IMG/VR virus record: IMGVR_UViG_3300017917_002765
Location: 32,001 to 96,000 of that record
Length of the DNA stretch: 64,000 nt
Origin: a virus
Direction: 5' to 3' (one strand)
How positions within the stretch are numbered: position 1 is the first letter of the stretch; each line of letters opens with the position of its first letter. A model generated the notes under the pieces. The model had not been told where the DNA came from. It saw only the letters and a program-made list of their open reading frames with translations, and did no database searches. The position numbers and the translations under genes were made by a program. Shown piece after piece: positions 1-64,000 of the stretch.

Positions 1-46
1 TCGAACGGGAATGCTAGCAACCCAATCCAGCTTGCCCAAAAGGGTA
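1..46 (-). ncRNA. Truncated tRNA-like element running off the window edge
   Basis: Minus strand ends ...CCCGTTCGA (T-loop-like) right after tRNA-Asp; full cloverleaf not visible. Confidence 0.3.
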
Positions 47-57
47 TTTAGTTTTTG

Positions 58-129
58 CGGTCTATAAGGGAATCGAACCCTTACCACATCATAGACAGTG
101 ATGTATCCTAGCCATTGGACCAATAGACC
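58..129 (-). tRNA. tRNA-Asp(GTC)
   Basis: Acceptor GGTCTAT/ATAGACC; anticodon arm CATCA-CTGTCTA-TGATG; TTCGATT T-loop. Confidence 0.95.
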
Positions 130-139
130 GTATTAAAAG

Positions 140-211
140 TAGCCCCAACGGGAATCGAACCCGTCTTTTTAGGTTGAAAACCTAACGTCCTAACCGATAG
201 ACGATAGGGCC
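140..211 (-). tRNA. tRNA-Glu(TTC)
   Basis: Anticodon arm TTAGG-TTTTCAA-CCTAA; canonical cloverleaf. Confidence 0.95.
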
Positions 212-217
212 ATTTTG

Positions 218-290
218 TGGTGAGAAAGGGTGTCGAACCCTTATCTCTGGTTTTTCAGACCAGCGCATAGACCACCTTTGCTATCTCACC
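218..290 (-). tRNA. tRNA-Phe(GAA)
   Basis: Acceptor GGTGAGA/TCTCACC; anticodon arm CTGGT-CTGAAAA-ACCAG. Confidence 0.95.
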
Positions 291-302
291 ATATTTTAAA
301 AC

Positions 303-334
303 AAAAAAGCTTGGTCATTTCTGGCCAAGCTTTT
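303..334 (-). terminator. Attenuator terminator 1 (before the Phe/Glu/Asp tRNA operon)
   Basis: AAAAGCTTGGCCA-GAAA-TGACCAAGC-TTTTTT hairpin plus U-tract between leader ORF and first tRNA. Confidence 0.88.
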
Positions 335-357
335 CATCTATTTATTAAACTTTGAGT

Positions 358-450
358 TTACTTTTTAGACAATAGTTGACCACCTAGGCTTTTATCAGCC
401 TCGGCTGCGAATTCAAACGCAAAATCAAATATGTTAGCAAAAGTTCTCAT
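358..450 (-). CDS. Leader peptide 1, MRTFANIFDFAFEFAAEADKSLGGQLLSKK (Phe/Asp/Glu/Ala sensor)
   Basis: 30-codon ORF after AAAAACA; codons 8-19 are only F/D/E/A; TGGTCAA (376-382) can pair with terminator 5' arm TTGGCCA. Confidence 0.88.
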   Translation of the reverse strand: MRTFANIFDFAFEFAAEADKSLGGQLLSKK

Positions 451-496
451 TGTTTTTGTTTTTAATTAAATATCTACTTGTTTTAAAAAGTTATTG

Positions 497-527
497 CAAA
501 TGTACTAAGTATTTTTGAATTTGTCAA
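497..527 (-). promoter_or_regulatory. Bacteroidota sigma70-type promoter for leader 1
   Basis: TTGACA-N17-TACATTTG (-7 element TAnnTTTG). Confidence 0.75.
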
Positions 528-540
528 GTTTTTTGTAAAA

Positions 541-1572
541 TTATTTTAATATACCAACTAGAGTTGCAATCGAATTAACTAATTTTATATAAACACCACT
601 AGGTTGTGTATCAATATCTTCTATACTTTGACCAGCTAAATTATAATAATAAACTCTTTTAATATAATCATCAAACTTTACAGATACCACATTTGAATAT
701 ACAAAATTACCGTCAAAATCAACTTGTTTTAAACGATAATAATAAGTATTACCTTTTATAACTTCAAAATCATCAAAAGAATATGATTTTAAAGTACTAG
801 AGTTCCCATGACCATTAACCCATCCAACTAATTCAAAATAAGATGAATTCAAACTTCTTTGGATTTCAAAACCATTATTATTGACCTCAGAATTTGTTTT
901 CCAAGTTAAATGTGAATATTTATTTTCTATATTTTCAGCATTGAAAGATGAAAGACTTACAGGTAATGCTGTTCCTGAATTAATTAAAGTCCATTTACGA
1001 TTAGAAGCAAAACCTATGGTGTCTGTGGAAGAACCAATACTATATAAAGCTGTCGATGAATTTACCCAAACACTTGATGGATTATAATAATTTAAAACCA
1101 AATCATTGTAGTTATATGGTATATCATTTATATCATAAGTTAAAGTTACGGTAGCAACTGGTTTGGTTGTAAAATTTGATAAATCTATTGTCCAATATCT
1201 ATTAATACTACTAGAATTATAATACGAAGTATTTGATGTAACAGCTGTATCAACGTTAGAAAATTTTATTGAGCTTCCATCACCAGCATTTGTAATGTTT
1301 AAATAAATTGGTAAATAAACGCTTGAATATGATATAAATGGTACAATATATGTTCCTTTATTATTTTGTATATTCCATTCAACAAAACCACCCATTGTAT
1401 CTGGCACATAAAACCCACCACCAGATGAATAAATTGATGACACGCTTGTATCACAAACATAAACGTTACCACCAGATTTTAAAGTAATATAAGATTGGTT
1501 ATCTATAAAAATTGATTGTGCATTGATGAAAGCACAAATCAAAACAAACATAAATGTGATTAACTTTTTCAT
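541..1572 (-). CDS. Secreted protein with Bacteroidota T9SS-cargo-like Ig domain
   Basis: Signal peptide; LPVSLSSF...WKTNSEVNNNGFEIQRS...YYYRLKQVDFDG motif; C-terminal YNLAGQ...GVYI. Confidence 0.65.
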   Translation of the reverse strand: MKKLITFMFVLICAFINAQSIFIDNQSYITLKSGGNVYVCDTSVSSIYSSGGGFYVPDTMGGFVEWNIQNNKGTYIVPFISYSSVYLPIYLNITNAGDGSSIKFSNVDTAVTSNTSYYNSSSINRYWTIDLSNFTTKPVATVTLTYDINDIPYNYNDLVLNYYNPSSVWVNSSTALYSIGSSTDTIGFASNRKWTLINSGTALPVSLSSFNAENIENKYSHLTWKTNSEVNNNGFEIQRSLNSSYFELVGWVNGHGNSSTLKSYSFDDFEVIKGNTYYYRLKQVDFDGNFVYSNVVSVKFDDYIKRVYYYNLAGQSIEDIDTQPSGVYIKLVNSIATLVGILK

Positions 1573-1574
1573 AA

Positions 1575-2921
1575 TTAATTCCTAATAATTAATACGTGTA
1601 AGCTACCTTGTCTAGCAGCTGTATTAGCTGATGAAACGTTAGCACTAACACCAGCAGTATAAACGGTTCTAACGTCAATTGTGTGTGAACCAGCACTTAA
1701 AGCTTGAAATGATGTTAATGTCCATTGATTACCTGTATTTGTAACATTTGAGCCAGAACCTGAATTAGCCGCAGTAACTCTTGTATAACTACCATTTGTT
1801 GGATATGAGCCATCAATGAATATTGCAAAATCTAATGTAGAATACCCAGTACTAGATGTGCTGTTTGTATTAAATGTACCATCAGTATAAATCATAACAA
1901 AACAATTTGAAGGTATCGTAAGTGTTGTTGTTAGACCTGGTATTGTGGTAAATGTTGTTGTAGATGTTGTAACCAATAATGTAGAACTACCGTAAACTGA
2001 TGTTACTGAATTTCCAAGTGCAGACCATGATAAACCACCAGAACCATCATTTCTAAGAAAAGTATTTGCTGTGCCTTGAGCTGTTGGTAGCGTCATTGAA
2101 TATGAAGTTGTAGTTGTGCCACCGTTAATCGTTACGGTATTGCTATTGGTTGAATTAGCGAATCTTAAACTTCCATCAATAGCACTGGCATTATTACCTA
2201 ATATAAAACCTGTATAGTTAGGTGAAGCAGTAGAGGAAAATCTACCTAATTCTTTATTGGCCACCACAAAACCAAATGAATTGGTCCCAGACCTATAAAT
2301 GCCAGAGTTAGCGTCATTATTAAATCTAATAGCTGGTGTTCCTGTACCACCGTCATTAACTATAACCCCACTATTTGTTTTTATGGCTCCAACAACATCC
2401 AATTTAACACTTGGTGAAGTGGTGCCTATACCAACTGAAGTCCCATCATTATAAATGTTTGAATTGTTTAACACCCACTGAGTCCCATCCCAATATGTTG
2501 TATTACCAGTTGCAGCACCAGAACCTATTAAACCAGTAGCTCCTTGGTTACCCTGTGCACCAGTAGCTCCTTGATTACCCTGTGGGCCAGTAGGACCTTG
2601 ATTACCTGTGGGACCTTGTGGACCTGTAGGCCCCTGTGCACCTGTAGGACCTTGATTACCTGTAGGACCCTGTACACCTGTAGGACCTTGATTACCTGTG
2701 GGACCTTGTGCCCCAACATTTCCATTTATTATTGGTAATCTGATTACTTTTCCAGTATTTGTAACCCCAATGTATTGGGAGTCTAGACCACTTACACCTC
2801 TTATTGTTAAGTCTCCATTAATATCAAGTGTTGTTTGTGGTGAATTTGTGTTTATACCCACATTTTGAGCAAAAACATTAATCGTTAATAAAACGAAAAG
2901 GATTGATAAAATTTTTTTCAT
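1575..2921 (-). CDS. Collagen-repeat fibre or surface protein
   Basis: Signal peptide, NVGINT..P..TLDING repeats, (G-X-Y)n tract, BclA-like C-terminus. Confidence 0.75.
2524..2716 (-). repeat. 18-bp collagen tandem repeat (GPTGNQ)n
   Basis: Repeated cctgtaggaccttgatta-type units. Confidence 0.9.
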
Positions 2922-2962
2922 GTCTGATTTTTATCATAAGTATATTAAATAATTCAACTAAG

Positions 2963-3301
2963 TCAAATATTTGATATATTTTTATTAATAATTTTTTTTA
3001 ATTTTTTTTGAGTTAACAATTCTAATAAGACATCCCCATGACATGGTTTTGGTTTACAAAAACATCCAAGGGTTTTCCCTTCAAGTTCATCCAAAGAGTC
3101 CATTAACTCTGGTGTATTTAAAATGTATTCTTTATATTTTGAAATTGCCTCTTCTGATGTTTCTACAATTTCAGAAGCTAGTGTTTCTTTATCTCGTATT
3201 GTCGTGTATGGATTCCCCCATTTTGACCCCCTTCCAATATATACATCATATGATTGTTTGTTTATATTAACAACCTTTGTAACAGAATTTGTATTAACCA
3301 C
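2963..3301 (-). CDS. DUF4326 family protein
   Basis: YDVYIGRGSKWGNPY...LGCFCKPKPCHGDVL. Confidence 0.88.
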   Translation of the reverse strand: MVNTNSVTKVVNINKQSYDVYIGRGSKWGNPYTTIRDKETLASEIVETSEEAISKYKEYILNTPELMDSLDELEGKTLGCFCKPKPCHGDVLLELLTQKKLKKIINKNISNI

Positions 3302-3307
3302 TAAAAA

Positions 3308-3682
3308 TTATTTGTTTTTAGAAAATATCCAAGTGAAAAAAATATGAAAAATAAACGTAAATACTGGATAACACAATAATAACCATGGGTTTAATGTAGC
3401 AATCGTTAAAGATATTATTAAAGAAAATTCTCTAATTAATCCAAATAAATGCCAAGCATCTGTTAATGAAACAAAAATTGTTGTGCTTCCAATGAAAGCT
3501 TCACCCTGTTTTGGGTCCCCGTTTTTATATTTTCTTTTCCAAGAAGTTTTAGGATTCCAAAAATCACCTAAATCCTTAAAAATACTTTTTGAAAAATGAA
3601 ATTGTATTTTATCTTGAATTGCTTTACATATACCAGAAACAATTACAAAAAAGAATACCAAAATATATTGCCAAATTTCCAC
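3308..3682 (-). CDS. Hypothetical membrane protein
   Basis: Hydrophobic segments; SWKRKYKNGD..TDAWHLF. Confidence 0.65.
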   Translation of the reverse strand: MEIWQYILVFFFVIVSGICKAIQDKIQFHFSKSIFKDLGDFWNPKTSWKRKYKNGDPKQGEAFIGSTTIFVSLTDAWHLFGLIREFSLIISLTIATLNPWLLLCYPVFTFIFHIFFTWIFSKNK

Positions 3683-3688
3683 AATATT

Positions 3689-3964
3689 TTATTTTTTTAG
3701 ATATTCATTATATAATGTCCTTACAATCAAACCAATAAAACAAATCGCAAAGATGCAAATTGGCCAAATCCATGACATATTTTCTAACCATTGAAAATCT
3801 CCAGAATTTCTTTTTTCAATTGGTATAGAAATAAAAATTAACCATGGTGTCATCATCAATAAAAATATAGGTATCATTATTGATAAACCAATAAATGTTA
3901 CATTTGAACTTTTCTCACTAAAGAAAAAATATATAGATTCAATAAATTTTTTTTTAATTTTCAT
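3689..3964 (-). CDS. Hypothetical membrane protein
   Basis: Two hydrophobic segments; TATTTAT motif upstream. Confidence 0.55.
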   Translation of the reverse strand: MKIKKKFIESIYFFFSEKSSNVTFIGLSIMIPIFLLMMTPWLIFISIPIEKRNSGDFQWLENMSWIWPICIFAICFIGLIVRTLYNEYLKK

Positions 3965-4011
3965 AACGTATTTTTATAATAAATATTTTGATTAATAAAG
4001 AAAGTCTAAAG

Positions 4012-4093
4012 TAGGGATAGAGGGACTCGAACCCCCACGCCTTTCGGCACTACATCCTAAGTGTAGCGTGTCTACCAATTCCACCATATCCCC
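4012..4093 (-). tRNA. tRNA-Leu(TAG)
   Basis: CTACA-CTTAGGA-TGTAG; type II variable arm. Confidence 0.95.
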
Positions 4094-4149
4094 ATAGAGT
4101 GTAGTAGCTGGTACCTAGCTTGTGGTTACTACACATTTTATCCACTTTG

Positions 4150-4233
4150 TAGCCAAGGAGGGAATCGAACCCCCACGCCCTTTCGAGCACCAGATTTTGA
4201 GTCTGGCGTGTCTACCTGTTCCACCACTTGGCC
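4150..4233 (-). tRNA. tRNA-Leu(CAA)
   Basis: CCAGA-CTCAAAA-TCTGG; type II variable arm. Confidence 0.95.
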
Positions 4234-4309
4234 ATTTCGGAAGGCGTACTCATTAGAGATACTTCCGTCAGTTACGTTGCTTTCGCAAGAGGCTTTACTG
4301 AGCACCATG

Positions 4310-4395
4310 TACCGAGAGTGGGACTCGAACCCACACGACCTTTTAGGGTCACAGCATTTTAAGTGCTGCGTGTCTACCTGTTCCACCATCTCGGC
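4310..4395 (-). tRNA. tRNA-Leu(TAA)
   Basis: CAGCA-CTTAAAA-TGCTG; type II variable arm. Confidence 0.95.
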
Positions 4396-4404
4396 ATTAC
4401 GTTA

Positions 4405-4436
4405 CAAAGGTACAAATAATTATCTTATTTTGCAAA
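4405..4436 (-). promoter_or_regulatory. Internal promoter upstream of the three Leu tRNAs
   Basis: TTTGCA...TACCTTTG between tRNA-Val and tRNA-Leu(TAA). Confidence 0.55.
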
Positions 4437-4455
4437 TCCTATGCAACTTTTTTTG

Positions 4456-4540
4456 TAGGTCCACCCAGATTCGAACTGGGATTATACTTCTCGTCTCCAC
4501 TTTGTAAGAGTGGGATGTTTAGCCATTACACCATGGACCT
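4456..4540 (-). tRNA. tRNA-Val(TAC) with enlarged variable region
   Basis: Acceptor AGGTCCA/TGGACCT; CCACT-CTTACAA-AGTGG; 16-nt variable region. Confidence 0.88.
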
Positions 4541-4549
4541 ATTTTATTG

Positions 4550-4621
4550 AGTCCCCAATTGGATTTGAACCAATGTAAGAGATTTTGCAGACCTCTGCCT
4601 AAGCCACTCGACCATAGGGAC
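4550..4621 (-). tRNA. tRNA-Cys(GCA)
   Basis: GAGGT-CTGCAAA-ATCTC; U discriminator. Confidence 0.93.
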
Positions 4622-4623
4622 AT

Positions 4624-4654
4624 AAAAAAAGCCTATCTTTTTAGGATAGGCTTT
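4624..4654 (-). terminator. Attenuator terminator 2 (before the Cys/Val/Leu tRNA operon)
   Basis: AAAGCCTATC-CTAAAAA-GATAGGC-TTTTTTT. Confidence 0.9.
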
Positions 4655-4682
4655 CTAGTATTTTCAGTTTATGATTACTTAC

Positions 4683-4757
4683 TTAACAAGCAAAGCCCAC
4701 CCAGTCTGCTACTAGCAAACATAAGACAAGGACTAAATTTGTTAATGACGTTTTCAT
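4683..4757 (-). CDS. Leader peptide 2, MKTSLTNLVLVLCLLVADWVGFAC (Leu/Val/Cys sensor)
   Basis: Codons 8-16 are TTA GTC CTT GTC TTA TGT TTG CTA GTA; GGGTGGGCTTT (4692-4702) pairs with terminator 5' arm AAAGCCTATCC. Confidence 0.9.
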   Translation of the reverse strand: MKTSLTNLVLVLCLLVADWVGFAC

Positions 4758-4786
4758 TGTTTTTTGTCGTTTTTAATAAATATACA

Positions 4787-4817
4787 CAAAGGTACAAAAA
4801 GTTTTTCAATTTGTCAA
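4787..4817 (-). promoter_or_regulatory. Bacteroidota sigma70-type promoter for leader 2
   Basis: TTGACA-N17-TACCTTTG. Confidence 0.75.
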
Positions 4818-4857
4818 GTTTTTTAAAAGAAAAAATGTATTTATAGATAAAAAGTGT

Positions 4858-5601
4858 ATGAAAATACTTGAAACCTATAATACCATTTTAAAAGAAGCTG
4901 AAATAGAAGCTTGTGTTAAAAAGTTTGGTTATGAGCTTTTTGGTGATGAATTAGGCGGCAAGGAAAAAAATACTGGAATTGAAAATAAGTATCTTGATGA
5001 CATACGAGATTTTACTGATAATAAATATGGTCAAGAAATAGACCCAGATTTTGTAAAAGCTATCAAAACATTAAAATCTTGCGCTCAACAATATCCAGAA
5101 ATTCTTATTCCAGACAAAACAAAAGTATATCGTGGTTTAACAATACCAATTAAAACATTTGTTGAAAAAAAGACATTCATAGATTTGAATAAACCCTTTC
5201 CTTACACATACACAGCCAAAAGTAAAATTCAAAGTTGGTCTACAAACTTTGATGCCGCTTCAATTTTTGGTAACCATGATATGCTAAATGAATATGCAGC
5301 TACTTTAAACATAGCTGATTATCAAACACCAGAAGCTAGAAAAAAATTATTGGGGGATGTAATTGATAATAATTTAAGAGCAGCTTTTGTTCTTGAGTAC
5401 CAAACCAATTCAAGCGAATTTATCTTTAAAGCTAATTACTTTAGAATTCTATCAAGAGCTTATCATGAAGACGAAGTTATTAGGTTGACAAACAAACCTA
5501 TTAATGTTTTGGCCAAATTTAATGACCATACAGATGTATTTTTAACTTACAAAAGCATTCAGCTTATACGTATTATTAATAAAGCAATATCTGAGCTTTA
5601 A
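4858..5601 (+). CDS. Putative ADP-ribosyltransferase (R-S-E type)
   Basis: KVYRG...QSWST...HEDEVI motifs. Confidence 0.55.
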   Translation: MKILETYNTILKEAEIEACVKKFGYELFGDELGGKEKNTGIENKYLDDIRDFTDNKYGQEIDPDFVKAIKTLKSCAQQYPEILIPDKTKVYRGLTIPIKTFVEKKTFIDLNKPFPYTYTAKSKIQSWSTNFDAASIFGNHDMLNEYAATLNIADYQTPEARKKLLGDVIDNNLRAAFVLEYQTNSSEFIFKANYFRILSRAYHEDEVIRLTNKPINVLAKFNDHTDVFLTYKSIQLIRIINKAISEL

Positions 5602-5638
5602 ACTTTACTTATCTAAACCCTTAGAATAATTTGTTACT

Positions 5639-5965
5639 ATGGGATACGTATACCTTTTACTAGAAGTAGACAAAGATGGGAATGAACGCCATAAAATTGG
5701 TTTCTCTAAAAACCATCCAGATAAAAGAGTAAAACAGTTAGCTACTGGTAACTCTAATGTTATTAGTGTCTTGAACTACTATGAAACCAAAAACTACAGG
5801 AAAATAGAAAAATGGTTACATAGTGATTTTAGACAACAAAAAACAGAATCAGACAATGAATGGTTTACACTTACAAATGACCAAGTTTTTGGTTTCTTAG
5901 ATAGGTGCAAATGGATAGACGAAACAGTTACAATGCTTTTGGAACAGAACCCTTTTTATAAATGA
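5639..5965 (+). CDS. T5orf172/GIY-YIG family protein
   Basis: GYVYLL..KIGFS...RVKQLATGN...IEKWLH...EWF. Confidence 0.85.
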   Translation: MGYVYLLLEVDKDGNERHKIGFSKNHPDKRVKQLATGNSNVISVLNYYETKNYRKIEKWLHSDFRQQKTESDNEWFTLTNDQVFGFLDRCKWIDETVTMLLEQNPFYK

Positions 5966-5967
5966 GT

Positions 5968-6486
5968 TTAATTAAACAATTCCTTATATAGTTTCAAAAA
6001 CTCTTTCTTAGCCTTATTGGGGTTCCAACATTCAAATTCTTTGTTGTCATTAACCGCCAAATTTTCCCATTCAATCAATAGCATTTTTCTATCAATCCTT
6101 TTAACATTGGTATTCAACGGCCATTCCAAATCATACTTTTCAAAGATAACTGTCATCAGCTTATTTTCATAAGCCTTGTATTCACCCATTCTGGCTTTGA
6201 TTGGTGTCGGCATGTCTAAAAGATATGCTTCACTTGCGTCATGTAACAAAGCCTTCTTTTTGTCTTTCTTTGACTTCGCTAGTCTAGCACATAATACACT
6301 GTGTTGCGCAACAGAGTAATGGCGATTTAGATGACCACCAAATCTAGGCAGTCTTGACAGAGCATGTGCGATGTCTTCAATTTTAATCGTGTCTGGGTTT
6401 GTATCAAATACGTTTACAAATGCTCCAGAGCTTGTTCTAATGCTACCTTCTGGAGCACCATCAATATTAGTATTATTTTTTTTCAT
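5968..6486 (-). CDS. HD-domain phosphohydrolase (YfbR/YfdR-like)
   Basis: IEDIAHALS..RFGGH..YSVAQHS...ALLHDASEAY..D.PTP.K. Confidence 0.9.
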   Translation of the reverse strand: MKKNNTNIDGAPEGSIRTSSGAFVNVFDTNPDTIKIEDIAHALSRLPRFGGHLNRHYSVAQHSVLCARLAKSKKDKKKALLHDASEAYLLDMPTPIKARMGEYKAYENKLMTVIFEKYDLEWPLNTNVKRIDRKMLLIEWENLAVNDNKEFECWNPNKAKKEFLKLYKELFN

Positions 6487-6607
6487 TTTATCTGTTTTAT
6501 CTTTTTAAATAAACTTCAAAATCACTGTATATGTGTTTTTAAGTGCTCTACCTCCCATTATTATGTTATTTAAACAAAGGTACGTAAAAGAAATCTAATT
6601 TCCAAAT

Positions 6608-7660
6608 TTAAACGTTTAAATTTGCTTTTTCAATGATTTCACTGGCAGAATACTTACCTTTTAAAGAGTCAGCGAAGTAAATTTTATCAATAGTCATACC
6701 TTTTGTTAATTTAGCAAGTTCTTCATCGCCAAGGATAGATAGTCTTGTCTCATAAGAAGGTGGTGTTATTTCCCTAACAAATTTAAACCTAGATGAGCGT
6801 AATTTAATTGAATCGTCAATCTTGTTTATATCATTAGCTGTCATGATAAATACAACTTGTTTGTAATCATTGTAAATGCCATCTAATGCATTTATTACAG
6901 CATCAAATGTAAACTTTACGTTTTCATTTTTTAAAATGCACTCTCTCTTGTTAAAATAGTTATCAAAATCTTCAAATAAAACGATACATTTTTCTGGTAT
7001 TGAACTGAACATCAATAATATGTCTAGGTTGCTAAAATCAGGGCTAAAATAAATGGTATAAATAGGTAACGAAAACTTTTGAGATAAATACTTTACAAGC
7101 CTTGTCTTGCCTGTACCTGGTTTACCATACAATAAACAACCAGTCTTTGATTTCTTATGCGATAACATATCTTGTATATCAGCTTCAATGTCTTCATACA
7201 AATGTTTATCAATAGTTATATTAGGTTCAGCGACAACTATCTCACCTAATTTATCAGAACCATAAGGCTGTAGCAACATGACATTGATGCTATCATTCAC
7301 TTTTGAAGCCTCTATGATATAGTCTTTTACCTTCTGTTTTTGCCATCTAAAAAAATAAATTTCAGATACTATATCTTTGCTTTGCCATCCAGCATTTAAA
7401 AGTCTTTCGTTTCTTTTAAAAAAAATAAAACACCCATCCAAAACGCAAAACACTTCATAAATTGAGGGGTACTTCTTGTTTAGTGAGATTTCGTTATTCA
7501 ATTCAAACTTTAATTTTGATTCTTCTCTAATTTTTTCAATTAGTATTTTGCTTAAGTTATCATCTAACCTACAACTTTGAGAAATTATAAACTTAAAGAA
7601 AGCCCAAATAGAAAAAAGCGTAGATGCTACTACACCAATAATAGATAGAAATGTTGTCAT
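6608..7660 (-). CDS. Membrane-anchored AAA ATPase (BCS1-like)
   Basis: N-terminal TM; LLYGKPGTGKT; VLFEDFD; LDG; IMTAN. Confidence 0.8.
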   Translation of the reverse strand: MTTFLSIIGVVASTLFSIWAFFKFIISQSCRLDDNLSKILIEKIREESKLKFELNNEISLNKKYPSIYEVFCVLDGCFIFFKRNERLLNAGWQSKDIVSEIYFFRWQKQKVKDYIIEASKVNDSINVMLLQPYGSDKLGEIVVAEPNITIDKHLYEDIEADIQDMLSHKKSKTGCLLYGKPGTGKTRLVKYLSQKFSLPIYTIYFSPDFSNLDILLMFSSIPEKCIVLFEDFDNYFNKRECILKNENVKFTFDAVINALDGIYNDYKQVVFIMTANDINKIDDSIKLRSSRFKFVREITPPSYETRLSILGDEELAKLTKGMTIDKIYFADSLKGKYSASEIIEKANLNV

Positions 7661-8175
7661 ATAAATCCTTTTTTTACTAATCTGTGTATGTATTGAGAAT
7701 GGAACAAATTCTTATCATTCGCATAACCAATTGTTAAATGCAGTCCCCAGAATGGCTTTCCTAAACCCAATTCAGCTCTTATACCGTGTAGTTCGTGACG
7801 GCTTTCCTCAGCAACCCTTAACCACCAGTGTTTATCATCTGTTTTAGGTGTCAATTCTACGGTTATTGGAACCGTTTGATTATCCCACTTAGCCTTTACC
7901 TTATTCCACATGTCATCAACTTCTTTTACAGATTTTTTACCGTTTTGAGTCAAGTCTCTAAGACTATCGTTGATGAATGAAATGTGACCACCACGCAATG
8001 GTTTATTAAGTTCAAGATTGAATCTCTTTTTAATAAACCAAGCGTAATAATCGGTTATATCCCCATTAAAATTAATCATGGCGATTCTTTTCCACGAGGC
8101 TTGATTACGGTGCTTTTTGGTTCTATCTTCTGGTTCAAACTTAATCTTACCACAAATAGTTACTTTGTCTTGCAT
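7657..8175 (-). CDS. 2H-phosphoesterase-like protein
   Basis: Paired HxS/HxT motifs (GHISF, LHLTIG). Confidence 0.6.
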   Translation of the reverse strand: MQDKVTICGKIKFEPEDRTKKHRNQASWKRIAMINFNGDITDYYAWFIKKRFNLELNKPLRGGHISFINDSLRDLTQNGKKSVKEVDDMWNKVKAKWDNQTVPITVELTPKTDDKHWWLRVAEESRHELHGIRAELGLGKPFWGLHLTIGYANDKNLFHSQYIHRLVKKGFI

Positions 8176-8900
8176 TACGCTAATCTAAATGGTTTTAAGT
8201 ATTCTCTTAAAAAAGCATTTTTTTCTCCACCTATCTTATCTAACCAATGTTTATAATTTTGAGAATTTCTATTTTCCAATTCTTCCAATTGTTTTTCACT
8301 TGGTTTTCTTCTGCTATAAGGAAGTGTTTCTGGTACGAAATCTGGATAAATAGTTTTGTTGAAAACTCTCTCATCAACCAAAAACACAAATGCAGTCAAT
8401 TGATTACCCAAATCTGGTTCATAAAAAGTAGCAACTAATATGCCAGCATCGTAAAAAGATTTTAGATGTTTATTTAGCGTACCAGCACAAGTTTCAGAGT
8501 TGTTTGTGGTACCACCATTAAGGATAATAAATGTTTTGTCTTTTTGCGCCCACTTATCATATATTTTTTCTATTGAACCAGCACCCTTAACATTTTGTCC
8601 AAACTCAACAACAGCATGTCCAAATTGAATACCAGCGTGTATTGTACCACATAATTGATATGCGACTAAACCATACATACGATACTCTAAATATTTATCT
8701 GTTTTTCGTTGTAAAGAATTTGGTTTAACTTTACATTTACTTAAATGTTTAATAAACTCATCTTTAGTTATTTTTTTCTCAAAAAAATATTCTTCGGGAG
8801 TTAATTGTGAATCTGAATACCATTCACCCACATCTAAAACTCTAATATTACTATTTATACACCAATTATACGAAGTATTTATATTGTTATCATTTTCCAT
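8175..8900 (-). CDS. Peptidyl-tRNA hydrolase Pth2-like protein
   Basis: MYGLV...GIQFGHAVVE...W...KTFIIL...FYEPDLGNQLTA. Confidence 0.6.
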   Translation of the reverse strand: MENDNNINTSYNWCINSNIRVLDVGEWYSDSQLTPEEYFFEKKITKDEFIKHLSKCKVKPNSLQRKTDKYLEYRMYGLVAYQLCGTIHAGIQFGHAVVEFGQNVKGAGSIEKIYDKWAQKDKTFIILNGGTTNNSETCAGTLNKHLKSFYDAGILVATFYEPDLGNQLTAFVFLVDERVFNKTIYPDFVPETLPYSRRKPSEKQLEELENRNSQNYKHWLDKIGGEKNAFLREYLKPFRLA

Positions 8901-9640
8901 CCTATTGTATTTTTTGCGTTTATTCTTTTACCAATTATTTCTTTATAAGTTATAAAAACATTTTGATTGTTTTTTAATACATGGTATTGTAATTTATTAA
9001 TCTTACAAAATTCTTGTAATTTTTTAGCACCTAATATTTTATATTCATCTTTGTTAGGTGAGATTAATAAATAAGTTTTAACATCAGACCTAATTACTGA
9101 ATTGTTTGAACCTTTTCTTTTTTTACCATTTTCAATTATTTTTTTACGACCCTCATCTGTTAACTTTATTAAACCATTTTTATGTAAATTTTTAACAGAT
9201 TCTTTTTGTTTTAAACTTGTTGTTTTTCCATACATTGGGTTCTTTTCACCTTTTTTAGCTTCGCTTAATTTTTTTCTTGATTGTTCGGTTCTTTTATAAC
9301 CCACTTCACCTCCTTCAGTCATATTACACAACGTACCAGTTTCAATGTCAATTCTACCAATTAAATCGATTAATATTTTTTCATAAACTAAAGATTCATT
9401 TTCTGTTATTGATTCGATTAGTTTATATCTAATAGGTTCAAAACCATCGTTTAAAATTTTTCTTAATTTATTATAAAATAAACTATTTTTATTAACATTA
9501 ATTAAATGATGATTTATCCTATTTCTAGTTCCTTTACCAATGTACATTGGTTCATAATTAAACTTATATTTACCATACACGTATTCACCCTTTTTTCTTG
9601 GGTCTAAATAAACATAAACATAATATTTTTTTTCGTCCAT
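8879..9640 (-). mobile_element. Free-standing GIY-YIG/NUMOD3 homing endonuclease
   Basis: YYVYVYLDPR..YIGKG..R; LCNMTEGGE; KKLSEAKKGEKNPMYGK. Confidence 0.85.
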
Positions 9641-9681
9641 AATATTCTTTTATTATAAATATCATGGTTTTGGTAAAAAGT

Positions 9682-9954
9682 TTAAATAATACAAAAAAAT
9701 TGTTGAATAGGGCTTAAGTTATAAGGTACTAAACCATACATTCGATATTCTAAATACATTTCAGTTTTACGTGGTTGTGAGTTTGGTTTTACTTTGCATT
9801 TGCTCAACGCTTCCAAAAATTCATTTTTTGGCATTCTTGGGAATTCAAAAAAGTGCTTTTCCTTTGAGCCAAACCATTCCAATGGCCATTCATTGAGGAC
9901 AAGTATTCTTACGTTAGCTTCCGAGCACCATTCATAAGGTGTTTTTAAAATCAT
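9682..9954 (-). pseudogene. Orphaned 5' portion of the Pth2-like gene
   Basis: Paralogous to the N-terminus of 8175-8900 (LSKCKVKPNS..RKT..YLEYRMYGLV); ends abruptly before the endonuclease. Confidence 0.75.
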
Positions 9955-10027
9955 ACTATTTTATTTTAGTAACACAAAAATACTAAATAAAATTGAAACT
10001 AACAAATAAAAGTTTAAATATCTAAAC

Positions 10028-10513
10028 TTAATGGGTATTGTCAATGTGTTTCTTTAGCCAAGTTCTATATTTGCTCCTTAATCTATCTTTAAACAAAAAC
10101 CATTTCAAATCTATACTCCACCACAATTTAGTGAAAAAAGTTGGTATATCAAACCCATCCTCATCATACTCATACTCAACACAAGGATATGGTCGACCAC
10201 GTTCATCTATATAAATCCAATAACCTTCTTATTTGGTAATAGGGTCCATATATTCATCACCTTCAAATTCTACCCATCGCCAATCTTTGCCTTCAACGCC
10301 TTCTGGCATATCAGTAGGTAAATGTTCTTGTGGTTTGGCATAGTTCCAATTACACGAACACCCTATTTTGTTTTCTACGGAAATTACACAATCATCGCAT
10401 GAAAATGGGTTTGAATCTTTAGCGTAACCAGATAAGTAATACCATACAGCCATTTTACCGCAATCACATTTATACTTTGCCATTTTTTTGTTTTTCAGTT
10501 TGTAATTCTTCAA
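10028..10513 (-). pseudogene. Cys-rich hypothetical protein with in-frame TAA at 10229-10231
   Basis: Frame continues EGYWIYIDERGRPYPCVEYEYDEDGF... to TAA at 10028. Confidence 0.6.
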
Positions 10514-10931
10514 AGCTTAAAAGACCTTTTCCATATTTTTCCATTCTATCGGTATATCTATTTTTAACTCTTTGAGAAATAGGAATTGGGTTCCCTTCTT
10601 CGTCTATGTGCACAAATTTAATATTTGTATGCACAACAACGTCTTGTTTACCAGTATAAACATTATGTTTACGAACTTCAACGTAAAGTGTTATTGACGT
10701 GTTACCGAACTCTTTCACCGTGGCATAACATTTAATAATGTTGCCAACTTTAACAGGGTTTTTAAACACCAATTCGTCAATTTTTACTGTCACCATTCTT
10801 GGTGAATCACATATCTGAGCAGCATAAGCTGCTGATGCCAAATCAATTATTGACATCATTTCACCACCAAACATATTTGAATGGACACCCAACTGATTAG
10901 CTGTGCAAATATTTGTTGTTACCAATTCCAT
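10470..10931 (-). CDS. Acyl-CoA thioesterase (hotdog fold, YciA-like)
   Basis: NMFGGEMMSIID.A..A...MVTVKIDELVFKNPV. Confidence 0.85.
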   Translation of the reverse strand: MELVTTNICTANQLGVHSNMFGGEMMSIIDLASAAYAAQICDSPRMVTVKIDELVFKNPVKVGNIIKCYATVKEFGNTSITLYVEVRKHNVYTGKQDVVVHTNIKFVHIDEEGNPIPISQRVKNRYTDRMEKYGKGLLSFEELQTEKQKNGKV

Positions 10932-10932
10932 T

Positions 10933-11136
10933 TTACCACTGTCTCGTGTCGTCCTTAAATAAATTTGGATTGTTCTTTAACCAAGCCATAAAAGTTGGTT
11001 GAAGATTTGGTGGCAACGGATAGCCATTCATATAAACAACATCCATTACCACTTCAATCTCCTGACCAGCCTGTAGATTGACACCTTTCATTACTTCGGT
11101 GTCTTGTTTCAATTTGTATACTTTATTTGTCATCAT
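10933..11136 (-). CDS. Hypothetical protein
   Basis: ORF abutting its neighbours in the operon. Confidence 0.65.
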   Translation of the reverse strand: MMTNKVYKLKQDTEVMKGVNLQAGQEIEVVMDVVYMNGYPLPPNLQPTFMAWLKNNPNLFKDDTRQW

Positions 11137-11171
11137 GATGCAATTATACTACTTGTTTTAATAAAAATCAA

Positions 11172-12221
11172 CTATGAAACAGGTAATTTGAAAAACATTT
11201 CTCTTACCTTGGTTGAAACATACTTGTTTACGTCCTTTGGTTCAAGATTATTTTTTACAAGAGTATCCGTTTCTTCCTTGATGATGTCCTCGTTAATCCA
11301 TCGCATAACTTCACCCATTTTCTTAACATCAACTGGTTCGTTATTAGGAAACACCTTTTCAATTGCTTGGTTGAAACGGCTTTCAGTTACAGCATAATCA
11401 ACAAATTCTCTAATTGAATTAATTTTTTCAACATCGACTTCAGCCAATTTCTTCACCTTACTTGAAGAGTGCTTGTCACCCTTTAGCTTGAAACGGTGAA
11501 CTACATTCTTATCAATACATGACCACACAATACCTTCACCGATACCTGAGAAACCAAACGCCTTGGCAACTGGGCATTCTTCCTCAACAGCTAGTGTCAA
11601 CTCACCCAACTTATTTTGAACCAATTCTGGACGGTTAAAATCGATATCAATGCTGTATGTAGGGAAATCATCAATATTATAAATACGGGCTTCTGGTGCT
11701 CTCAAATAAGTGTAATCAACCCAGTATGCTGATGGTTGAATTTCGGAACCTTCAATTGGGGACGGAGAAATCTTTACACCAAAGATAAAAAATGATTTTG
11801 GAAGATTGGTTATTCCAACACCCTTTTGGATATTGCCACCGCACCATTCACCGTAAATACTGATAGTGTTTTGAGTTGGGTCCACATAAGGGATTGTTTT
11901 ATCAATAACTTGTGCGAACAACTCTTGAAACACTGCTTTATTTGACTCAGCGAAAAACGCAAAACCAGCGTTGTCTTGTTCTGGTGTAATGATGTTTTCA
12001 CGTGACTGATACCACATACCGTCATTCTGATTGTAGCAAACACCAGCATTGGTCCCGTGGAGCTTTACCGTACCCTTAAAGGTAAGTGTAGGCTTTGTTC
12101 GTGTTGTGTCATAAACAGGTTCACCATTTTCAAGTAAACCAACAAAGTTGTATTGACGATTAATACCAGCAATTACGTTTCTGAATTGTTCAATACTAGG
12201 AAAAGAAATGTGTTTTTTCAT
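11172..12221 (-). CDS. RNA ligase, Rnl2 family
   Basis: KLHGTN motif I; YGEWCGG; GEGIVW; FKLKG. Confidence 0.85.
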   Translation of the reverse strand: MKKHISFPSIEQFRNVIAGINRQYNFVGLLENGEPVYDTTRTKPTLTFKGTVKLHGTNAGVCYNQNDGMWYQSRENIITPEQDNAGFAFFAESNKAVFQELFAQVIDKTIPYVDPTQNTISIYGEWCGGNIQKGVGITNLPKSFFIFGVKISPSPIEGSEIQPSAYWVDYTYLRAPEARIYNIDDFPTYSIDIDFNRPELVQNKLGELTLAVEEECPVAKAFGFSGIGEGIVWSCIDKNVVHRFKLKGDKHSSSKVKKLAEVDVEKINSIREFVDYAVTESRFNQAIEKVFPNNEPVDVKKMGEVMRWINEDIIKEETDTLVKNNLEPKDVNKYVSTKVREMFFKLPVS

Positions 12222-12231
12222 TTTTATATTT

Positions 12232-13647
12232 TTAATTAGTTGCTAATTGTTTAACCATGTCTTCGATATTCTTTATGTTATCTAAAGAATCTGCTTCTGT
12301 TTTATCATCACGAATTTCCATAAATGCTGGGTATAATAGAGAGTAATTACCATCTTTGTCTTTTGACAAACCATTACATTTAACCTTAACAATCTTACCC
12401 ATAAGTTCTGGTTGATTTTCAGTAATATAAATCATCATATCTTCTTTGATACCTTGAGGGCGAGTTTTAACCAACCCATCTGATGATTCGCAATTAAGAC
12501 TTGAAATAACATCTTCGTTTTTTGTTCCTTTGGCACCATAGTTGAAACCAACAATTTTAAGGTCCAAATCCATTTCAAGTTTCATTTTGATTTGCCAATT
12601 AGGTTTACCATCTTTCCACTCACCATCGTAAGCTTTCAATATTGTTCCTTCTTGTGGCACCCCATCAATTTCAGTGGCCAATACTTCTTGAAAGTGTTCC
12701 ATCGCTTCACCATATGTCTTAACAAACTTGGAGTTAATTAAACTAACCATTGTTGAGCTTGACAGACTAATAAGACTAGAAGCATTGTTCAAACGAATGT
12801 AATAGGGGTTCTTTGATTTTTTTTCAAAGTATTCATCAACAGTTATCATATCCCATACGGTGTAACGAACATTATTAAGCGCTGTTTTAAAACTACCGTG
12901 TTTCTTCTCAAATGTAGCGATTTTCTTTTGCGTTTCAGATTCTGTGCGCTCATTACGTTTACCTTGAATATCAATCAAAGAAGCAATGATACCGTTGCTC
13001 TCATAACGAGGAACACCATCCATGGTTAATTCACCGTTTAATACACAATCTTGAAATAAAGCTAATTCAGAAACAAATTTAGCACCAGTTAACACGGTTG
13101 GTTCTCCACTACGACTCTCAAGTTCAACTTCACCGCTACGAATAATAGCATTGCAATAACGGCCATCCATTTTTATTTGAGAAAAGCCGCCTTTCCCTTT
13201 TTTAAAGACTTCACGAGCCTTTTTCTCATCGAATGAAATCGCACCCATATATTTGGTTTCTTCGATAAGGTCTTTGAAAACCTTATTGATAAACGTAGTT
13301 CCCATTCCAATCTTGCAATCCTTTTCAATAATACGCTCAATGATGTATGCATCTTCAGAAGACACCCCACTTAAAAGCGTTATAAGCCAATTAATAGCTT
13401 CACTACCAGTGTAAGTTCTATCAGTAATAAATTTCAACCCATCTAATGCCCATTCTAAGCTTTCACCACCATTGTTGTCTGGAGTATAGTCTGGAAGTTG
13501 CTTTATAAAGAACTTTACCCTCTTTGAATCAGCCATATAAAGCACACGCTTTAACAGTTCGTTATCTTTATACTTTTTAAGGATTTCCATTTTTTGGTTT
13601 GTGCTGGAAACTCCTGCAATTTCGTCAAAAATGTTTTTTATGGTCAT
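12232..13647 (-). CDS. ATP-dependent DNA ligase
   Basis: QIKMDGRY; LNGEL; EGTILK; IKMK; C-terminal OB fold ..IRDDK. Confidence 0.92.
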   Translation of the reverse strand: MTIKNIFDEIAGVSSTNQKMEILKKYKDNELLKRVLYMADSKRVKFFIKQLPDYTPDNNGGESLEWALDGLKFITDRTYTGSEAINWLITLLSGVSSEDAYIIERIIEKDCKIGMGTTFINKVFKDLIEETKYMGAISFDEKKAREVFKKGKGGFSQIKMDGRYCNAIIRSGEVELESRSGEPTVLTGAKFVSELALFQDCVLNGELTMDGVPRYESNGIIASLIDIQGKRNERTESETQKKIATFEKKHGSFKTALNNVRYTVWDMITVDEYFEKKSKNPYYIRLNNASSLISLSSSTMVSLINSKFVKTYGEAMEHFQEVLATEIDGVPQEGTILKAYDGEWKDGKPNWQIKMKLEMDLDLKIVGFNYGAKGTKNEDVISSLNCESSDGLVKTRPQGIKEDMMIYITENQPELMGKIVKVKCNGLSKDKDGNYSLLYPAFMEIRDDKTEADSLDNIKNIEDMVKQLATN

Positions 13648-13734
13648 GTTTTTGTTTTGTGATTACAAATGTAAATAATTTTTTTGAAACTACAAAATTT
13701 TTATTTGATATAAATAATAAACTACCTAAGAATC

Positions 13735-14691
13735 TTATAGCATTTTGTATAACGTTTTGTCGTCATAATTAAAGATGAAGTCTTGAACCGAAGCAATCTT
13801 ACCATCATTTAAACCGAAGTATAAACCAGTAAAATTCTTAACACCATACTTACCACACACATTAAATACAGCCTCAGCAAATCTCTTCTTCTCTTGTGGT
13901 GTGATGTTCTTTGGGCGTTTATCTTGTAACTCAACCCAAACATTATTCAACTTATCAACCAACACGTCATAGTTAACCTTTAACTTATACAACTCATCCT
14001 TACGGTCTGGGAATGTAGCAGCAAATTCTTCTATTTCGTTGGTTTTAACGATAGCTATGATGTTGTGTTCAGCTGTCTTTCCTTTCAAGTGGTGAACCGC
14101 AACATAAGCTGGGTTCTTTATCTTTACTCGGTTATGGTTAGCATCAACCACAACATAACCTTCATCGTGCCAAACCATGTTCTCAAACGTCTTCAATAGC
14201 GCACCAACGTTCTTGATGTTCAAGTCATATGCCTTAACTCGTGGAACACCCAAAGACTCAGCTATCGCTGTTAATTCGTCAAATGACACTTCTTCAAGTG
14301 TTTCAAGGTTACGAACTGTCAACAAAGACGCTGATGATTCACCGTGTGGTTTAACAACGATGTTATATGGGGTAGTCAATTCAAATACGTAAGTATAACC
14401 TTTAGTAAACTTAGATGCATCTAAACCATACTTATCCTTAACAGTTGTCCAGAATAGTTGGTTGAAGGTTGTACCCAACTTGTTGTTTACTTCACCTTCA
14501 CCTTCGGCAGTACCAGTGGTACCAGCATACCAAACGTTTTTATTCCAGTCGAAATAAACTTGTATACAAGAATTATGCACCAATATGTTATTAGCAAAAA
14601 AATTATTATGTGTTTTTGTTTGTATATCGTATCGTTTTGAATTGGAGTCAATCTTTTTAATTGATTTTATTTTAACCAGCTTATTTTCCAT
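13735..14691 (-). CDS. Split-intein C fragment (40 aa, ..VHN) fused to C-extein of an Rnl1-like RNA ligase
   Basis: YDIQTKTHNNFFANNILVHN|SC; FELTTPYN, EGYVV and RVKIK ligase motifs. Confidence 0.9.
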   Translation of the reverse strand: MENKLVKIKSIKKIDSNSKRYDIQTKTHNNFFANNILVHNSCIQVYFDWNKNVWYAGTTGTAEGEGEVNNKLGTTFNQLFWTTVKDKYGLDASKFTKGYTYVFELTTPYNIVVKPHGESSASLLTVRNLETLEEVSFDELTAIAESLGVPRVKAYDLNIKNVGALLKTFENMVWHDEGYVVVDANHNRVKIKNPAYVAVHHLKGKTAEHNIIAIVKTNEIEEFAATFPDRKDELYKLKVNYDVLVDKLNNVWVELQDKRPKNITPQEKKRFAEAVFNVCGKYGVKNFTGLYFGLNDGKIASVQDFIFNYDDKTLYKML

Positions 14692-15628
14692 TTTTTATTT
14701 CATTTATTTTGTTCAAAATAATAATACCTAATTCAACATCAGTTAATTTGTTTATATCATTTTCCCACAAAGGTAAAACAAAATATCCGTGTTTCAAAGC
14801 ATTTAACCTTTTTTTTTCATCTTTTTTCCAAACATCCTTAGCTGTTATTTGTTTTTTACACCCTTTTTTATTTGGAAAAGGTATTATATCTGCTGGTTTA
14901 TATTTTTTTGGGTTGGCGTGCCAAAAATCACCATTAACTTCTATTATTAATTTAACTCCATCGATTTTATAATCATAAAATTTGTTTTTAATCTCAAATT
15001 GTGGTGTGTAAATAATACCTAAATTAAATAGAACATCACCTATTCTTTTTTCTATCGAACTTAATTTACCTCGTTGACTATTTAATTTCCTAACCCATTC
15101 AGCCTTACCAACATTGTCTAAGTAATCCCAACCACTAAGACGTTTTTTACCGTATATTTTTTCGTTTATCGTTGAAAATAACTTAATTGTTTCTGGGTCT
15201 TTAAAAACATTATCAACACCATAATGTTTAAGAAACGTTTCTTTTTTCTTTTCCTTTATTTTTAAACTACTAGATACATTATCTACACCATATTTTTCCT
15301 TACAAGTTTTTACATATTTATCCCTAACACTTTTTTGTTGTGCAATCTCTGATATTTTCTTTAGTTTGACCCCGTTCAATCTTAACAATAATGTTAGACT
15401 TTTATTAGGTATCTTATATTTATTAACCAAAGAAAATACAGAACCATCATTTTCATAATCTTTAATTATGTTTTTAATTTTATTTTCGTCAAGTTTAAAC
15501 CTTACTTTTAAAACAAAAAACTCTAACTCATCGTTAGAGTTGAAAGAATTAGAATGAGAGTTTTTAATATGTAATTTAAACATTTTACTATCAAACTCCG
15601 TATTACATTTATCACATTTAATCTTCAT
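14681..15628 (-). mobile_element. Free-standing endonuclease (DUF559/Vsr-like) between the split intein halves
   Basis: KYGVDN repeats; SSIEK..YD..IIEVNGDFWH..LWEND. Confidence 0.8.
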
Positions 15629-15685
15629 AATATTTATTTTATTATAAATATATGAAATCTTAGAAAAATTTGAATATCGTCAAAT

Positions 15686-16276
15686 TTATTTAGTAGTTAT
15701 TAAAACTTCATCACCCTCAGATAAATCCTCAACTTTACGATAACAAGATAACTTTGGTAACCAAACTCTGTGGTTTCCAGTTAATTTTATTGTTTCACCA
15801 TTTTCCATTTCTATTTCATACCAGTTGTTAATATTATTTTTAACAGAATGTGCCAGTATTTCATCAAAAACGATTTCGTTTTTTTCTATATCGTAAGATA
15901 ATACTTTACCAGAATATTTAGTATCACAAATTTCTTTAATACTTTTTTCACCAACTTCTGTTATTAGGATAGTTGTCTCATCAAGACAACCGTCCAATTT
16001 TTCAAGAACATGAGCAGTGTTCCAATCTATCTTGTGTGCGTTGCCTTCTTCTGAATTGAAAAATTTGGTGAACGCCAATGACATTACCTTCCAAGTATCT
16101 TTTTCAAGGACAAGTCCACGACATTCTTGAACTTCTGGCTTAGCCATAAGTGTTGGACTACATAATTGGTCATATTTCAACAATACTTTTGTATCATAAA
16201 CCCTAGTTTTAAGGTCAAATGCAAGTATGGTTTTAGCCAATCCGTTCTCTTTGATGTATTTTTGTATTGCTAACAT
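15686..16276 (-). CDS. Rnl1-like RNA ligase N-extein fused to split-intein N fragment
   Basis: ECRGLVL, KFFN, EKLDG|CL; intein block B IKLTGNHRVW. Confidence 0.9.
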   Translation of the reverse strand: MLAIQKYIKENGLAKTILAFDLKTRVYDTKVLLKYDQLCSPTLMAKPEVQECRGLVLEKDTWKVMSLAFTKFFNSEEGNAHKIDWNTAHVLEKLDGCLDETTILITEVGEKSIKEICDTKYSGKVLSYDIEKNEIVFDEILAHSVKNNINNWYEIEMENGETIKLTGNHRVWLPKLSCYRKVEDLSEGDEVLITTK

Positions 16277-16325
16277 AATTCGTATTTAGAATACAAATGT
16301 AATAATTTTTTTTGTAAATTACAAA

Positions 16326-16583
16326 CTATTGATTAAGAATAAATTTTCCAGTTGTTTTGTATATATATGTATCTCTTAGTGAATTACCAACTATTAATAT
16401 CGAAGTGTCTTTTTTATCTTCAGAAAGATACATATAGCCACCAATTGGTAATTCTAAATCAAAAAAACAAGATGAAAATTTTTTATCAGGACACTCTAAT
16501 TTATATTGAAAATTATTTTCATAGTGTGTAAGCGTACCAGCTTGACAAAAAAAACTAATAATTGTTGCAATAACTATTTTCAT
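16326..16583 (-). CDS. Hypothetical protein
   Basis: ORF only. Confidence 0.5.
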   Translation of the reverse strand: MKIVIATIISFFCQAGTLTHYENNFQYKLECPDKKFSSCFFDLELPIGGYMYLSEDKKDTSILIVGNSLRDTYIYKTTGKFILNQ

Positions 16584-16597
16584 GGTTAAAAATTTAG

Positions 16598-16670
16598 TAG
16601 TCCCAGAGGGATTCGAACCCCCATAAAGAGCTTAGAAGGCTCTTGTCCTAATCCATTGAACGATGGGACC
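16598..16670 (-). tRNA. tRNA-Arg(TCT), solitary copy
   Basis: AGAGC-CTTCTAA-GCTCT; near-identical to 22201-22271. Confidence 0.95.
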
Positions 16671-16678
16671 GTAAAAAA

Positions 16679-17023
16679 TTAACCTAATGGTGCTTCACCT
16701 TTATCTCCTCGAAGCTTGTTTATCTGTTTAATGATTTCATCATATGAAACACTATTAGCTTTTTTCTTTAAATATTCGGTTATATCACTTTTGTTCTCTT
16801 CTAACCCATCTAAAAGTTTTTTTGCAGTGTACATACTTGTTAATTGACCTAACTCATATGTTTCATCTTCAGTCATAATTGTACCAGCTAGCAAAATCAT
16901 AAAATTACCAGATTGGCTGATACAAAAATCTTTTCTTTCCATTCCTTCATCAACCAAAACCTTACCCATTTCTAGAAACATAGCACTAAGCTCTAAACGT
17001 CTATTTATATTTTCTTTTTCCAT
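16679..17023 (-). CDS. Hypothetical protein
   Basis: ORF with TATATTTG promoter element upstream. Confidence 0.65.
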   Translation of the reverse strand: MEKENINRRLELSAMFLEMGKVLVDEGMERKDFCISQSGNFMILLAGTIMTEDETYELGQLTSMYTAKKLLDGLEENKSDITEYLKKKANSVSYDEIIKQINKLRGDKGEAPLG

Positions 17024-17060
17024 TAAGCAAATATACTACTATTTTTAATAATATGCAAGT

Positions 17061-17990
17061 TTACTTCACAATTTCTGTTACAAAACCAGTAATAAAAAAT
17101 GGTTTAACATCTTGCCATTTGGTGATATCATTCGACAACACTGGTTTACCGCCATCTGGGTTTACAGCAATCGTAACGTGAGGAATAGCGTTTTTAGATG
17201 GATACCCTTCAACTTGTACTGCCATAGCCATATCAGACAGACCAACTTTTGTCACCTTCAAAATGACTTCCTTGCCAATGTCAGTCTTATCCTTTAACTC
17301 ACCCATTGTTATTGTCATGTGGTGGGCATAAGTCTTCCAACCATCTGGAATTTCCAATACAAATCGCTCAAGCAATTTATTGTGTGAAGCCTTATCCAGA
17401 AGAACACAAGAATACAGTACGTTTGATTTATTATACATGTCTTTAGAATCCAAAACACTTTTAAGGGTAAGAGGTCCTTGTGCTGTGTGACTAGCAATCA
17501 TAGCTTCAATCCTTTCTAACGGAACGCCATGAGTGTTTCTAGCAGCCAATTGTGTAGCCTCAAGTCCAGCGGTACCAACATCAACAAATTTTATGTTGTT
17601 ATCAGCAAAACCCATTTCAAGAGCCGCTACAACATATGCTTTTGGTTCGTTTTGCTTAATGTTTGTGTTGTCAACAATAACTGGTGTAATCCCAGCTTTC
17701 ATCGAAGTAATTGCATCTTTTAAATTTTGTGAGTGAACCTTGCTTAGAGCACTAAAATCACCAGTAGCAATCATCTTAGCAAAAAACTCAAGATAATCAC
17801 CAGATTTCTCAATAACATCGTCTGTTGAATGAATTTTACCTTGACCTACAAGTGATTTAGCCTTGGTTGATTTTCCAGCTCCAGGTATCCCACGCATAAC
17901 AATAAGCTCTTGGTTAGGTCTGGTTACAGACACGCCCAATGAGTTTTTTTCTGAACCCTCACGCAGTATTTCTTTGATTTTTTCTTTCAT
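17061..17990 (-). CDS. Polynucleotide kinase (AAA_33) fused to 2H cyclic phosphodiesterase (RNA end healing)
   Basis: MRGIPGAGKST; IVDNTN; RNTHGVP; HHMTI and PHVTI. Confidence 0.82.
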   Translation of the reverse strand: MKEKIKEILREGSEKNSLGVSVTRPNQELIVMRGIPGAGKSTKAKSLVGQGKIHSTDDVIEKSGDYLEFFAKMIATGDFSALSKVHSQNLKDAITSMKAGITPVIVDNTNIKQNEPKAYVVAALEMGFADNNIKFVDVGTAGLEATQLAARNTHGVPLERIEAMIASHTAQGPLTLKSVLDSKDMYNKSNVLYSCVLLDKASHNKLLERFVLEIPDGWKTYAHHMTITMGELKDKTDIGKEVILKVTKVGLSDMAMAVQVEGYPSKNAIPHVTIAVNPDGGKPVLSNDITKWQDVKPFFITGFVTEIVK

Positions 17991-18036
17991 ATTTGCAAAG
18001 GTACAAAAAATTTATGGGGTTTCCAAATTAATTTTA

Positions 18037-18354
18037 CTATTTCTTTCGATTCAAAAATATATAAGAAACCAAAGTGATTAAGCCAATTACAATAAAAGAT
18101 TTAGCAAAAAATAACGGAATGTCATATAATTCATGAAGCATCCAAAAAATATTCATCATAACCCAAGAAGAGAAAATTCCAGTCGAGGAAATGAATTTTT
18201 TTGTTTTGAATAATATGTATACTGTTAATAAAAAAGTCGGAATCACCATTATGGTTGCCAATAATTTCCATTTTAAAAGCCAACAAATATCTTTTAACAA
18301 CCAGAAACTAAAGTGAAGAAAATCTAGCTTATTTTCCTCTTGAACCATTTTCAA
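18037..18354 (-). CDS. Hypothetical membrane protein
   Basis: H..FWLLKDICW motif; several TMs. Confidence 0.65.
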   Translation of the reverse strand: MKMVQEENKLDFLHFSFWLLKDICWLLKWKLLATIMVIPTFLLTVYILFKTKKFISSTGIFSSWVMMNIFWMLHELYDIPLFFAKSFIVIGLITLVSYIFLNRKK

Positions 18355-18721
18355 TTATTTCCATTTTTTCACCATTTCTATCTATTAATATGTATTCACA
18401 CTTTATTAAACCAAACTTATCTAAATGGTCTAACACTTCATTGGCCGTAAAGCATGAGCAAGAGTAAATATCAAATTGAAACATTGGAGGAGAGTATTTT
18501 TCCCAAATGTGTATTGAGGCATGTGAAGTGGCTAACGTTACCGTTCCAGTTAAACCCTCATTTCCTTCCTCAGAAACATAAACTGAGGTTGGCCCAGCCA
18601 CAACAACCATTCTAACTTTTTCAACTAACTCTGTAAACCATTTATTTAAAACATCAACTTCTGATGGCGGATTTTTAACGTATCCTTTAACGATTAAGTG
18701 AAGGTGATTTGGAACAAACAT
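18329..18721 (-). CDS. speD: S-adenosylmethionine decarboxylase proenzyme
   Basis: GLTGTVTLATSHASIHIW...FDIYSC. Confidence 0.8.
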   Translation of the reverse strand: MFVPNHLHLIVKGYVKNPPSEVDVLNKWFTELVEKVRMVVVAGPTSVYVSEEGNEGLTGTVTLATSHASIHIWEKYSPPMFQFDIYSCSCFTANEVLDHLDKFGLIKCEYILIDRNGEKMEIIENGSRGK

Positions 18722-18766
18722 TCTGAATTTTACAAATAAATATGTTGTTTATTAGAAAAATAATTA

Positions 18767-19366
18767 TTAATTATCTTCAACACTTACAAGTTCTATTATG
18801 TTAGGATTGTAAACAATAATGTGGTTACCCTCACCTTGATGTCTTGGTACGATTATACCATCTATACCCATCTTAACCATATTTCTAACATATTCAACTG
18901 GTTCGTATCGATAAAATTCAATCCATATTTGTTGAGCCAAATCTTTTTCAGTATCATTATAATCTATTGAACTATCTACAGCCATTGTTAGCCCTTTATA
19001 TGGGTTTATATCAAAATTTTGAGCAGTAGCTTTCCAATCTGGTGCCATACGCATCACTTTGGTTGTGAATGCTTTCCATTTCGATGGAACCAATGGTGTC
19101 ATATCCATCAACTTTCTTGGGGAGAGTTTTACAGTGTATATTTTATTGCCGTAAACTTCAGCTTCTTCTTTAACCGTTGTAAAATAAATTCCAGGTCCTT
19201 CTTGGTCCATAGCTTCAGCTCCACCTACAAACTCATCTGAAAAACGTTTAATTTCAGCTTTGGTTCCGTGGAATACAGTATAAGAGCCACCTTTGGTGAT
19301 TTCATGAATAAGTGATTCTCGAAGTCTTTTAGTTATTAAGTCTTTCATTTTAATATACGTCATCAC
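18767..19366 (-). CDS. ADP-ribosyltransferase-like protein (ART-PolyVal-like)
   Basis: VFHGT...GPGIYFT...AEVYG...GIDGII...IVYNP. Confidence 0.65.
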   Translation of the reverse strand: MMTYIKMKDLITKRLRESLIHEITKGGSYTVFHGTKAEIKRFSDEFVGGAEAMDQEGPGIYFTTVKEEAEVYGNKIYTVKLSPRKLMDMTPLVPSKWKAFTTKVMRMAPDWKATAQNFDINPYKGLTMAVDSSIDYNDTEKDLAQQIWIEFYRYEPVEYVRNMVKMGIDGIIVPRHQGEGNHIIVYNPNIIELVSVEDN

Positions 19367-20516
19367 TAATATTATTGTATTCTTTTTTTTCCTCTGGTGT
19401 TAATTCTCTATTTATGTTGTTCAATAGCTTTTCTTTAATATCATCACTTAACCTCCAAGATATACTAATAGCGTACTCCAAGAAAGTCATATCATCAATT
19501 TTGTTTTTTGGGTTATATATAATGTTTAAATACCCATCTTCAATCATTTGTTCTAATTCACCTCTTTCTGGAAAATTTTCTAATGTTTCATTCTGAATCC
19601 TTCTCTGTATTGATGAATAGTATAATTGTTTTATTTTGTTATCGAGTTTATCCAAATGAAATCTATTAAAATAAAAATTACTTCTGTTTAACACTAATAA
19701 TTTCAAATTATTCGGTAATGATAAAAATTCATCAACAGATATTTTTTCACCTCTTAATATACTAGTTTCAATGTCTTTATAATCTAAACCTATAACACTT
19801 TTTTTAATATGACAAAACGTATCTGGATTTTTAACTGGAATTGGTTTATCAGAAACTTTTGACATGTCATATATAACAGAGCCATGGATAGTATTATCAA
19901 ACATTGATATTCCACTTACATTAACACCGTTAAATCCATTGTATTCCATAATTCTAGTTGACATAGAAGCTAAGTTGCTTTTATCCTTCATGTCTTTAGC
20001 CGCTAATTTAACCATTTCAATATAATCACGGTAATTTGGAATTTTTAAACCAAGTTTGTTTATATTGTGTTTAATTTTTAAATAAAGGTTACTAAAATAT
20101 TTGTCCATTTCAAACTTAGAATCATGAATTGAAACAACAAGGTGAAAGCTTTGGTTAATTAATTTTAATGTTTCATATAACATCTCACCATGTTCATTAG
20201 ATTTGACTCTGAATAAATTTTTGTATATATCAAAATCAACACGATATGCTTTTTGGAATTCGGTTAATTCTTTTTTATGAACATCAACATTACCATATTC
20301 TTTATCAAACTCCCTAAAATCCCTATGTTTACAATTATAAGTAGAAAAATAAACACCAGAACCAAAATGACCTGTATGCCTACCACTCATCATAACTATA
20401 TTATCAGAACCATATGGTTTTATGTTCTTTAAATCAGAACCTAATTGGCCAATATGATAATTAAACTCGGCTTCATTTAATTCTTTCCTTAAAAGTTGTT
20501 TGATAAAATCTTTCAT
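19350..20516 (-). CDS. ART-like domain protein
   Basis: YH..GHFGSGVYFST...GFNGV..GSVIYD. Confidence 0.45.
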   Translation of the reverse strand: MKDFIKQLLRKELNEAEFNYHIGQLGSDLKNIKPYGSDNIVMMSGRHTGHFGSGVYFSTYNCKHRDFREFDKEYGNVDVHKKELTEFQKAYRVDFDIYKNLFRVKSNEHGEMLYETLKLINQSFHLVVSIHDSKFEMDKYFSNLYLKIKHNINKLGLKIPNYRDYIEMVKLAAKDMKDKSNLASMSTRIMEYNGFNGVNVSGISMFDNTIHGSVIYDMSKVSDKPIPVKNPDTFCHIKKSVIGLDYKDIETSILRGEKISVDEFLSLPNNLKLLVLNRSNFYFNRFHLDKLDNKIKQLYYSSIQRRIQNETLENFPERGELEQMIEDGYLNIIYNPKNKIDDMTFLEYAISISWRLSDDIKEKLLNNINRELTPEEKKEYNNISDDVY

Positions 20517-22042
20517 TAGATTAAATTAAGTTTCCTTCTAAGCCTTTCTTTTAACTCTTCTTTAGATAACTCATTAAATTCTTTTTCAAGACCTAATACT
20601 TTTGCAATATCGTTTGGTGTTACACGTGAACCATGAGAATGGCTTCCCATTCCTTCATCAATAGTCTTCATTTTCTGATTAACATAATCAATAAGATAAT
20701 TTGTAACCTTTGAAACCTCCTCAAATACCTTAATCATATTTTTTTCATCAGCACCCCATAAGACGGTATAATTTAAGGATGTTGTTTTTAAATCAAAACC
20801 AAAAGCATACATAAACATCCAAGCACTTAATTCTGCTTGTTGTTCAACAACATCTCTAGAATTTTTTCCAATGAAGAAAGAACCAGAAGCTCCACCTTTG
20901 GAAGACAGGTATGACTGATGTAACAATTCATGAGTTATTTCGTGAGCAAGTGTTTTGGTTAAACCAACATCATTCCCTTCATTTTTCAATATCTTTATCA
21001 ATCCATTTGCACTAACACCTCTAGAACCACCTAAGTCATCAACCAATTCTGTTTTAATACCATTATCATTACAAAATTCTAATAAGGATTTATATATTGG
21101 TCTTACATCATCAGAAATCATATTTTCTTCAAACCATTTAATGTTTTTTGAAGCTTCTTCTGCGGACTTAATATAATCTGTTTTCCCTTCTATTTGTGTT
21201 GTATCAGAAACATCATAAACCGCAACTAACTTAAATTTATTAGCCTGTACGCTACCTTTTGTTATTGCGTCCAACTTAAATTTTTCATTTGGCGTTAAAT
21301 CGTCCCTTTTTATTTTTCCTACCTTTTTAAAAAAGTCTTGTTTTTCTTTTTCAACTTGTTCTTTTGATTTATATAGTTTCTTACCTTCAGGTGCCCAAAT
21401 TGCAATAGGTTTTGCATTAGGATTAACATTTCTATTATATTTGTCTAACCAATCTAGTTTCCCATAAACCTTTTTGGCATTTGGTTTTTGTAAATAAATC
21501 AAAAGCGTATTAGCTAATGAGAATCCTCTTCCTTGTGCGGCTCTAATATCAATTAGCTTTCTCATTATATCCTTAAATTGCTCATCATCTTTGATATTTA
21601 CAAGCATATTTCTAAAGTTATTTAACTTCGTTTTAATCGCTTCTTCATCTTCCTTGGTGAAATTTAATTCTGGGATTTGAGTTAAGTCTTCTGTTTCAAT
21701 TGTTTGAATTAATCTGTCAATGTCGGTGATTAATTTTTTAGCATCTTCACCACTAACACTTAAATAATCGTTTAGATGGTTTATTGCGGATTTTATATCA
21801 TCTATAGTAGTTTTGTTTTCAAACCAAAAATAAGTTTTAATTAATTTATTATATTTTCCGCCATTATTACCAAGAATAGATTTTCCAGCATCACTAAATA
21901 TTAAAGCATTTTCTTCTTCTGTACTAGCTTTTAACATAATAATTGGAATTTCTCTTCCGTCTTTTGTTTTAAATAAGCTTTTTACTAATTTAAAATCTTC
22001 AAAAATTAACTTTTTCATATTTTTTTTTATAATAAATATCAC
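20516..22042 (-). CDS. ArdC-like ssDNA-binding domain plus zincin metallopeptidase (polyvalent protein)
   Basis: FSLANTLLIYLQKPNA..W..YNR.V; VYDVSDT; TLAHEITHELL..EQQAE. Confidence 0.78.
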   Translation of the reverse strand: MIFIIKKNMKKLIFEDFKLVKSLFKTKDGREIPIIMLKASTEEENALIFSDAGKSILGNNGGKYNKLIKTYFWFENKTTIDDIKSAINHLNDYLSVSGEDAKKLITDIDRLIQTIETEDLTQIPELNFTKEDEEAIKTKLNNFRNMLVNIKDDEQFKDIMRKLIDIRAAQGRGFSLANTLLIYLQKPNAKKVYGKLDWLDKYNRNVNPNAKPIAIWAPEGKKLYKSKEQVEKEKQDFFKKVGKIKRDDLTPNEKFKLDAITKGSVQANKFKLVAVYDVSDTTQIEGKTDYIKSAEEASKNIKWFEENMISDDVRPIYKSLLEFCNDNGIKTELVDDLGGSRGVSANGLIKILKNEGNDVGLTKTLAHEITHELLHQSYLSSKGGASGSFFIGKNSRDVVEQQAELSAWMFMYAFGFDLKTTSLNYTVLWGADEKNMIKVFEEVSKVTNYLIDYVNQKMKTIDEGMGSHSHGSRVTPNDIAKVLGLEKEFNELSKEELKERLRRKLNLI

Positions 22043-22105
22043 AATTTATTTAGTTAATTCATTTATGTATGCAATTAAATGTGGAAACATATTGGTTATT
22101 TAAAG

Positions 22106-22194
22106 CGGAGAATTGGTTAATCGAAAACCATGCGGTTTTTGGCCGCACCCATTGTTTAGCAAACAAGTCTGGGACCCTGCCCAGTTAATTCTCC
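22106..22194 (-). tRNA. tRNA-Ser(GCT)
   Basis: Acceptor GGAGAAT/ATTCTCC; loop TTGCTAA; long variable arm. Confidence 0.88.
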
Positions 22195-22200
22195 ATATTG

Positions 22201-22271
22201 TAGTCCCAGAGGGACTCGAACCCCCATAAAGAGCTTAGAAGGCTCTTGTCCTTCCGTTGAACGATGGGACT
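22201..22271 (-). tRNA. tRNA-Arg(TCT)
   Basis: AGAGC-CTTCTAA-GCTCT. Confidence 0.95.
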
Positions 22272-22278
22272 ATTATAG

Positions 22279-22358
22279 TACAGACGGAGGGACTCGAACC
22301 CCCATTTACAACTCCATTTACGGTTACTAAGTTCGTAGCTTAGCTCGGTTACGTCTGC
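22279..22358 (-). tRNA. Non-canonical tRNA-Arg(ACG): no D-arm, 23-nt variable region
   Basis: Acceptor GCAGACG/CGTCTGT; 8-nt linker; CTAAG-CTACGAA-CTTAG; GGGGG-TTCGAGT-CCCTC. Confidence 0.7.
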
Positions 22359-22363
22359 ATTTG

Positions 22364-22433
22364 TTGCGTGGAACGGAGCCGAACCGTCTTACTCTGCCTT
22401 ATGAGAGCTGAGCCTTTTCCAATAAGCCACGCA
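22364..22433 (-). tRNA. tRNA(CAT) Met/Ile2 with reduced D-arm
   Basis: Acceptor TGCGTGG/CCACGCA; loop CTCATAA; T-loop TTCGGCT. Confidence 0.72.
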
Positions 22434-22438
22434 ATGTG

Positions 22439-22509
22439 CTCAGATGTAGGGAATCGAACCCTATTCCTACGAGTTAACAGCTCGTTGCTCGCCATTGAGC
22501 TTCATCTGA
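22439..22509 (-). tRNA. tRNA-Asn(GTT)
   Basis: ACGAG-CTGTTAA-CTCGT; canonical. Confidence 0.93.
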
Positions 22510-22515
22510 ATGTTG

Positions 22516-22600
22516 CGGATTGGATAGGATTCGAACCTATGTGAACCTTACGGCCTTCGTGTTAACAGCACGCTGCTCTGACCAACTGAGCTACCAATCC
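22516..22600 (-). tRNA. tRNA-Asn(GTT) with long variable arm
   Basis: CGTG-CTGTTAA-CACG; variable hairpin GGCC-GTAA-GGTT. Confidence 0.88.
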
Positions 22601-22608
22601 ATATTTTG

Positions 22609-22684
22609 TCTTGAGGGTGGGACTCGAACCCACACGTGCGAAGATATAAGCTTCCCAGTCTGACCAGTTGACTATTACCTCAAG
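22609..22684 (-). tRNA. tRNA-Ile(TAT)
   Basis: Acceptor CTTGAGG/CCTCAAG; GAAG-CTTATAT-CTTC. Confidence 0.8.
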
Positions 22685-22693
22685 AATTTAAAG

Positions 22694-22777
22694 TTGTGAG
22701 GGTGGGAGTCGAACCCACCTATAGAAATTAATCTCCAGTGTATCAGACTGGTGCCCAAACCGCTAGACCACCTCACA
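22694..22777 (-). tRNA. tRNA-Ile(GAT) with enlarged variable region
   Basis: CCAGT-CTGATAC-ACTGG; 16-nt variable region. Confidence 0.87.
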
Positions 22778-22890
22778 ATAATTTATTTTAATTTCCTAAA
22801 CCATAAACCGCCCCAGTTTATTATTATATTCACTAGCATCCATCTCTGTGGAGACCAAACAATTGTTTGGTGACGGTTAAAGTTTAAAAG

Positions 22891-22963
22891 GGTGCTATAG
22901 GAGTTTCGAAATCCCGACCTCTGGTTCCACAAACCAGCGCTCTGCCTCTGAGCTAATAGCACC
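22891..22963 (-). tRNA. tRNA-His(GTG)
   Basis: G-1; CTGGT-TTGTGGA-ACCAG. Confidence 0.9.
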
Positions 22964-23054
22964 ATGTTTGAAAGTGTAATTTACTGCACTTTTCATGTTA
23001 AATAAGCTTTTTATATCAGTTATTTAGTCTGATAGTGTAATTTATTACACTTTG

Positions 23055-23128
23055 GGTGTAGGACGATAGTCGAACTCGCAACTACAAGGCTCACAACCTA
23101 GCGTTATACCGTTAAATCTACCTACACC
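23055..23128 (-). tRNA. tRNA-His(GTG), divergent second copy
   Basis: G-1; CTAGG-TTGTGAG-CCTTG; mismatches in the arms. Confidence 0.8.
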
Positions 23129-23205
23129 ATATAAGACCACCCCGTAAGTGGTCAGGACAAACACGTCTTTGTCTGGACAGCGATATTTCCCTTTGGGAAT
23201 ACTAG

Positions 23206-23292
23206 AGGAAGGTGGAGGACCCGACCCCCTGACGGCTCATCACCGCCACCCTAATTTTCAAGACTAGTTTTGCTCCATGCAAGGCACCTTCC
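23206..23292 (-). tRNA. tRNA-Ser(TGA), probable 8/4 fold
   Basis: 8-bp acceptor GGAAGGTG/CACCTTCC; 4-bp T-stem; loop CTTGAAA; long variable arm. Confidence 0.78.
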
Positions 23293-23297
23293 ATTAG

Positions 23298-23380
23298 CAC
23301 ACTCGGTAGAAGTCGAATCTACAACCATTTAATCCTAAGAACAGATTTGGAGTCTGTTGGTCACGCCCATGAGCGAGTGT
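23298..23380 (-). tRNA. Non-canonical tRNA-Trp(CCA)
   Basis: ACAGA-CTCCAAA-TCTGT; small D-arm; 18-nt variable region. Confidence 0.75.
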
Positions 23381-23385
23381 ATATG

Positions 23386-23456
23386 CACACCTGCTTCGAC
23401 TTGAACGAAGAACGTCCGTTTTGGAGACGGAAATTTTACCATTAAACTACAGATGT
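23386..23456 (-). tRNA. tRNA-Trp(CCA)
   Basis: TCCGT-CTCCAAA-ACGGA; canonical size. Confidence 0.9.
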
Positions 23457-23463
23457 ATAATAA

Positions 23464-23482
23464 CCAATATGTCAAATAACGT
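23464..23482 (-). promoter_or_regulatory. boxA-like antitermination element
   Basis: ACGTTATTTGACATATTGG between the attenuator and the first tRNA; related ACGTTCTTT at 29330-29338 and 30248-30256. Confidence 0.45.
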
Positions 23483-23511
23483 CTGACCAATATTTTATTT
23501 GGTGGTCAACC

Positions 23512-23553
23512 AAAAATAAAAAACCCGACCTAGATTTTTATCTGAGTCGGGTT
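23512..23553 (-). terminator. Attenuator terminator 3 (before the 13-tRNA operon)
   Basis: AACCCGACTCAGAT-AAAA-ATCTAGGTCGGG-TTTTTTATTTTT. Confidence 0.9.
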
Positions 23554-23576
23554 CTTCTTTTTTATTTGTTTGTTTC

Positions 23577-23678
23577 TTAAAAATCACATAAGAAACTTAC
23601 AGACATAGCCGACTCAAATGGATTGCTATTGCGTCTCCACATGCTAATCGAATTAATATGTATGTTTATGTTTCTCAT
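23577..23678 (-). CDS. Leader peptide 3, MRNINIHINSISMWRRNSNPFESAMSVSFLCDF (Trp/Ser/His/Ile/Asn/Met/Arg sensor)
   Basis: First 19 codons use only the 7 amino acids of the downstream tRNAs; TTTGAGTCGG (23609-23618) pairs with terminator 5' arm CCGACTCAGA. Confidence 0.93.
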   Translation of the reverse strand: MRNINIHINSISMWRRNSNPFESAMSVSFLCDF

Positions 23679-23742
23679 TGTTTTTGTTTTGTGGGTTTCC
23701 CCTGTTTTTTATTAAATATGTGCTTTTTCTTAAAAGTTAATG

Positions 23743-23773
23743 CAAATGTACTAACTATTTTTCAATTTGTCAA
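23743..23773 (-). promoter_or_regulatory. Bacteroidota sigma70-type promoter for leader 3
   Basis: TTGACA-N17-TACATTTG. Confidence 0.75.
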
Positions 23774-23791
23774 GTTTTTTGCAAAATATTT

Positions 23792-25072
23792 TTATGAAAC
23801 GTCAAATTCGTCCAAATATACTGTAACTTCTGGGTGATTAGTTTCAAGATAAGAAACAACTTGCCTAGGGTCCTTGGTTAATGGAATATCCGTTCCGAAT
23901 TTTTGATTGAATTCTTCTACTGTACGTATTTTTTGTTGTTCGCCATTTTTATAAATGATATATATACCATATATGGTATTAGTTACGGCACCCATATATT
24001 CTGGTCTAGAAACCAATATTCTATCTACTCCATCGAATAATGATTGTTCTTCCTCATATGGGTTTATACCATACTGTACTTCTCTAGAAGCTTTTTCATA
24101 GTCTTCACCATCATACTCATTAATTTGATTTTTAATCCAATAGTTCAATCCTTTCCAATATATTGCATCAAAACTATCTTTATGCTCTTCACCATCAAAA
24201 ACTACTGTAACATAAATTTTATTCCACTTATGTTTTGAAATTAAATCTTCAACTATTGACATGGTATCGTCAAAATCAAAATTAGACTCAATAGTGTCTA
24301 TTTCATAATCAATTGAACCATCTGGACCATTATGATAATGTTTATCTTCTATTTTTGTCATATCATTATCATAATCTAAGGTTACTAACATATCTGAAAC
24401 ACCAGTTGATGTTCCTTCATCCATTTTCATCATTGAAGTCTCATCTATATCATATTTAACACCATCATCATATACTTCACCTAAACTATTCGGGTCTAAC
24501 TTGGTTAAATACATATTTAATTCATAGGTACCAGAATCCATTCTATATATTTGTATTGCTAAAAATCTATTTTTGGTTGGCTGACCTTTGTGGTTAAGGT
24601 GTATATTATCTTTTTTATTTTCACCATATTTAACACCACCAAACGTAAATTTATTAAAACCATTTTCAGGGATTTCAAAATAATTGTTTTCAACATATTT
24701 TTGAGCTTCATCTAAAGCTGATGCTAATGTTTTATGATATACCTCGTAATCTTTTGATTTTAAAACAGAACCAACACTTCTTGATTCTTCATCAATACCT
24801 AAACCAAAACTAGCTACTGTTGTGTCAGCATCATAAAAATCAGAAACAATGTATTTATCAGAGCCAATTTGGTTTATGTGTTTAGCAACACCACCTTCTT
24901 CGTCAGAAATTCTTTTGGCTTCAGCTTTTGCTTCTTCAAAAGACATTCCATAGCTTTCATCTAATCTTTTTATTTTGTTAAAATTTTTTGAAAATGATTC
25001 AACAATTGCTTTTTCTCTATCAGCCAATATAGCTTTCTTTTTAGCTTCAGTTAAAAATTCTTTCTTTTTCAT
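23792..25072 (-). CDS. Hypothetical multidomain protein, probably virion-internal
   Basis: Acidic; IQIYRMDSGTYELNMY module; TATTTAT upstream. Confidence 0.65.
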   Translation of the reverse strand: MKKKEFLTEAKKKAILADREKAIVESFSKNFNKIKRLDESYGMSFEEAKAEAKRISDEEGGVAKHINQIGSDKYIVSDFYDADTTVASFGLGIDEESRSVGSVLKSKDYEVYHKTLASALDEAQKYVENNYFEIPENGFNKFTFGGVKYGENKKDNIHLNHKGQPTKNRFLAIQIYRMDSGTYELNMYLTKLDPNSLGEVYDDGVKYDIDETSMMKMDEGTSTGVSDMLVTLDYDNDMTKIEDKHYHNGPDGSIDYEIDTIESNFDFDDTMSIVEDLISKHKWNKIYVTVVFDGEEHKDSFDAIYWKGLNYWIKNQINEYDGEDYEKASREVQYGINPYEEEQSLFDGVDRILVSRPEYMGAVTNTIYGIYIIYKNGEQQKIRTVEEFNQKFGTDIPLTKDPRQVVSYLETNHPEVTVYLDEFDVS

Positions 25073-25213
25073 AGCAGTATTTTAAGATAAATATCTAAAA
25101 CCCCAATAAAAGTTATGTGTTCTTTCTTTTCACAAAACTTCTTTTAACATTAACTGTCTTTCTTTTGTTTGTGCTGCCTTCACGAACAGTTATTGTTCTT
25201 TTGTGTGTTGCCA

Positions 25214-25594
25214 TTAGTAATCTTCGTCTTCAAATTCATCGTTATCATTATCATCGTAATATCCATCTTCTTCATCATCAAGAAGTTCTTCTTCCTCATC
25301 TTCTACAAGCCCTTCAAGATGTTCCACATGAATGAATATACCAAAACCTTCATTAAATGTCTTGTTGATTGCTTTGTATTCTTCGTTAGATATTTCTTTG
25401 AAGTCAAGCCTTGATAAATAATCATCACCGTCAGCGAATTCTAATGAATAATTTGTTAGTGGATAATCAAATGACCATTTGATACTTTGTGCTATCGATT
25501 CTAAGTATTCTACTTCTTTATCGGTCATTGCTTTGAAGCCAGATATCTCTACATCGTTAATCTGGTCGTTAAAAGTAACTAGATATTTTGCCAT
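25214..25594 (-). CDS. Hypothetical protein with acidic tail
   Basis: ORF; D/E-rich C-terminus. Confidence 0.7.
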   Translation of the reverse strand: MAKYLVTFNDQINDVEISGFKAMTDKEVEYLESIAQSIKWSFDYPLTNYSLEFADGDDYLSRLDFKEISNEEYKAINKTFNEGFGIFIHVEHLEGLVEDEEEELLDDEEDGYYDDNDNDEFEDEDY

Positions 25595-25632
25595 ATGACA
25601 TAAATATATGGTATCACAAAAAAGAATAAATA

Positions 25633-25827
25633 CTACAATAATTTTTTGAAATTGTCCGTCTCCATTTGTTGAATCGCTTTACCAACTTCTGGACCACTAA
25701 CAGTTAGTCTAAACTTTTGAAAAGCTGTCATTAGCTTTTCATCAATTCCCTCAGCCTTAGCAAATGCAAGCAACTTATCTGGTAATACACCATCATTTTG
25801 CTCCGCTCTTTTAATGCGTATTCCATG
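25633..25827 (-). pseudogene. Start-less remnant resembling the C-terminus of a CCA-adding enzyme
   Basis: Open frame ...AFQKFRLTVSGPEVGKAIQQMETDNFKKLL* directly after the purA stop. Confidence 0.35.
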
Positions 25828-26832
25828 TTAAATGTCGTATGGTGTTGTACTAAATGTTATTCTTTTTATTGTCGAACAAGCTGTGGATATTTTATCAGCA
25901 ATGTAAGTTTGAAATTCTTCACTAGTTTTGAAAACTAAAATCTCATGGTTTTCATACATCTTAAATTCACCAACTTGTTCTAAAATGTCCAATTTATTTA
26001 TTACTAAATCCGTAACACCATTAATTGTTATCGCTTTAATAATGTCATCTAAATTGAACCAATTGACTTGCCGTTTTCTACCAGTTGTCGCACCAAACTC
26101 TTGGCCAAATTCTCTAATTTTTTCAAAAACTTCTGAAGGCTCCTCAAATTTTTTGGCACCAACATATGTTCTATATGCTTTGGCTACGCCATATATATTT
26201 CTAATTGTTTGGGGCGGGAATCCATTCAATATTGTTGAACCAACAGTGCAATGTGAACTAGTCACATACGGATAATCACCCCAATCAATGTCCAATTCAA
26301 ACCCCTGAGCGCCTTCAAATAGAATCTTAACATTTTCATTTGAAACATGAAGGTCATACAAATCAAATATAAATGATTTCAAACTATCTTCACTTTCAGC
26401 TCTCTTCCCAATTCTAGCATACTTGTCACGATAAGCTGGACCTATACCTTGTTTTGTGGTTCCTATTCTTGAATCTTTCCCGTCTTCTTCCAAGTGTTCA
26501 TCAGTTATTATATGAACTCTCTTATCAATCATTAAATTAGATTTTACATCAAACCCAAGCTGTTCTAAGTCTTCAATTTCTTTGAACAGCTTATCAACGT
26601 TTACAACACAACCAAGACCAATTATAGACTTAATACCATATAACACACCACATGGTATAAAATGTGTAACCACTTTTTGTCCATTGTGATAAATAGTATG
26701 TCCAGCGTTTCCACCACCATTATATCTAATAACATGCGTGAATTCTCCTTTGCTCAATAAAGAATGTGTTACTTTACCTTTGCCAGTATCACCAGCTTGT
26801 AAGTCAACAACTACATCAGCGTATTTAACCAT
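25828..26832 (-). CDS. purA: Adenylosuccinate synthetase (short form)
   Basis: GDTGKGK; GGGNAGHT; GTTKQGIGPAY; EGAQG; YPYVTSS; EFGATTGRKR. Confidence 0.96.
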   Translation of the reverse strand: MVKYADVVVDLQAGDTGKGKVTHSLLSKGEFTHVIRYNGGGNAGHTIYHNGQKVVTHFIPCGVLYGIKSIIGLGCVVNVDKLFKEIEDLEQLGFDVKSNLMIDKRVHIITDEHLEEDGKDSRIGTTKQGIGPAYRDKYARIGKRAESEDSLKSFIFDLYDLHVSNENVKILFEGAQGFELDIDWGDYPYVTSSHCTVGSTILNGFPPQTIRNIYGVAKAYRTYVGAKKFEEPSEVFEKIREFGQEFGATTGRKRQVNWFNLDDIIKAITINGVTDLVINKLDILEQVGEFKMYENHEILVFKTSEEFQTYIADKISTACSTIKRITFSTTPYDI

Positions 26833-26835
26833 AAA

Positions 26836-27060
26836 TCAATTTTTAAAAATAATTGAACCCAACCGTAACACCTTCTCCTTAAACTCTTCAAAGGTTCCGT
26901 TATTTTCAAGAATAACATCGGCACAAGATTTATCGATATTAAAAGAACTTGCTGGTTCTTCTGGTAATCTTCCAGTTGCATCAACCCATATGATTAGGTC
27001 AAACAACCCTTGACGCATACACTCACTTATTTCCTCTCTATCACAAACTAAATTCACTAA
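26836..27060 (-). pseudogene. C-terminal remnant of a displaced nucleotide-kinase-like gene
   Basis: LFDLIIWVDATGRLP..SSFNI...ADVILENNG without an N-terminal P-loop; overlaps the dNMP kinase end. Confidence 0.5.
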
Positions 27061-35773: not shown

Positions 35774-37207
35774 TTAGACAGTTACTGCTGAGTAACGTGC
35801 TGAGTTAACAACATCCAGCATCATAGATACTGGAGTTAAATCCTTGCCAGCCAACAAGTTTGTAAGCAACGCTGGGCTGAAACCAGACACCAACGCAGTA
35901 CCGTTCTTGTCAAAGTGAACTGGGAAATTATCACTTCTGGACTGAATGTTCCAGTAAACAACCTTTGGCATTTTGTACCCAGCTTCAGCATACATCTTTT
36001 CAAACATTTGCTGAGCTGAAAGTCCATTATTACCACGAGTTCCAGCGTTGAACTCCATGTCTGACATAATCAGAATCATGGTTGGCATCTCTTCCGCAGA
36101 CACATTAGAAGCCTTAGCTTTTTCAAGTATCAAACGGAATACAGCCTCAACGTTGGTTGACATCGCCCAATCAGCACTTGACAACTGATTGAATCTCTCT
36201 TGCAAATTACCACTAAGGATTTGCAATTGAGGGTTGGTTGAGAAGGTAACAAACGCATCCTTGAAAGGACCAACGTTACGTTCAGAGATGTACAATCCCA
36301 AAGAGACTGCAACATCCATACAAGTAACATTAGGGTTGTTACCAGCTTGGCATCCCATAGAACCAGACACGTCAACTACTGGCAAGAATCTTTCCGCATT
36401 ACCTTCAAGGTAGTTTGGAAGCGCATTCCATTGTGTGTTAGCTCCAGACTTGTCACCAAATCTCAAGTTCTTCACAATGTCATATGGGTATACGGCACCA
36501 GCGTTGATTTTAGTCTCACCCTTGTTAACACTTTCCAAGTAAGCACTGAAACGCTCCTTGTCGTGTTTGCTGAACGCTTTCATCAAGTCGCTCATAGCCT
36601 TAGAAGGTAACTTAGAGTACTCAATAGCTGACCACTCATTAGCACACATCAATTGCTCAACGGTGTTAGAGTTTTCAACCAACAACTTACGGTATTCTTT
36701 TGGAGAAAGACCCAAGTGCTTTCTTAGAGCAGCAGACCATCTTTTCTTTTCACGGTTGCTAACGTTAGGACGTGGCATCCACTTGGCACAAAGACCATTC
36801 TTGTCTGCCAAACCTTTAGCGATAAGGTCAAGAGCCTCATTTTCAAGAGGTGTTCCAACCAAAACTAAAAGGTCATCCCATCTACCGAATTCTGAAATCA
36901 AGTGAAGGTTTTTAACCAACACTTCCTTACGATTAGCTGCAAGGTATTCGATGATGTCACGGAAGATTTTTCTTTCCCCAGCTCCACCACGAACGTCACG
37001 TGCCCAGAACAATAGCTTCATAGCTGTCAACGGATTCTCACCGAATGCTTTTGTGAAAGCATTGATAAGACGGCTCTTATCTTGGCCTCTCATTGCACCA
37101 ATCTGGAAAAACAAGTTTACACAGTGGTTTAAAGAAGATGAGTTAGTCACCATACCGTTTTCAGTAAGCGAATCATTTGTTTGCATTGCAGCTAATAAAG
37201 TATTCAT
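35774..37207 (-). CDS. DUF2828 / TROVE-like vWA protein
   Basis: TENG; LFWARDVRGGAGER; FGRWDDL; AKWMPR; DVSGSM; SDMEF; VYWN; LVSGFSP. Confidence 0.9.
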   Translation of the reverse strand: MNTLLAAMQTNDSLTENGMVTNSSSLNHCVNLFFQIGAMRGQDKSRLINAFTKAFGENPLTAMKLLFWARDVRGGAGERKIFRDIIEYLAANRKEVLVKNLHLISEFGRWDDLLVLVGTPLENEALDLIAKGLADKNGLCAKWMPRPNVSNREKKRWSAALRKHLGLSPKEYRKLLVENSNTVEQLMCANEWSAIEYSKLPSKAMSDLMKAFSKHDKERFSAYLESVNKGETKINAGAVYPYDIVKNLRFGDKSGANTQWNALPNYLEGNAERFLPVVDVSGSMGCQAGNNPNVTCMDVAVSLGLYISERNVGPFKDAFVTFSTNPQLQILSGNLQERFNQLSSADWAMSTNVEAVFRLILEKAKASNVSAEEMPTMILIMSDMEFNAGTRGNNGLSAQQMFEKMYAEAGYKMPKVVYWNIQSRSDNFPVHFDKNGTALVSGFSPALLTNLLAGKDLTPVSMMLDVVNSARYSAVTV

Positions 37208-37271
37208 AAATTTGGTTTTAGTTAGTAAATTTGGTTAAGTGATGCAAAAGTACGAAGATTTTTTCTTGTTG

Positions 37272-37490
37272 TCAAGTTTTTTTCAAAAAAAATTTTTTAC
37301 GCTTCTTTTTTTCTTTGATTTTTGTTGATGTTTTTACAGTGTCAAGACCGTTTTTTACAGTGTCAACACCTTGTTTTTGTAAAATATTTGGCAATTCCAA
37401 GTTATGTTTTTTAGGTAATATTAATTCTTCTTTTTCGCAAGAAGATAATGTTACAACAAACAAAATAGCCAATAATTTAACAAATTTCAT
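37272..37490 (-). CDS. Small lipoprotein
   Basis: Lipobox LSSC. Confidence 0.6.
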   Translation of the reverse strand: MKFVKLLAILFVVTLSSCEKEELILPKKHNLELPNILQKQGVDTVKNGLDTVKTSTKIKEKKKRKKFFLKKT

Positions 37491-37526
37491 TTTGCAAAAG
37501 TATTAAATCTTTTTGAATAAACCAAA

Positions 37527-38138
37527 TTATTTAACAAAATTTTTTACGTAAAGTGTTCTATGATATCTGTTGGCACCGTGCTGCTTTAATGCAGATATAT
37601 GGTCTGGGGTTAAATAACCCTTATTCTTAACCCAATTATACTCAGGATGTATTTCATGTAGTTTACTCATGTAATCATCTCTTCTAACCTTCGCTACTAT
37701 TGCCGCAGCAGCTATGCATGTATAGGTATCATCACCTTTTGGGACCAAAGTATATTTGTTATCTGAATTGGTACCTGTATAGTCTTCCCATACAGTTCCA
37801 TCAATTAGTAAGTATTCTGGTCTAACACTAAGATTATCAATACACTTATGCATAGTGTTGAATGTGGTTTTATTGATTCCTACTTCATTAATTTCAATAG
37901 CAGAACCAGCATGGCAAGCAACCGATATAGCATTTTCCATGATTAGCTTGTACGCTTCATTACGTTGCTTTTCAGAAAGCTTTTTGGAATCTCTAATAAG
38001 TGGTGAAGAAAACCCTTTTGGTAGGATTACAGCAGCCGTAACAACTGGACCAGCACCACAACCACGACCAACTTCATCTAAACCAGATACATAAGTATGT
38101 TCAGGCCAATCCTGTAGTATCTTTTTTTCTTTTGCCAT
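37527..38138 (-). CDS. rnhB: Ribonuclease HII
   Basis: GLDEVGRG..GPV; DSKKL; LIDG; KGD..IAAA.IVAKV.RD; KGY.T..H. Confidence 0.95.
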   Translation of the reverse strand: MAKEKKILQDWPEHTYVSGLDEVGRGCGAGPVVTAAVILPKGFSSPLIRDSKKLSEKQRNEAYKLIMENAISVACHAGSAIEINEVGINKTTFNTMHKCIDNLSVRPEYLLIDGTVWEDYTGTNSDNKYTLVPKGDDTYTCIAAAAIVAKVRRDDYMSKLHEIHPEYNWVKNKGYLTPDHISALKQHGANRYHRTLYVKNFVK

Positions 38139-38150
38139 TAGGCAAAGGTA

Positions 38151-38372
38151 CTAAACCTTTTTGAATTTAACAAGTATACCACCCAACATGGCTTCAAATT
38201 CGTCAGTTGGTTCAAACTTGGTTGCGTATGGGTTTGCTTTGTAAAATAGTTCTTCATTTATTTTAAGCAATTCAACTTCTGGAAGTTCATACGTTAACAC
38301 CAACCCACGCTTTTGTATTTTTTCGTTTTCAACAATAAGTGAAACGGTTTCTATTAATTGTAGATAAGTCAT
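38151..38372 (-). CDS. Hypothetical protein
   Basis: ORF in operon. Confidence 0.65.
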   Translation of the reverse strand: MTYLQLIETVSLIVENEKIQKRGLVLTYELPEVELLKINEELFYKANPYATKFEPTDEFEAMLGGILVKFKKV

Positions 38373-38375
38373 AGT

Positions 38376-38615
38376 TTAAAACTTTGTGAATATTTTTTTA
38401 AGCCAATTGATGAACTTTTCGTATCTTGTTTTTTCAACGATTGTTACACGACCGCCTTTTTGTTTTATTTCAGAACCCAAACCATATTTTATTTCATTGG
38501 CGAATTTAACTTTATTTACAGCTGTTGCTATGGTTTCTTTGACCATCGCTTCTCTTTCATATTTTATTTCAAAGTCAAGCTCGGAATCTGATAATTGGTT
38601 TACATCTTTTTCCAT
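38376..38615 (-). CDS. Hypothetical protein
   Basis: ORF in operon. Confidence 0.6.
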   Translation of the reverse strand: MEKDVNQLSDSELDFEIKYEREAMVKETIATAVNKVKFANEIKYGLGSEIKQKGGRVTIVEKTRYEKFINWLKKIFTKF

Positions 38616-39148
38616 ATATTGTTTATTTTACTAGTCATTCCATCATATAAAGGACTAGGTAAATTATCTTTTGAAAACCATCCCCAATCCAAATTTTCTT
38701 TGTCTAATTTAGGTTTAAATTCATTAGAAGTCAAGCCCTCATAATAATGAAATATCATGTTTTTTTCTTCTATATTTTCAACATCAATCTTTTTCATCTT
38801 AACTATACTAGAGCTAATTGATAACTCTTCTTCTATTTCACGATTAAGACATTCCATTGGGTCTTCACCATCTTTTAATTCTCCAGACACCAATGACCAT
38901 TTGGGTGTCTTATCATTACGAAGAAGAAGCAATACATTATCTGTATCTTCTGATTTAATTAAAACACCAGCAGCCTTCATTATCTTCTTTTCTTCTTTTA
39001 TATTATCTGGTGTGTTATCAAACCCACACTTGTGACAAAAATACATGTCTGGTCCAGATTCTGATTTTTTCCAAGACCAACCACACTTCTTGCATTTAAT
39101 GGTTTTATCAATCGCTTCTCTGAATAATTGTTTAATTAACTCTTTCAT
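38600..39148 (-). CDS. Nudix hydrolase with N-terminal Zn ribbon
   Basis: CKKCGW..CHKCG; G....GE....CLNREIEEE. Confidence 0.85.
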   Translation of the reverse strand: MKELIKQLFREAIDKTIKCKKCGWSWKKSESGPDMYFCHKCGFDNTPDNIKEEKKIMKAAGVLIKSEDTDNVLLLLRNDKTPKWSLVSGELKDGEDPMECLNREIEEELSISSSIVKMKKIDVENIEEKNMIFHYYEGLTSNEFKPKLDKENLDWGWFSKDNLPSPLYDGMTSKINNIWKKM

Positions 39149-39200
39149 ACTAATAAATATTGACTAATTGGTCTAGGTTTTGTATATTTGAAATAAAACT

Positions 39201-39542
39201 ATGGCTATACTAACTTTTATTCTTATCTGTTATGGTGCTTGCAATAACATGATTTACGGTTCCATCTTTGAAGGGTGGAGAAACTTCATTGCCAAATTTG
39301 GTGTTGGAGGATACAGCTTGCATAAATTATTTACTTGTTTTATGTGTCTTGGTACTTGGATGGGTTTTGCCGTTTCTTTATTGATGTTTCATTTTGGTTA
39401 CGGTGATAAAACACCAATTGGTTCTTTAGGCATTACAGACATTTACCTGATGACTTTTTTGAATGGTTTGCTATCCGCAGGTGGTGTTTGGATTCTTCAC
39501 ACAATACAAGAAGCATTTGAACGACATTACCAACAACAATAA
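39201..39542 (+). CDS. DUF1360-like membrane protein
   Basis: LFTCFMCLGTW. Confidence 0.65.
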   Translation: MAILTFILICYGACNNMIYGSIFEGWRNFIAKFGVGGYSLHKLFTCFMCLGTWMGFAVSLLMFHFGYGDKTPIGSLGITDIYLMTFLNGLLSAGGVWILHTIQEAFERHYQQQ

Positions 39543-39570
39543 AAAAAGCCCCTTTATGGGGCTTTATTTT
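39541..39570. terminator. Bidirectional terminator
   Basis: AAAGCCCC-TTTAT-GGGGCTTT between convergent genes. Confidence 0.8.
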
Positions 39571-40280
39571 TAGAATCCTTTCTTGTCTATACATTTAGAA
39601 CAAGCTTCATCTGGTCCACATTCACAATCAGAATCATAATCATCAGCAATAGCCATTTCAATCTTCTTCTTTGGTGGAAGTTCAATTTTAGCAGCAGGAC
39701 TTGGTTTTTTCTTTTGCGCTATGGCTTTCCTATTCCTTTCTGCTCTTGCTTCTTCCTCAAGTATTTCTTTTTCTTCTTCAGTCAATTGAATAGGTGTTTT
39801 ATTTTCATCAACATAAATTATTTGTTCGATTGGTTTTTCTGGTAATTCTACTGTTGGATGCTCAGCTGATATTTCATCATATGTATCATCCACTTCAAAA
39901 TCATCTAGTTTTGGTACCAAATCTTCATCAGCAAACGTAAACTTAAGTCTACTAAGTTTAGCTAATGTGGTTCTTTTAAATAGTTCTTTCAGTTCATTAA
40001 CTTTAACCTTAAGAAGTTCATGTTTTTTCTCACGTTCCTCGTTTAACTTTATTGTTTTCGCTACGTAATCCAATAATTCATCCAACCCAATGCCTTTTGT
40101 TTCACTGAATATCATATAGTAATTCAATTCGTCATTTCCTTTTATTTTTTTAACTGATTGGTCATCTGGGACTGTCCAACCATCTTTAAAAACAGCATCA
40201 ACCAATGGTGTGCCTTCTAAATAACGAATACCAATAACATATGGTTGTAATGAATCAAGTGTTTTTTGTATATTTGACAT
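39570..40280 (-). CDS. Hypothetical protein
   Basis: Coiled coil; C-terminal CEC..CSKC. Confidence 0.7.
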   Translation of the reverse strand: MSNIQKTLDSLQPYVIGIRYLEGTPLVDAVFKDGWTVPDDQSVKKIKGNDELNYYMIFSETKGIGLDELLDYVAKTIKLNEEREKKHELLKVKVNELKELFKRTTLAKLSRLKFTFADEDLVPKLDDFEVDDTYDEISAEHPTVELPEKPIEQIIYVDENKTPIQLTEEEKEILEEEARAERNRKAIAQKKKPSPAAKIELPPKKKIEMAIADDYDSDCECGPDEACSKCIDKKGF

Positions 40281-40284
40281 GTAT

Positions 40285-40497
40285 TTATATTTTAAAACCA
40301 GTAAAGATTACAGTTAATATATAGGATATCGATGTTCCTAAGAAAAATAGAGACCATGATGATAACTTATACTTAACTGGAATTTCCTCAGTTGATGTCA
40401 TGAAAGCTTGTATAAAATAATATCCATGTCTAATTACTACCAAACAAGATAGAAAAAACAAAGCAATCAAAAACTTATTTAATAATACAATTAACAT
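40285..40497 (-). CDS. Small membrane protein
   Basis: Two TMs. Confidence 0.6.
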   Translation of the reverse strand: MLIVLLNKFLIALFFLSCLVVIRHGYYFIQAFMTSTEEIPVKYKLSSWSLFFLGTSISYILTVIFTGFKI

Positions 40498-40500
40498 TTA

Positions 40501-40701
40501 TTAAGCTTCTGTTGATTCACCTGATTCTTCTGTTTTATTCTTAGTAGAAACCTCTATTCTAATTTCTTGAGCAACTGCTTTGATGTCTTGTAACCCTTTT
40601 CTAAGTCTTACACCAGCCGCTTTGTTATCTCTCTCAAAAAATTTTGTTGCATCTTCTTGTAGATTCTCAACAAGTGTTTTTAATTCATTAAACTTTTCCA
40701 T
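40501..40701 (-). CDS. Histone H1-like (Hc1 family) protein
   Basis: DATKF..NKAAGVR.RK.LQ.IK..AQ.IR. Confidence 0.75.
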   Translation of the reverse strand: MEKFNELKTLVENLQEDATKFFERDNKAAGVRLRKGLQDIKAVAQEIRIEVSTKNKTEESGESTEA

Positions 40702-40921
40702 TTTCTTGTTTGGTTTTTGTTTGTTCGTTATTTAACATAGTCATAAACTTACCTAAACTAAGTTCACATATTGCTATGTCTTTAAGTAATTTTTTAATCG
40801 TAAAAACTTTATTGTCGGTATCAATGTCTAAATTAACACTGCGTTCCAACTCTGTTTCTAAACGAAGTTTTTCAGTTGTCATATCCGAAATGACTAATTC
40901 GATAAATCTTTGTGTATTCAT
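40688..40921 (-). CDS. Hypothetical protein
   Basis: ORF in operon. Confidence 0.6.
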   Translation of the reverse strand: MNTQRFIELVISDMTTEKLRLETELERSVNLDIDTDNKVFTIKKLLKDIAICELSLGKFMTMLNNEQTKTKQENGKV

Positions 40922-40969
40922 ATAGTAAAACTAATGATTTTTATGTAAAAATAAATAGTAAATCCAATA

Positions 40970-41437
40970 TTATTTTAAAGAAGCATCCATTAATTTATAA
41001 ATTTCAATAAAAGTATCCATTTCAGAATTAGTTTTTATTTTAGTATAATCAAATATTTCACCCCATAATTTAAGACTAACTCTATCAATATAATCTATAG
41101 GTTTTTTTTCCAAAGAATAGAAAACTTCAAGCATATATTGTAAAAAATAATCGTATAACTTGACGCTATCTATCACTATCCCTTCAGATGTAAAATTTGA
41201 TACATTCTTGTTCCAACACCACTTGAAGTGATTAACCTGACTGTTTGTAGTATTGGTTACATCGTCACCCAAATAAGTTTCATAAATAAGCCTTAACAAG
41301 GATTGCACATAATCACCATAAAGTTCACATCTATCAAACTTTACGTTATTAGCGTCATACATAACCATGATGCTTTCCTTGCTCATAGGATTATTTATAT
41401 AGCTGAAAAAATCCCTATTTTTTCCATCACTACTCAT
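40970..41437 (-). CDS. Hypothetical protein
   Basis: TYLGDD..HFKWCW motif. Confidence 0.7.
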   Translation of the reverse strand: MSSDGKNRDFFSYINNPMSKESIMVMYDANNVKFDRCELYGDYVQSLLRLIYETYLGDDVTNTTNSQVNHFKWCWNKNVSNFTSEGIVIDSVKLYDYFLQYMLEVFYSLEKKPIDYIDRVSLKLWGEIFDYTKIKTNSEMDTFIEIYKLMDASLK

Positions 41438-41476
41438 ATTATTTAAATATAAGTAGTTGATTTTCAAAATAAACAC

Positions 41477-42091
41477 TTATGCTTTTAACCAAGCGTAAAA
41501 TTGATTGGTTTTAGCTGTTCTATCATCCAAACCATGTGTTCCACCATTTATTTTTTTGGTAATGGATAAAATTGTTTCCGCATTTACACCTTTATCAGCA
41601 ATTTCCCATAATTTATTTTTTGTAAAGAAAAACATAGCTGATTCAAAAGATAATTCAGTTGCAACCAATTCTGGATTTGTCATGATTTCTGGTTTGTTTA
41701 AGTGTTCTGATAATTGTCTATAGTTGTCTTTACCAGTTGTTTGTAAGGCACCTCTACCTCTGAATAAAAACCCTTCTTTTGATGCTTCGTTACCATTTCC
41801 CATTCTATTGGCATAAACTCTAGATGCTATTTTTTCTGGATTTTTAGCATATAATTCAGCTAAATTACCTGGAAAATACTTAGTAAAAACTTTATTTAAA
41901 CCATCCACCGAATAATTTAAATTTTCAGTGAATGTTGAGTAATTTCCAGTTTCATGTGCTGTTTGTCCAAAAAAGTGTGCAGCTCTTTCTGGTGTTAGGT
42001 TAAAAAAAGCAGCTGCTTTTTTCAAAGTAGTTGGTCCAAATACACCATCAGGTGTGACACCAATTTTTTCTTGTAGTTTTTTTAAACTCAT
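41477..42091 (-). CDS. GH19 endolysin with peptidoglycan-binding domain
   Basis: LQ..IGV..DGVFGPTT; QTAHET; ENLNYS; RGRGALQTTG; TKKINGG..GLDDR. Confidence 0.9.
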   Translation of the reverse strand: MSLKKLQEKIGVTPDGVFGPTTLKKAAAFFNLTPERAAHFFGQTAHETGNYSTFTENLNYSVDGLNKVFTKYFPGNLAELYAKNPEKIASRVYANRMGNGNEASKEGFLFRGRGALQTTGKDNYRQLSEHLNKPEIMTNPELVATELSFESAMFFFTKNKLWEIADKGVNAETILSITKKINGGTHGLDDRTAKTNQFYAWLKA

Positions 42092-42114
42092 GGCTTTTGT
42101 TTTAGGTTTATTTA

Positions 42115-42792
42115 TTATTCTTTTTTATCGGATGCATATTTAACACCCATTATTGTACCGACAATACTAAATGCATTAGTTAAAAGAATACCAAACATGT
42201 TGCTCCATGTTGAACCAATTATTTGTGTTTCTTTATTCATAAAGATAGCAACTAAATATAAAATTGTTGTTGTTATTCCAACTCCAACGATTACATATAA
42301 GGCACTTTTAACTATTGTATTGATGAGTTCAAATTGAGTTTTCTTTTGAAGGACATCTAAATCGTTTTCAACATTCTTTTTAGCGTTTTCAGCTTCCTGT
42401 CTTGCCAATTCAGATTTTTTCATTTCTTCAACAAGTTCTCTACCAATTCTTTCATTATCTTCTTTCCAAGCAATCAATTCTCTATTTTGCAATTCAATCT
42501 GATTTTTTGAATCTTCAACACTTTTTAGTGTTTCTTGGATTTCAACCATCATTTTCTCGTTTTCATTATTAAGGTCAGATAACTCTTTATTTTTTGTTTG
42601 GATTTGTTTTGTCATTTCCAGACGTTTCTTACGAACTTCTTTATCTCTAGTAAAACAATCATCAAGATACTTCTTGAATTCTTCGTCACCAGATGAATCA
42701 ATTAGTCTAATAATATTACCTTCTAACCCTATATTTTTTTTATTATATAGTTCTATAAGGTCTTTTCTAGTTGTTTCATCTAACTGTATCAT
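42115..42792 (-). CDS. Coiled-coil protein with two C-terminal TMs
   Basis: Long coiled coil; LLTNAFSIVGTIMGVKY. Confidence 0.75.
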   Translation of the reverse strand: MIQLDETTRKDLIELYNKKNIGLEGNIIRLIDSSGDEEFKKYLDDCFTRDKEVRKKRLEMTKQIQTKNKELSDLNNENEKMMVEIQETLKSVEDSKNQIELQNRELIAWKEDNERIGRELVEEMKKSELARQEAENAKKNVENDLDVLQKKTQFELINTIVKSALYVIVGVGITTTILYLVAIFMNKETQIIGSTWSNMFGILLTNAFSIVGTIMGVKYASDKKE

Positions 42793-43223
42793 TATTTGTA
42801 AATTTTAAAAGGTGCCGTTCTATTCTTATAGCCTTTGTAATCTTTTTTAAATTCCTCTAGTCTTGGTTCTATTTCGTCTGACTTAATAATCCAGAATTGA
42901 GCACCAGCTTGAATTGCTTTAGCTTGTTCTTCTGATTCGTTTGATGAAGAAATAATACCAATTACCACATGGTTACCGTATTCAAAATTGATTCGTCTAA
43001 TTAATTCTATACCATCAAATGATGAACCAATTATGTTTAAATCAACAAATACACATTCTGGTTTGTCTTGCGGGTCCTTATACCATTTCTTAAACAATTC
43101 AGCAGCTTCATCTGAACTCTTTAACGTTTTAAGTGATAGTGTAATGTCTAATAGACTGCAACAGTCTTCAAAAACTAAGTGGAATAAATCCTCATCATCC
43201 ACCAACAACAATGAATCAATCAT
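42792..43223 (-). CDS. Single-domain response regulator
   Basis: LLVDDED; VFVDLN; DGIEL; IISSS; GA..IIK. Confidence 0.9.
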   Translation of the reverse strand: MIDSLLLVDDEDLFHLVFEDCCSLLDITLSLKTLKSSDEAAELFKKWYKDPQDKPECVFVDLNIIGSSFDGIELIRRINFEYGNHVVIGIISSSNESEEQAKAIQAGAQFWIIKSDEIEPRLEEFKKDYKGYKNRTAPFKIYK

Positions 43224-43224
43224 T

Positions 43225-44352
43225 TTAATTTGTTTTATTTAAGTTTATTGTTATTTTTGTACCAATTTCCAATTTTTCGGAAGTTATTTTAAATCCGTGT
43301 TCCTTAAGTATTGCAACACATATATTTAACCCTAAACCGCTGCCACTTTCTTTTTGACCTTCTTTTCTTGTATAAGGTTTTGATAGTTTTAAAAACTCTT
43401 CTTGTGTTAAACCTCTACCATTATCTTGTATTATTATTTCATTAGGATTTTCAAAATAAACTTTAACTATTTTAGTACTACTGTCATTATATTTCAAACC
43501 ATTTCTAATCAAATTATCTATTGCAGTACAAAATAATGGTTCATTAACTTCTATTGTGGGTAAACTATCATCTAAGATTACTTGAGAAACATATGCTGTC
43601 GAGGACAAATAGTCTTTGAGAATGTCTTTGATATTACACATAGTTTTTGTTAGACAAGCATCTTTTTTAACTAGATTTGTAAATTCATAAACACCTTTAT
43701 AAACCTTTTGAGTGTGTCTAAGCCCTTCTTTAATCATTTTCATAGGGGCCTCTATTTTAAGATTTTCAATATCTTCTGGTTTTAATCTACGTTCAAGTGA
43801 ACTTAATCCTCTTGGTATGTAAGTGTTGATACCAGAGTGCATATCGTGACGTATGATTTTAGCAGCGTGTTCTAAATAGGTGTTTTTTCTCTCTATTTCA
43901 TCTTTTGCAGCCATTATTTCGGTAACGTCTTGTCTAATAGAAACAAAACCTTTAAGACTTCCAATTTCATCAAATTCTGCTTTAATAAAAGTGTCTACAT
44001 AATATAATTCACCATTTTTTGTTTTATTGATACAGACACCATTCCATATTTTTTTATCTTTAAGAACCGTTTTGTACATTTCAAACCACATGTCCTTTGG
44101 ATGAATACCAGAATTGAGAATATTATGGTCTTTACCTATAACTTCATGCAATTTCCACCCAGATACAATTTCAAACTTTTTGTTAACATATGTTATCTTA
44201 CCATGTTTATCAGCTTTGGTTATAATAGCAGCTTCATCAATAAAAGCTTCTAGTTCACGCAATTCTTTAACAACCTTATCATTCTTAATAAATGATGTTA
44301 AAGCATAGAGATTGCATTTAAATTTATTAAAAAAATTTTTAAAAACTTCCAT
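43225..44352 (-). CDS. PAS-domain sensor histidine kinase
   Basis: PAS; IRHD H-box; NLIRNGLKY; DNGRG; GSGLGL. Confidence 0.93.
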   Translation of the reverse strand: MEVFKNFFNKFKCNLYALTSFIKNDKVVKELRELEAFIDEAAIITKADKHGKITYVNKKFEIVSGWKLHEVIGKDHNILNSGIHPKDMWFEMYKTVLKDKKIWNGVCINKTKNGELYYVDTFIKAEFDEIGSLKGFVSIRQDVTEIMAAKDEIERKNTYLEHAAKIIRHDMHSGINTYIPRGLSSLERRLKPEDIENLKIEAPMKMIKEGLRHTQKVYKGVYEFTNLVKKDACLTKTMCNIKDILKDYLSSTAYVSQVILDDSLPTIEVNEPLFCTAIDNLIRNGLKYNDSSTKIVKVYFENPNEIIIQDNGRGLTQEEFLKLSKPYTRKEGQKESGSGLGLNICVAILKEHGFKITSEKLEIGTKITINLNKTN

Positions 44353-44419
44353 TTATACTAACAAACTATTTACTTTTTTATTTTATAACCTTTGTCACTT
44401 ATAAATATCTTTATAAAAT

Positions 44420-44448
44420 AAAAAACCCCCTAAATTAGGGGGTTTTTT
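44420..44448. terminator. Intrinsic terminator
   Basis: AAAAAACCCCCTA-AAT-TAGGGGGTTTTTT. Confidence 0.85.
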
Positions 44449-44467
44449 GTATTGTTAATATAAATGA

Positions 44468-46396
44468 TTACAAATCACCATATTTTTTCATCTCATCATA
44501 GATTTTTTCTGCTCTGTCAATGGCTTTCATTGATTTGTCTTTTGCAATTGATGTATAAATTTCATCATCTGGAACGTCAATCATTTCACCTTTAACCATA
44601 ATTTTGAATTCATCTCTAGCATTTGAGAATAATTTGAAACCTTCATCATCCATTGATGTTGAAGATGGCACCACAAGGTCTTCTTCATCATCAGCTTTTA
44701 TGTCAGTTGGTAAATCGGTTTTAAAATCACCAACTTCTGGTTCTTTTTCGTCAGAATCGTTATCATCAGATTTTGCCCAGTTGCTATCATCAGCTGGTTC
44801 TTCTCCTTCTTCGTCATCGATTTCTGGTTCAGATGGTAAGTCAGAAAATTCTTCCTCTTCTTCCTCAGTTACTTTTTTTTTTGAAAGTTCTTCCATGTAT
44901 TCTTTCATCATAGATTCTTCATCCATTGGTTCTTCATTCATAAGGTCAAAAGTTTCATCCATCATTTTACCTTCTTCTTGTTCTTCTTTAGCCTCACTTT
45001 TCATCCAACCTTCTTTTGTTTCTGTTTCATCCTTTCTTTTTTTAGAATAACAACCAACAACACAAGGTTTTTTACCTTCTTTTTCTTTATCTTCAGAATT
45101 TTTTTTCACTATACTTGATGAACCGTCTTTATTATTTTTATACTCATAATCTTTTTCTTTTTCTTTGGTTTCTTTAAGGTGAACGTGTTTTTTAGCTTCT
45201 GGTGCTTGTGAAACATCAGCATCTTCCCAGTGACCTTCTTTTGGTTTAGCATCTGATTCAATGTTTTTGCCAGATGAACTCTTCATAGGCTTCTTAGCTT
45301 CTGGAGCGTGAGAAACAGCCTTATCAGGGTTTCCATCTTTACTCTTAGCAATAGGGGAATCTTTCTTAACAGAACCTGACACATGCTTGGTTGATTCAGC
45401 AGCTTTTTTGGTTTCTTCATCCCAATTACCCTCTTTAGCATCAGCACCTTCCATATCTTCTGATTCAGTCATCAAAGATTTGGTTTTATTCCAAATATCA
45501 CCAAAAATTTTATTTTCATCAAGTCTTTCTTTACCTTTTAAAACACCAAGAGTTTCATGTGATTTATAACCAAATAAGGCTTTCATTCTGTTAATATCTT
45601 CATTAACTAAATTTTGGTCAGCAGCAGTTAACACAACAGCTTTACCTTCGTTTAATGAACCTTCCCAACGGATTTTGTATGATTCGTTTCCATCAGTCAT
45701 TTCAAATATTTTGTTATTTACTCTATACGCTTCTGGGATAAGTTTTAAAGCGTTTCCAACACCATTAAATGGGTTTTTGAATTTTAATCTTTTCATGGTT
45801 TCTTTTATTTGTGGTTTATTGTTATCGTCTTTTTTTACATCACTTTCATTTACAGCTGAAAATCTTGTATTTTGTAAATTAGGTCTCGATTCGTTTTCTA
45901 CGTCATCACCAAAACTGTAAAGTCCTTTTTCAGCATCAGCTCTTTTCTTGAATGAAGCTTTAATATTCTTCACCAAGTTCTTACCAAATTCTGGTCCTTG
46001 AAATCCTTTTTGTTTTTCAACAACATTAGCCCATTCAGGGTTATTACCCATATTTGAACTACCTTCAATAGCTTCTATAGCTCTTTCTTTAAATCTTTTA
46101 TTTGGTTCTGAAGCATATTGAATCATCTCTTGACCGTTCATGATTTCCATTTGGTCATGATATGTCTTTTCAGACTCATAATCGTAGTTAAATTTATTAG
46201 GCGCCATTTGGTTGGCGTTAGGGTCTTCCTTAACAGCCTTTTCAAATTCAGCAACCTTTTTTTCTATGTCTTTAACACCATCTTTGTTTTCTTTAGCCGA
46301 TTTTTTCTTAGCAGCATTTGTTACAGAAATACCTGGAGTAACTTCTTCTGATAAGAATTTTTTTGCTAGGTGTTTTTTAATTATGTTTTTGTTCAT
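44468..46396 (-). CDS. Acidic virion-internal or scaffold-like protein
   Basis: Low complexity; EDINRMKALFGY; internal repeats. Confidence 0.6.
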   Translation of the reverse strand: MNKNIIKKHLAKKFLSEEVTPGISVTNAAKKKSAKENKDGVKDIEKKVAEFEKAVKEDPNANQMAPNKFNYDYESEKTYHDQMEIMNGQEMIQYASEPNKRFKERAIEAIEGSSNMGNNPEWANVVEKQKGFQGPEFGKNLVKNIKASFKKRADAEKGLYSFGDDVENESRPNLQNTRFSAVNESDVKKDDNNKPQIKETMKRLKFKNPFNGVGNALKLIPEAYRVNNKIFEMTDGNESYKIRWEGSLNEGKAVVLTAADQNLVNEDINRMKALFGYKSHETLGVLKGKERLDENKIFGDIWNKTKSLMTESEDMEGADAKEGNWDEETKKAAESTKHVSGSVKKDSPIAKSKDGNPDKAVSHAPEAKKPMKSSSGKNIESDAKPKEGHWEDADVSQAPEAKKHVHLKETKEKEKDYEYKNNKDGSSSIVKKNSEDKEKEGKKPCVVGCYSKKRKDETETKEGWMKSEAKEEQEEGKMMDETFDLMNEEPMDEESMMKEYMEELSKKKVTEEEEEEFSDLPSEPEIDDEEGEEPADDSNWAKSDDNDSDEKEPEVGDFKTDLPTDIKADDEEDLVVPSSTSMDDEGFKLFSNARDEFKIMVKGEMIDVPDDEIYTSIAKDKSMKAIDRAEKIYDEMKKYGDL

Positions 46397-46437
46397 CTTT
46401 TATGATTTAATAATAAATATCTTCGTTTTTAGTAAAG

Positions 46438-48369
46438 TTAATTCGCTTTAGGTGTGTTGTTTGAACTTTCACTCAATGAAGGAGCATTAACATTACTACC
46501 AGTTGTCTTTAATTTAACAACATTGTCAACGGCTCCTTGGCTACAACCACCTTTTTGTGCTTTTTTGCTGTTATTATAACCCACACAGTTTTTGTCAAAA
46601 CTAACCATAGCACCACCAGCATATTGGGTTTTCTTAAAAGCTTTTGGTTTCTTATTTGAAAATTCAGTTGGTGATTTCATTGCAAACGCTGAAGCTGTAT
46701 ATTGTCCAGATGAAGCAGCAGTTGTTGTTTCACCTACTACTGGTACATCCAAATCGTTTGTATCTACTGGCATTTCTCTCTTGGTCATACCCATTGGTGC
46801 TGTAAATGCTCCAGATGACGCAGCAGTTGTTGTTTCTTCAATACCATAACGAGCTTTTAACTTTTCATAGTAAAATTCAAAAGGCATTTCATATAAGTCA
46901 GCCAATACTTTTGCCATTTTAATTACATCGTCTTTGGTCTTTGGTGGTTTATTTTCTTTTGGAGTGGTTGCTTTTATAATGCTCCTTGAAAACTTATCAA
47001 AAACAGAATCTTCAGTTTCGTTTATTGAACCTAACGCTTCTACAAAAGATTTATCTTTATCATACATCTTTAAAAGCTCATCTTTTAAAGGCAAATCAAT
47101 TTTAACCAAATCAACACCATCTTCCCAATCATCAACACCTTCTCCTGTTGTAAGAATATTTAAGTTGTCGTTCACATAATTTCCCAAAATATCGGAATCA
47201 ATGTCAAAATCACCATAATCAAATTCTGGTTGACCATCTTCATCTTTGTCAATATAGTCTCTAGAAACTTCGGCATATGGGCTAAAATCATCTTTATCTA
47301 TCATACCATAGTAAAAATAATATAATGACCCATCACGACCTTTAAGAATTGCTGATTCTCTATTGTACGCAATAACATCAAATAATGATTTTTTAGGTAT
47401 TCTAGCTTTATCCATATCATGCCATGGCGCATTACGGTCATATTCAGCACCAGCTGGTAAATAACCATCAGCTTCTGTTTTTAAAGTCTCGTTTTTATTA
47501 CCAATAAGATTTCTCAATTCGTTTTCAACTGCCATAATGGTTTCTTCTGGTGTACCAAATTTCTTTGATAATTCACACATACCGTTTTCTGTCACAACAA
47601 GACCTCTTGATTTTAAAGCATCTTGAATGTCATCATAGGTTAAACCATGTTTATCCCAAAATGGTGAAAATTGGTCTGTTTTACGATAAAAATATTTTAT
47701 TAAGTCTTTTGTTTCTTTCTTTAATTCCTCATCGGTTTCCATAAGTGGTTTTCCGAATTTTCCTTGAATTGAAGAAGGTAATGAAGGGTTTTTCTTTTTA
47801 ATATCAAAATTTTCTTCTTCTCCTAAATTTTTAATATCAGCACCAGCAAAATATTTTTTAAATTGCTTGTCTGTAGGGTCCATAGCTTCATTTATTAAAC
47901 CAGAAGCAAAGATTCTATTATATTGTTCTTTGGTTATTTTTAATTTTGACACCCCTGTTGGTTTCATTGCTGAAGGCGCTGTGTCAACTACCAATCCATT
48001 AGCTAATATTTCCATTGAACGACCAACACCAGTTATTTTTGGTTCAACATCCATTCCTGTATTTATACTTTTAAGGTTTCTTTTGATAGCATCAAATTCA
48101 TTAGAATCAGTTTTTTTACTGACTATTTTATTAGTCAATTCGTTATATGCAGCGTCAGAATTCTTATCTCTGTTTAAGATGGCTTTAATAACTGCATTTC
48201 TAATGTTTTCTTTTTGTAATGGTTCACCAGAAATAACAATTCTTCTTAAATCTGGACCAAGAGAAACCATTTTACTAATGCTTGAGTCTGGTTCATTCCC
48301 TTCTCCCTCATTAATTTTTTTAATACCAAGTAATTTAGCTTGTTTTTCAGTTATTATGATTTTTTTCAT
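46438..48369 (-). CDS. Virion-internal-like protein
   Basis: KIIITEKQ/KITKEQ motifs; ETTTAASSG twice. Confidence 0.6.
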   Translation of the reverse strand: MKKIIITEKQAKLLGIKKINEGEGNEPDSSISKMVSLGPDLRRIVISGEPLQKENIRNAVIKAILNRDKNSDAAYNELTNKIVSKKTDSNEFDAIKRNLKSINTGMDVEPKITGVGRSMEILANGLVVDTAPSAMKPTGVSKLKITKEQYNRIFASGLINEAMDPTDKQFKKYFAGADIKNLGEEENFDIKKKNPSLPSSIQGKFGKPLMETDEELKKETKDLIKYFYRKTDQFSPFWDKHGLTYDDIQDALKSRGLVVTENGMCELSKKFGTPEETIMAVENELRNLIGNKNETLKTEADGYLPAGAEYDRNAPWHDMDKARIPKKSLFDVIAYNRESAILKGRDGSLYYFYYGMIDKDDFSPYAEVSRDYIDKDEDGQPEFDYGDFDIDSDILGNYVNDNLNILTTGEGVDDWEDGVDLVKIDLPLKDELLKMYDKDKSFVEALGSINETEDSVFDKFSRSIIKATTPKENKPPKTKDDVIKMAKVLADLYEMPFEFYYEKLKARYGIEETTTAASSGAFTAPMGMTKREMPVDTNDLDVPVVGETTTAASSGQYTASAFAMKSPTEFSNKKPKAFKKTQYAGGAMVSFDKNCVGYNNSKKAQKGGCSQGAVDNVVKLKTTGSNVNAPSLSESSNNTPKAN

Positions 48370-48370
48370 T

Positions 48371-48613
48371 TTAATTATTTTTGTTTGATAGGTTATTTCT
48401 CCAAACAGCTCTTTTAACCCAGAGAGTTTTATATAATTGTGTTAGAACGTTTCGTGTTATATCAACTACTTTATCTTCTAATTCTTTTTCATTTTTAAGC
48501 CTATCCTTTACAATTTTTTCAATCTTTTTCTTAAAGTCATTGCTATCCATATAGACTTTAATTTCTTTGGATACATCAGATTTATTAAGTTCCTCTTTAA
48601 TGAATTTTTTCAT
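48371..48613 (-). CDS. Hypothetical protein
   Basis: TATTTAT motif upstream. Confidence 0.65.
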   Translation of the reverse strand: MKKFIKEELNKSDVSKEIKVYMDSNDFKKKIEKIVKDRLKNEKELEDKVVDITRNVLTQLYKTLWVKRAVWRNNLSNKNN

Positions 48614-48698
48614 GATAGGTTAAATGTTTATTATAAATATACAATTTTAAACAAAAAAAGCCCCATTAGAGGCTTTTAATATAATATAGTTTATTATT

Positions 48699-49118
48699 TT
48701 AACGACTTAAATGCCAACCTAATAAAAACGATAATATTGCAGCAACTGGAACAGATATTGAAGCAGCAATTTTTGCTCGTCTATTAGCTTTGAATTTGTT
48801 TTCAAAATTATTTATCAGTATGCTATCATTTTTAAATCGAATATTAGCAATACTATCATTTTGAGAGTATTTTTCGGTTTGTTTTAATAAAGAACTAATT
48901 TGTTTTTCTTGACTGTTAATAGTAAATAATTGTTGAGCTTCTACTTTTTTAAGTCCCAAGTAGTCTTTATAAAGCATTCTAGTGGCAACAATATAACGAT
49001 AGTTAACAGTTACTGGTACGGTATCTTTATCGGTTAGTGACGTACTGTTCAAGGTCTCTTGTGAATAAAGAGACATTTGAATCAAAAGGAAGAGTACGAA
49101 TAAGATTAACTTCTTCAT
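48699..49118 (-). CDS. Exported coiled-coil protein with C-terminal TM (spanin-like)
   Basis: Signal peptide; overlaps the upstream TM coiled-coil gene. Confidence 0.45.
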   Translation of the reverse strand: MKKLILFVLFLLIQMSLYSQETLNSTSLTDKDTVPVTVNYRYIVATRMLYKDYLGLKKVEAQQLFTINSQEKQISSLLKQTEKYSQNDSIANIRFKNDSILINNFENKFKANRRAKIAASISVPVAAILSFLLGWHLSR

Positions 49119-49395
49119 TTGTTTTTATTTTTATAATCTTGGTTATTGTTTTGCTGTTTTCAGTTTTTTTAGCTTGTTCTTCATACATTTTTTTATAAAT
49201 TTCAATACTATCTAGGTTTTTTTGATATTGTTTCATCAATTCTTTATTCTCTTTGACAATAACCTTTACCTCTCTTCTAGTTAAAAACTTTTCAACTGAT
49301 GGTGTAAATACTATAGCTAGTATTATTATAATGACCGCAAATATTAAATAAGTTTTGTATTTATCAACATATTTAAAAAATTCTTTCCAGAACAT
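49027..49395 (-). CDS. N-terminal TM coiled-coil protein (i-spanin-like)
   Basis: Topology and overlapping arrangement. Confidence 0.45.
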   Translation of the reverse strand: MFWKEFFKYVDKYKTYLIFAVIIIILAIVFTPSVEKFLTRREVKVIVKENKELMKQYQKNLDSIEIYKKMYEEQAKKTENSKTITKIIKIKTNEEVNLIRTLPFDSNVSLFTRDLEQYVTNR

Positions 49396-49396
49396 A

Positions 49397-49828
49397 TTAC
49401 ATTGGTTTTTGTTTTATTTCATCATTTATTTTTACAGCCCATTCATCTCTCCATTTCTGAAAATAACCAGTTATTTTGTTAACCTTATTGTTATTCTCAG
49501 CTGTTAAATCATATGGTTCAACCGTTGAAAGCTCAGCTTCGTCTTTTATCAATTCAAATCTAAAAGACAATTTACCAAATAACATAGTACCAGTCATGAT
49601 AACATTTTTGTTTTGTGGGTTGATGTAAGCATTAAAGTTGTCTATTTCAATACTAGAATCAACAATGTCTTTAATCTTTTTTAATTCTTCTTGATAAACA
49701 GTGTTACCTGGACCATATTCAATAGTGTCTTTTTGTTCATCTACTTCCTTTATGATACCCATGTAACCACCCCTAATGACATCCATCATTTTCTTGGTCA
49801 TGTCATGTTCGTTAATTCGTTCTTTCAT
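49397..49828 (-). CDS. Hypothetical protein
   Basis: ORF in operon. Confidence 0.65.
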   Translation of the reverse strand: MKERINEHDMTKKMMDVIRGGYMGIIKEVDEQKDTIEYGPGNTVYQEELKKIKDIVDSSIEIDNFNAYINPQNKNVIMTGTMLFGKLSFRFELIKDEAELSTVEPYDLTAENNNKVNKITGYFQKWRDEWAVKINDEIKQKPM

Positions 49829-50435
49829 AGTTTTCTATGTTGTTTTTAAATATATCAAAATCCCAAGTTGGACTAGGGTCTGTAAAATGTCTTTCTAAAT
49901 TGCTTTTATACAATACACCACTATAGTTGGCCAAAATATCTATTTTGGTATTATGGCCTACACAAGTTAGTGGTATAGAAAATCTATCACACAGAACCCT
50001 TGTTAAGTTTATTGTCGCACTAAGCTGCTTATTGGTGTATTGTGTCCAGAAACTAAACCCTCTCCACTTTTTAGCAACAATTTTATGTGACTCTATATAA
50101 ATATCATTAAAACAATTAAGATACTGGTCTTTTTCAACATTTCTAGTTAACCACCCATCATTTTCTAGTAAAATAATAATACTCTTTAGATTTTGTTCGT
50201 AATTTTTAAAATATCTTGAATAATATTTCGGGTCAAAATGTTCATATATTATACCATCAAAAGATATTGTATAATGAGCAGTCTTTTTGTATTGACCATT
50301 ATTTCTATGTAACCACCCTTTATAATGACGCATATCGCTATTGAATGTATTCCCGATAACTATTTGAGACTTTCCAGTTTCGGTTAAGATATAATTTTGA
50401 ATTGGTAGTTGATATGTTTTATTATCTATTTGCAT
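49812..50435 (-). CDS. N-acetylmuramoyl-L-alanine amidase-like protein
   Basis: AHYTISFDG.IY..; SI.I.LEN.G; YT.KQ; DPSP; first Zn-binding His appears replaced. Confidence 0.6.
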   Translation of the reverse strand: MQIDNKTYQLPIQNYILTETGKSQIVIGNTFNSDMRHYKGWLHRNNGQYKKTAHYTISFDGIIYEHFDPKYYSRYFKNYEQNLKSIIILLENDGWLTRNVEKDQYLNCFNDIYIESHKIVAKKWRGFSFWTQYTNKQLSATINLTRVLCDRFSIPLTCVGHNTKIDILANYSGVLYKSNLERHFTDPSPTWDFDIFKNNIENYERTN

Positions 50436-51619
50436 CAGTCACGTTTAAAAAAAACTTTGTTATTATCTCCGTTTTTAACTATTTTTTGTGAACCAATTCT
50501 TTCTATAGTATTGTTTTTTGCTTTAGGTATGGGTATTGAAAATCCTCTGTCTTTTACTTCTTTTATATCCTCAACAGTTATCTTACCATTTGGTACGACT
50601 GGTTCCCTTTGTTTAATAGGTTCATCAGAAACATCAATTGGTTCTTGAGGTACAAAACCTTGAATTACTTCTTCTTCTATTGGTTTTTCTATAATAGGTT
50701 CAATAGTGTCTTCGTCATCATGTTGGTCATCAATCATTATTGGTTCTTCTTCTGGTTCAGATTCCTCAATTGATTTATCTAGGATATTTTTTACTTTAAC
50801 TTCTTTCTTTTGCTCTGAAGAAATACTCTCATCTTCTATTTCAAACACTCTATTTGTAAGCAAAACCAAAGCAATTGCCAATGGGTCGAATACAAATATG
50901 AATAACAAAATTAATATGTTTACTACTTTACCCATAGGGTAACCAGTTATTTCAGCTATGTATTTTAAAGGACCAACTTCAGCACCAACACTGCTATTAG
51001 CTGTCATTTCTAACCCATTTACCGTATAGAGAGAAATGGAATCAGATAATGAAACATTTTTGTTGTTTAAAACATCAATATCAGTACTTAATTTTTGAAT
51101 CTCATCAGTCGCAATTTGAATATCTTTTCTAACCTTATCCTTAGCAAAACCACTCTTTGCACTATCCAACCTAACTTCTTGTGTGTTTCGTAAATTAGTT
51201 AATTGTTCAATACGCTTATTTTTACTATCAATTATCTTTTGATTATCATCAATTGATTTTTGAAACAAGCCTTTTTTACTATCTAATATACCTAACCTAC
51301 CATTTTCTATTTCTAGTTGACTAGCCGTTTTTTGGTAAGCATTAGACAAAAAACCATAAATACCAGCAGATGTAATCAACATCAATACGCTAACAGCAAT
51401 AACTAAATAAAATTTCAAGTAATTGTTAATTTTACCCCAATATCTGTGTAAAGCTGTTGTTGCTACAACCTTGCTAAATTCTAAAACACTTGCCATTAAA
51501 ATTACTGATAGAGAAGCCCCAGCAAATAATTTACTCAAACCCCATACCGAAAAATAAGCGGCACATAAAGCAACTGCTAAAGATAATGTTAAAATAACAT
51601 AACTAAATTTTAATTTCAT
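50435..51619 (-). CDS. Membrane coiled-coil protein
   Basis: AAYFSVWGL; ITSAGIYGFLS; EVGPLKYIA; FDPLAI. Confidence 0.75.
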   Translation of the reverse strand: MKLKFSYVILTLSLAVALCAAYFSVWGLSKLFAGASLSVILMASVLEFSKVVATTALHRYWGKINNYLKFYLVIAVSVLMLITSAGIYGFLSNAYQKTASQLEIENGRLGILDSKKGLFQKSIDDNQKIIDSKNKRIEQLTNLRNTQEVRLDSAKSGFAKDKVRKDIQIATDEIQKLSTDIDVLNNKNVSLSDSISLYTVNGLEMTANSSVGAEVGPLKYIAEITGYPMGKVVNILILLFIFVFDPLAIALVLLTNRVFEIEDESISSEQKKEVKVKNILDKSIEESEPEEEPIMIDDQHDDEDTIEPIIEKPIEEEVIQGFVPQEPIDVSDEPIKQREPVVPNGKITVEDIKEVKDRGFSIPIPKAKNNTIERIGSQKIVKNGDNNKVFFKRD

Positions 51620-51673
51620 AACATTCTTTTTTTAATAAATATCTAAAACAAAAAAGGGCATTAGCCCTTTTTA

Positions 51674-52501
51674 TTATTCATTAAGTAGAACATACAAATC
51701 GTGGGCATTATTGCGTAGTTTACGAATTGCTTTCTCTTTTATTTGTCTTATTCTTTCTTTTGTTAAACCATATCTCTCACCAATCGCTTCCAATGTCATT
51801 GGTTCGCAATCAATGTTTATACCAAAATATGATTCAATTATCGCTCTTTCTCTATCATTTAATACTGATAATGCGTTATTTATTTCATCCCTAAGTCTAT
51901 TATCAACAACAAACATTTCTTCATCAACGTTGTCTGGAATAAGTTCAATAAGTTCATCACCATCTTCATTTATAACTTCATTTAATGATGTGTGTCTAGG
52001 ATAAGTAACTAAACTTATCGCTTCGTTTTCTTTGTCAAATATTTCACCAAATATTGGTTCCCTTTCATTCTCAAGTTCAAACTTTGCTATTTCTTTATTT
52101 AATTGTAAAATCCTATTGATTACATTGGCTGGTAATCTTACGACTCTAGCATTATCATTCAAACTTTGGATAATTGATTGCTTAACCCACCATACGGCAT
52201 ATGAAATAAATCTAAAACCTTTGTTATGGTCAAATTTTGTTGCTGCTTTTATTAATCCGTAATTACCTTCATTTATTAAGTCTGATAACGGTAAACCCTG
52301 TCCTTGATATTCTTTTGCTATTGAAACAACAAACTTTAAGTTTGCATTTACTAATTTATTTATAGCATTTTGGTCACCATTTTTTATTTTTTTAGCTAAT
52401 TCAATTTCTTCGTTCTGTGTTAATATAGTTGATTTTCTTACATCTTTAAAATACTTCCCTAAACTGTCATCGTTGTTAAAGTTTACAAATTTTTTACTCA
52501 T
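51674..52501 (-). CDS. RNA polymerase sigma factor, RpoD/RpoS-like
   Basis: ANLKFVVSIAK; DLINEGN.GL; FISYAVWW; TLEAIG..TKERIRQI. Confidence 0.95.
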   Translation of the reverse strand: MSKKFVNFNNDDSLGKYFKDVRKSTILTQNEEIELAKKIKNGDQNAINKLVNANLKFVVSIAKEYQGQGLPLSDLINEGNYGLIKAATKFDHNKGFRFISYAVWWVKQSIIQSLNDNARVVRLPANVINRILQLNKEIAKFELENEREPIFGEIFDKENEAISLVTYPRHTSLNEVINEDGDELIELIPDNVDEEMFVVDNRLRDEINNALSVLNDRERAIIESYFGINIDCEPMTLEAIGERYGLTKERIRQIKEKAIRKLRNNAHDLYVLLNE

Positions 52502-52586
52502 TAAATTTTAATTTTTCATAGTGTGTTGTTATGTGTTTTAGTTAATAAAATATACGAAAAAAACAATAAAAGTCAAGCTTTTAAGG

Positions 52587-53039
52587 TTATTTTGTTTTGT
52601 TTAAAATGTCTCTTATTTTGGCCGCTTTTTCATAATCTTCACAATCCAAAGCATCTTTTAATTGTTCTTCTAAACTTGGTTTGTTTTGCTTTGTTTTAAC
52701 AGTTTTTGTATGTGATGATAATTCAATCGCCTCTTCAAAATTTTTAGTTAATTGTTCTGGATTTACATGTTTTAAAAAACCAAAAAGACCTTCATGTATT
52801 GGTTTTTTAAGTATATGGTAACCAGATGATTCTTTATCTAAGTCAAACACTAAAAAACTTCGTTTGTTTTCAATAAACCATTCTGTTAGTTCATTGGGCT
52901 CAGCCAATGATGAAAATGTAGCAATAAGAATACCTTTTGCATCCAAAATGTTTGGTGTGGTTTCGCTAATCTTTTGAATCTCAGCTTGTACTCCTAGGGT
53001 ATCACCCATAACCACAATACAATAATTCCTAAATTTCAT
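52587..53039 (-). CDS. UvrB/UvrC-motif protein
   Basis: C-terminal L..ALDCEDYEKAAKIRD. Confidence 0.75.
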   Translation of the reverse strand: MKFRNYCIVVMGDTLGVQAEIQKISETTPNILDAKGILIATFSSLAEPNELTEWFIENKRSFLVFDLDKESSGYHILKKPIHEGLFGFLKHVNPEQLTKNFEEAIELSSHTKTVKTKQNKPSLEEQLKDALDCEDYEKAAKIRDILNKTK

Positions 53040-53084
53040 TGTTTATATTTTAACAAAAGTACAATTTTATTCTAACTTTTACAA

Positions 53085-64000: not shown

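Follow-up and report, generated by a model that had tools for sequence, protein, structure and literature searches.

The amino-acid biosynthetic operons of enterobacteria are controlled by leader-peptide attenuators such as trpL, hisL, leuL, pheL and the multivalent thrL and ilvL. A related case from the translation apparatus is pheM, the Phe-codon leader peptide of the E. coli pheST operon, which encodes phenylalanyl-tRNA synthetase. T-box riboswitches, on the other hand, make direct contact with uncharged tRNA by means of a specifier codon and the T-box sequence, and involve no translation. In the accessible text of the respective papers, the pheL leader-peptide attenuator is described (PMC3082878), and the trn operon of Anabaena sp. 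PCC 7120, a 26-gene tRNA array, is reported to be induced by translational stress (PMC8421152) and controlled by the ribbon-helix-helix repressor TrcR (PMC10272220). A term search of the text of PMC8421152 found none of 'attenuat', 'leader' and 'terminator'. As for phages, the question of why they carry tRNA genes is currently answered by codon compensation and by evasion of tRNA-cutting defences (PMC10264068, PMC11555353 and PMC11464382, accessible text), and the regulation of phage tRNA genes is hardly addressed in the literature that we found. That literature, mostly outside subscription journals and taken without supplements, yielded no published case of leader-peptide attenuation of tRNA genes.

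The locus described here belongs to a large uncultured phage, and was analysed in a 64,000-nt window (the whole stretch of DNA under study, bases 32001-96000 of a 136,575-bp virus record). Its leader, leader 1, is likely to be a ribosome-mediated (leader-peptide) transcription attenuator gating a Phe-Glu-Asp-Ala tRNA operon of the phage, and it would thus represent attenuation of the trp/ilv style applied to tRNA genes; the phage probably produces these tRNAs only when they are in short supply at the ribosome. We favour this reading because a conserved ORF, a terminator and a covarying antiterminator occur together.

With the trpL, hisL, leuL and pheL type, leader 1 shares the promoter, the short ORF with a run of regulatory codons, the mutually exclusive antiterminator and terminator, and the U tract directly before the genes; with thrL and ilvL it also shares multivalency, several amino acids being represented. 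It differs from these biosynthetic attenuators in that it would regulate tRNAs rather than enzymes, so that the sensor would measure the operon's own products, and in being virus-borne, in combining four amino acids in one block and in having only a weak pairing between region 1 (the candidate protector) and region 2. In pheM, too, a Phe-codon leader attenuates a gene of the translation apparatus by the supply of Phe-tRNA, but the product is a synthetase, one amino acid is sensed and the system is cellular, not viral. T-boxes likewise sense tRNA status and choose between terminator and antiterminator upstream of translation-related genes, whereas leader 1 has a conserved ORF. The Anabaena trn operon resembles the putative phage system in being an array of accessory tRNAs, normally silent and expressed once translation is impaired, but it is under TrcR repressor control, which is not codon-specific.

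Organization of the locus and the missing tRNA-Ala

All elements of leader 1 and its tRNA operon lie on the minus strand, as follows (5' to 3' along the transcript).

497..527, minus strand: promoter, read as Bacteroidota type, with -33 TTGACA (527..522), a 17-nt spacer and -7 TACATTTG (504..497)
358..450, minus strand: leader ORF of 30 codons plus stop, MRTFANIFDFAFEFAAEADKSLGGQLLSKK, preceded by an A-rich region without Shine-Dalgarno sequence
423..444, minus strand: region 1, candidate protector strand, with ACUUUU, ACAUA and UUGAUU able to pair with region 2
394..429, minus strand: regulatory codon block, 12 consecutive codons, Phe (4), Asp (2), Glu (2) and Ala (4)
382..405, minus strand: hairpin H1, GCC.GAGGCU / AGCCU.AGGU, codons 16-23
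366..382, minus strand: region 2, antiterminator 5' strand, UGGUCAA-CU-A-UUGUCUA, codons 23-28
346..360, minus strand: apical hairpin UAAACU-CAA-AGUUUA, which holds the stop codon (360..358)
322..340, minus strand: region 3, antiterminator 3' strand, UAGAUGA..AG.UUGGCCA, which takes in most of the terminator 5' arm
298..335, minus strand: intrinsic terminator, stem-loop 335..304 plus U6GU4 at 308..298, ending 7 nt before tRNA-Phe
217..290, minus strand: tRNA-Phe(GAA), Rfam tRNA 65.4 bits
139..211, minus strand: tRNA-Glu(TTC), Rfam tRNA 61.9 bits
57..129, minus strand: tRNA-Asp(GTC), Rfam tRNA 61.8 bits
1..56, minus strand: first 56 nt of the 108-nt structured Asp-Ala spacer, leading to tRNA-Ala(TGC) beyond base 1

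The promoter scores 10/12 with the general sigma-70 pattern. Among the leader-1 homologs whose sequences were inspected (see below), TTG-N19-TAnnTTTG is retained, in which TAnnTTTG is what we take to be the Bacteroidota -7 box; the term -7 box is in use in the accessible text of Flavobacterium and Bacteroides papers. A 19-mer around the -33 box occurs three times in the window, each time upstream of a leader, against 0.07 copies expected. A Pfam search with the 343-aa ORF upstream returned no family.

A sequence-only reading of the locus had drawn attention to 12 consecutive F/D/E/A codons, and these are indeed present on the minus strand at 429..394 (codons 8-19, FDFAFEFAAEAD) of ORF 450..358, with Phe4 and Ala5 sitting upstream of the block. 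The run exceeds chance. With a background frequency of 0.223 for A, D, E and F taken together, a 12-residue run has a probability of about 1.5e-8 per position, and the whole 136,575-bp genome, read in six frames, contains no {A,D,E,F} run of at least 9 residues other than that of the leader.

Three of the four amino acids are matched within the window by the tRNA-Phe, -Glu and -Asp genes that had been noted after the terminator, all of which were called (Rfam tRNA 61.8-65.4 bits). The ORF contains, as counted earlier, five Ala codons in all (A5, A11, A15, A16 and A18) with no tRNA-Ala inside the window, from which a tRNA-Ala(TGC) past base 1 had been predicted. ARAGORN with default settings finds this gene, tRNA-Ala(tgc), on the minus strand at 31948..31874 of the record (G000:C1), i.e. 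53-127 nt beyond base 1. It lies 108 nt after tRNA-Asp on the same strand, and the minus strand of the Asp-Ala spacer has no promoter-like or terminator-like match, which agrees with the proposal that the operon continues past base 1. Over the whole distance from the leader terminator to tRNA-Ala, the sole terminator-like match on the minus strand falls within tRNA-Glu.

Alanine tRNAs are marked by a G3:U70 pair, and the gene carries this pair together with a canonical T arm. Its D arm departs from the usual form, and the gene escapes the Rfam tRNA model. Both the D-arm variant and G3:U70 recur in relatives, where the other stems carry compensatory changes; in L041 and L047, tRNA-Ala is seen only with ARAGORN relaxed to -ps90. 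As the successful prediction of this gene shows, the codon rule is predictive and can guide the annotation of odd phage tRNAs missed by standard models.

These data bear on the idea that the arrangement is a coincidence, or that the ORF encodes a functional micropeptide unrelated to tRNAs, the hairpin simply ending the transcript of that gene. AT-rich intergenic DNA commonly contains short ORFs and hairpins, and the C-terminus of the peptide (DKSLG...) is fairly well conserved. Nevertheless, the uniqueness of the F/D/E/A run across the six genome frames and the tRNA-Ala found where it was predicted speak against it and, with the comparative evidence given in the next section, make it extremely unlikely.

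Relatives of leader 1 and the other leaders of the genome

Uncultured viral or metagenome contigs supplied thirteen distinct homologs of leader 1. Of these, 13/13 retain an ORF of 28-30 codons, and indels within the codon block measure 3 or 6 nt. The block comprises 10-13 codons in 11 of the 13 homologs and is split by one Ile codon in the other two, which have no downstream tRNA-Ile. Synonymous changes within it (TTT/TTC, GCG/GCA/GCT) are found among the homologs. The residues that follow the block vary (DKSLG, DCRLG, EDCSSGG, DFSLG), but the RNA hairpin encoded there is kept, which argues against a micropeptide function.

The rule that codons of the block match tRNAs of the operon is kept in the relatives: Phe, Glu, Asp and Ala tRNAs are all present in 11/11 homologous operons with at least four downstream tRNAs, although these 11 operons, like the 20 leader-operon pairs considered below, are not independent events because homologs share ancestry. 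This constant link, too, is difficult to reconcile with a coincidence. The order of the tRNA genes varies among the operons, with Ala first in L070 and L072, and extra tRNAs are inserted. Some tRNAs have no codon in the block, namely Pro in L036, Met in L047, Cys and Thr in L041, and Gln in L073; the rule is one-directional, in that operon tRNAs need not have block codons.

The layout of leader plus terminator precedes all four large tRNA operons of the phage genome, and each leader best fits its own operon, the longest in-set runs being 17, 12, 9 and 18 against 0-3 for other operons. For operons A and 3, the amino-acid sets compared here rely in part on tRNAs that only relaxed ARAGORN (-ps85) detects; with default settings operon 3 would be without Ser and Met and its matching run would shorten, while the set of leader 1 is unaffected. 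That the three further leaders obey the same rule is again evidence against coincidence. In a set of 20 leader-operon pairs (again not independent), the fraction of residues 2-20 belonging to the operon's own set was 0.608, against 0.287 for other operons, a result reached in 0/20000 permutations; the set is confined to pairs with at least three tRNAs, without two nested ORFs that were out of frame, and includes leaders A and 3, which were added by hand since their first tRNA lies >60 nt after the U tract and was missed by the automated finder.

The promoter 19-mer was also used to scan viral contigs, giving 35 loci, in nine of which ARAGORN found tRNA or tmRNA genes. Five of the 35 loci were read: three (L021, L025 and L027) are a leader plus terminator, L010 is a short ORF plus terminator with no tRNA nearby, and L032 has no leader. 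A degenerate FDFAFEFA pattern retrieved 13 loci, of which four consist of leader and tRNA; eight of the remaining nine have no tRNA, and one has a single distant tRNA-Gln. The leader, searched both as DNA and as peptide, gave no match in the GenBank phage collection, and therefore no cultured phage with the leader is at hand. A 6-kb DNA search of GenBank phages yielded nothing beyond short matches at 2976..3277, all to unrelated large phages, and a search of bacterial and archaeal genomes with the leader-peptide alignment gave 112 pattern matches, none of which was confirmed.

Alternative structures of the leader RNA

The intrinsic terminator that had been proposed between the leader ORF and tRNA-Phe is substantiated by both folding and covariation. 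The stem-loop 335..304 has a predicted energy of -14.7 kcal/mol (z -4.73, 0/200 shuffles as good). Across the 13 homologs, 83.3% of cells are paired and 8/13 pairs are altered on both sides; covariation scores 0.373 versus 0.216, with 0/500 shuffles reaching 0.373. It should be noted that a simple terminator scan reports this hairpin on the plus strand only, because the minus-strand stem has one C.A mismatch.

The antiterminator strand TGGTCAA pointed out previously is located at 382..376, and its pairing, jointly with TTGTCTA, to the terminator 5' arm is supported by covariation. The antiterminator 382..318 is predicted at -16.1 kcal/mol (z -4.21, 0/200 shuffles as good). For the duplex of regions 2 and 3, the mean energy is -14.74 kcal/mol for cognate and -11.78 kcal/mol for non-cognate combinations, and 0/20000 permutations reach the cognate value, a figure that rests on a region 3 widened to 27 nt after the result with the arm only had been seen; the narrower test, with the terminator arm alone, gave 726/20000 permutations. 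On a sequence-only alignment, H1 plus the antiterminator core are 80.2% paired, as compared with 20-52% when the partner is slid, and their covariation score is reached by 2/500 shuffles. Examples of paired antiterminator strands are UGGUCAA/UUGGCCA, GGGAGAGUC/GGCUCUCCC and GUCGAGU/ACUCGAU. The same antiterminator architecture is predicted in all 13 homologs folded, and all seven homologs of one folded set are predicted to have a hairpin located at the stop codon or abutting it, with differing sequences. Folding with a ribosome parked on the block also predicts, for each of the four leaders in the genome, a strand able to pair with the 5' arm of its own terminator. Sequence and comparison thus show the parts of the leader and how they are conserved, the covarying terminator and antiterminator, and the correspondence of codons with tRNAs.

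In the full leader at equilibrium, the terminator is present in every minimum free energy (MFE) fold, and the switch must therefore be kinetic. This result, together with the weakness of the protector pairing (see below), could also be expected of a constitutive leaky terminator that fixes tRNA transcription at a low level, the codon make-up of the ORF regulating nothing. Such a terminator would not account for the retention of the ORF, its frame and the F/D/E/A block in 13/13 homologs while terminator sequences change, nor for the covariation of a strand within the ORF with the terminator 5' arm, nor for the match of each of the four leaders in the genome to its own operon, and we regard this explanation as unlikely.

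Hairpin H1, formed by GCCGAGGCT (405..397) and AGCCTAGGT (390..382), is predicted at -11.1 kcal/mol (z -3.66, 2/200 shuffles as good). Its pairs are retained in 86.8% of cells, two of them being altered on both sides, and variants such as AGGCG/CGCCU in L073 and GAGGAG/CUCUUC in L067 occur in relatives. The sequence-only reading had called it a protector hairpin. The hairpin is real and covarying, but the role does not hold: H1 shares a single base with the antiterminator strand, both are present in the predicted structure of the nascent RNA, and they coexist instead of competing. H1 was consequently rejected as the protector, and it may act as a pause hairpin. A weaker, long-range pairing between codons 2-10 and the antiterminator strand is a candidate for the protector. 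This pairing of regions 1 and 2 appears in the MFE of the 5' part of the leader; in the window copy it has z -1.60, with 19/200 shuffles as good (duplex z -0.6), and the comparison of cognate with non-cognate pairing was not significant (1375/20000 permutations). Since the protector is weak in the window copy, an untranslated leader might read through.

Alternative hairpins would exist whoever operates them, and a switch working without ribosomes was also considered, in which the leader RNA binds either tRNAs through its codons, like a T-box, or a phage protein of the PyrR or TRAP type. H1 is conserved without an assigned role, and the leader bears some likeness, below threshold, to the PyrR-binding attenuator (26.8 bits, gathering threshold 54). 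At Rfam gathering thresholds, however, the window matches tRNA and tmRNA only, with no T-box or other riboswitch family; the T-box covariance model gives no hit at gathering in the window and none with E up to 10 in 291..530. In addition, the conserved start codon and frame, the indels in multiples of three and the stop codon fixed at the apical hairpin point to translation, and the synonymous changes in the block would harm codon-anticodon specifier pairing more than decoding. On this evidence a ribosome-free switch appears decidedly improbable. The Rfam models of leader families do not recognize the leader either: Phe_leader (RF01859) scores 19 bits against a gathering threshold of 55 (E 0.59), and the Trp, His, Leu and Thr leaders are not at gathering.

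A reverse logic of the pyrBI type was rejected. With 25 nt between the stop codon and the terminator stem downstream of it, a ribosome at that codon would be unable to mask the terminator.

Proposed mechanism and its meaning

For the ribosome-mediated attenuator, we infer that the ORF is translated, that its translation is coupled to transcription, and that the switch works in the following direction. Transcription would begin at the host-type Bacteroidota promoter, and a ribosome would translate the 30-codon leader. When Phe-, Asp-, Glu- and Ala-tRNAs are plentiful, the ribosome would reach the stop codon in the apical hairpin of the antiterminator and cover or unwind the antiterminator 5' strand (382..366); the terminator would then form, and RNA polymerase would stop 7 nt before tRNA-Phe. 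If any of the four charged tRNAs is scarce, the ribosome would stall within codons 4-19, upstream of the antiterminator strand, leaving this strand to pair with the terminator 5' arm (-16.1 versus -14.7 kcal/mol for the terminator). Polymerase would then transcribe on into the four tRNA genes, whose products would relieve the stall. The predicted outcome is a negative feedback on tRNA supply.

Sensing of charged tRNA would report amino-acid starvation as well, a condition for which extra tRNA is no cure.

Taken together, the four leaders could form a self-contained tRNA homeostat, i.e. four ribosome-read sensors that jointly represent all 20 amino acids, each switching on its own tRNA block only when its codons are decoded slowly. 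We consider the chances of this wider model to be about even. Leader 1 would be its Phe/Asp/Glu/Ala channel, and its likely use would be the replacement of host tRNAs that are lost in infection, through host shut-off or tRNA-cutting defence nucleases, or outrun by the codon demand of the phage. If true, the homeostat would spare the phage the cost of constant tRNA synthesis, and would be the first leader-peptide attenuation on tRNA genes as well as a virus-encoded measure of host translation capacity. The phage would gauge decoding capacity codon by codon and top up only the missing tRNAs, and the purpose of phage tRNAs would become directly testable. Classical attenuation, with its amino-acid and synthetase genes, would be extended to tRNA genes and to viruses. 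Bacteroidota hosts are described as being without Shine-Dalgarno sequences (PMC6847099, accessible text), and leader-peptide control of this operon, if true, would show that attenuation works in these hosts.

Layout of leader 1 and the tRNA-Ala gene

The virus record is a single contig of 136,575 bp (31% G+C), of which the window covers positions 32001-96000; all 17 tRNA genes of the window, as well as its tmRNA, lie on the minus strand. When this strand was read from 530 down to 1, every element that the sequence-only reading had described for leader 1 was found in its place.

Features of leader 1 and its operon (window positions; G000:C1, whole contig of the record)
527..522 (TTGACA) and 504..497 (TACATTTG), minus: promoter, boxes 17 nt apart, from a promoter pattern scan
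5' region of leader 1, minus: A-rich, without a Shine-Dalgarno sequence
450..358, minus: leader ORF MRTFANIFDFAFEFAAEADKSLGGQLLSKK, from the ORF call
335..298, minus: terminator hairpin with U6GU4; tRNA-Phe begins 7 nt later
290..217, minus: tRNA-Phe(GAA)
211..139, minus: tRNA-Glu(TTC)
129..57, minus: tRNA-Asp(GTC)
G000:C1 32056..31949 (window 1..56 plus 52 nt beyond), minus: Asp-Ala spacer, 108 nt
G000:C1 31948..31874, minus: tRNA-Ala(tgc), called by ARAGORN in the whole genome and in a separate run on the locus

Codons 8-19 of the ORF (429..394) form an unbroken block of 12, each specifying Phe, Asp, Glu or Ala; counting Phe4 and Ala5, the totals for the ORF are 5 Phe, 5 Ala, 2 Asp and 2 Glu. 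A six-frame reading of the whole genome contains no other run of at least nine such residues, and from the frequency of the four amino acids in long ORFs (0.223) a 12-residue run is expected by chance at about 1.5e-8 per position.

The Ala codons, which had no matching tRNA inside the window, had led to the prediction of a tRNA-Ala(TGC) past base 1, and a gene with the expected anticodon was indeed called there, 108 nt 3' of tRNA-Asp and starting 53 nt outside window base 1. Its predicted cloverleaf has a G3:U70 pair, a canonical T arm, a U-UGC-A anticodon loop and a poor D stem. The Rfam tRNA model did not match it at its gathering score, and in a relaxed Rfam search the sole tRNA-clan match was tRNA-Sec (22.8 bits). 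The atypical D arm (UACCAAGGCUGGCGA), which the Rfam tRNA model misses, is shared by tRNA-Ala across this phage group, as in the related loci L036 (879-952), L047 (11722-11795), L072 (from 2661) and L073 (from 3690, one of the tRNA-Ala genes there). We take the gene to be real and to have been under selection, because this D arm recurs, the anticodon and T stems of the relatives show compensatory changes, and G3:U70 is retained.

No promoter-like or terminator-like site was found on the minus strand of the Asp-Ala spacer. The spacer is strongly structured (MFE -32.7 kcal/mol, with a 12-bp closing stem AAAAACUAAAUA/UAUUUAGUUUUU) and matches, with 95% identity across 85 nt, the stretch L047 11342-11426, which lies between two tRNA-Asp genes. 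It gives a weak tRNA-Pro-like fold only at ARAGORN -ps70, and a real tRNA-Pro occupies this place in L036; the spacer may be a decayed tRNA or a processed RNA of unfamiliar type. Beyond tRNA-Ala, an ORF at about G000:C1 31808..31512 (minus) encodes a small protein that by eye is rich in Phe, Glu and Asp. There is no terminator match between the two, the next strong terminator being near 31390, and the attenuated unit may reach into this ORF.

Codon matching in relatives and in the other leaders

When IMG/VR and metagenome contigs were scanned by pattern and by peptide, 13 distinct leader-1 sequences were recovered, on contigs of 1 kb to 362 kb; no homologues were found in the GenBank phage collection or in prokaryotes (185,579 species, one genome each). 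In all 13, an ORF of 28-30 codons starts with M(R/K)T(F/V)(A/N)N(I/V)FDFA. The block has indels of 3 or 6 nt, and substitutions there are confined to the same four amino acids, one Ile in L070 and L072 excepted. Eleven operons have four or more tRNAs behind the leader, and all 11 include Phe, Glu, Asp and Ala tRNAs (in L041 and L047, tRNA-Ala was detected only at ARAGORN -ps90), and the set persists despite varying copy numbers and a changed gene order, Ala being first in L070 and L072. Since Pro, Met, Cys, Thr and Gln tRNAs are inserted in operons of the relatives, the rule is one-directional: each block amino acid has its tRNA behind it, and the converse does not hold.

Three further tRNA operons of the genome are preceded by a promoter of the leader-1 type, an ORF of 24-33 codons and a terminator.

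Further leaders and the tRNAs behind them
Leader MKTTTTYTGKQYPQGKQG...: Pro, Gln, Tyr, Thr, Gly, Gly, Lys, Lys, Lys
Leader ...LVLVLCLLV...: Cys, Val, Leu, Leu, Leu
Leader MRNINIHINSISMWRRNSN...: Trp, (Ser), His, His, Ile, (Ile), Asn, Asn, (Met), Arg; those in brackets by relaxed ARAGORN only

The window contains three copies of a 19-mer around the -33 box (0.07 expected), and each precedes a short ORF that is followed by a terminator and a tRNA cluster. The longest leader run within the amino-acid set of its own operon is 17, 12, 9 and 18 residues in the four leaders, as against 0-3 residues for the set of any other operon. When 20 leader-operon pairs were compared, all types included, the own-operon share of residues 2-20 was 0.608, compared with 0.287 for other operons (0/20000 permutations), a figure that measures persistence of the leader-operon link rather than 20 independent origins, because the pairs share descent.

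Alternative RNA structures and the proposed mechanism

Compared with dinucleotide shuffles, stable folds are predicted for the whole of leader 1 (-40.7 kcal/mol, z -3.92), the terminator (-14.7, z -4.73), the antiterminator (-16.1, z -4.21) and the hairpin H1 at 405..397/390..382 (-11.1, z -3.66). When nascent RNA was folded from where H1 ends up to the terminator loop, all 13 sequences gave a single predicted architecture.

Elements of the predicted nascent structure
382..366, minus: region 2, UGGUCAA-CU-A-UUGUCUA, codons 23-28, pairs with region 3
360..346, minus: apical hairpin enclosed by the region 2:3 pairing; contains or abuts the stop codon
340..322, minus: region 3, UAGAUGA..AG.UUGGCCA, most of the terminator 5' arm

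The strands of regions 2 and 3 change together (UGGUCAA/UUGGCCA, GGUCA/UGACC, GGGUCA/UGACCC, GGGAGAGUC/GGCUCUCCC, GUCGAGU/ACUCGAU, and UUGUCUA/UAGAUGA versus UUGUCAA/UUGAUAA). In an alignment-free test, cognate duplexes averaged -14.74 kcal/mol and non-cognate ones -11.78 (0/20000 permutations); an earlier, narrower duplex definition with the terminator arm alone gave 726/20000. The terminators vary in sequence among the relatives with pairing retained in 83.3% of cells; in the same sequence-only alignment both sides have changed in 8 of 13 pairs, with covariation of 0.373 versus 0.216 (0/500 shuffles). For H1 and the antiterminator core, a MAFFT alignment gave 80.2% paired, versus 20-52% with a slid partner, and covariation of 0.181 versus 0.130 (2/500 shuffles). 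In the predicted nascent RNA of all four leaders, a ribosome parked on the block leaves a strand just 3' of the block paired to the leader's own terminator at its 5' arm, and a small hairpin lies just 5' of the antiterminator strand.

H1 had been called a protector hairpin. The hairpin itself is real and covaries (AGGCU/AGCCU, AGGCG/CGCCU, GAGGAG/CUCUUC); judging from these comparisons it is an RNA element, because the pairing covaries while the encoded peptide changes. The protector role was rejected: H1 overlaps the antiterminator strand at U382 only and both coexist in the predicted nascent structure, and therefore it cannot compete with the antiterminator. Our guess would be a pause hairpin synchronizing polymerase and ribosome. 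A candidate protector (region 1), which can compete for region 2, lies within codons 2-10, where ACUUUU, ACAUA and UUGAUU pair with GGUCAA..UAUUGU..AAAAGU. This pairing is in the 5'-part MFE of 12 of the 13 folded homologues, L073 having a different fold. The window copy does not exceed its shuffles in stability (z -1.60; duplex z -0.6), and no cognate advantage was found (1375/20000 permutations).

The mechanism proposed for leader 1 follows throughout the established model of leader-peptide attenuation at trp, his, thr and ilv. With any of codons 4-19 in its A site, a stalled ribosome would cover at most to about position 382; lying on or between regions 1 and 2, it would leave region 2 available for pairing with region 3, and polymerase would read through. 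A ribosome at the stop codon (360..358) would cover 372..366 and the apical hairpin, and the terminator would form. Read-through would yield the very tRNAs whose shortage caused the stall, closing a negative feedback loop. The reverse, pyrBI-type logic is excluded, because the stop codon is 25 nt upstream of the terminator stem and a ribosome there cannot mask it directly.

The predicted antiterminator and terminator are near-isoenergetic, which suits a kinetic switch; the full-leader equilibrium fold keeps the terminator under every ribosome mask applied. We consider it probable that leader 1 is a ribosome-mediated (leader-peptide) attenuator, a reading well supported by the comparative evidence.

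Relation to known systems and other elements of the array

At Rfam gathering scores, matches in the window were limited to tRNA and tmRNA families. A relaxed search of 291..530 gave only sub-gathering attenuator-type matches, the best being the PyrR site (26.8 bits versus 54), with Phe_leader at 19 bits versus 55 (E 0.59), and no T-box match. Since neither a leader match at gathering score nor a T-box was found, leader 1 belongs to no curated family; in its predicted working it resembles the leader-peptide class. The ORF neighbouring leader 1 matched no Pfam family, and a search for RNA data yielded none. What we take to be the host type is read solely from the kind of promoter and from start regions that are A-rich and free of Shine-Dalgarno sequences.

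Full-text literature searches turned up no description of tRNA genes, phage or cellular, under leader-peptide attenuation. The nearest printed case that could be checked is the trn array of Anabaena, inducible by translational stress; the terms "attenuat", "leader" and "terminator" are absent from the text of that paper (PMC8421152). The regulator of the array is the repressor TrcR (PMC10272220). Leader 1 would extend a known kind of control to a new gene class, tRNA genes, in a virus.

Some variants were observed at related loci. In L060 (2665-2920), the promoter is separated from the leader-1 ORF by a tRNA-Met. L025/L050 and L061 have a protein-coding ORF after the attenuator terminator and ahead of the first tRNA, and the attenuator would therefore gate a protein gene too. 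L010 (4305-4440) has a leader-type promoter, an ORF MKTYRHNFTELGQADTAWSNPCGRC in which 17 different amino acids occur, and then a strong terminator, with no tRNA within about 1 kb; this may be an "all amino acids" leader governing something other than tRNAs.

An ATATTTA box (window about 470..464) lies some 13-30 nt 5' of the ATG in the leaders and homologues read, and a GGGGAAACCC mini-hairpin, absent from window leader 1, occurs in many 5' UTRs (window leader 3, L036, L047); the box could be a second, possibly phage-specific, promoter or a binding site.

The tRNA-Met cluster (window about 28861..29400, minus) has a leader-type promoter and a leader of about 270 nt (290-330 depending on the tRNA call), in which neither a codon-matched short ORF nor an Rfam match at gathering score was found; a homologous stretch precedes Met tRNAs in L053. 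Several tRNAs of the arrays were detected at relaxed settings only, as was a second, Trp-like gene (anticodon CCA, 88 nt, G000:C1 55297..55384; relaxed ARAGORN). Val, Asn and Ile tRNAs are oversized for their type, at 86, 86 and 85 nt (window 4455..4540, 22515..22600 and 22693..22777). The phage-encoded tmRNA (window 29885..30241, minus; Rfam 75.1 bits) has the tag GNDFVVSENFLDEAACSFAGELAVA, and a near-identical tmRNA is present on the related contig of L021.

Follow-up and report, generated by a model that had tools for sequence, protein, structure and literature searches.

Why should a phage place a short open reading frame (ORF) and a terminator between a promoter and its tRNA genes? The question is raised by a lake phage of Bacteroidota type with a 136.6-kb genome, of which a stretch of 64,000 nucleotides (the window) was analyzed. 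On the minus strand of the window, three units share a common layout of promoter, 24- to 33-codon ORF, intrinsic terminator, and tRNA genes, and a fourth unit lies 3.4 kb beyond the window. We consider it likely (probability of about 0.8) that the units are ribosome-mediated (leader-peptide) transcription attenuators gating the tRNA operons. This reading is built on the anatomy, the statistics, the predicted alternative folds, and what relatives show of conservation and covariation.

Layout of the four units

Promoters, ORFs, terminators, and tRNAs that a first-pass annotation had reported on the minus strand were all recovered at the same positions (Table 1). The leader ORFs of units 1 to 3 are each preceded by a TTGACA-N17-TAnnTTTG promoter (coordinates read from the sequence), which has the Bacteroidota-type −33/−7 layout. 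Only six full-consensus promoters occur in the 136.6 kb; four lead into leaders and one into a Met-tRNA cluster. The start context of the leader ORFs, AAAAACA-ATG, is A rich and gene-like: upstream A content is 65 to 70% for the leaders (65% in the 20 nt before leader ORF 1, as in real genes), compared with 50% upstream of real genes and 37% when all ATGs are counted. The terminators of units 1 to 3 all consist of a hairpin and a U-run. The interval from terminator end to first tRNA, 8 nt in unit 1, contains no consensus TTGACA-N-TAnnTTTG promoter in any of the four units because it spans only 3 to 63 nt.

Table 1. Features of the tRNA units (window positions unless marked as genome)
Feature	Position	Strand	Details
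Unit 1 promoter	497..527	-	TTGACA 527-522, 17-nt spacer, TACATTTG 504-497
Leader ORF 1	358..450	-	30 aa, MRTFANIFDFAFEFAAEADKSLGGQLLSKK then stop; control block rich in F/D/E/A
Antiterminator 5' strand, unit 1	371..381	-	Leader nt 70-80; pairs with terminator 5' arm; truncated folds
Intrinsic terminator, unit 1	298..335	-	13-bp stem, GAAA loop, U-run; hairpin dG -14.6
tRNA operon 1	57..290	-	Phe(GAA) 290-217, Glu(TTC) 211-139, Asp(GTC) 129-57
Unit 2 promoter	4787..4817	-	TTGACA 4817-4812, 17-nt spacer, TACCTTTG 4794-4787
Leader ORF 2	4683..4757	-	24 aa, MKTSLTNLVLVLCLLVADWVGFAC then stop; control block rich in L/V/C
Antiterminator 5' strand, unit 2	4689..4701	-	Leader nt 57-69; 11-bp duplex, dG -17.7
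Intrinsic terminator, unit 2	4622..4656	-	Hairpin and U-run; U-run end adjoins tRNA-Cys
tRNA operon 2	4011..4621	-	Cys(GCA), Val(TAC), Leu(TAA), Leu(CAA), Leu(TAG)
Unit 3 promoter	23743..23773	-	TTGACA 23773-23768, 17-nt spacer, TACATTTG 23750-23743
Leader ORF 3	23577..23678	-	33 aa, MRNINIHINSISMWRRNSNPFESAMSVSFLCDF then stop; codons 2-19 are R/N/I/H/S/M/W only
Antiterminator 5' strand, unit 3	23602..23619	-	Leader nt 60-77; 14-bp duplex, dG -17.4
Intrinsic terminator, unit 3	23518..23557	-	U-run; hairpin dG -21.0
Conserved 18-nt spacer motif	23464..23481	-	Unit 3, terminator to first tRNA; alignment
tRNA operon 3	22105..23456	-	~13 genes: Trp, Ser, His, Ile, Asn, Met(CAT), Arg
Leader 4 (G/K/P/Q/T/Y)	genome 28641-28540		Beyond window

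The last gene of operon 1, Ala(TGC), lies just beyond the window (genome 31948-31874). Operon 3 begins with Trp(CCA), an 88-nt type-II-like CCA tRNA, Ser(TGA), two His genes, and Ile(GAT) and continues with Ile(TAT), two Asn genes, CAT, Arg(ACG), Arg(TCT), and Ser(GCT); Ile(TAT) and Arg(ACG) were assigned by reading the anticodon loops by eye and are called differently by ARAGORN, and three genes score below the Rfam cutoff. The amino acid sets of the four operons partition all 20 amino acids. Single tRNA genes are also present outside the operons. The 18-nt spacer motif has only two copies in the genome, after the terminators of units 3 and 4, and counts among the points against the attenuation model.

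Leader codons and tRNA sets

Each ORF was claimed in the first-pass annotation to contain a block of codons specifying the amino acids of its own operon. Counted from codon 2 through the final codon at which the antiterminator is left intact, own-set residues make up 14/19 in leader 1 (binomial P = 2.7e-6), 10/15 in leader 2 (P = 9.1e-6), and 16/16 in leader 3 (P = 5.9e-9). The claim extended to a prediction, namely, that a leader rich in G/K/P/Q/T/Y would precede the remaining tRNAs elsewhere in the genome; this leader was found and also scores 16/16 (P = 1.2e-8). The leader-by-operon matrix is diagonal, with off-diagonal counts of 0 to 3. Compared with 563 genomic ATG ORFs of 20 to 45 codons, two leaders rank first and second and one ties for third; leader 2, with a set of only three amino acids, does not stand out when raw counts are compared. 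Leaders 1 and 2 have five noncognate residues each, mostly at codons 2 to 7. The match between leader and tRNA composition is more than chance.

The correspondence extends to individual anticodons, which were compared by hand. All 18 control codons of leader 3 are readable by the anticodons of the operon with plain wobble, including ATA by Ile(TAT), CGC by Arg(ACG), AGA by Arg(TCT), TCG by Ser(TGA), and AGC by Ser(GCT). In leader 4, 16 of 17 control codons are readable, and one more needs four-way reading by U34.

Alternative folds and conservation in relatives

A segment 3' of each codon block had been described as complementary to the 5' arm of the terminator, and both folds and a duplex search bear this out. 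In each of the six units folded as free RNA, control codons (codons 7 to 10 in unit 1) are paired with the antiterminator strand and the terminator forms; folding with a ribosome on a control codon frees an antiterminator of 7 to 14 bp that begins just beyond the footprint. The result is a four-segment topology, with pairings 1:2 and 3:4 without a ribosome and 2:3 with one, and both this topology and the footprint register are as attenuation predicts. In 17 of 18 distinct units, one ribosome footprint separates the final control codon from the start of the antiterminator. In folds made with the terminator 3' arm not yet transcribed, the antiterminator holds only when the A site has not passed the block end, in 17/18 distinct units and in both units of Cellulophaga phage phi4:1; in unit 2, the helix is intact only with the A site no further than codon 15 to 16.

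The antiterminator duplex measures 7 to 14 bp, with a dG of −8.9 to −17.7, in 24/24 units, in four of which the own-arm duplex was weak until the arm was lengthened by 2 nt. Own-arm pairing averages −10.9, a value reached in 0 of 10,000 permutations, versus −7.8 for the arms of other units. For unit 1, the duplex search chose an alternative candidate, leader nt 45 to 55 (406-396), instead of nt 70 to 80. At thermodynamic equilibrium, the terminator beats the antiterminator at every ribosome position for leaders 1 and 3, and the attenuation model therefore needs cotranscriptional kinetics, like trpL.

Leader 3 is kept in 12 distinct relatives, in which 189/204 block residues are in-set, versus 73/170 in the remainder of the peptide. 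Only one of the 17 block positions is invariant, and from codon 5 onward 12 of 13 variable positions remain within the set; across control blocks in relatives, composition is conserved but residue order is not. The antiterminator and terminator arm of unit 3 undergo compensatory changes across relatives, with leader/arm pairs GAGTCGG/CCGACTC, GAATCGG/CCGATTC, GGGTCGG/CCGACCC, GAATCAGG/CCTGATTC, and GGTCAAGG/CCTTGACC.

Two further lineages, phi4:1 and IMG/VR group L150, partition their tRNAs differently and have leaders to match. Unit A of phi4:1 has the block QRLHLQELEQP upstream of Pro, Glu, Gln, His, Leu, Leu, and Arg tRNAs, and unit B has TKTGITVIDKTKGARAY upstream of Ala, Lys, Ile, Gly, Met, Asp, Thr, Val, Arg, Met, and Tyr; in L150, a leader rich in P/D/Y/A/G/M precedes Pro, Asp, Tyr, Pro, Ala, Tyr, Gly, Gly, and Met. 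The covariation of leader codons with tRNA content, proposed earlier as a check, thus holds across three partitions, with the best-scoring set being that of the leader's own operon in 7/7 cases.

The agreement has exceptions. The L150 leader is just 15/24 in-set, and that of phi4:1 unit B is without residues for the operon-end Ser, Ser, Asn, Trp, and Phe tRNAs (the first, Ser[TGA], was read by eye under annotated gp076 and is absent from the record annotation and ARAGORN). No tRNA-Ala was found in the Phe-Glu-Asp operon of G002, yet its leader keeps Ala codons. In G003, ∼200 nt with extra TAnnTTTG motifs separates a terminator from tRNA-Phe, and in four loci (L004, L007, L009, and L091) the tRNAs begin only ∼0.8 kb after the terminator; in the first three of these, the intervening DNA contains an ORF that is HNH-like by reading, without a family search. 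In unrelated phage groups (loci L074, L052, L065, and L054), a small ORF and a terminator are likewise found upstream of tRNAs, but they precede the promoters and do not form an attenuator.

Attenuation model, rival explanations, and known systems

In silico, topology, register, composition, compensatory pairing, covariation, and the fourth leader all agree with what attenuation predicts and support this interpretation of the first-pass annotation. In this model, host RNA polymerase would initiate at the strong consensus promoter and a ribosome would translate the short leader. If all control codons were decoded quickly, the ribosome would cover the antiterminator strand, the terminator would fold, and transcription would end short of the tRNA genes. 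With a shortage of aminoacyl-tRNA for any one control codon, the ribosome would stall within the block and melt the protector pairing between block and antiterminator strand; the latter, free beyond the ribosome edge, would capture the terminator 5' arm, and polymerase would enter the genes of precisely those tRNAs that are needed at the stalled codons. We infer that the leaders are translated and that read-through responds to decoding speed. The natural trigger may be host tRNA loss in infection, through an anticodon nuclease or tRNA decay, for which a tRNA repair gene set located between operons 2 and 3 offers circumstantial support. The phage would then probably make a given tRNA set only upon ribosomal shortage of that set. 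In the earlier statement that tRNAs are made "only when ribosomes stall," the word "only" is too strong because of basal read-through, upstream transcription, and the single tRNA genes outside operons. Upstream genes and leader promoters have no terminator between them, and the leader terminators may therefore also end upstream transcripts.

An unlikely alternative is that the attenuators are real but serve mainly downstream protein genes as cargo, or respond mainly to amino acid starvation (the charged fraction), like classical attenuators, with the tRNAs as passengers. Read-through transcripts should indeed run into protein genes, since a terminator-like site could not be found downstream of operons 2 and 3 and ORFs begin 47 and 63 nt 3' of them, so that these operons continue into protein genes; moreover, stalling reports aminoacyl-tRNA, and lack of tRNA and lack of amino acid are indistinguishable by it. 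Leader content, however, follows the tRNA set and not the downstream proteins in three partitions, leader codon choice mirrors individual isoacceptors (read by hand), and the genes downstream vary among lineages.

Less probable again is a generic translation status or timing switch, in which the terminator is opened by any slowing or loss of leader translation, whatever the codons. By geometry alone, the units would also answer a general elongation slowdown, e.g., ribosome-targeting stress, and the strong host-type promoters suggest early expression, but such a switch leaves the diagonal composition (P down to 6e-9), the within-set substitutions, and the covariation with tRNA content unexplained, and RNA free of ribosomes is predicted to fold into protector plus terminator, the off state.

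We give still less credence to the small ORFs being separate genes for functional peptides, each with its own terminator. Leader 2 (MKT..LVLVLCLLV) looks like a signal peptide or lipoprotein, its Cys being lipobox-like, and two small CDSs are annotated within the phi4:1 tRNA cluster: gp075 overlaps unit B, and gp076 is located 5' of the annotated tRNA-Ser. Functional peptides would nevertheless not be expected from blocks that keep composition but not order, from C-terminal halves that covary with the terminator arm and keep no peptide motif, from four peptides that all spell the tRNAs of their own operons, or from terminator-to-tRNA intervals free of consensus promoters in all four units. Very unlikely, finally, is a chance arrangement of meaningless ORFs and of terminators merely ending upstream gene clusters: no terminator was found between upstream genes and leader promoters, and the unrelated phage groups show a nonattenuator arrangement of small ORF and terminator, but here the promoter lies upstream of ORF and terminator, and statistics, conservation, compensatory changes, and the predicted fourth leader all contradict chance.

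The closest known systems to the proposed attenuators are those of enterobacteria, including trpL, hisL, leuL, and pheL and the multivalent ilvGMEDA (Ile/Leu/Val) and thrL (Thr/Ile) leaders. Shared features are a short leader with a regulatory codon block, an intrinsic terminator before the first regulated gene, pairings 1:2, 2:3, and 3:4 with the antiterminator selected by a stalled ribosome (predicted here), and, as in ilvGMEDA and thrL, several amino acids sensed by one leader. In contrast, the phage units are viral elements that regulate tRNA genes rather than biosynthetic enzymes, have up to 7 to 10 specificities per leader, and occur in a Bacteroidota-type background with −33/−7 promoters and no Shine-Dalgarno sequence; no Rfam leader family matched at the gathering score. 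The pheM leader, upstream of pheST (phenylalanyl-tRNA synthetase) in Escherichia coli, likewise subjects a component of the translation apparatus to leader peptide attenuation by reading tRNA-Phe charging, but it is cellular, with a synthetase protein as target and a single amino acid. T-box riboswitches, which control synthetase, biosynthesis, or transport genes, also report a specific tRNA state through a terminator/antiterminator switch, but they bind uncharged tRNA directly and have no ORF, whereas the phage units carry a leader ORF and regulate tRNA genes; no T-box matched at the gathering score in window positions 1 to 32000.

In line with the earlier claim of novelty, a literature search found no description of leader peptide attenuation of tRNA genes or in phages. 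The trn operon of Anabaena sp. PCC 7120 is an inducible long tRNA array (PMC8421152, PMC10272220). Like the phage operons, it is described as a supernumerary array that is normally silent and becomes active under impaired translation, but it is controlled by a protein repressor, TrcR, acting at the promoter, and such arrays are chromosomal or plasmid borne (PMC10272220); "leader," "attenuat," and "terminator" have no occurrences in the main text of that paper. Phage tRNAs are regarded as a counterdefense against tRNA-cleaving immunity, replacing host tRNAs lost in infection (PMC10264068, PMC11555353), and the relevant passages of these papers concern which tRNAs phages carry and nuclease escape, not transcription regulation. 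Such replacement would be the physiological rationale for the phage units. Each unit would be a multivalent negative-feedback sensor with three to seven amino acid specificities, the four together covering all 20, and the mechanism of trpL, hisL, and ilvL would here be applied to tRNA genes.

Architecture of the leader units

The source contig is a single sequence of 136,575 bp (31% G+C; the window is bases 32001-96000), and 80 of its 88 ORFs with 150 aa or more are on the minus strand. The contig holds ∼40 tRNA genes plus one tmRNA. Gene start regions are A/T-rich, G-poor, and without Shine-Dalgarno sequences, and promoters have the form TTGACA-N17-TAnnTTTG, which we take to be the Bacteroidota −33/−7 type. 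Among cultured phages, Cellulophaga phage phi4:1 (Lightbulbvirus) is the closest relative, with DNA ligases that are 50% identical, and a DNA similarity search against sequenced phages gave matches at the tRNA level only. Near-identical DNA is present in a pond metagenome run, which may be the source; a smaller share (0.23) of sampled words of the phage DNA was found in a lake-water run, and no RNA run was listed as containing the DNA.

Every element named by the first-pass annotation was recovered on the minus strand where it had been placed, and the layout described for three tRNA operons (promoter, short ORF, intrinsic terminator, and tRNA genes) could be read at each of the three sites. 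Its prediction of a further leader rich in G/K/P/Q/T/Y was borne out 3.4 kb before the window start (unit 4). The amino acid sets, proposed to be nonoverlapping, together partition all 20 amino acids across the four units (F/D/E/A, L/V/C, W/S/H/I/N/M/R, and G/K/P/Q/T/Y); the first is complete because a tRNA-Ala follows Asp outside the window. Full-consensus promoters number six in the whole genome: four before leaders, one before a Met-tRNA cluster, and one before a protein gene. In all four units, an ORF of 24 to 33 codons starts 45 to 65 nt past the promoter and ends ahead of the terminator; its translation is predicted, and the sequence upstream of the start is gene-like. The terminator hairpins (ΔG, −14 to −21; U run of at least 5) end 3 to 63 nt upstream of the first tRNA. 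In window positions 1 to 32000, cmscan at the Rfam gathering score returned tRNA and tmRNA only, with no T-box or Trp-, His-, Leu-, Thr-, or Phe-type leader.

Features of the leader units, their surroundings, and phi4:1 (plain coordinates, window; genome, whole contig; L numbers, loci of relatives; promoters, leader ORFs, and terminators of units 1 to 3 were read in the sequence)
Feature	Coordinates	Strand	Details
Promoter, unit 1	527-497	minus	
Promoter, unit 2	4817-4787	minus	
Promoter, unit 3	23773-23743	minus	
Leader ORF 1	450-358	minus	30 aa
Leader ORF 2	4757-4683	minus	24 aa
Leader ORF 3	23678-23577	minus	33 aa
Leader ORF 4	genome 28641-28540	minus	MKTTTTYTGKQYPQGKQGRVGLGVCMSLHKSWS; promoter as in units 1-3, plus terminator
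Terminator, unit 1	335-298	minus	
Terminator, unit 2	4656-4622	minus	
Terminator, unit 3	23557-23518	minus	
tRNAs, operon 1		minus	Phe-Glu-Asp in window; Ala after Asp, just beyond window edge
tRNAs, operon 2		minus	Cys-Val-Leu-Leu-Leu
tRNAs, operon 3		minus	∼13 genes: Trp, Ser, His, Ile, Asn, Met(CAT), Arg
tRNAs, operon 4			Pro, Gln, odd tRNA-like gene, Tyr, Thr, Gly, Gly, Lys, Lys, Lys
18-nt motif	23464-23481; genome 28426-28443		units 3 and 4
Fifth consensus promoter	genome 61385	minus	
∼270-nt leader RNA	29125-29385	minus	
tRNAs after ∼270-nt RNA	29121-28862		three; middle, Met(CAT)
88-nt tRNA-like gene	23297-23384	minus	CCA anticodon
tRNAs with long variable regions	4455-4540; 22515-22600; 22693-22777; 22278-22358; genome 27203-27293; 27870-27955		
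tRNA-like gene of operon 4 and second ambiguous tRNA, sites listed	genome 28172-28259; 30423-30508		outside window
RNA ligase	11172-12221	minus	PF09414
Further interval of the RNA-repair-type set	13735-14691	minus	between operons 2 and 3
T4 Rnl1-like ligase	15686-16276	minus	intein interrupted (PF09511 plus intein/Hint)
Lone tRNA-Arg(TCT)	16597-16670		amid repair genes
Kinase plus tRNA-ligase-type 2′,3′-phosphodiesterase protein	17061-17990	minus	
ADP-ribosyltransferase	18767-19366	minus	ART-PolyVal
GIY-YIG/NUMOD3 endonuclease	8879-9640		
HNH-like ORFs	L004 11776-11907; L007 11467-11598; L009 2825-2956		between leader terminator and first tRNA
CTA-anticodon tRNA	L007 at 5955; L010 at 4477; L012 at 5295		possible amber suppressor
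phi4:1 unit A	L092 27066-27190		MKIQRLHLQELEQPIISGGTGV; then Pro, Glu, Gln, His, Leu, Leu, Arg
phi4:1 unit B	L092 28026-28164		GTG start; VQLTKTGITVIDKTKGARAYLGDTVIG; then Ala, Lys, Ile, Gly, Met, Asp, Thr, Val, Arg, Met, Tyr
phi4:1 gp075	L092 27990-28109		annotated CDS
phi4:1 gp076	L092 30118-30219		annotated CDS

Units 3 and 4 share an 18-nt motif in the interval from the terminator to the first tRNA; it is also conserved in relatives L088 and L150 and has only two copies in the genome at ≤3 mismatches. A role as a second promoter was considered; only 14 nt separate the motif from tRNA-Trp, and it may serve in processing or in binding. The terminator-tRNA distance reaches ∼0.8 kb at four loci (785 nt in L091), and in three of them the interval contains an ORF that resembles an HNH homing endonuclease by eye; additional promoter-like motifs follow one terminator in the larger contig G003. 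No terminators were found after the tRNA operons, and read-through should therefore run on into protein genes.

The fifth consensus promoter drives a conserved ∼270-nt leader RNA followed by three tRNAs. In relatives, this RNA opens with an apparent “MGSA” ORF; the start here is ATA, so that conservation is probably at the RNA level. An Rfam search of it at an E value of ≤1 gave nothing except tRNAs. Several tRNA genes are also unusual in form. Immediately after the normal tRNA-Trp is a tRNA-like gene of 88 nt whose variable arm is long; its best Rfam match, tRNA-Sec, is below the cutoff, and two CCA tRNAs also occur in relatives L005, L062, and L064. Many of the Val, Asn, Ile, Arg, Lys, and Thr tRNAs are 81 to 91 nt long, with extended variable regions unusual for these specificities. 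A tRNA-like gene of operon 4 has an 8-nt anticodon loop, and the settings decide whether a second ambiguous tRNA is read as Gln with an intron, as Asp(ATC), or as a TTA “stop” tRNA.

Leader codons and alternative folds

Each leader block had been proposed to specify the amino acids of its own operon's tRNAs, and the leader-by-operon matrix is diagonal. In the stretch counted, which runs from codon 2 up to the last codon that allows the antiterminator to stay intact, residues of the leader's own set make up 14/19, 10/15, 16/16, and 16/16 positions in leaders 1 to 4, with 0 to 3 in off-diagonal cells (binomial P against the phage's own amino acid frequencies, 2.7e-6, 9.1e-6, 5.9e-9, and 1.2e-8). 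Among the 563 ATG ORFs of 20 to 45 codons in the genome, leader 4 ranks first, leader 3 second, and leader 1 tied third; leader 2, with a set of only three amino acids, is no outlier by raw count.

Codons and anticodons were compared by hand. By plain wobble, the operon's own anticodons can read 18/18 control codons of leader 3 and 16/17 of leader 4. For leader 1 the figure is 11/19, four-way U34 reading adds 3, and 5 codons are noncognate; for leader 2 it is 7/15, U34 reading again adds 3, and 5 are likewise noncognate. Several of the noncognate codons stand at the beginning of these two leaders and fit poorly. Leader 3 uses ATA, ATT, AGA, CGC, TCG, and AGC, and its operon has Ile(TAT), Ile(GAT), Arg(TCT), Arg(ACG), Ser(TGA), and Ser(GCT).

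Folding of the alternative structures, a check named beforehand, yielded in silico mutually exclusive pairings set by ribosome position. In the free leader RNA of all six units folded (four here and two in phi4:1), the antiterminator strand pairs with control codons 6 to 15 and the terminator is formed, a predicted fold that is the classical 1:2 plus 3:4 OFF state (protector plus terminator). In a second set of folds, the RNA ended at the terminator loop, and the 12 nt beyond the first A-site base were treated as covered by a ribosome. Under these conditions the antiterminator (2:3, ON) forms with the A site on any control codon and collapses 1 to 3 codons past the block. The limit of the intact antiterminator coincides with the block end in 17 of 18 distinct units, the exception being the leader 1-type unit of L091, in which the drop is not clear. 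The truncated, cotranscriptional model was used because equilibrium folding with the ribosome mask placed the antiterminator in the minimum-free-energy structure for leaders 2 and 4 only. At full thermodynamic equilibrium the terminator is favored for leaders 1 and 3, so the switch must be kinetic, as in trpL.

Conservation and covariation in relatives

IMG/VR contigs of relatives were retrieved with a 426-aa neighbor protein and an 18-nt promoter pattern, three larger contigs (G002 to G004) were screened for tRNAs, with examination of the operon regions, and a ligase alignment added 80 loci. All four leader types were found again, with their operons. As a query, the phi4:1 helicase matched nothing besides phi4:1 itself; the phi4:1 promoter pattern matched 18 loci, with tRNAs behind it in phi4:1 only.

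In 12 distinct relatives, the leader 3 block has 189/204 in-set residues, versus 73/170 in the remaining peptide. Sixteen of the 17 block positions vary, and from codon 5 onward 12 of 13 variable positions substitute within the set only; thus, composition is conserved but the order of residues is not.

The proposed complementarity between the segment 3′ of the block and the terminator's 5′ arm is upheld by compensatory changes in relatives and by a leader-arm duplex of 7 to 14 bp (−8.9 to −17.7 kcal/mol) in 24/24 units. The 3′ half of the ORF and the terminator arm change in step, giving five distinct, self-consistent antiterminator/arm pairs: GAGTCGG/CCGACTC, GAATCGG/CCGATTC, GGGTCGG/CCGACCC, GAATCAGG/CCTGATTC, and GGTCAAGG/CCTTGACC. 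Because the MAFFT alignment left the terminator arms of two leader 3 subgroups one column out of register, per-sequence duplexes and a swap test were used. Own-arm pairing averaged −10.9 versus −7.8 with other arms, and 0 of 10,000 permutations were as good, a result inflated by relatedness among rows; by unit, the own arm ranked first in 6/24 and was weaker than the mean of the other arms in 4/24.

Leader codons also covary with tRNA content, as had been anticipated: across three lineages, 7/7 leaders scored the best log-odds with their own set among seven operon sets. The tRNA grouping of phi4:1 differs from that of the window phage, and in a third group (L147, L148, L150, and L151) a leader of 42 aa, rich in P/D/Y/A/G/M, precedes Pro, Asp, Tyr, Pro, Ala, Tyr, Gly, Gly, and Met. 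There are misfits in addition to the irregular terminator-tRNA intervals, the 18-nt motif, and the lack of terminators after the operons: in-set residues make up only 15/24 of the L150 leader, the Phe-Glu-Asp operon of G002 lacks tRNA-Ala yet keeps Ala codons in its leader, and the five tRNAs at the end of the phi4:1 unit B operon are not represented in its leader. One of these five, a Ser(TGA) under gp076, was read by eye and called by no tool. The annotated start of gp075 lies upstream of leader B, inside the promoter, and the CDS overlaps both; gp076 overlaps, by eye, the unannotated Ser(TGA)-like tRNA. These two small CDSs in the tRNA cluster are probably not proteins.

Some candidates were rejected. 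L074, L052, L065, L071, L054, and L035 have a small ORF and terminator before tRNAs but are not attenuators, as sigma-70-type promoters lie downstream of the terminator. L016 and L076 have a promoter immediately before the tRNAs and no leader. Two of 20 rows from the automatic pipeline, L118 and L113 (at 6575), were judged false positives, with long gaps and no composition match.

Proposed feedback on the tRNA pool

We propose, with a probability of roughly 0.8, that the units are negative-feedback leader-peptide attenuators gating tRNA operons. Slow decoding of any control codon would open the terminator, and the tRNAs that decode the slow codons would then be made. The multivalent ilv and thr leaders work in the same way. 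Stalling reports aminoacyl-tRNA, so amino acid starvation would induce the operons too, futilely; the limiting factor during infection is more plausibly tRNA. The RNA-repair-type genes between operons 2 and 3 hint, circumstantially, at the importance of tRNA damage to the phage.

More tentatively, and with the odds somewhat against it, the four units may form a homeostat for the whole tRNA pool, in which four multivalent stall sensors split the 20 amino acids and each induces precisely the block of tRNAs needed to lift its stall. In combination with the neighboring RNA ligase and kinase-phosphodiesterase genes, this could be an on-demand counter to host tRNA loss through anticodon nucleases or infection-induced decay, widespread and plastic in Bacteroidota phages and respelled at each tRNA reshuffle.

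The purpose of tRNA genes in phages has been debated for fifty years, and to our knowledge the regulation of these genes is essentially unknown. A full-text literature search gave no account of tRNA genes controlled by a leader peptide or an attenuator. The main text of a survey of premature terminators (PMC2965389) names neither tRNA genes nor phage, and the nearest published case found is the Anabaena trn array, under the repressor TrcR (PMC10272220).

Since phi4:1 and its host are in culture, attenuation is directly testable. The design, which is compact, could be used for codon-specific biosensors, and as an annotation rule, small ORFs inside phage tRNA clusters (e.g., gp075) may be leaders rather than proteins. 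If the proposal is true, these would be the most multivalent attenuators known, with up to 7 to 10 specificities per leader, and the first leader-peptide attenuators whose output is the molecule sensed, a direct feedback as opposed to the indirect route via amino acid synthesis. These phages would then monitor the host tRNA pool by codon-wise decoding speed and top it up on demand, which would fit recent work on tRNA-cleaving antiphage defense.

Follow-up and report, generated by a model that had tools for sequence, protein, structure and literature searches.

A predicted leader-peptide attenuator before a phage operon of Cys, Val and Leu tRNA genes

How does a large phage control the tRNA genes that it carries? 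Such sets are usually regarded as constitutive supplements to codon usage. Leader-peptide attenuation, in turn, is a textbook mechanism for amino-acid operons; leader-peptide control of tRNA genes had no published account in the literature searched. The locus described here brings the two subjects together. It is located on the minus strand of a 64,000-nucleotide window (the whole stretch of DNA analysed, a portion of a 137-kb uncultured phage record), where a 24-codon mini-gene rich in Leu, Val and Cys and a switchable terminator stand directly before genes for Cys, Val and Leu tRNAs. It follows from this arrangement that production of these tRNAs is probably confined to times when ribosomes run short of them. 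Sequence and comparison make it likely that the unit is a classic ribosome-mediated (leader-peptide) transcription attenuator of a tRNA operon, acting as feedback on tRNA supply. If true, attenuation would account for the way in which large phages govern the tRNA genes that they carry.

The tRNA genes, all found by both ARAGORN and Rfam, and the leader ORF before them are as follows.
4549..4621, minus strand: tRNA-Cys(GCA), 52.8 bits, beginning 2 nt past the U-tract of the terminator
4455..4540, minus strand: tRNA-Val(UAC), 54 bits, 86 nt, its variable region unusually long
4309..4395, minus strand: tRNA-Leu(UAA), 57.8 bits
4149..4233, minus strand: tRNA-Leu(CAA), 57.2 bits
4011..4093, minus strand: tRNA-Leu(UAG), 57.3 bits, the last tRNA of the operon
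4683..4757, minus strand: leader ORF, ATG to TAA, 24 codons plus TAA, reading MKTSLTNLVLVLCLLVADWVGFAC
4710..4736, minus strand: sensor codons 8-16, TTA GTC CTT GTC TTA TGT TTG CTA GTA (LVLVLCLLV)

All nine sensor codons specify Leu, Val or Cys, and the tRNAs downstream are Cys, Val and three Leu. A first-pass annotation of the locus had already matched the LVLVLCLLV leader to a Cys/Val/Leu x3 operon, a match borne out by the ORF at 4757..4683 and by the five confirmed tRNAs. It had further taken the run to cover all five tRNAs, which holds in part: the run lies at 4736-4710, but of its nine codons only six have a plain cognate among the tRNAs that the phage encodes. The two GTC codons and CTT are neither Watson-Crick nor G:U cognates of the phage Val(UAC) and Leu(UAG) and need extended wobble; GTC accounts for only 5% of the phage's Val codons. 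Runs of nine residues drawn wholly from C, L and V are rare, with four six-frame windows in the 137-kb record (pieces of at least 20 aa), one of which should be the leader itself, and none in the record's ORFs of at least 150 aa. A looser count of 10 of 18 such residues is unremarkable (435 of 98,460 windows). A pattern built on the ORF had no match in 185,579 species genomes. A lipoprotein-like signal peptide was considered in view of the LVLC motif in the middle of the peptide, and rejected: 24 residues are all that the peptide has, and the sister leaders described below are hydrophilic.

Transcription would start upstream of this ORF, at a promoter with a promoter-like counterpart inside the operon.
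4787..4817, minus strand: promoter of Bacteroidota sigma-A type, TTGACA (4817-4812), 17 nt, TACCTTTG (4794-4787)
4758..4786, minus strand: 5′ untranslated leader, rich in A and lacking a Shine-Dalgarno motif, from comparison of four leaders
4405..4435, minus strand: internal promoter-like site, TTGCAA-N17-TACCTTTG, 9 nt before tRNA-Leu(UAA)

The promoter core CTTGACAAATTSAAAAA is common to all four tRNA operons of the record, and its pattern matches the record four times versus none in a reversed control; promoter-like sites in general number 23 in the record versus 7 in the reversed genome. The available text of PMC9723704 gives TAnnTTTG as the −7 box of sigma-A, and it also reports leader-peptide attenuation for amino-acid operons of a flavobacterium, so that the likely host group employs the mechanism. 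The 5′ untranslated leader (4758-4786) carries a box, ATATTTATTAAAAAC, that recurs in the record's other three leaders. Shine-Dalgarno-like 4-mers are not enriched upstream of the record's ORFs (7 of 123, versus 8 of 123 at an internal control), and the bases there have an A fraction of 0.48 (123 ORFs). Beyond the record, a first promoter scan returned 20 stretches, three of which had either an op3-type leader or tRNA genes no more than 3 kb away. The promoter pattern matches 45 genome contigs, nearly all before ordinary protein genes, the exceptions being two short MAG contigs with op3-type leaders. Scanning the records of five relatives for extra copies gave one exact site each, plus one site with two mismatches. 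The internal site at 4435-4405 may let transcription of the three Leu tRNAs bypass the attenuator, and it qualifies the earlier view that all five tRNAs lie behind the attenuator: they do so in layout, but this site may feed three of them independently. The operons of 12 relatives have no promoter-like site between their tRNAs.

Between the sensor codons and tRNA-Cys lie the parts of a transcription switch.
4694..4734, minus strand: protector (1:2), −13.3 kcal/mol as a whole, with an apical hairpin GTTTGCT/AGCAGAC at 4720-4704 (7 bp)
4692..4702, minus strand: antiterminator 5′ arm GGGTGGGCTTT, ending 6 nt before the stop codon
4624..4654, minus strand: intrinsic terminator, 10-bp stem AAAGCCTATC/GATAGGCTTT (4654-4645 with 4637-4628), 7-nt loop and U7

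The antiterminator joins GGGTGGGCTTT (4702-4692) to AAAGCCTATCC (4654-4644) over 11 bp with two G:U pairs, at −18.4 kcal/mol, just as had been proposed from a first look at the sequence, and it is the predicted fold when the 3′ terminator arm is omitted. Its 5′ arm falls within the footprint of a ribosome positioned at the stop codon; its 3′ arm consists of the terminator's 5′ arm plus C4644. The terminator itself has a predicted energy of −11.1 to −12.1 kcal/mol. An AGCAGA/TTTGCT protector had also been named earlier, and it is a real 7-bp hairpin, but by itself it has no overlap with the antiterminator arm. The arm is predicted to be sequestered solely through an extension of the stem, in which AGUCC (4734-4730) would pair with GGGCU (4698-4694) and CUUA with UGGG, so that competition runs through the extended stem alone. 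The U-tract was correctly placed 2 nt before tRNA-Cys, with U7 at 4630-4624, then A and T, and the tRNA starting at 4621. When the leader is folded without constraint, protector and terminator form together (−37.1 kcal/mol), and masking the ribosome footprint at the stop codon also gives the terminator fold. Equilibrium folds for six stall positions are divided: with the A site at codons 8, 13 or 14 the antiterminator is predicted, and at codons 10, 12 or 16 the terminator, so that the model requires kinetic, co-transcriptional folding. A terminator-like hairpin is also listed on the plus strand at 4628-4654; the stem is near-palindromic. The candidate role of terminator for a convergent gene was rejected, the neighbour at 4858 being divergent.

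Translation of the leader ORF, termination and the response to tRNA levels are predicted to proceed as follows. Host RNA polymerase would initiate at the Bacteroidota-type promoter, and a ribosome would load on the A-rich leader and translate the 24-codon ORF. With Leu-, Val- and Cys-tRNAs plentiful, the ribosome would reach UAA and its footprint would cover GGGUGGGCUUU (4702-4692); the terminator at 4654-4624 could then form, and transcription would stop in the U-tract, 2 nt short of tRNA-Cys. Scarcity of any of these tRNAs would stall the ribosome within codons 8-16, melt the protector stem and free the antiterminator arm to bind AAAGCCUAUCC once this is transcribed. With the terminator blocked, polymerase would enter the genes for tRNA-Cys, tRNA-Val and the three Leu tRNAs. 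The fresh tRNAs would lift the stall, which closes the loop as a negative feedback on tRNA supply. In the absence of translation, protector and terminator would form and transcription would halt. One RNA library alone held a small share of the sequence words (0.07), and a 264-nt contig from this library spans 4097-4344, over tRNA-Leu(CAA), with two differences. This contig may be carried-over DNA; the library's contigs miss the leader (4622-4786), and transcript ends cannot be read from contigs.

Conservation among relatives bears on whether the open frame and the RNA pairings matter. Pattern scans of viral and metagenome contigs yielded 19 distinct Leu/Val/Cys-type leaders (alignment A1). Frame, length (24-26 codons) and stop position of the ORF are kept in all 19. 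Gap runs inside the ORF are of 3 or 6 nt in 32 of 32 cases; past the stop, their lengths range from 1 to 7 nt. Within codons 7-18, 8-12 of the 12 residues are L, V or C, and synonymous changes are seen inside this block. Twelve relatives have parsed operons, with tRNA-Cys first and Val next in 12 of 12 and Leu present in 11 of 12; the locus of the one without a Leu tRNA ends early.

The pairings are conserved as well. For terminator plus apical protector, 95.7% of alignment cells are paired versus 38-56% with slid partners, and the covariation score is 0.444 versus a maximum of 0.169, with none of 500 shuffles reaching it. Six of the ten terminator pairs show changes on both sides in the 19 sequences. 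The apical protector helix is paired in 97% of cells and includes one G-C to A-U double change, in six sequences. The antiterminator is paired in 86.6% of cells versus 30-52% when slid, and its covariation score is 0.503 versus a maximum of 0.200 (0 of 500 shuffles). It has 27 cells altered on both sides and five pairs with double changes, although covariation cells, like the permutation test on leader-to-tRNA matching below, overstate independence because the relatives are kin. One subfamily carries a wholly different terminator (AACCCGAAG...) together with a matching in-ORF arm (TCGGGCTGTG). In 9 of 11 Leu/Val/Cys-type rows, the duplex between antiterminator arm and terminator arm outperforms dinucleotide shuffles (p ≤ 0.03). 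Among Phe/Glu/Asp/Ala-type leaders the same duplex test gave an antiterminator at p ≤ 0.05 in none of five rows.

A terminator/antiterminator pair could by itself serve any RNA switch, and the leader RNA might bind tRNAs or a phage protein directly, independently of translation, with the open frame incidental. T-box riboswitches offer a model, as there, too, tRNA status selects between terminator and antiterminator. They bind uncharged tRNA directly via one specifier codon and have no ORF, whereas the unit here has an ORF with nine in-frame sensor codons. A frame whose length and stop position persist in 19 of 19 relatives, with indels in multiples of three only and synonymous changes in its L/V/C block, makes such a switch very improbable. 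Rfam agrees: cmscan over window positions 1-31000 (E ≤ 0.1) gave no T-box or other riboswitch and no leader family (Leu, His, Thr, Trp leaders etc.). What it did return were 20 tRNA-model matches and a tmRNA, the remainder being three below-threshold matches to tRNA-Sec, YrlA and STnc100 models.

Ribosome-mediated attenuation is further favoured by the rest of the record, where the leader-plus-tRNA unit occurs four times with one promoter type and the same layout. In each unit the leader codons specify the amino acids of that unit's own tRNAs. Across codons 2-19 of the four leaders, 17, 14, 10 and 14 of 18 fall in the tRNA set of the leader's own operon, and only 0-3 in the sets of other operons. 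The three sister leaders are hydrophilic (KTTTTYTGKQYPQGKQ, RNINIHINS...). These sisters weigh directly on the idea that the ORF encodes a small hydrophobic protein, that the hairpin merely ends its gene and that the tRNAs arise from unregulated read-through or other promoters. The peptide core LVLVLCLLVA is indeed hydrophobic, and a promoter-like site does exist inside the operon. Yet hydrophilic peptides occupy the same layout with the same match to their own tRNAs, the 2-nt gap between U-tract and tRNA-Cys has no space for a promoter, and a hydrophobic run of 10 residues is shorter than a membrane span. The peptide tail also varies radically among relatives, one position being occupied by W, R, K or V, and its pairing with the terminator arm is retained, which points to selection there at the RNA rather than the peptide level. 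We regard the protein reading as very improbable. The parts of the attenuator, their spacing, conservation and covariation, and the match of leader to tRNAs are shown by sequence and comparison.

The match extends beyond this record. A promoter-blind detector, which required nothing but a short ORF and a terminator with a tRNA within 400 nt, yielded 45 distinct candidates, of which 33 had four or more tRNAs. For these 33, the mean z was 3.9 against the candidate's own tRNA set versus −0.12 against other sets, and 0 of 20,000 permutations were as high, subject to the kinship noted above. Two of them have negative z and are evidently spurious calls. Leader composition also tracks the tRNA set where phages divide their tRNAs in other ways: at locus L046, a leader reading ...ILPFMPTVEFQLKI... 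stands before Q, F, M, T, V, L, E, L, P, I and K tRNAs, with 16 of 18 codons matched. The leaders are in effect a natural annotation, their composition predicting the tRNAs downstream, including ones missed by gene finders.

What signal would such a sensor read? A stalled ribosome cannot distinguish an absent tRNA from an uncharged one, as is established for trp and his attenuation, and the sensor contains GTC and CTT, which are probably read by host tRNAs. Both points would suit the same attenuator with amino-acid starvation or poor charging as its natural signal, as in host ilv/leu operons, in place of too few tRNA molecules; the tRNAs made would in that case be a by-product, or would couple phage tRNA synthesis to the cell's stringent state. 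We think this improbable, if less so than the readings above. Extra tRNA does not relieve amino-acid starvation, so that a loop sensing starvation would be without evident benefit, and the tracking of each operon's tRNA genes by its leader, even under other partitions, fits a sensor of tRNA supply.

If attenuation does control these genes, the ribosome could gauge demand and so set tRNA supply separately for each codon group. The four codon-matched attenuators might together perform surveillance of the tRNA pool, each tRNA group staying silent until ribosomes stall for exactly those tRNAs, so that the set would be an inducible, self-limiting counter-defence and not a constitutive codon-usage supplement, with unrelated phages (the phiCbK group) having converged on it independently. 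We offer this wider interpretation tentatively. Possible triggers would be host anticodon nucleases that cleave host tRNAs, or a collapse of host tRNA synthesis during infection. Attenuation of the tRNA genes, if true, would connect phage tRNAs directly, and in a way open to test, with the depletion or cleavage of host tRNAs.

Among known systems, the closest likenesses are the enterobacterial leaders ilvL (ilvGMEDA), ivbL (ilvBN) and leuL (leu). In these leaders a short ORF senses several amino acids through its Leu/Val codons, mutually exclusive 1:2, 2:3 and 3:4 hairpins lead to an intrinsic terminator, and a ribosome at the stop codon masks the antiterminator arm; the unit described here is predicted to do likewise. 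The differences lie in context: here the genes behind the terminator are tRNAs and not biosynthetic enzymes, so that the loop would act on tRNA supply; the sensor includes Cys; the unit is phage-borne, with a Bacteroidota-type promoter and no Shine-Dalgarno motif; and there is no sequence or Rfam similarity. The first-pass annotation had described the leader as resembling ilv/leu leaders while regulating tRNAs, and the four units, 19 conserved frames, covariation and the masked folds for the stop codon and for codons 8, 13 and 14 support that description in silico. The pheM leader of E. coli pheST is likewise a peptide sensing aminoacyl-tRNA with an output in the same decoding step, although there the output is a synthetase protein that serves a single amino acid and here it would be five tRNA genes for three.

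The trn operon of Anabaena sp. PCC 7120 resembles the unit in outcome. According to the available texts of PMC8421152 and PMC10272220, it is a long array of accessory tRNAs, repressed by TrcR, that stays off until translation is impaired and is induced by translational stress. Its control is exerted at the promoter, by a repressor on direct repeats, and is a global response as opposed to one confined to a given group of amino acids; 'attenuat-', 'leader' and 'terminator' are absent from the available main text of PMC8421152. A likeness in layout and composition is provided by Caulobacter phage phiCbK, from an unrelated phage lineage with a host of another phylum and without sequence similarity to this unit. 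There, an annotated 45-codon CDS, gp083, is followed by an annotated terminator and then by a block of Pro, Pro, Lys, Lys, three Leu and two Ser tRNAs, with a tRNA-Ala called by ARAGORN only; 31 of the 45 residues of gp083 are P, K, L, A or S. The available text of the phiCbK genome paper (PMC3556154) has no occurrence of 'attenuation'. The apparent presence of the same layout in a cultured phage supplies a laboratory system.

The surroundings of the locus are less informative. A blastn search of window positions 3900-4900 against GenBank phages gave tRNA-sized matches only, none of the records reaching 80% coverage of the query. Peptide patterns turned up no relative of the divergent neighbour protein (4858-5601) in viral contigs, and it therefore offers no path to relatives via shared gene order. 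Searches with Pfam and PHROGs, on 10 large ORFs each, identified collagen repeats, an AAA ATPase, a DNA ligase and an SbcC-like protein, with further matches to the RNA-binding phrog_850 protein and, weakly, to an anti-restriction protein.

The mechanism predicted for the Cys/Val/Leu x3 tRNA operon is, judging by its sequence and its relatives, probably attenuation of the classic kind, acting here on tRNA genes. In enterobacteria, the multivalent leaders of ilv and leu are leader-peptide attenuators, and the phage unit would operate in the same way. It differs from them in its regulated product, which is a set of tRNA genes. The elements of the unit are as follows.

4817-4787, minus strand: promoter, TTGACA, a 17 nt spacer, then TACCTTTG
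Between the promoter and the ATG at 4757, minus strand: A-rich untranslated stretch
4757-4683, minus strand: leader ORF, ATG to TAA, peptide MKTSLTNLVLVLCLLVADWVGFAC
4736-4710, minus strand: sensor codons 8-16, TTA GTC CTT GTC TTA TGT TTG CTA GTA
4654-4645 with 4637-4628, minus strand: terminator hairpin AAAGCCTATC / GATAGGCTTT, loop of 7 nt, beginning 28 nt past the stop codon
4630-4624, minus strand: seven-U tract of the terminator
4621, minus strand: start of tRNA-Cys(GCA), 2 nt beyond the U-tract
3′ of tRNA-Cys down to 4011, minus strand: tRNAs Val(UAC), Leu(UAA), Leu(CAA) and Leu(UAG), in that order
4435-4405, minus strand: internal promoter-like site TTGCAA-N17-TACCTTTG, 9 nt upstream of tRNA-Leu(UAA)

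Both ARAGORN and the Rfam tRNA model call all five operon tRNAs. The sensor run and the 2-nt gap between U-tract and tRNA-Cys are exactly as the first-pass annotation had read them. The leader ORF, codon cluster, terminator and antiterminator of a leader-peptide attenuator are all present in the phage unit, and no Rfam leader or T-box model matches it at E ≤ 0.1. The internal promoter-like site was not seen in the operons of 12 relatives. In one metatranscriptome library, a 264-nt contig covers 4097-4344 with 2 differences and spans two inter-tRNA spacers, and no contig lies on the leader. The contig fits a polycistronic precursor, although it may also stem from DNA carry-over.

Folding of the whole leader gave a stem pairing the sensor codons with 4710-4694, together with the terminator (-38.9 kcal/mol, z-score -3.48), which 0 of 200 shuffles matched. 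With the terminator 3′ arm omitted, GGGUGGGCUUU (4702-4692) pairs with AAAGCCUAUCC (4654-4644) over 11 bp, two of them G:U; the 11-nt antiterminator proposed earlier is thus recovered as a predicted helix. As isolated elements, the terminator, antiterminator and extended protector reach -12.1, -18.4 and -13.3 kcal/mol, respectively. The proposed protector TTTGCT/AGCAGA is real, as an apical 7-bp hairpin at 4720-4704, but it makes no contact with the antiterminator arm; only its extension (AGUCC 4734-4730 with GGGCU 4698-4694, and CUUA with UGGG) competes. The ribosome was modelled by masking the RNA up to its 3′ edge before equilibrium folding. A stop codon in the A site left the terminator, and an A site at codon 8, 13 or 14 left the antiterminator. 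Because the equilibrium fold for A-site codons 10, 12 and 16 still contains the terminator, the attenuation model needs the usual kinetic argument, in which the antiterminator would be able to form before the terminator 3′ arm is transcribed.

The sensor includes codons that the phage tRNAs do not read: under standard wobble, GTC (used twice) and CTT are not decoded by Val(UAC) and Leu(UAG), and GTC accounts for only 5% of phage Val codons. Since the extended protector uses these same codons as its 5′ strand, the choice of codon may be structural. Alternatively, the sensor may read a joint host-plus-phage tRNA pool.

The layout recurs within the same genome. The parent IMG/VR record (136,575 bases, 31% G+C, CheckV completeness 39%; the window is its bases 32001-96000) holds 29 tRNA genes and one tmRNA. 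Its four copies of the promoter core CTTGACAAATTSAAAAA, against none in a reversed control, all head the same layout.

Leaders of the four units, the tRNAs behind them, and codons 2-19 falling within the operon's own tRNA set
MKTTTTYTGKQYPQGKQ...: Pro, Gln, Tyr, Thr, Gly x2, Lys x3; 17/18
MRTFANIFDFAFEFAAEAD...: Phe, Glu, Asp, Ala; 14/18
MKTSLTNLVLVLCLLV... (unit under study): Cys, Val, Leu x3; 10/18
MRNINIHINSISMWRRNSN...: Trp, His x2, Ile, Asn x2, Arg; 14/18

Matches to the other three sets number 0-3. The record has very few runs of the purity seen in the leaders: a 9-residue run of C, L and V occurs in 4 six-frame windows and in no long ORF. The weaker statistic of 10/18 L/V/C is common (met with in 435 of 98,460 windows), and the case for the Leu/Val/Cys leader rests on the pure run, the repetition and the relatives, not on this count. 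In the Phe/Glu/Asp/Ala operon, the tRNA-Ala(tgc) gene comes after those for Phe, Glu and Asp and lies immediately ahead of the window (record 31874-31948), and its presence explains the five Ala codons of that leader. Rfam tRNA-like matches lacking an ARAGORN call lie at 22279-22358, 22612-22681, 23298-23381 and 28862-28930 (32.9, 28.6, 30.5 [tRNA-Sec model] and 46.3 bits). Read by eye, gaps of the fourth operon (Trp/His/Ile/Asn/Arg) contain a Ser(UGA)-like tRNA and one with a CAU anticodon, which would explain why Ser and Met codons occur in that operon's leader. A further feature common to the four leaders is the box ATATTTAWTWAAAAAC, located downstream of the -7 box and upstream of the ATG (window 358-450, 4758-4786 and 23679-23742; record 28642-28696). 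It is retained in relatives, and a role as translation enhancer or as binding site is possible.

Relatives were gathered by promoter pattern scans (36 viral and at least 117 metagenome stretches) and by a second scan built on an in-ORF motif (10 viral stretches). Among the matches listed, 19 distinct leaders are of the Leu/Val/Cys type, the window's own included. Every one opens with ATG and spans 24-26 codons; Leu, Val or Cys fills 8-12 of the 12 positions in codons 7-18, with at least one Cys codon among them (peptides read by eye). In their alignment, the 32 gap runs within the ORF measure 3 or 6 nt without exception, against lengths of 1, 2, 3, 4, 5 and 7 past the stop, counts that, like those of pairs, come from kin and so are not independent events. 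For the terminator and apical protector, 95.7% of cells are paired (38-56% with slid partners) and 7 pairs are changed on both sides (covariation score 0.444 versus at most 0.169; 0/500 shuffles). The antiterminator behaves likewise, with 86.6% of cells paired (30-52% slid) and 5 pairs, or 27 cells, changed on both sides (0.503 versus at most 0.200; 0/500 shuffles). In a five-sequence subfamily the terminator is a different one (AACCCGAAG...), and the in-ORF arm (TCGGGCTGTG) differs to match it. The constraint at the peptide tail appears to lie on the RNA, because residues over the antiterminator arm vary radically (W, R, K or V) while pairing is retained. A duplex test gave a significant antiterminator (p ≤ 0.03) in 9 of 11 Leu/Val/Cys-type rows; of the Phe/Glu/Asp/Ala-type rows, 0 of 5 reached p ≤ 0.05.

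In 12 parsed relative operons tRNA-Cys comes first (12/12), then Val (12/12) and Leu (11/12, the twelfth locus ending early), with occasional interlopers (Phe in locus L188, Ile(aat) in L189). Three loci (L019, L021 and L025) have an ORF (MEEQRLKKLGIEK... or MEELVRPLGKVKVKKF...) between the Leu/Val/Cys-type terminator and the first tRNA; there the predicted switch would gate a protein gene too. Leu/Val/Cys-type leaders with tRNAs also occur on two short contigs (L199 and L224), a 4.5-kb contig assigned to a Methanobacterium MAG and a 3.1-kb contig assigned to a Saccharibacteria MAG; both are probably pieces of phage DNA binned in error.

A promoter-blind detector required three elements: an ORF of 20-40 codons, a T-tract hairpin, and a tRNA no more than 400 nt away. 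It yielded 45 distinct candidates, of which 33 have four or more tRNAs. For these 33, the mean z-score was 3.9 when the leader was scored on its own tRNA set and -0.12 when scored on those of others, a result reached by 0 of 20,000 permutations; two of them, with negative z, are clear false positives. In several phages the tRNAs are partitioned differently, and leader composition goes along.

L046, leader MKNLTNILPFMPTVEFQLKI...: tRNAs Gln, Phe, Met, Thr, Val, Leu, Glu, Leu, Pro, Ile, Lys; match 16/18
L046, second leader ...NISINHSNRISS...: tRNAs His, Asn, Ile, Ser, Arg; match 13/18
L167, leader ...QITNISNWFSPNYPQC...: tRNAs Gln, Ser, Cys, Asn, Ile, Tyr, Pro; match 13/18

This tracking across partitions is the strongest comparative argument for a putative functional tie between leader codons and tRNA genes. 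The original proposal of an ilv/leu-like attenuator regulating tRNAs is supported by fold, four-fold repetition, covariation and leader-tRNA match.

The novelty lies in tRNA genes as the target of classic attenuation, which would give demand-driven feedback on tRNA supply. Either codon-usage mismatch or host tRNA depletion is a candidate for the natural trigger. Full-text literature searches found no description of leader-peptide control of tRNA genes. Closest among published systems is the Anabaena trn array, which, according to PMC8421152 and PMC10272220, is induced by translational stress via promoter repeats and the repressor TrcR; as described there, control is at the promoter and not amino-acid-group specific. 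A similar layout of short CDS, terminator and tRNA block appears in Caulobacter phage phiCbK, a likeness drawn from annotation and composition: the annotated gp083 (45 codons, 31 of them P, K, L, A or S) precedes an annotated terminator and tRNA-Pro x2, Lys x2, Leu x3 and Ser x2, plus a tRNA-Ala called by ARAGORN only.

In flavobacteria, TAnnTTTG is the sigma-A -7 box and Shine-Dalgarno sequences are absent, according to PMC9723704. The promoter type (TTG..., then TAnnTTTG) occurs at 23 sites in the record versus 7 in the reversed sequence; SD-like 4-mers precede 7 of 123 ORFs versus 8 of 123 internal controls; and the exact promoter pattern matched 45 species-genome contigs, 31 with Bacteroidota names (assigned by name). 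From these three lines we infer a Bacteroidota host.

Several tRNAs of normally short-variable-arm identities (Val, Asn, Ile, Lys, Thr and Asp(atc)) are 85-91 nt long (window 4455-4540, 22515-22600 and 22693-22777; record 27203-27293, 27870-27955 and 30423-30508); tRNA-Val (4455-4540) has, by eye, ~17 nt between anticodon stem and T arm. A same-type promoter at 29385-29355 (minus) is followed by ~300 nt without a leader ORF before tRNA-Met; this stretch (29046-29385, minus) matches no Rfam family at E ≤ 0.1 and may be a novel RNA. The phage also encodes a tmRNA (29883-30241, minus; 75 bits; ARAGORN-predicted tag peptide ending ...AGELAVA), a collagen-repeat protein (1575-2921; Pfam, 3.5e-9), an RNA-binding protein (35774-37207; phrog_850, 2e-156) and an SbcC-like protein (53085-55448; phrog_77, 2.9e-50).

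Follow-up and report, generated by a model that had tools for sequence, protein, structure and literature searches.

What is the function of a 33-codon ORF, placed upstream of 13 tRNA or tRNA-like genes, whose first 19 codons specify nothing but the amino acids to which those genes correspond? The arrangement lies on the minus strand of the record of a large freshwater phage (IMG/VR IMGVR_UViG_3300017917_002765), in the 64,000-nt stretch analyzed here (positions 32,001 to 96,000 of the record; hereafter the window). The original prediction, made from the sequence alone, was of a seven-amino-acid, isoacceptor-resolved OR-gate attenuator with a protector hairpin. Its core reading is supported by sister units, homologues, covariation, and a ribosome model, while isoacceptor resolution and the protector are not supported: these units are likely to be ribosome-mediated (leader-peptide) attenuators exerting feedback control over the phage tRNA supply.

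The predicted 13-tRNA operon does count 13 tRNA or tRNA-like genes (22105..23456, minus strand), with uneven support: default ARAGORN calls seven, and eight reach the Rfam RF00005 gathering score, the other five being sub-threshold or found by relaxed ARAGORN only. Read along the minus strand, they are Trp-CCA (23385-23456); a long-arm CCA gene (23297-23384) and Ser-TGA (Ser-UGA; 23205-23292), each matching the tRNA-Sec model below threshold and otherwise found by relaxed ARAGORN only; two His-GTG (23054-23127 and 22890-22962); Ile-GAT (22693-22777); Ile-TAT (Ile-UAU; 22612-22681), with 28.6 bits, just under the cut-off of 29; two Asn-GTT (22515-22600 and 22438-22509); a CAT (CAU) tRNA (22363-22434; 23 bits); Arg-ACG (22278-22358), with ACG in the Infernal alignment and called Leu-TAG by relaxed ARAGORN; Arg-TCT (22200-22271); and Ser-GCT (Ser-GCU; 22105-22194), found by relaxed ARAGORN only.

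The ORF (leader 3; 23577..23678, minus strand; MRNINIHINSISMWRRNSNPFESAMSVSFLCDF) has an ATG start and a TAA stop after its 33 codons. Codons 1-19 (23622..23678, minus strand), the putative regulatory run, encode only M, R, N, I, H, S, and W, which are the identities of the downstream genes. The codons first listed are exact when read from 23678: ATG AGA AAC ATA AAC ATA CAT ATT AAT TCG, then, as codons 11-19, ATT AGC ATG TGG AGA CGC AAT AGC AAT. The run is also beyond chance, as an earlier estimate of about 6e-9 had it: P is 5.5e-10 for 18 of 18 at the proteome set frequency of 0.306, and 1.3e-8 against the background of 663 small ATG ORFs, where the set frequency is 0.364. Leader 3 ranks first among these 663 (the runner-up has P = 3.8e-5), and its 19-codon run is the longest in the six frames of the 136.6-kb record, the second longest being 13.

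This ORF is not alone. The record holds four leader-tRNA units (leader 3 and three more, leaders 0 to 3), all with one exact promoter, and their amino-acid sets (PQYTGK, FEDA, CVL, and WSHINMR) together make up all 20 amino acids. Two of the sister units are in the window, both on the minus strand and both with the same promoter, an ORF, and a terminator: leader 2 (4624..4820; ORF MKTSLTNLVLVLCLLVADWVGFAC) precedes tRNAs for Cys, Val, and three Leu (4621-4011), and leader 1 (303..530; ORF MRTFANIFDFAFEFAAEADKSLGGQLLSKK) precedes those for Phe, Glu, and Asp (290-57), with Ala just past the window edge. In the first 18 codons after Met, residues of the leader's own set number 17, 14, 10, and 18, and those of another operon's set only 0-3. 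Best-block P values for the own set are 3.3e-9, 1.6e-8, 4.7e-8, and 5.5e-10, against at least 6e-3 for other sets, and for its own set each leader comes first among the 663. The core of the type-2 peptide, LVLVLCLLV, resembles a membrane segment.

The promoter of the leader 3 unit (23743..23776, minus strand) consists of the 19-mer AACTTGACAAATTGAAAAA (23776-23758), which includes a -33 TTGACA (23773-23768), and, 17 nt past the -33 element, a -7 box TACATTTG (23750-23743) of the TAnnTTTG type, which we take to be the Bacteroidota consensus. Only three exact copies of the 19-mer are found in the window, with a fourth elsewhere in the record, and every one of them precedes a leader and a tRNA operon; shuffled sequences give a mean of 0.63 matches even at up to three mismatches. 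The leader 3 ATG lies 65 nt downstream of the -7 box. No Shine-Dalgarno sequence was found upstream of it; the context is A-rich and resembles that of 88 phage genes, 5 of which have a Shine-Dalgarno-like core (A makes up 0.70 of positions -20..-1, where the value for these genes is 0.50). Such a system is presumably of the Bacteroidota type. Substitutions among homologues are coding-like, with pN/pS values of 0.30 (run) and 0.17 (tail), as calculated for the 10 of 20 type-3 leaders that have 33 codons and the MSV tail. The C-terminal tail of type 3, SAMSVSFFDD, is kept with synonymous changes.

Between the run and the first tRNA are the sequences for two alternative structures. An intrinsic terminator (23518..23557, minus strand; hairpin of -21.3 kcal/mol, then T6) ends 62 nt ahead of the first tRNA; its 5′ arm (23557-23540, core AACCCGAC) pairs with a 3′ arm (23535-23518, GTCGGGTT), followed by the U tract. 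The antiterminator 5′ strand, or region 2 (23609..23619, minus strand; ATTTGAGTCGG), falls within codons 20-24 of the ORF and pairs with 23550-23540, a segment it thus shares with the terminator 5′ arm. The 10-bp antiterminator originally proposed (TTTGAGTCGG/CCGACTCAGA) is therefore present, with 11 bp in the fold. Its stabilization of -9.3 kcal/mol was matched by none of 200 shuffles, and the duplex of region 2 with its own terminator arm (-17.4 kcal/mol) was equaled by none of 19 arms from other types. The proposed protector pairing exists but is weak (-4.9 to -5.8 kcal/mol), with 29% of shuffles equally stable; no clear anti-antiterminator (1:2) was found in leader 3, the candidate hairpin being no better than shuffles. 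In the untranslated leader, a longer fold (-29.6 kcal/mol) is predicted to sequester region 2.

At least 29 leaders with terminators were collected from the record and related IMG/VR contigs (uncultured phages), in numbers of 7, 3, 9, and 10 for the four types; distinct type-3 leaders come to 20 in all. Since the sequences are related, these counts are not independent events. Terminators occur in 29 of 29 extracted leaders, a T run having been a selection criterion: three candidates without one within 120 nt were dropped, namely G001 38162 and L066, which are not leaders, and L072, a type-1 leader cut by the end of its locus. An ORF beginning MHRWHH, met among the type-3 candidates, is not a leader. 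Antiterminator stabilization ranges from -5.8 to -16 kcal/mol over the 29 leaders, compared to about -3 for shuffles, and in 24 of them at most 2 of 200 shuffles reach it; the five not clearly above shuffles are L073, L099, L076, L105, and L074, the last as an artifact of block definition.

The bias toward downstream tRNAs, which homologous leaders had been expected to keep, is kept throughout these 29 or more: composition is constant and peptide order variable (e.g., TYTGKQYPQGKQG, TYQPKQTQGGKP, and TYQTKQYQPKGG). At codons 4-18 of type 3, 15 of 16 alternative residues in 12 homologues are within the set, where the neutral expectation is 0.41 (P = 1.7e-5; L086, with a one-codon insertion, was left out). 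The helices are conserved as well. In type 3, both terminator arms covary with region 2, the versions (region 2/5′ arm/3′ arm) being GAGTCGG/CCGACTC/GTCGGG, GTCAAGG/CCTTGAC/TCAAGG, GAATCAGG/CCTGATTC/GAATCAGG, and GTCGGGT/ACCCGAC; there are three covarying versions in type 0, and compensatory changes are found in terminator arms among relatives. Covariation in the type-2 alignment is modest, the observed percentage paired being reached by 18 of 500 shuffles.

A leader is present in all eight type-3 tRNA clusters with upstream DNA, at loci fetched via the neighboring kinase-CPD gene. An operon-first search with a tRNA-Cys pattern returned no stretches; the tRNA sequences of relatives are widely diverged, too far for such a search. 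A more distant phage group obeys the same leader-tRNA rule. Five apparent counter-examples with a promoter and no leader (G004, L090, L106, L118, and L122) were resolved, since each has, farther along, another promoter together with a type-3 leader. Megablast of positions 21000-26000 against cultured phage records gave no match, and the leader family is widespread in freshwater phage contigs. The sequencing runs carrying DNA of this phage are from pond, lake, and freshwater metagenomes, mostly in small shares, and no RNA run was among those listed.

The position of the run relative to region 2 was examined in a ribosome model (ViennaRNA with a masked footprint; masking of everything behind the ribosome is an assumption). 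The modeled break codon of the leader 3 antiterminator is 21 and the run ends at codon 19, such that the modeled ribosome disrupts the antiterminator only once past the run. In 26 of the 29 leaders, loss of the antiterminator is modeled to occur with the A-site somewhere from two codons before to six codons after the end of the run; in the two leaders with longer runs this position is later. At equilibrium, the terminator wins at every ribosome position in leaders 1 and 3 (P(term) 0.94-0.96), and antitermination must therefore be kinetic. The ORFs of leaders 0 and 3 have their stop codons about 30 nt past region 2, so a ribosome waiting there would leave region 2 uncovered.

The finer claim, that the leader resolves isoacceptors, does not follow from its codons: all 10 anticodon classes are present, yet this has a probability of 0.24 given the peptide and phage codon usage, and full coverage fails as a rule, since leader 0 covers only six of eight anticodons. 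Run codons are rarer than phage synonymous usage in 29 of 29 leaders (P < 0.05 in 21), the codon usage of this record serving as an approximation for the relatives. Trp, Met, and His have one codon apiece in leader 3, and low sensitivity to them is therefore expected.

As a mechanism, we propose that transcription would begin at a strong promoter of presumably Bacteroidota-like type, and that a ribosome would load on the A-rich leader, without a Shine-Dalgarno sequence, and translate the 33-codon ORF, the first 19 codons of which would demand only the seven amino acids with tRNAs encoded downstream. If any cognate aminoacyl-tRNA were scarce, the ribosome would stall within the run, leaving region 2 (23619-23609) free to pair with the terminator 5′ arm, and transcription would read through into the 13 tRNA genes. 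If decoding were fast, the ribosome would reach region 2 before the terminator was complete, and transcription would end at 23518. Because the output would be the same tRNA set as the one being tested, the unit would be a negative-feedback supply controller; the phage probably confines synthesis of these tRNAs to times when they are in short supply at the ribosome.

The units could instead sense translation or its coupling to transcription in general, with codon composition secondary and global translation stress, ribosome shortage, or amino-acid starvation as triggers, or they could sense charging (amino-acid supply) rather than tRNA abundance. In the absence of a ribosome the pre-terminator fold of leader 3 includes the antiterminator, so any translation failure would also give readthrough, and a stall would report aminoacyl-tRNA, whose supply hinges on amino acids and synthetases besides tRNA. 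In three relatives (G003/L121, L109, and L117) a type-3 leader has no tRNA within about 3.5 kb downstream, where a small ORF and a new promoter are followed by a kinase-CPD gene; the same leader thus precedes tRNA-repair genes instead of tRNAs. The tRNA array of Anabaena also responds to general translational stress (PMC8421152). A general sensor has no need of operon-specific composition, however, whereas the four leaders split the 20 amino acids exactly as their operons do and replacements in relatives remain within the set, and we regard this reading as unlikely.

Less likely still is that the small ORFs encode functional micro-proteins or sequence-dependent arrest peptides, the terminator serving to end the upstream unit and the tRNA match being incidental. 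The low pN/pS (0.17) of the type-3 tail and the membrane-like type-2 core would suit a peptide with a function of its own, and the interval from the stop (23792) of the upstream 426-aa gene to the leader 3 promoter contains no terminator. This reading would have to accommodate four different peptides, each matching its own downstream tRNA set, type-0 leaders in which residue order is reshuffled and composition retained, and a region 2 that covaries with the terminator from within the ORF. Finally, a 31% GC sequence favors AAT, ATA, ATT, and AGA codons, the set frequency is as high as 0.364 in small, mostly non-coding ORFs, and both the ORF and the block boundaries, including the cut at codon 19, were chosen post hoc, but chance is untenable with genome-wide and comparative controls, the ORF being still first of 663 with the longest run in six frames of the record, the other three leaders using different and partly GC-richer sets, and the pattern persisting in at least 29 leaders of diverged phages with widely differing tRNA sequences.

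Leader-peptide attenuation thus remains the preferred reading, and the element has the parts of a ribosome-mediated attenuator: a promoter-proximal ORF, a cognate codon cluster, a terminator, a model-based antiterminator, and conserved covarying helices. Rfam leader families (Trp, His, Thr, Leu, and similar) and the T-box gave no gathering-score match in the whole window, and none at E up to 1 over 21900-23900; by sequence comparison, the leader 3 element is not homologous to any curated Rfam family.

Among enterobacterial leaders, those of ilvGMEDA (Ile/Val/Leu) and thrL (Thr/Ile) are multivalent; trpL, hisL, leuL, and pheL (for pheL, PMC3082878) are further leader-peptide attenuators among enterobacterial amino-acid operons. 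The phage units have in common with these a short promoter-proximal ORF, a codon cluster, an intrinsic terminator with a mutually exclusive antiterminator whose 5′ strand would be masked by a ribosome past the codons, and the use of one leader for several amino acids. Unlike them, they are phage-encoded and lack a Shine-Dalgarno sequence, a clear 1:2 protector, and sequence homology; a leader would sense up to seven amino acids; and the regulated genes would be tRNAs rather than biosynthetic enzymes, so that the sensed molecule would be the product itself. The pheM leader of the pheST operon (phenylalanyl-tRNA synthetase) also acts by leader-peptide attenuation, and there too a translation component is controlled by decoding of its own codons, but pheM is cellular and controls a synthetase protein for one amino acid. 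T-boxes resemble the phage units in sensing tRNA status by terminator/antiterminator competition upstream of translation-related genes, and differ in that uncharged tRNA binds to them directly, with neither ribosome nor ORF involved; the window has no T-box match. For the E. coli tRNA-Phe genes pheV and pheU, a Phe-rich leader was considered and rejected, none lying upstream of either in K-12. To our knowledge, no tRNA genes under leader-peptide attenuation have been described, and full-text literature searches turned up no such case.

A parallel in output is the trn operon of Anabaena sp. PCC 7120, a long tRNA array which is induced by translational stress (PMC8421152, PMC10272220). It too is an accessory array silent until translation is impaired, and the RNA-repair ligase gene rtcB is co-regulated with it; in the phage family, kinase-CPD and ligase genes adjoin the tRNA arrays. 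Its control is reported to be at the promoter, by direct repeats bound by the repressor TrcR, with no codon-specific sensing, and the words leader, attenuat-, and terminator are absent from the main text of PMC8421152.

A wider role is conceivable, though we think it rather doubtful: together, the four attenuators might act as a tRNA homeostat, operon by operon, and at the same time as a counter-defense sensor. Loss of particular tRNAs, to a host anticodon nuclease or through tRNA depletion, would then stall ribosomes on the matching leader, and only the affected set would be transcribed; the sensor would also precede tRNA-healing kinase-CPD/ligase genes in some relatives, and the unusual Asn, Ile, Trp, Lys, Thr, and Val tRNAs with long variable arms might be nuclease-resistant spares.

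If leader-peptide attenuation of these operons is correct, it would be the most direct tRNA-supply feedback imaginable, the ribosome testing decoding and the output being the tested tRNA. Synthetic biology would gain sensors of tRNA pools that are compact, orthogonal, and codon-specific. For the phages themselves, it would mean that large genomes can carry a full tRNA set without constitutive cost, and it would bear on why phages carry tRNAs at all, whether to match codon usage or to escape tRNA-targeting defenses.

The leader 3 unit lies on the minus strand. Its promoter (23776-23743) has the motif AACTTGACAAATTGAAAAA with TTGACA and, after a 17 nt gap, TACATTTG, a TAnnTTTG box, which we take to be of the Bacteroidota type. 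An A-rich leader precedes the 33-codon ORF (MRNINIHINSISMWRRNSNPFESAMSVSFLCDF; 23678-23577), which is followed by a strong intrinsic terminator (AACCCGAC...GTCGGGTT, -21.3 kcal/mol) whose U tract ends at 23518 and, starting 62 nt past it, by the tRNA array (23456-22105). The codons listed in the original prediction match the sequence exactly. Its 13-tRNA operon stands as a count of tRNA or tRNA-like genes, but support is uneven: seven are found by default ARAGORN and eight of the 13 exceed the Rfam tRNA threshold. Ile-UAU (28.6 bits; cut-off 29), CAU (23 bits), a long-arm CCA, Ser-UGA and Ser-GCU fall below threshold or are found only by relaxed ARAGORN, and the anticodon at 22278-22358 is disputed (Arg-ACG by Infernal alignment, Leu-TAG by relaxed ARAGORN). 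Between terminator and first tRNA is a conserved segment, TTGGTTGRYCACCAARTAAAATATTGRYC...GTTATTTGAMATRTTGG (23510-23458), shared with the leader 0 unit (record 28470-28420); within it is a hairpin, with its arms exchanged between the copies (TGACCA..TGGTCA vs TGGTCA..TGACC). The segment might serve as a site of processing or as a second control element.

The first 19 codons of leader 3 (the run) specify only M, R, N, I, H, S and W. Measured against the amino-acid usage of 110 long ORFs in the record, where these seven total 0.306, 18 of 18 codons in the set has P = 5.5e-10. Taking instead all 663 six-frame ATG ORFs of 20-60 codons gives a harsher background (0.364), one that takes the AT-rich bias into account; here P = 1.3e-8, and leader 3 ranks first of the 663, with the second-best ORF at 3.8e-5. 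Its run is the longest in-set run in six frames over 136.6 kb, the next being 13 codons.

The virus record (136,575 bp, 31% GC) contains four exact copies of the 19-nt promoter motif, each heading the same promoter-leader-terminator-tRNA layout. Leader 0 (MKTTTTYTGKQYPQGKQG...) precedes tRNAs for Pro, Gln, Tyr, Thr, Gly (two) and Lys (three); leader 1 (...FDFAFEFAAEAD...) those for Phe, Glu, Asp and Ala; and leader 2 (...LVLVLCLLV...) those for Cys, Val and Leu (three). The sets PQYTGK, FEDA, CVL and WSHINMR, for leaders 0-3 respectively, divide all 20 amino acids among them without overlap. When the first 18 codons are compared 4 x 4, 17, 14, 10 and 18 belong to the leader's own set, vs 0-3 for other sets; best-block P values for the own set are 3.3e-9, 1.6e-8, 4.7e-8 and 5.5e-10, vs at least 6e-3, and every leader ranks first of the 663 small ORFs for its own set. 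The observation on leader 3 is thus confirmed, and is much stronger than was apparent from the sequence alone. On these patterns and the folding models below, it is quite probably best explained as a leader-peptide attenuator of the tRNA operon.

Homologues of the four leaders (types 0-3) were sought in related uncultured phages. Two IMG/VR pattern scans with promoter motifs gave 35 and 49 stretches; 49 distinct promoter matches in the gathered DNA yielded 29 leaders with a terminator (seven of type 0, three of type 1, nine of type 2, ten of type 3), after exclusion of two non-leaders and one candidate truncated by the locus end. Leaderless matches lie ahead of ordinary genes or of a tRNA-Met unit with ~270-480 nt of unannotated RNA. 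In three loci at first taken as leaderless (G004, L090, L106), a second promoter lies further downstream, together with a type-3 leader. To avoid ascertainment through the promoter, 25 loci were gathered via a neighbouring kinase-CPD protein: among these, all eight type-3 tRNA clusters with upstream DNA have a leader. Overall, the type-3 leaders comprise 20 distinct sequences. Wide divergence among the tRNA genes of these phages shows that the family is no collection of near-identical genomes. In a more distant group (L131-L133), where the anchor protein match is limited to the CPD domain (45-49% identity), leaders unrelated in sequence follow the same composition rule: MFVSFENRNNERENN... / FENRNNERENN ahead of Asn and Glu tRNAs, and MNNVSLHLSSLCLSWSS... 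/ SLHLSSLCLSWSS ahead of four Leu, one His and two Ser tRNAs.

Other arrangements occur. Three relatives (G003/L121, L109, L117) keep a type-3 leader with no tRNA within ~3.5 kb downstream; it is followed by a small ORF, a further promoter and, ~440-510 nt from the leader, the kinase-CPD gene, with RNA-ligase-like genes in two of the three. Between type-3 terminator and tRNAs, several loci (G002/L029, L090/L068, L106, G003) have a conserved ORF of 59-65 aa (M.E..L..LG.EK...L.KDF....Y.K.A...GY.GELRF...), which by its position would be co-regulated. One unit is no clean fit to the rule: in L014 (G005; 4243-4500), the same -33 motif precedes an ORF, MKTYRHNFTELGQADTAWSNPCGRC, with 17 different amino acids, and two terminator-like hairpins, and tRNAs for Thr, Arg, Glu, Gly, Ile and Val start only ~1.6 kb downstream. 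A small 5'-UTR hairpin upstream of leader 3 (GGGGAAACCC, 23702-23690) is retained in subfamily-A type-3 leaders and resembles one in a type-2 leader (GGGGTAACCC, L069).

The leaders conserve composition, not sequence. Among type-0 leaders the runs vary (TYTGKQYPQGKQG, TYQPKQTQGGKP, TYQPKQYTQGKP, TYQTKQYQPKGGTP), and at codons 4-18 of 12 type-3 leaders, 15 of 16 alternative residues are in the set, against a neutral expectation of 0.41 from single-nucleotide neighbours (P = 1.7e-5). Type-2 leaders, with an invariant core, have two in-set and five out-of-set alternatives, which is not significant; type-1 sequences are too few for this test. The type-3 frame shows what looks like a coding pattern of substitution: pN/pS in ten leaders is 0.30 for the run and 0.17 for the tail, although leader pairs are non-independent and RNA structure could contribute, and variation is purely synonymous at Val27, Asp32, Arg16 and Ser18. 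The tail (codons 20-33, 23577-23621) is conserved as a peptide, (E/G/Q)SAMSVSFFDD(F/I/L/Y), with synonymous changes, and might be an arrest or pause peptide holding the ribosome. A Met codon (G.TATG) just past region 2, the 5' strand of the antiterminator, is invariant in 10/10 aligned type-3 leaders, including a subfamily with a different tail.

Synonymous choice within the runs favours rare codons (TCG, CGC, CCG, ACG, GGC, GTC and others): all 29 leaders have rarer run codons than expected, with P < 0.05 in 21, and GC3 is ~0.33 vs 0.20 in genes. The ten aligned type-3 leaders all have TCG at codon 10 and AGA-CGN at codons 15-16. The preference is in keeping with a sensor tuned through slow codons read by wobble; constraints of RNA structure are an alternative.

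At the RNA level, the minimum-energy fold of the full leader without a ribosome contains the terminator in 4/4 leaders. When the transcript is folded before synthesis of the terminator's 3' arm, with the ribosome footprint masked, the 5' arm pairs with region 2 (23619-23609 in leader 3), just past the run. This pairing is kept with the A site in the run and lost 2-4 codons past it, in a model that assumes everything behind the ribosome to be masked; in leader 3, the number of paired bases among the 18 of the arm is 13 as far as codon 15, then 12 at codon 16, nine at 17 and zero at 21. The break codon falls between two before and six after the run end in 26/29 leaders, and at 26-27 in two type-0 leaders with runs to codons 23-25. 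Antiterminator stabilisation is -5.8 to -16 kcal/mol, vs about -3 for shuffles, and is equalled by at most 2/200 shuffles in 24/29 leaders; the exceptions are L073, L099, L076, L105 and L074, the last a block-definition artefact.

The strongest structural evidence for the proposed switch is three-way covariation. Type-3 versions of region 2, 5' arm and 3' arm include GAGTCGG/CCGACTC/GTCGGG, GTCAAGG/CCTTGAC/TCAAGG, GAATCAGG/CCTGATTC/GAATCAGG and GTCGGGT/ACCCGAC/GTCGGGT; type-0 versions include GACTAGG/CCTAGTC, GACTGGG/CCCAGT and ATCGGGT/ACCCGAT. For each of ten type-3 leaders tested, only 0-2 of 19 other-type arms pair as well as its own. Column counts in the type-2 alignment appear supportive but modest (antiterminator 75% paired, vs 35-53% with a slid partner; terminator 81% vs 24-58%).

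In an equilibrium model the terminator wins at all ribosome positions in leaders 1 and 3, and the switch must therefore be kinetic; kinetic switching is accepted for trp attenuation. The protector pairing originally proposed (AGAC..ATAGC) fares poorly, at -4.9 to -5.8 kcal/mol, equalled by 29% of shuffles. Since this hairpin is weak and the antiterminator can form without a ribosome, termination may by design depend on translation, instead of following the classical four-segment scheme. The stop codons of leaders 0 and 3 lie ~30 nt beyond region 2. It had also been claimed that leader 3 represents every anticodon class of its operon. All ten are covered, but given the peptide and codon usage this is not significant (P = 0.24), and leader 0 covers 6/8; isoacceptor-resolved sensing is not supported.

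Shine-Dalgarno sequences precede 5/88 phage genes, gene starts are A-rich and promoters are of the TTG/TAnnTTTG type, so the host is presumably a member of the Bacteroidota. The window DNA is matched in freshwater metagenomes, the whole stretch in only one, possibly its source. A polynucleotide-kinase/CPD "healing" protein (AAA_33 and tRNA_lig_CPD in Pfam) is encoded at 17061-17990, followed by a conserved ~118 aa protein and tRNA-Arg(TCT) (16597-17040); in relatives, RNA-ligase-like genes follow. Phages repairing tRNA are expected to face tRNA-cleaving defences, which makes on-demand tRNA supply plausible. A phage-encoded tmRNA (29883-30241; Rfam 75.1 bits; tag GNDFVVSENFLDEAACSFAGELAVA) adds to the phage's own translation-rescue equipment.

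Many tRNAs have a long variable arm even though they bear anticodons for Asn, Ile, Trp(CCA), Val, Lys and Thr and not for Ser, Leu or Tyr (22515-22600, 22693-22777, 23297-23384 and 4455-4540; record 27203-27293 and 27870-27955), often adjoining a normal-length tRNA of the same anticodon. The Asn example has a 4-bp arm with a GUAA loop, and relative G002 has long-arm Trp (89 nt), Gln (89 nt), Ile (85 nt) and Asn (86 nt) tRNAs. Another promoter of the class that heads the leaders (CTTGACAAAT-N13-GTACCTTTG; unit 29385-28974) precedes tRNA-Met(CAT) (28974-29046) by ~300 nt with no leader-type ORF or Rfam match; a tRNA-like gene (28862-28930) lies beyond, and the unit recurs in G001, G002, G003 and L080. 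This tRNA has a C1-U72 mismatch and so may serve in initiation, a role that would put it beyond the reach of a sensor based on stalling.

An Rfam search of the window found no homologue of the leader 3 element among curated leader families or T-boxes. The K-12 sequence shows no Phe-rich leader at E. coli pheV or pheU. Full-text searches of open-access papers and bioRxiv, which could miss subscription papers, turned up no account of tRNA genes under the control of a leader peptide. The nearest published biology found is the Anabaena trn array, which is induced by translational stress (PMC8421152); its control differs, being exerted by a promoter-bound repressor, TrcR (PMC8421152, PMC10272220), and the main text of PMC8421152 uses none of the words leader, attenuat- and terminator. 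The leader 3 element would work like the multivalent attenuators of amino-acid operons, the ilvGMEDA leader and thrL: a familiar mode of regulation, directed here at targets of a new class, tRNA genes.
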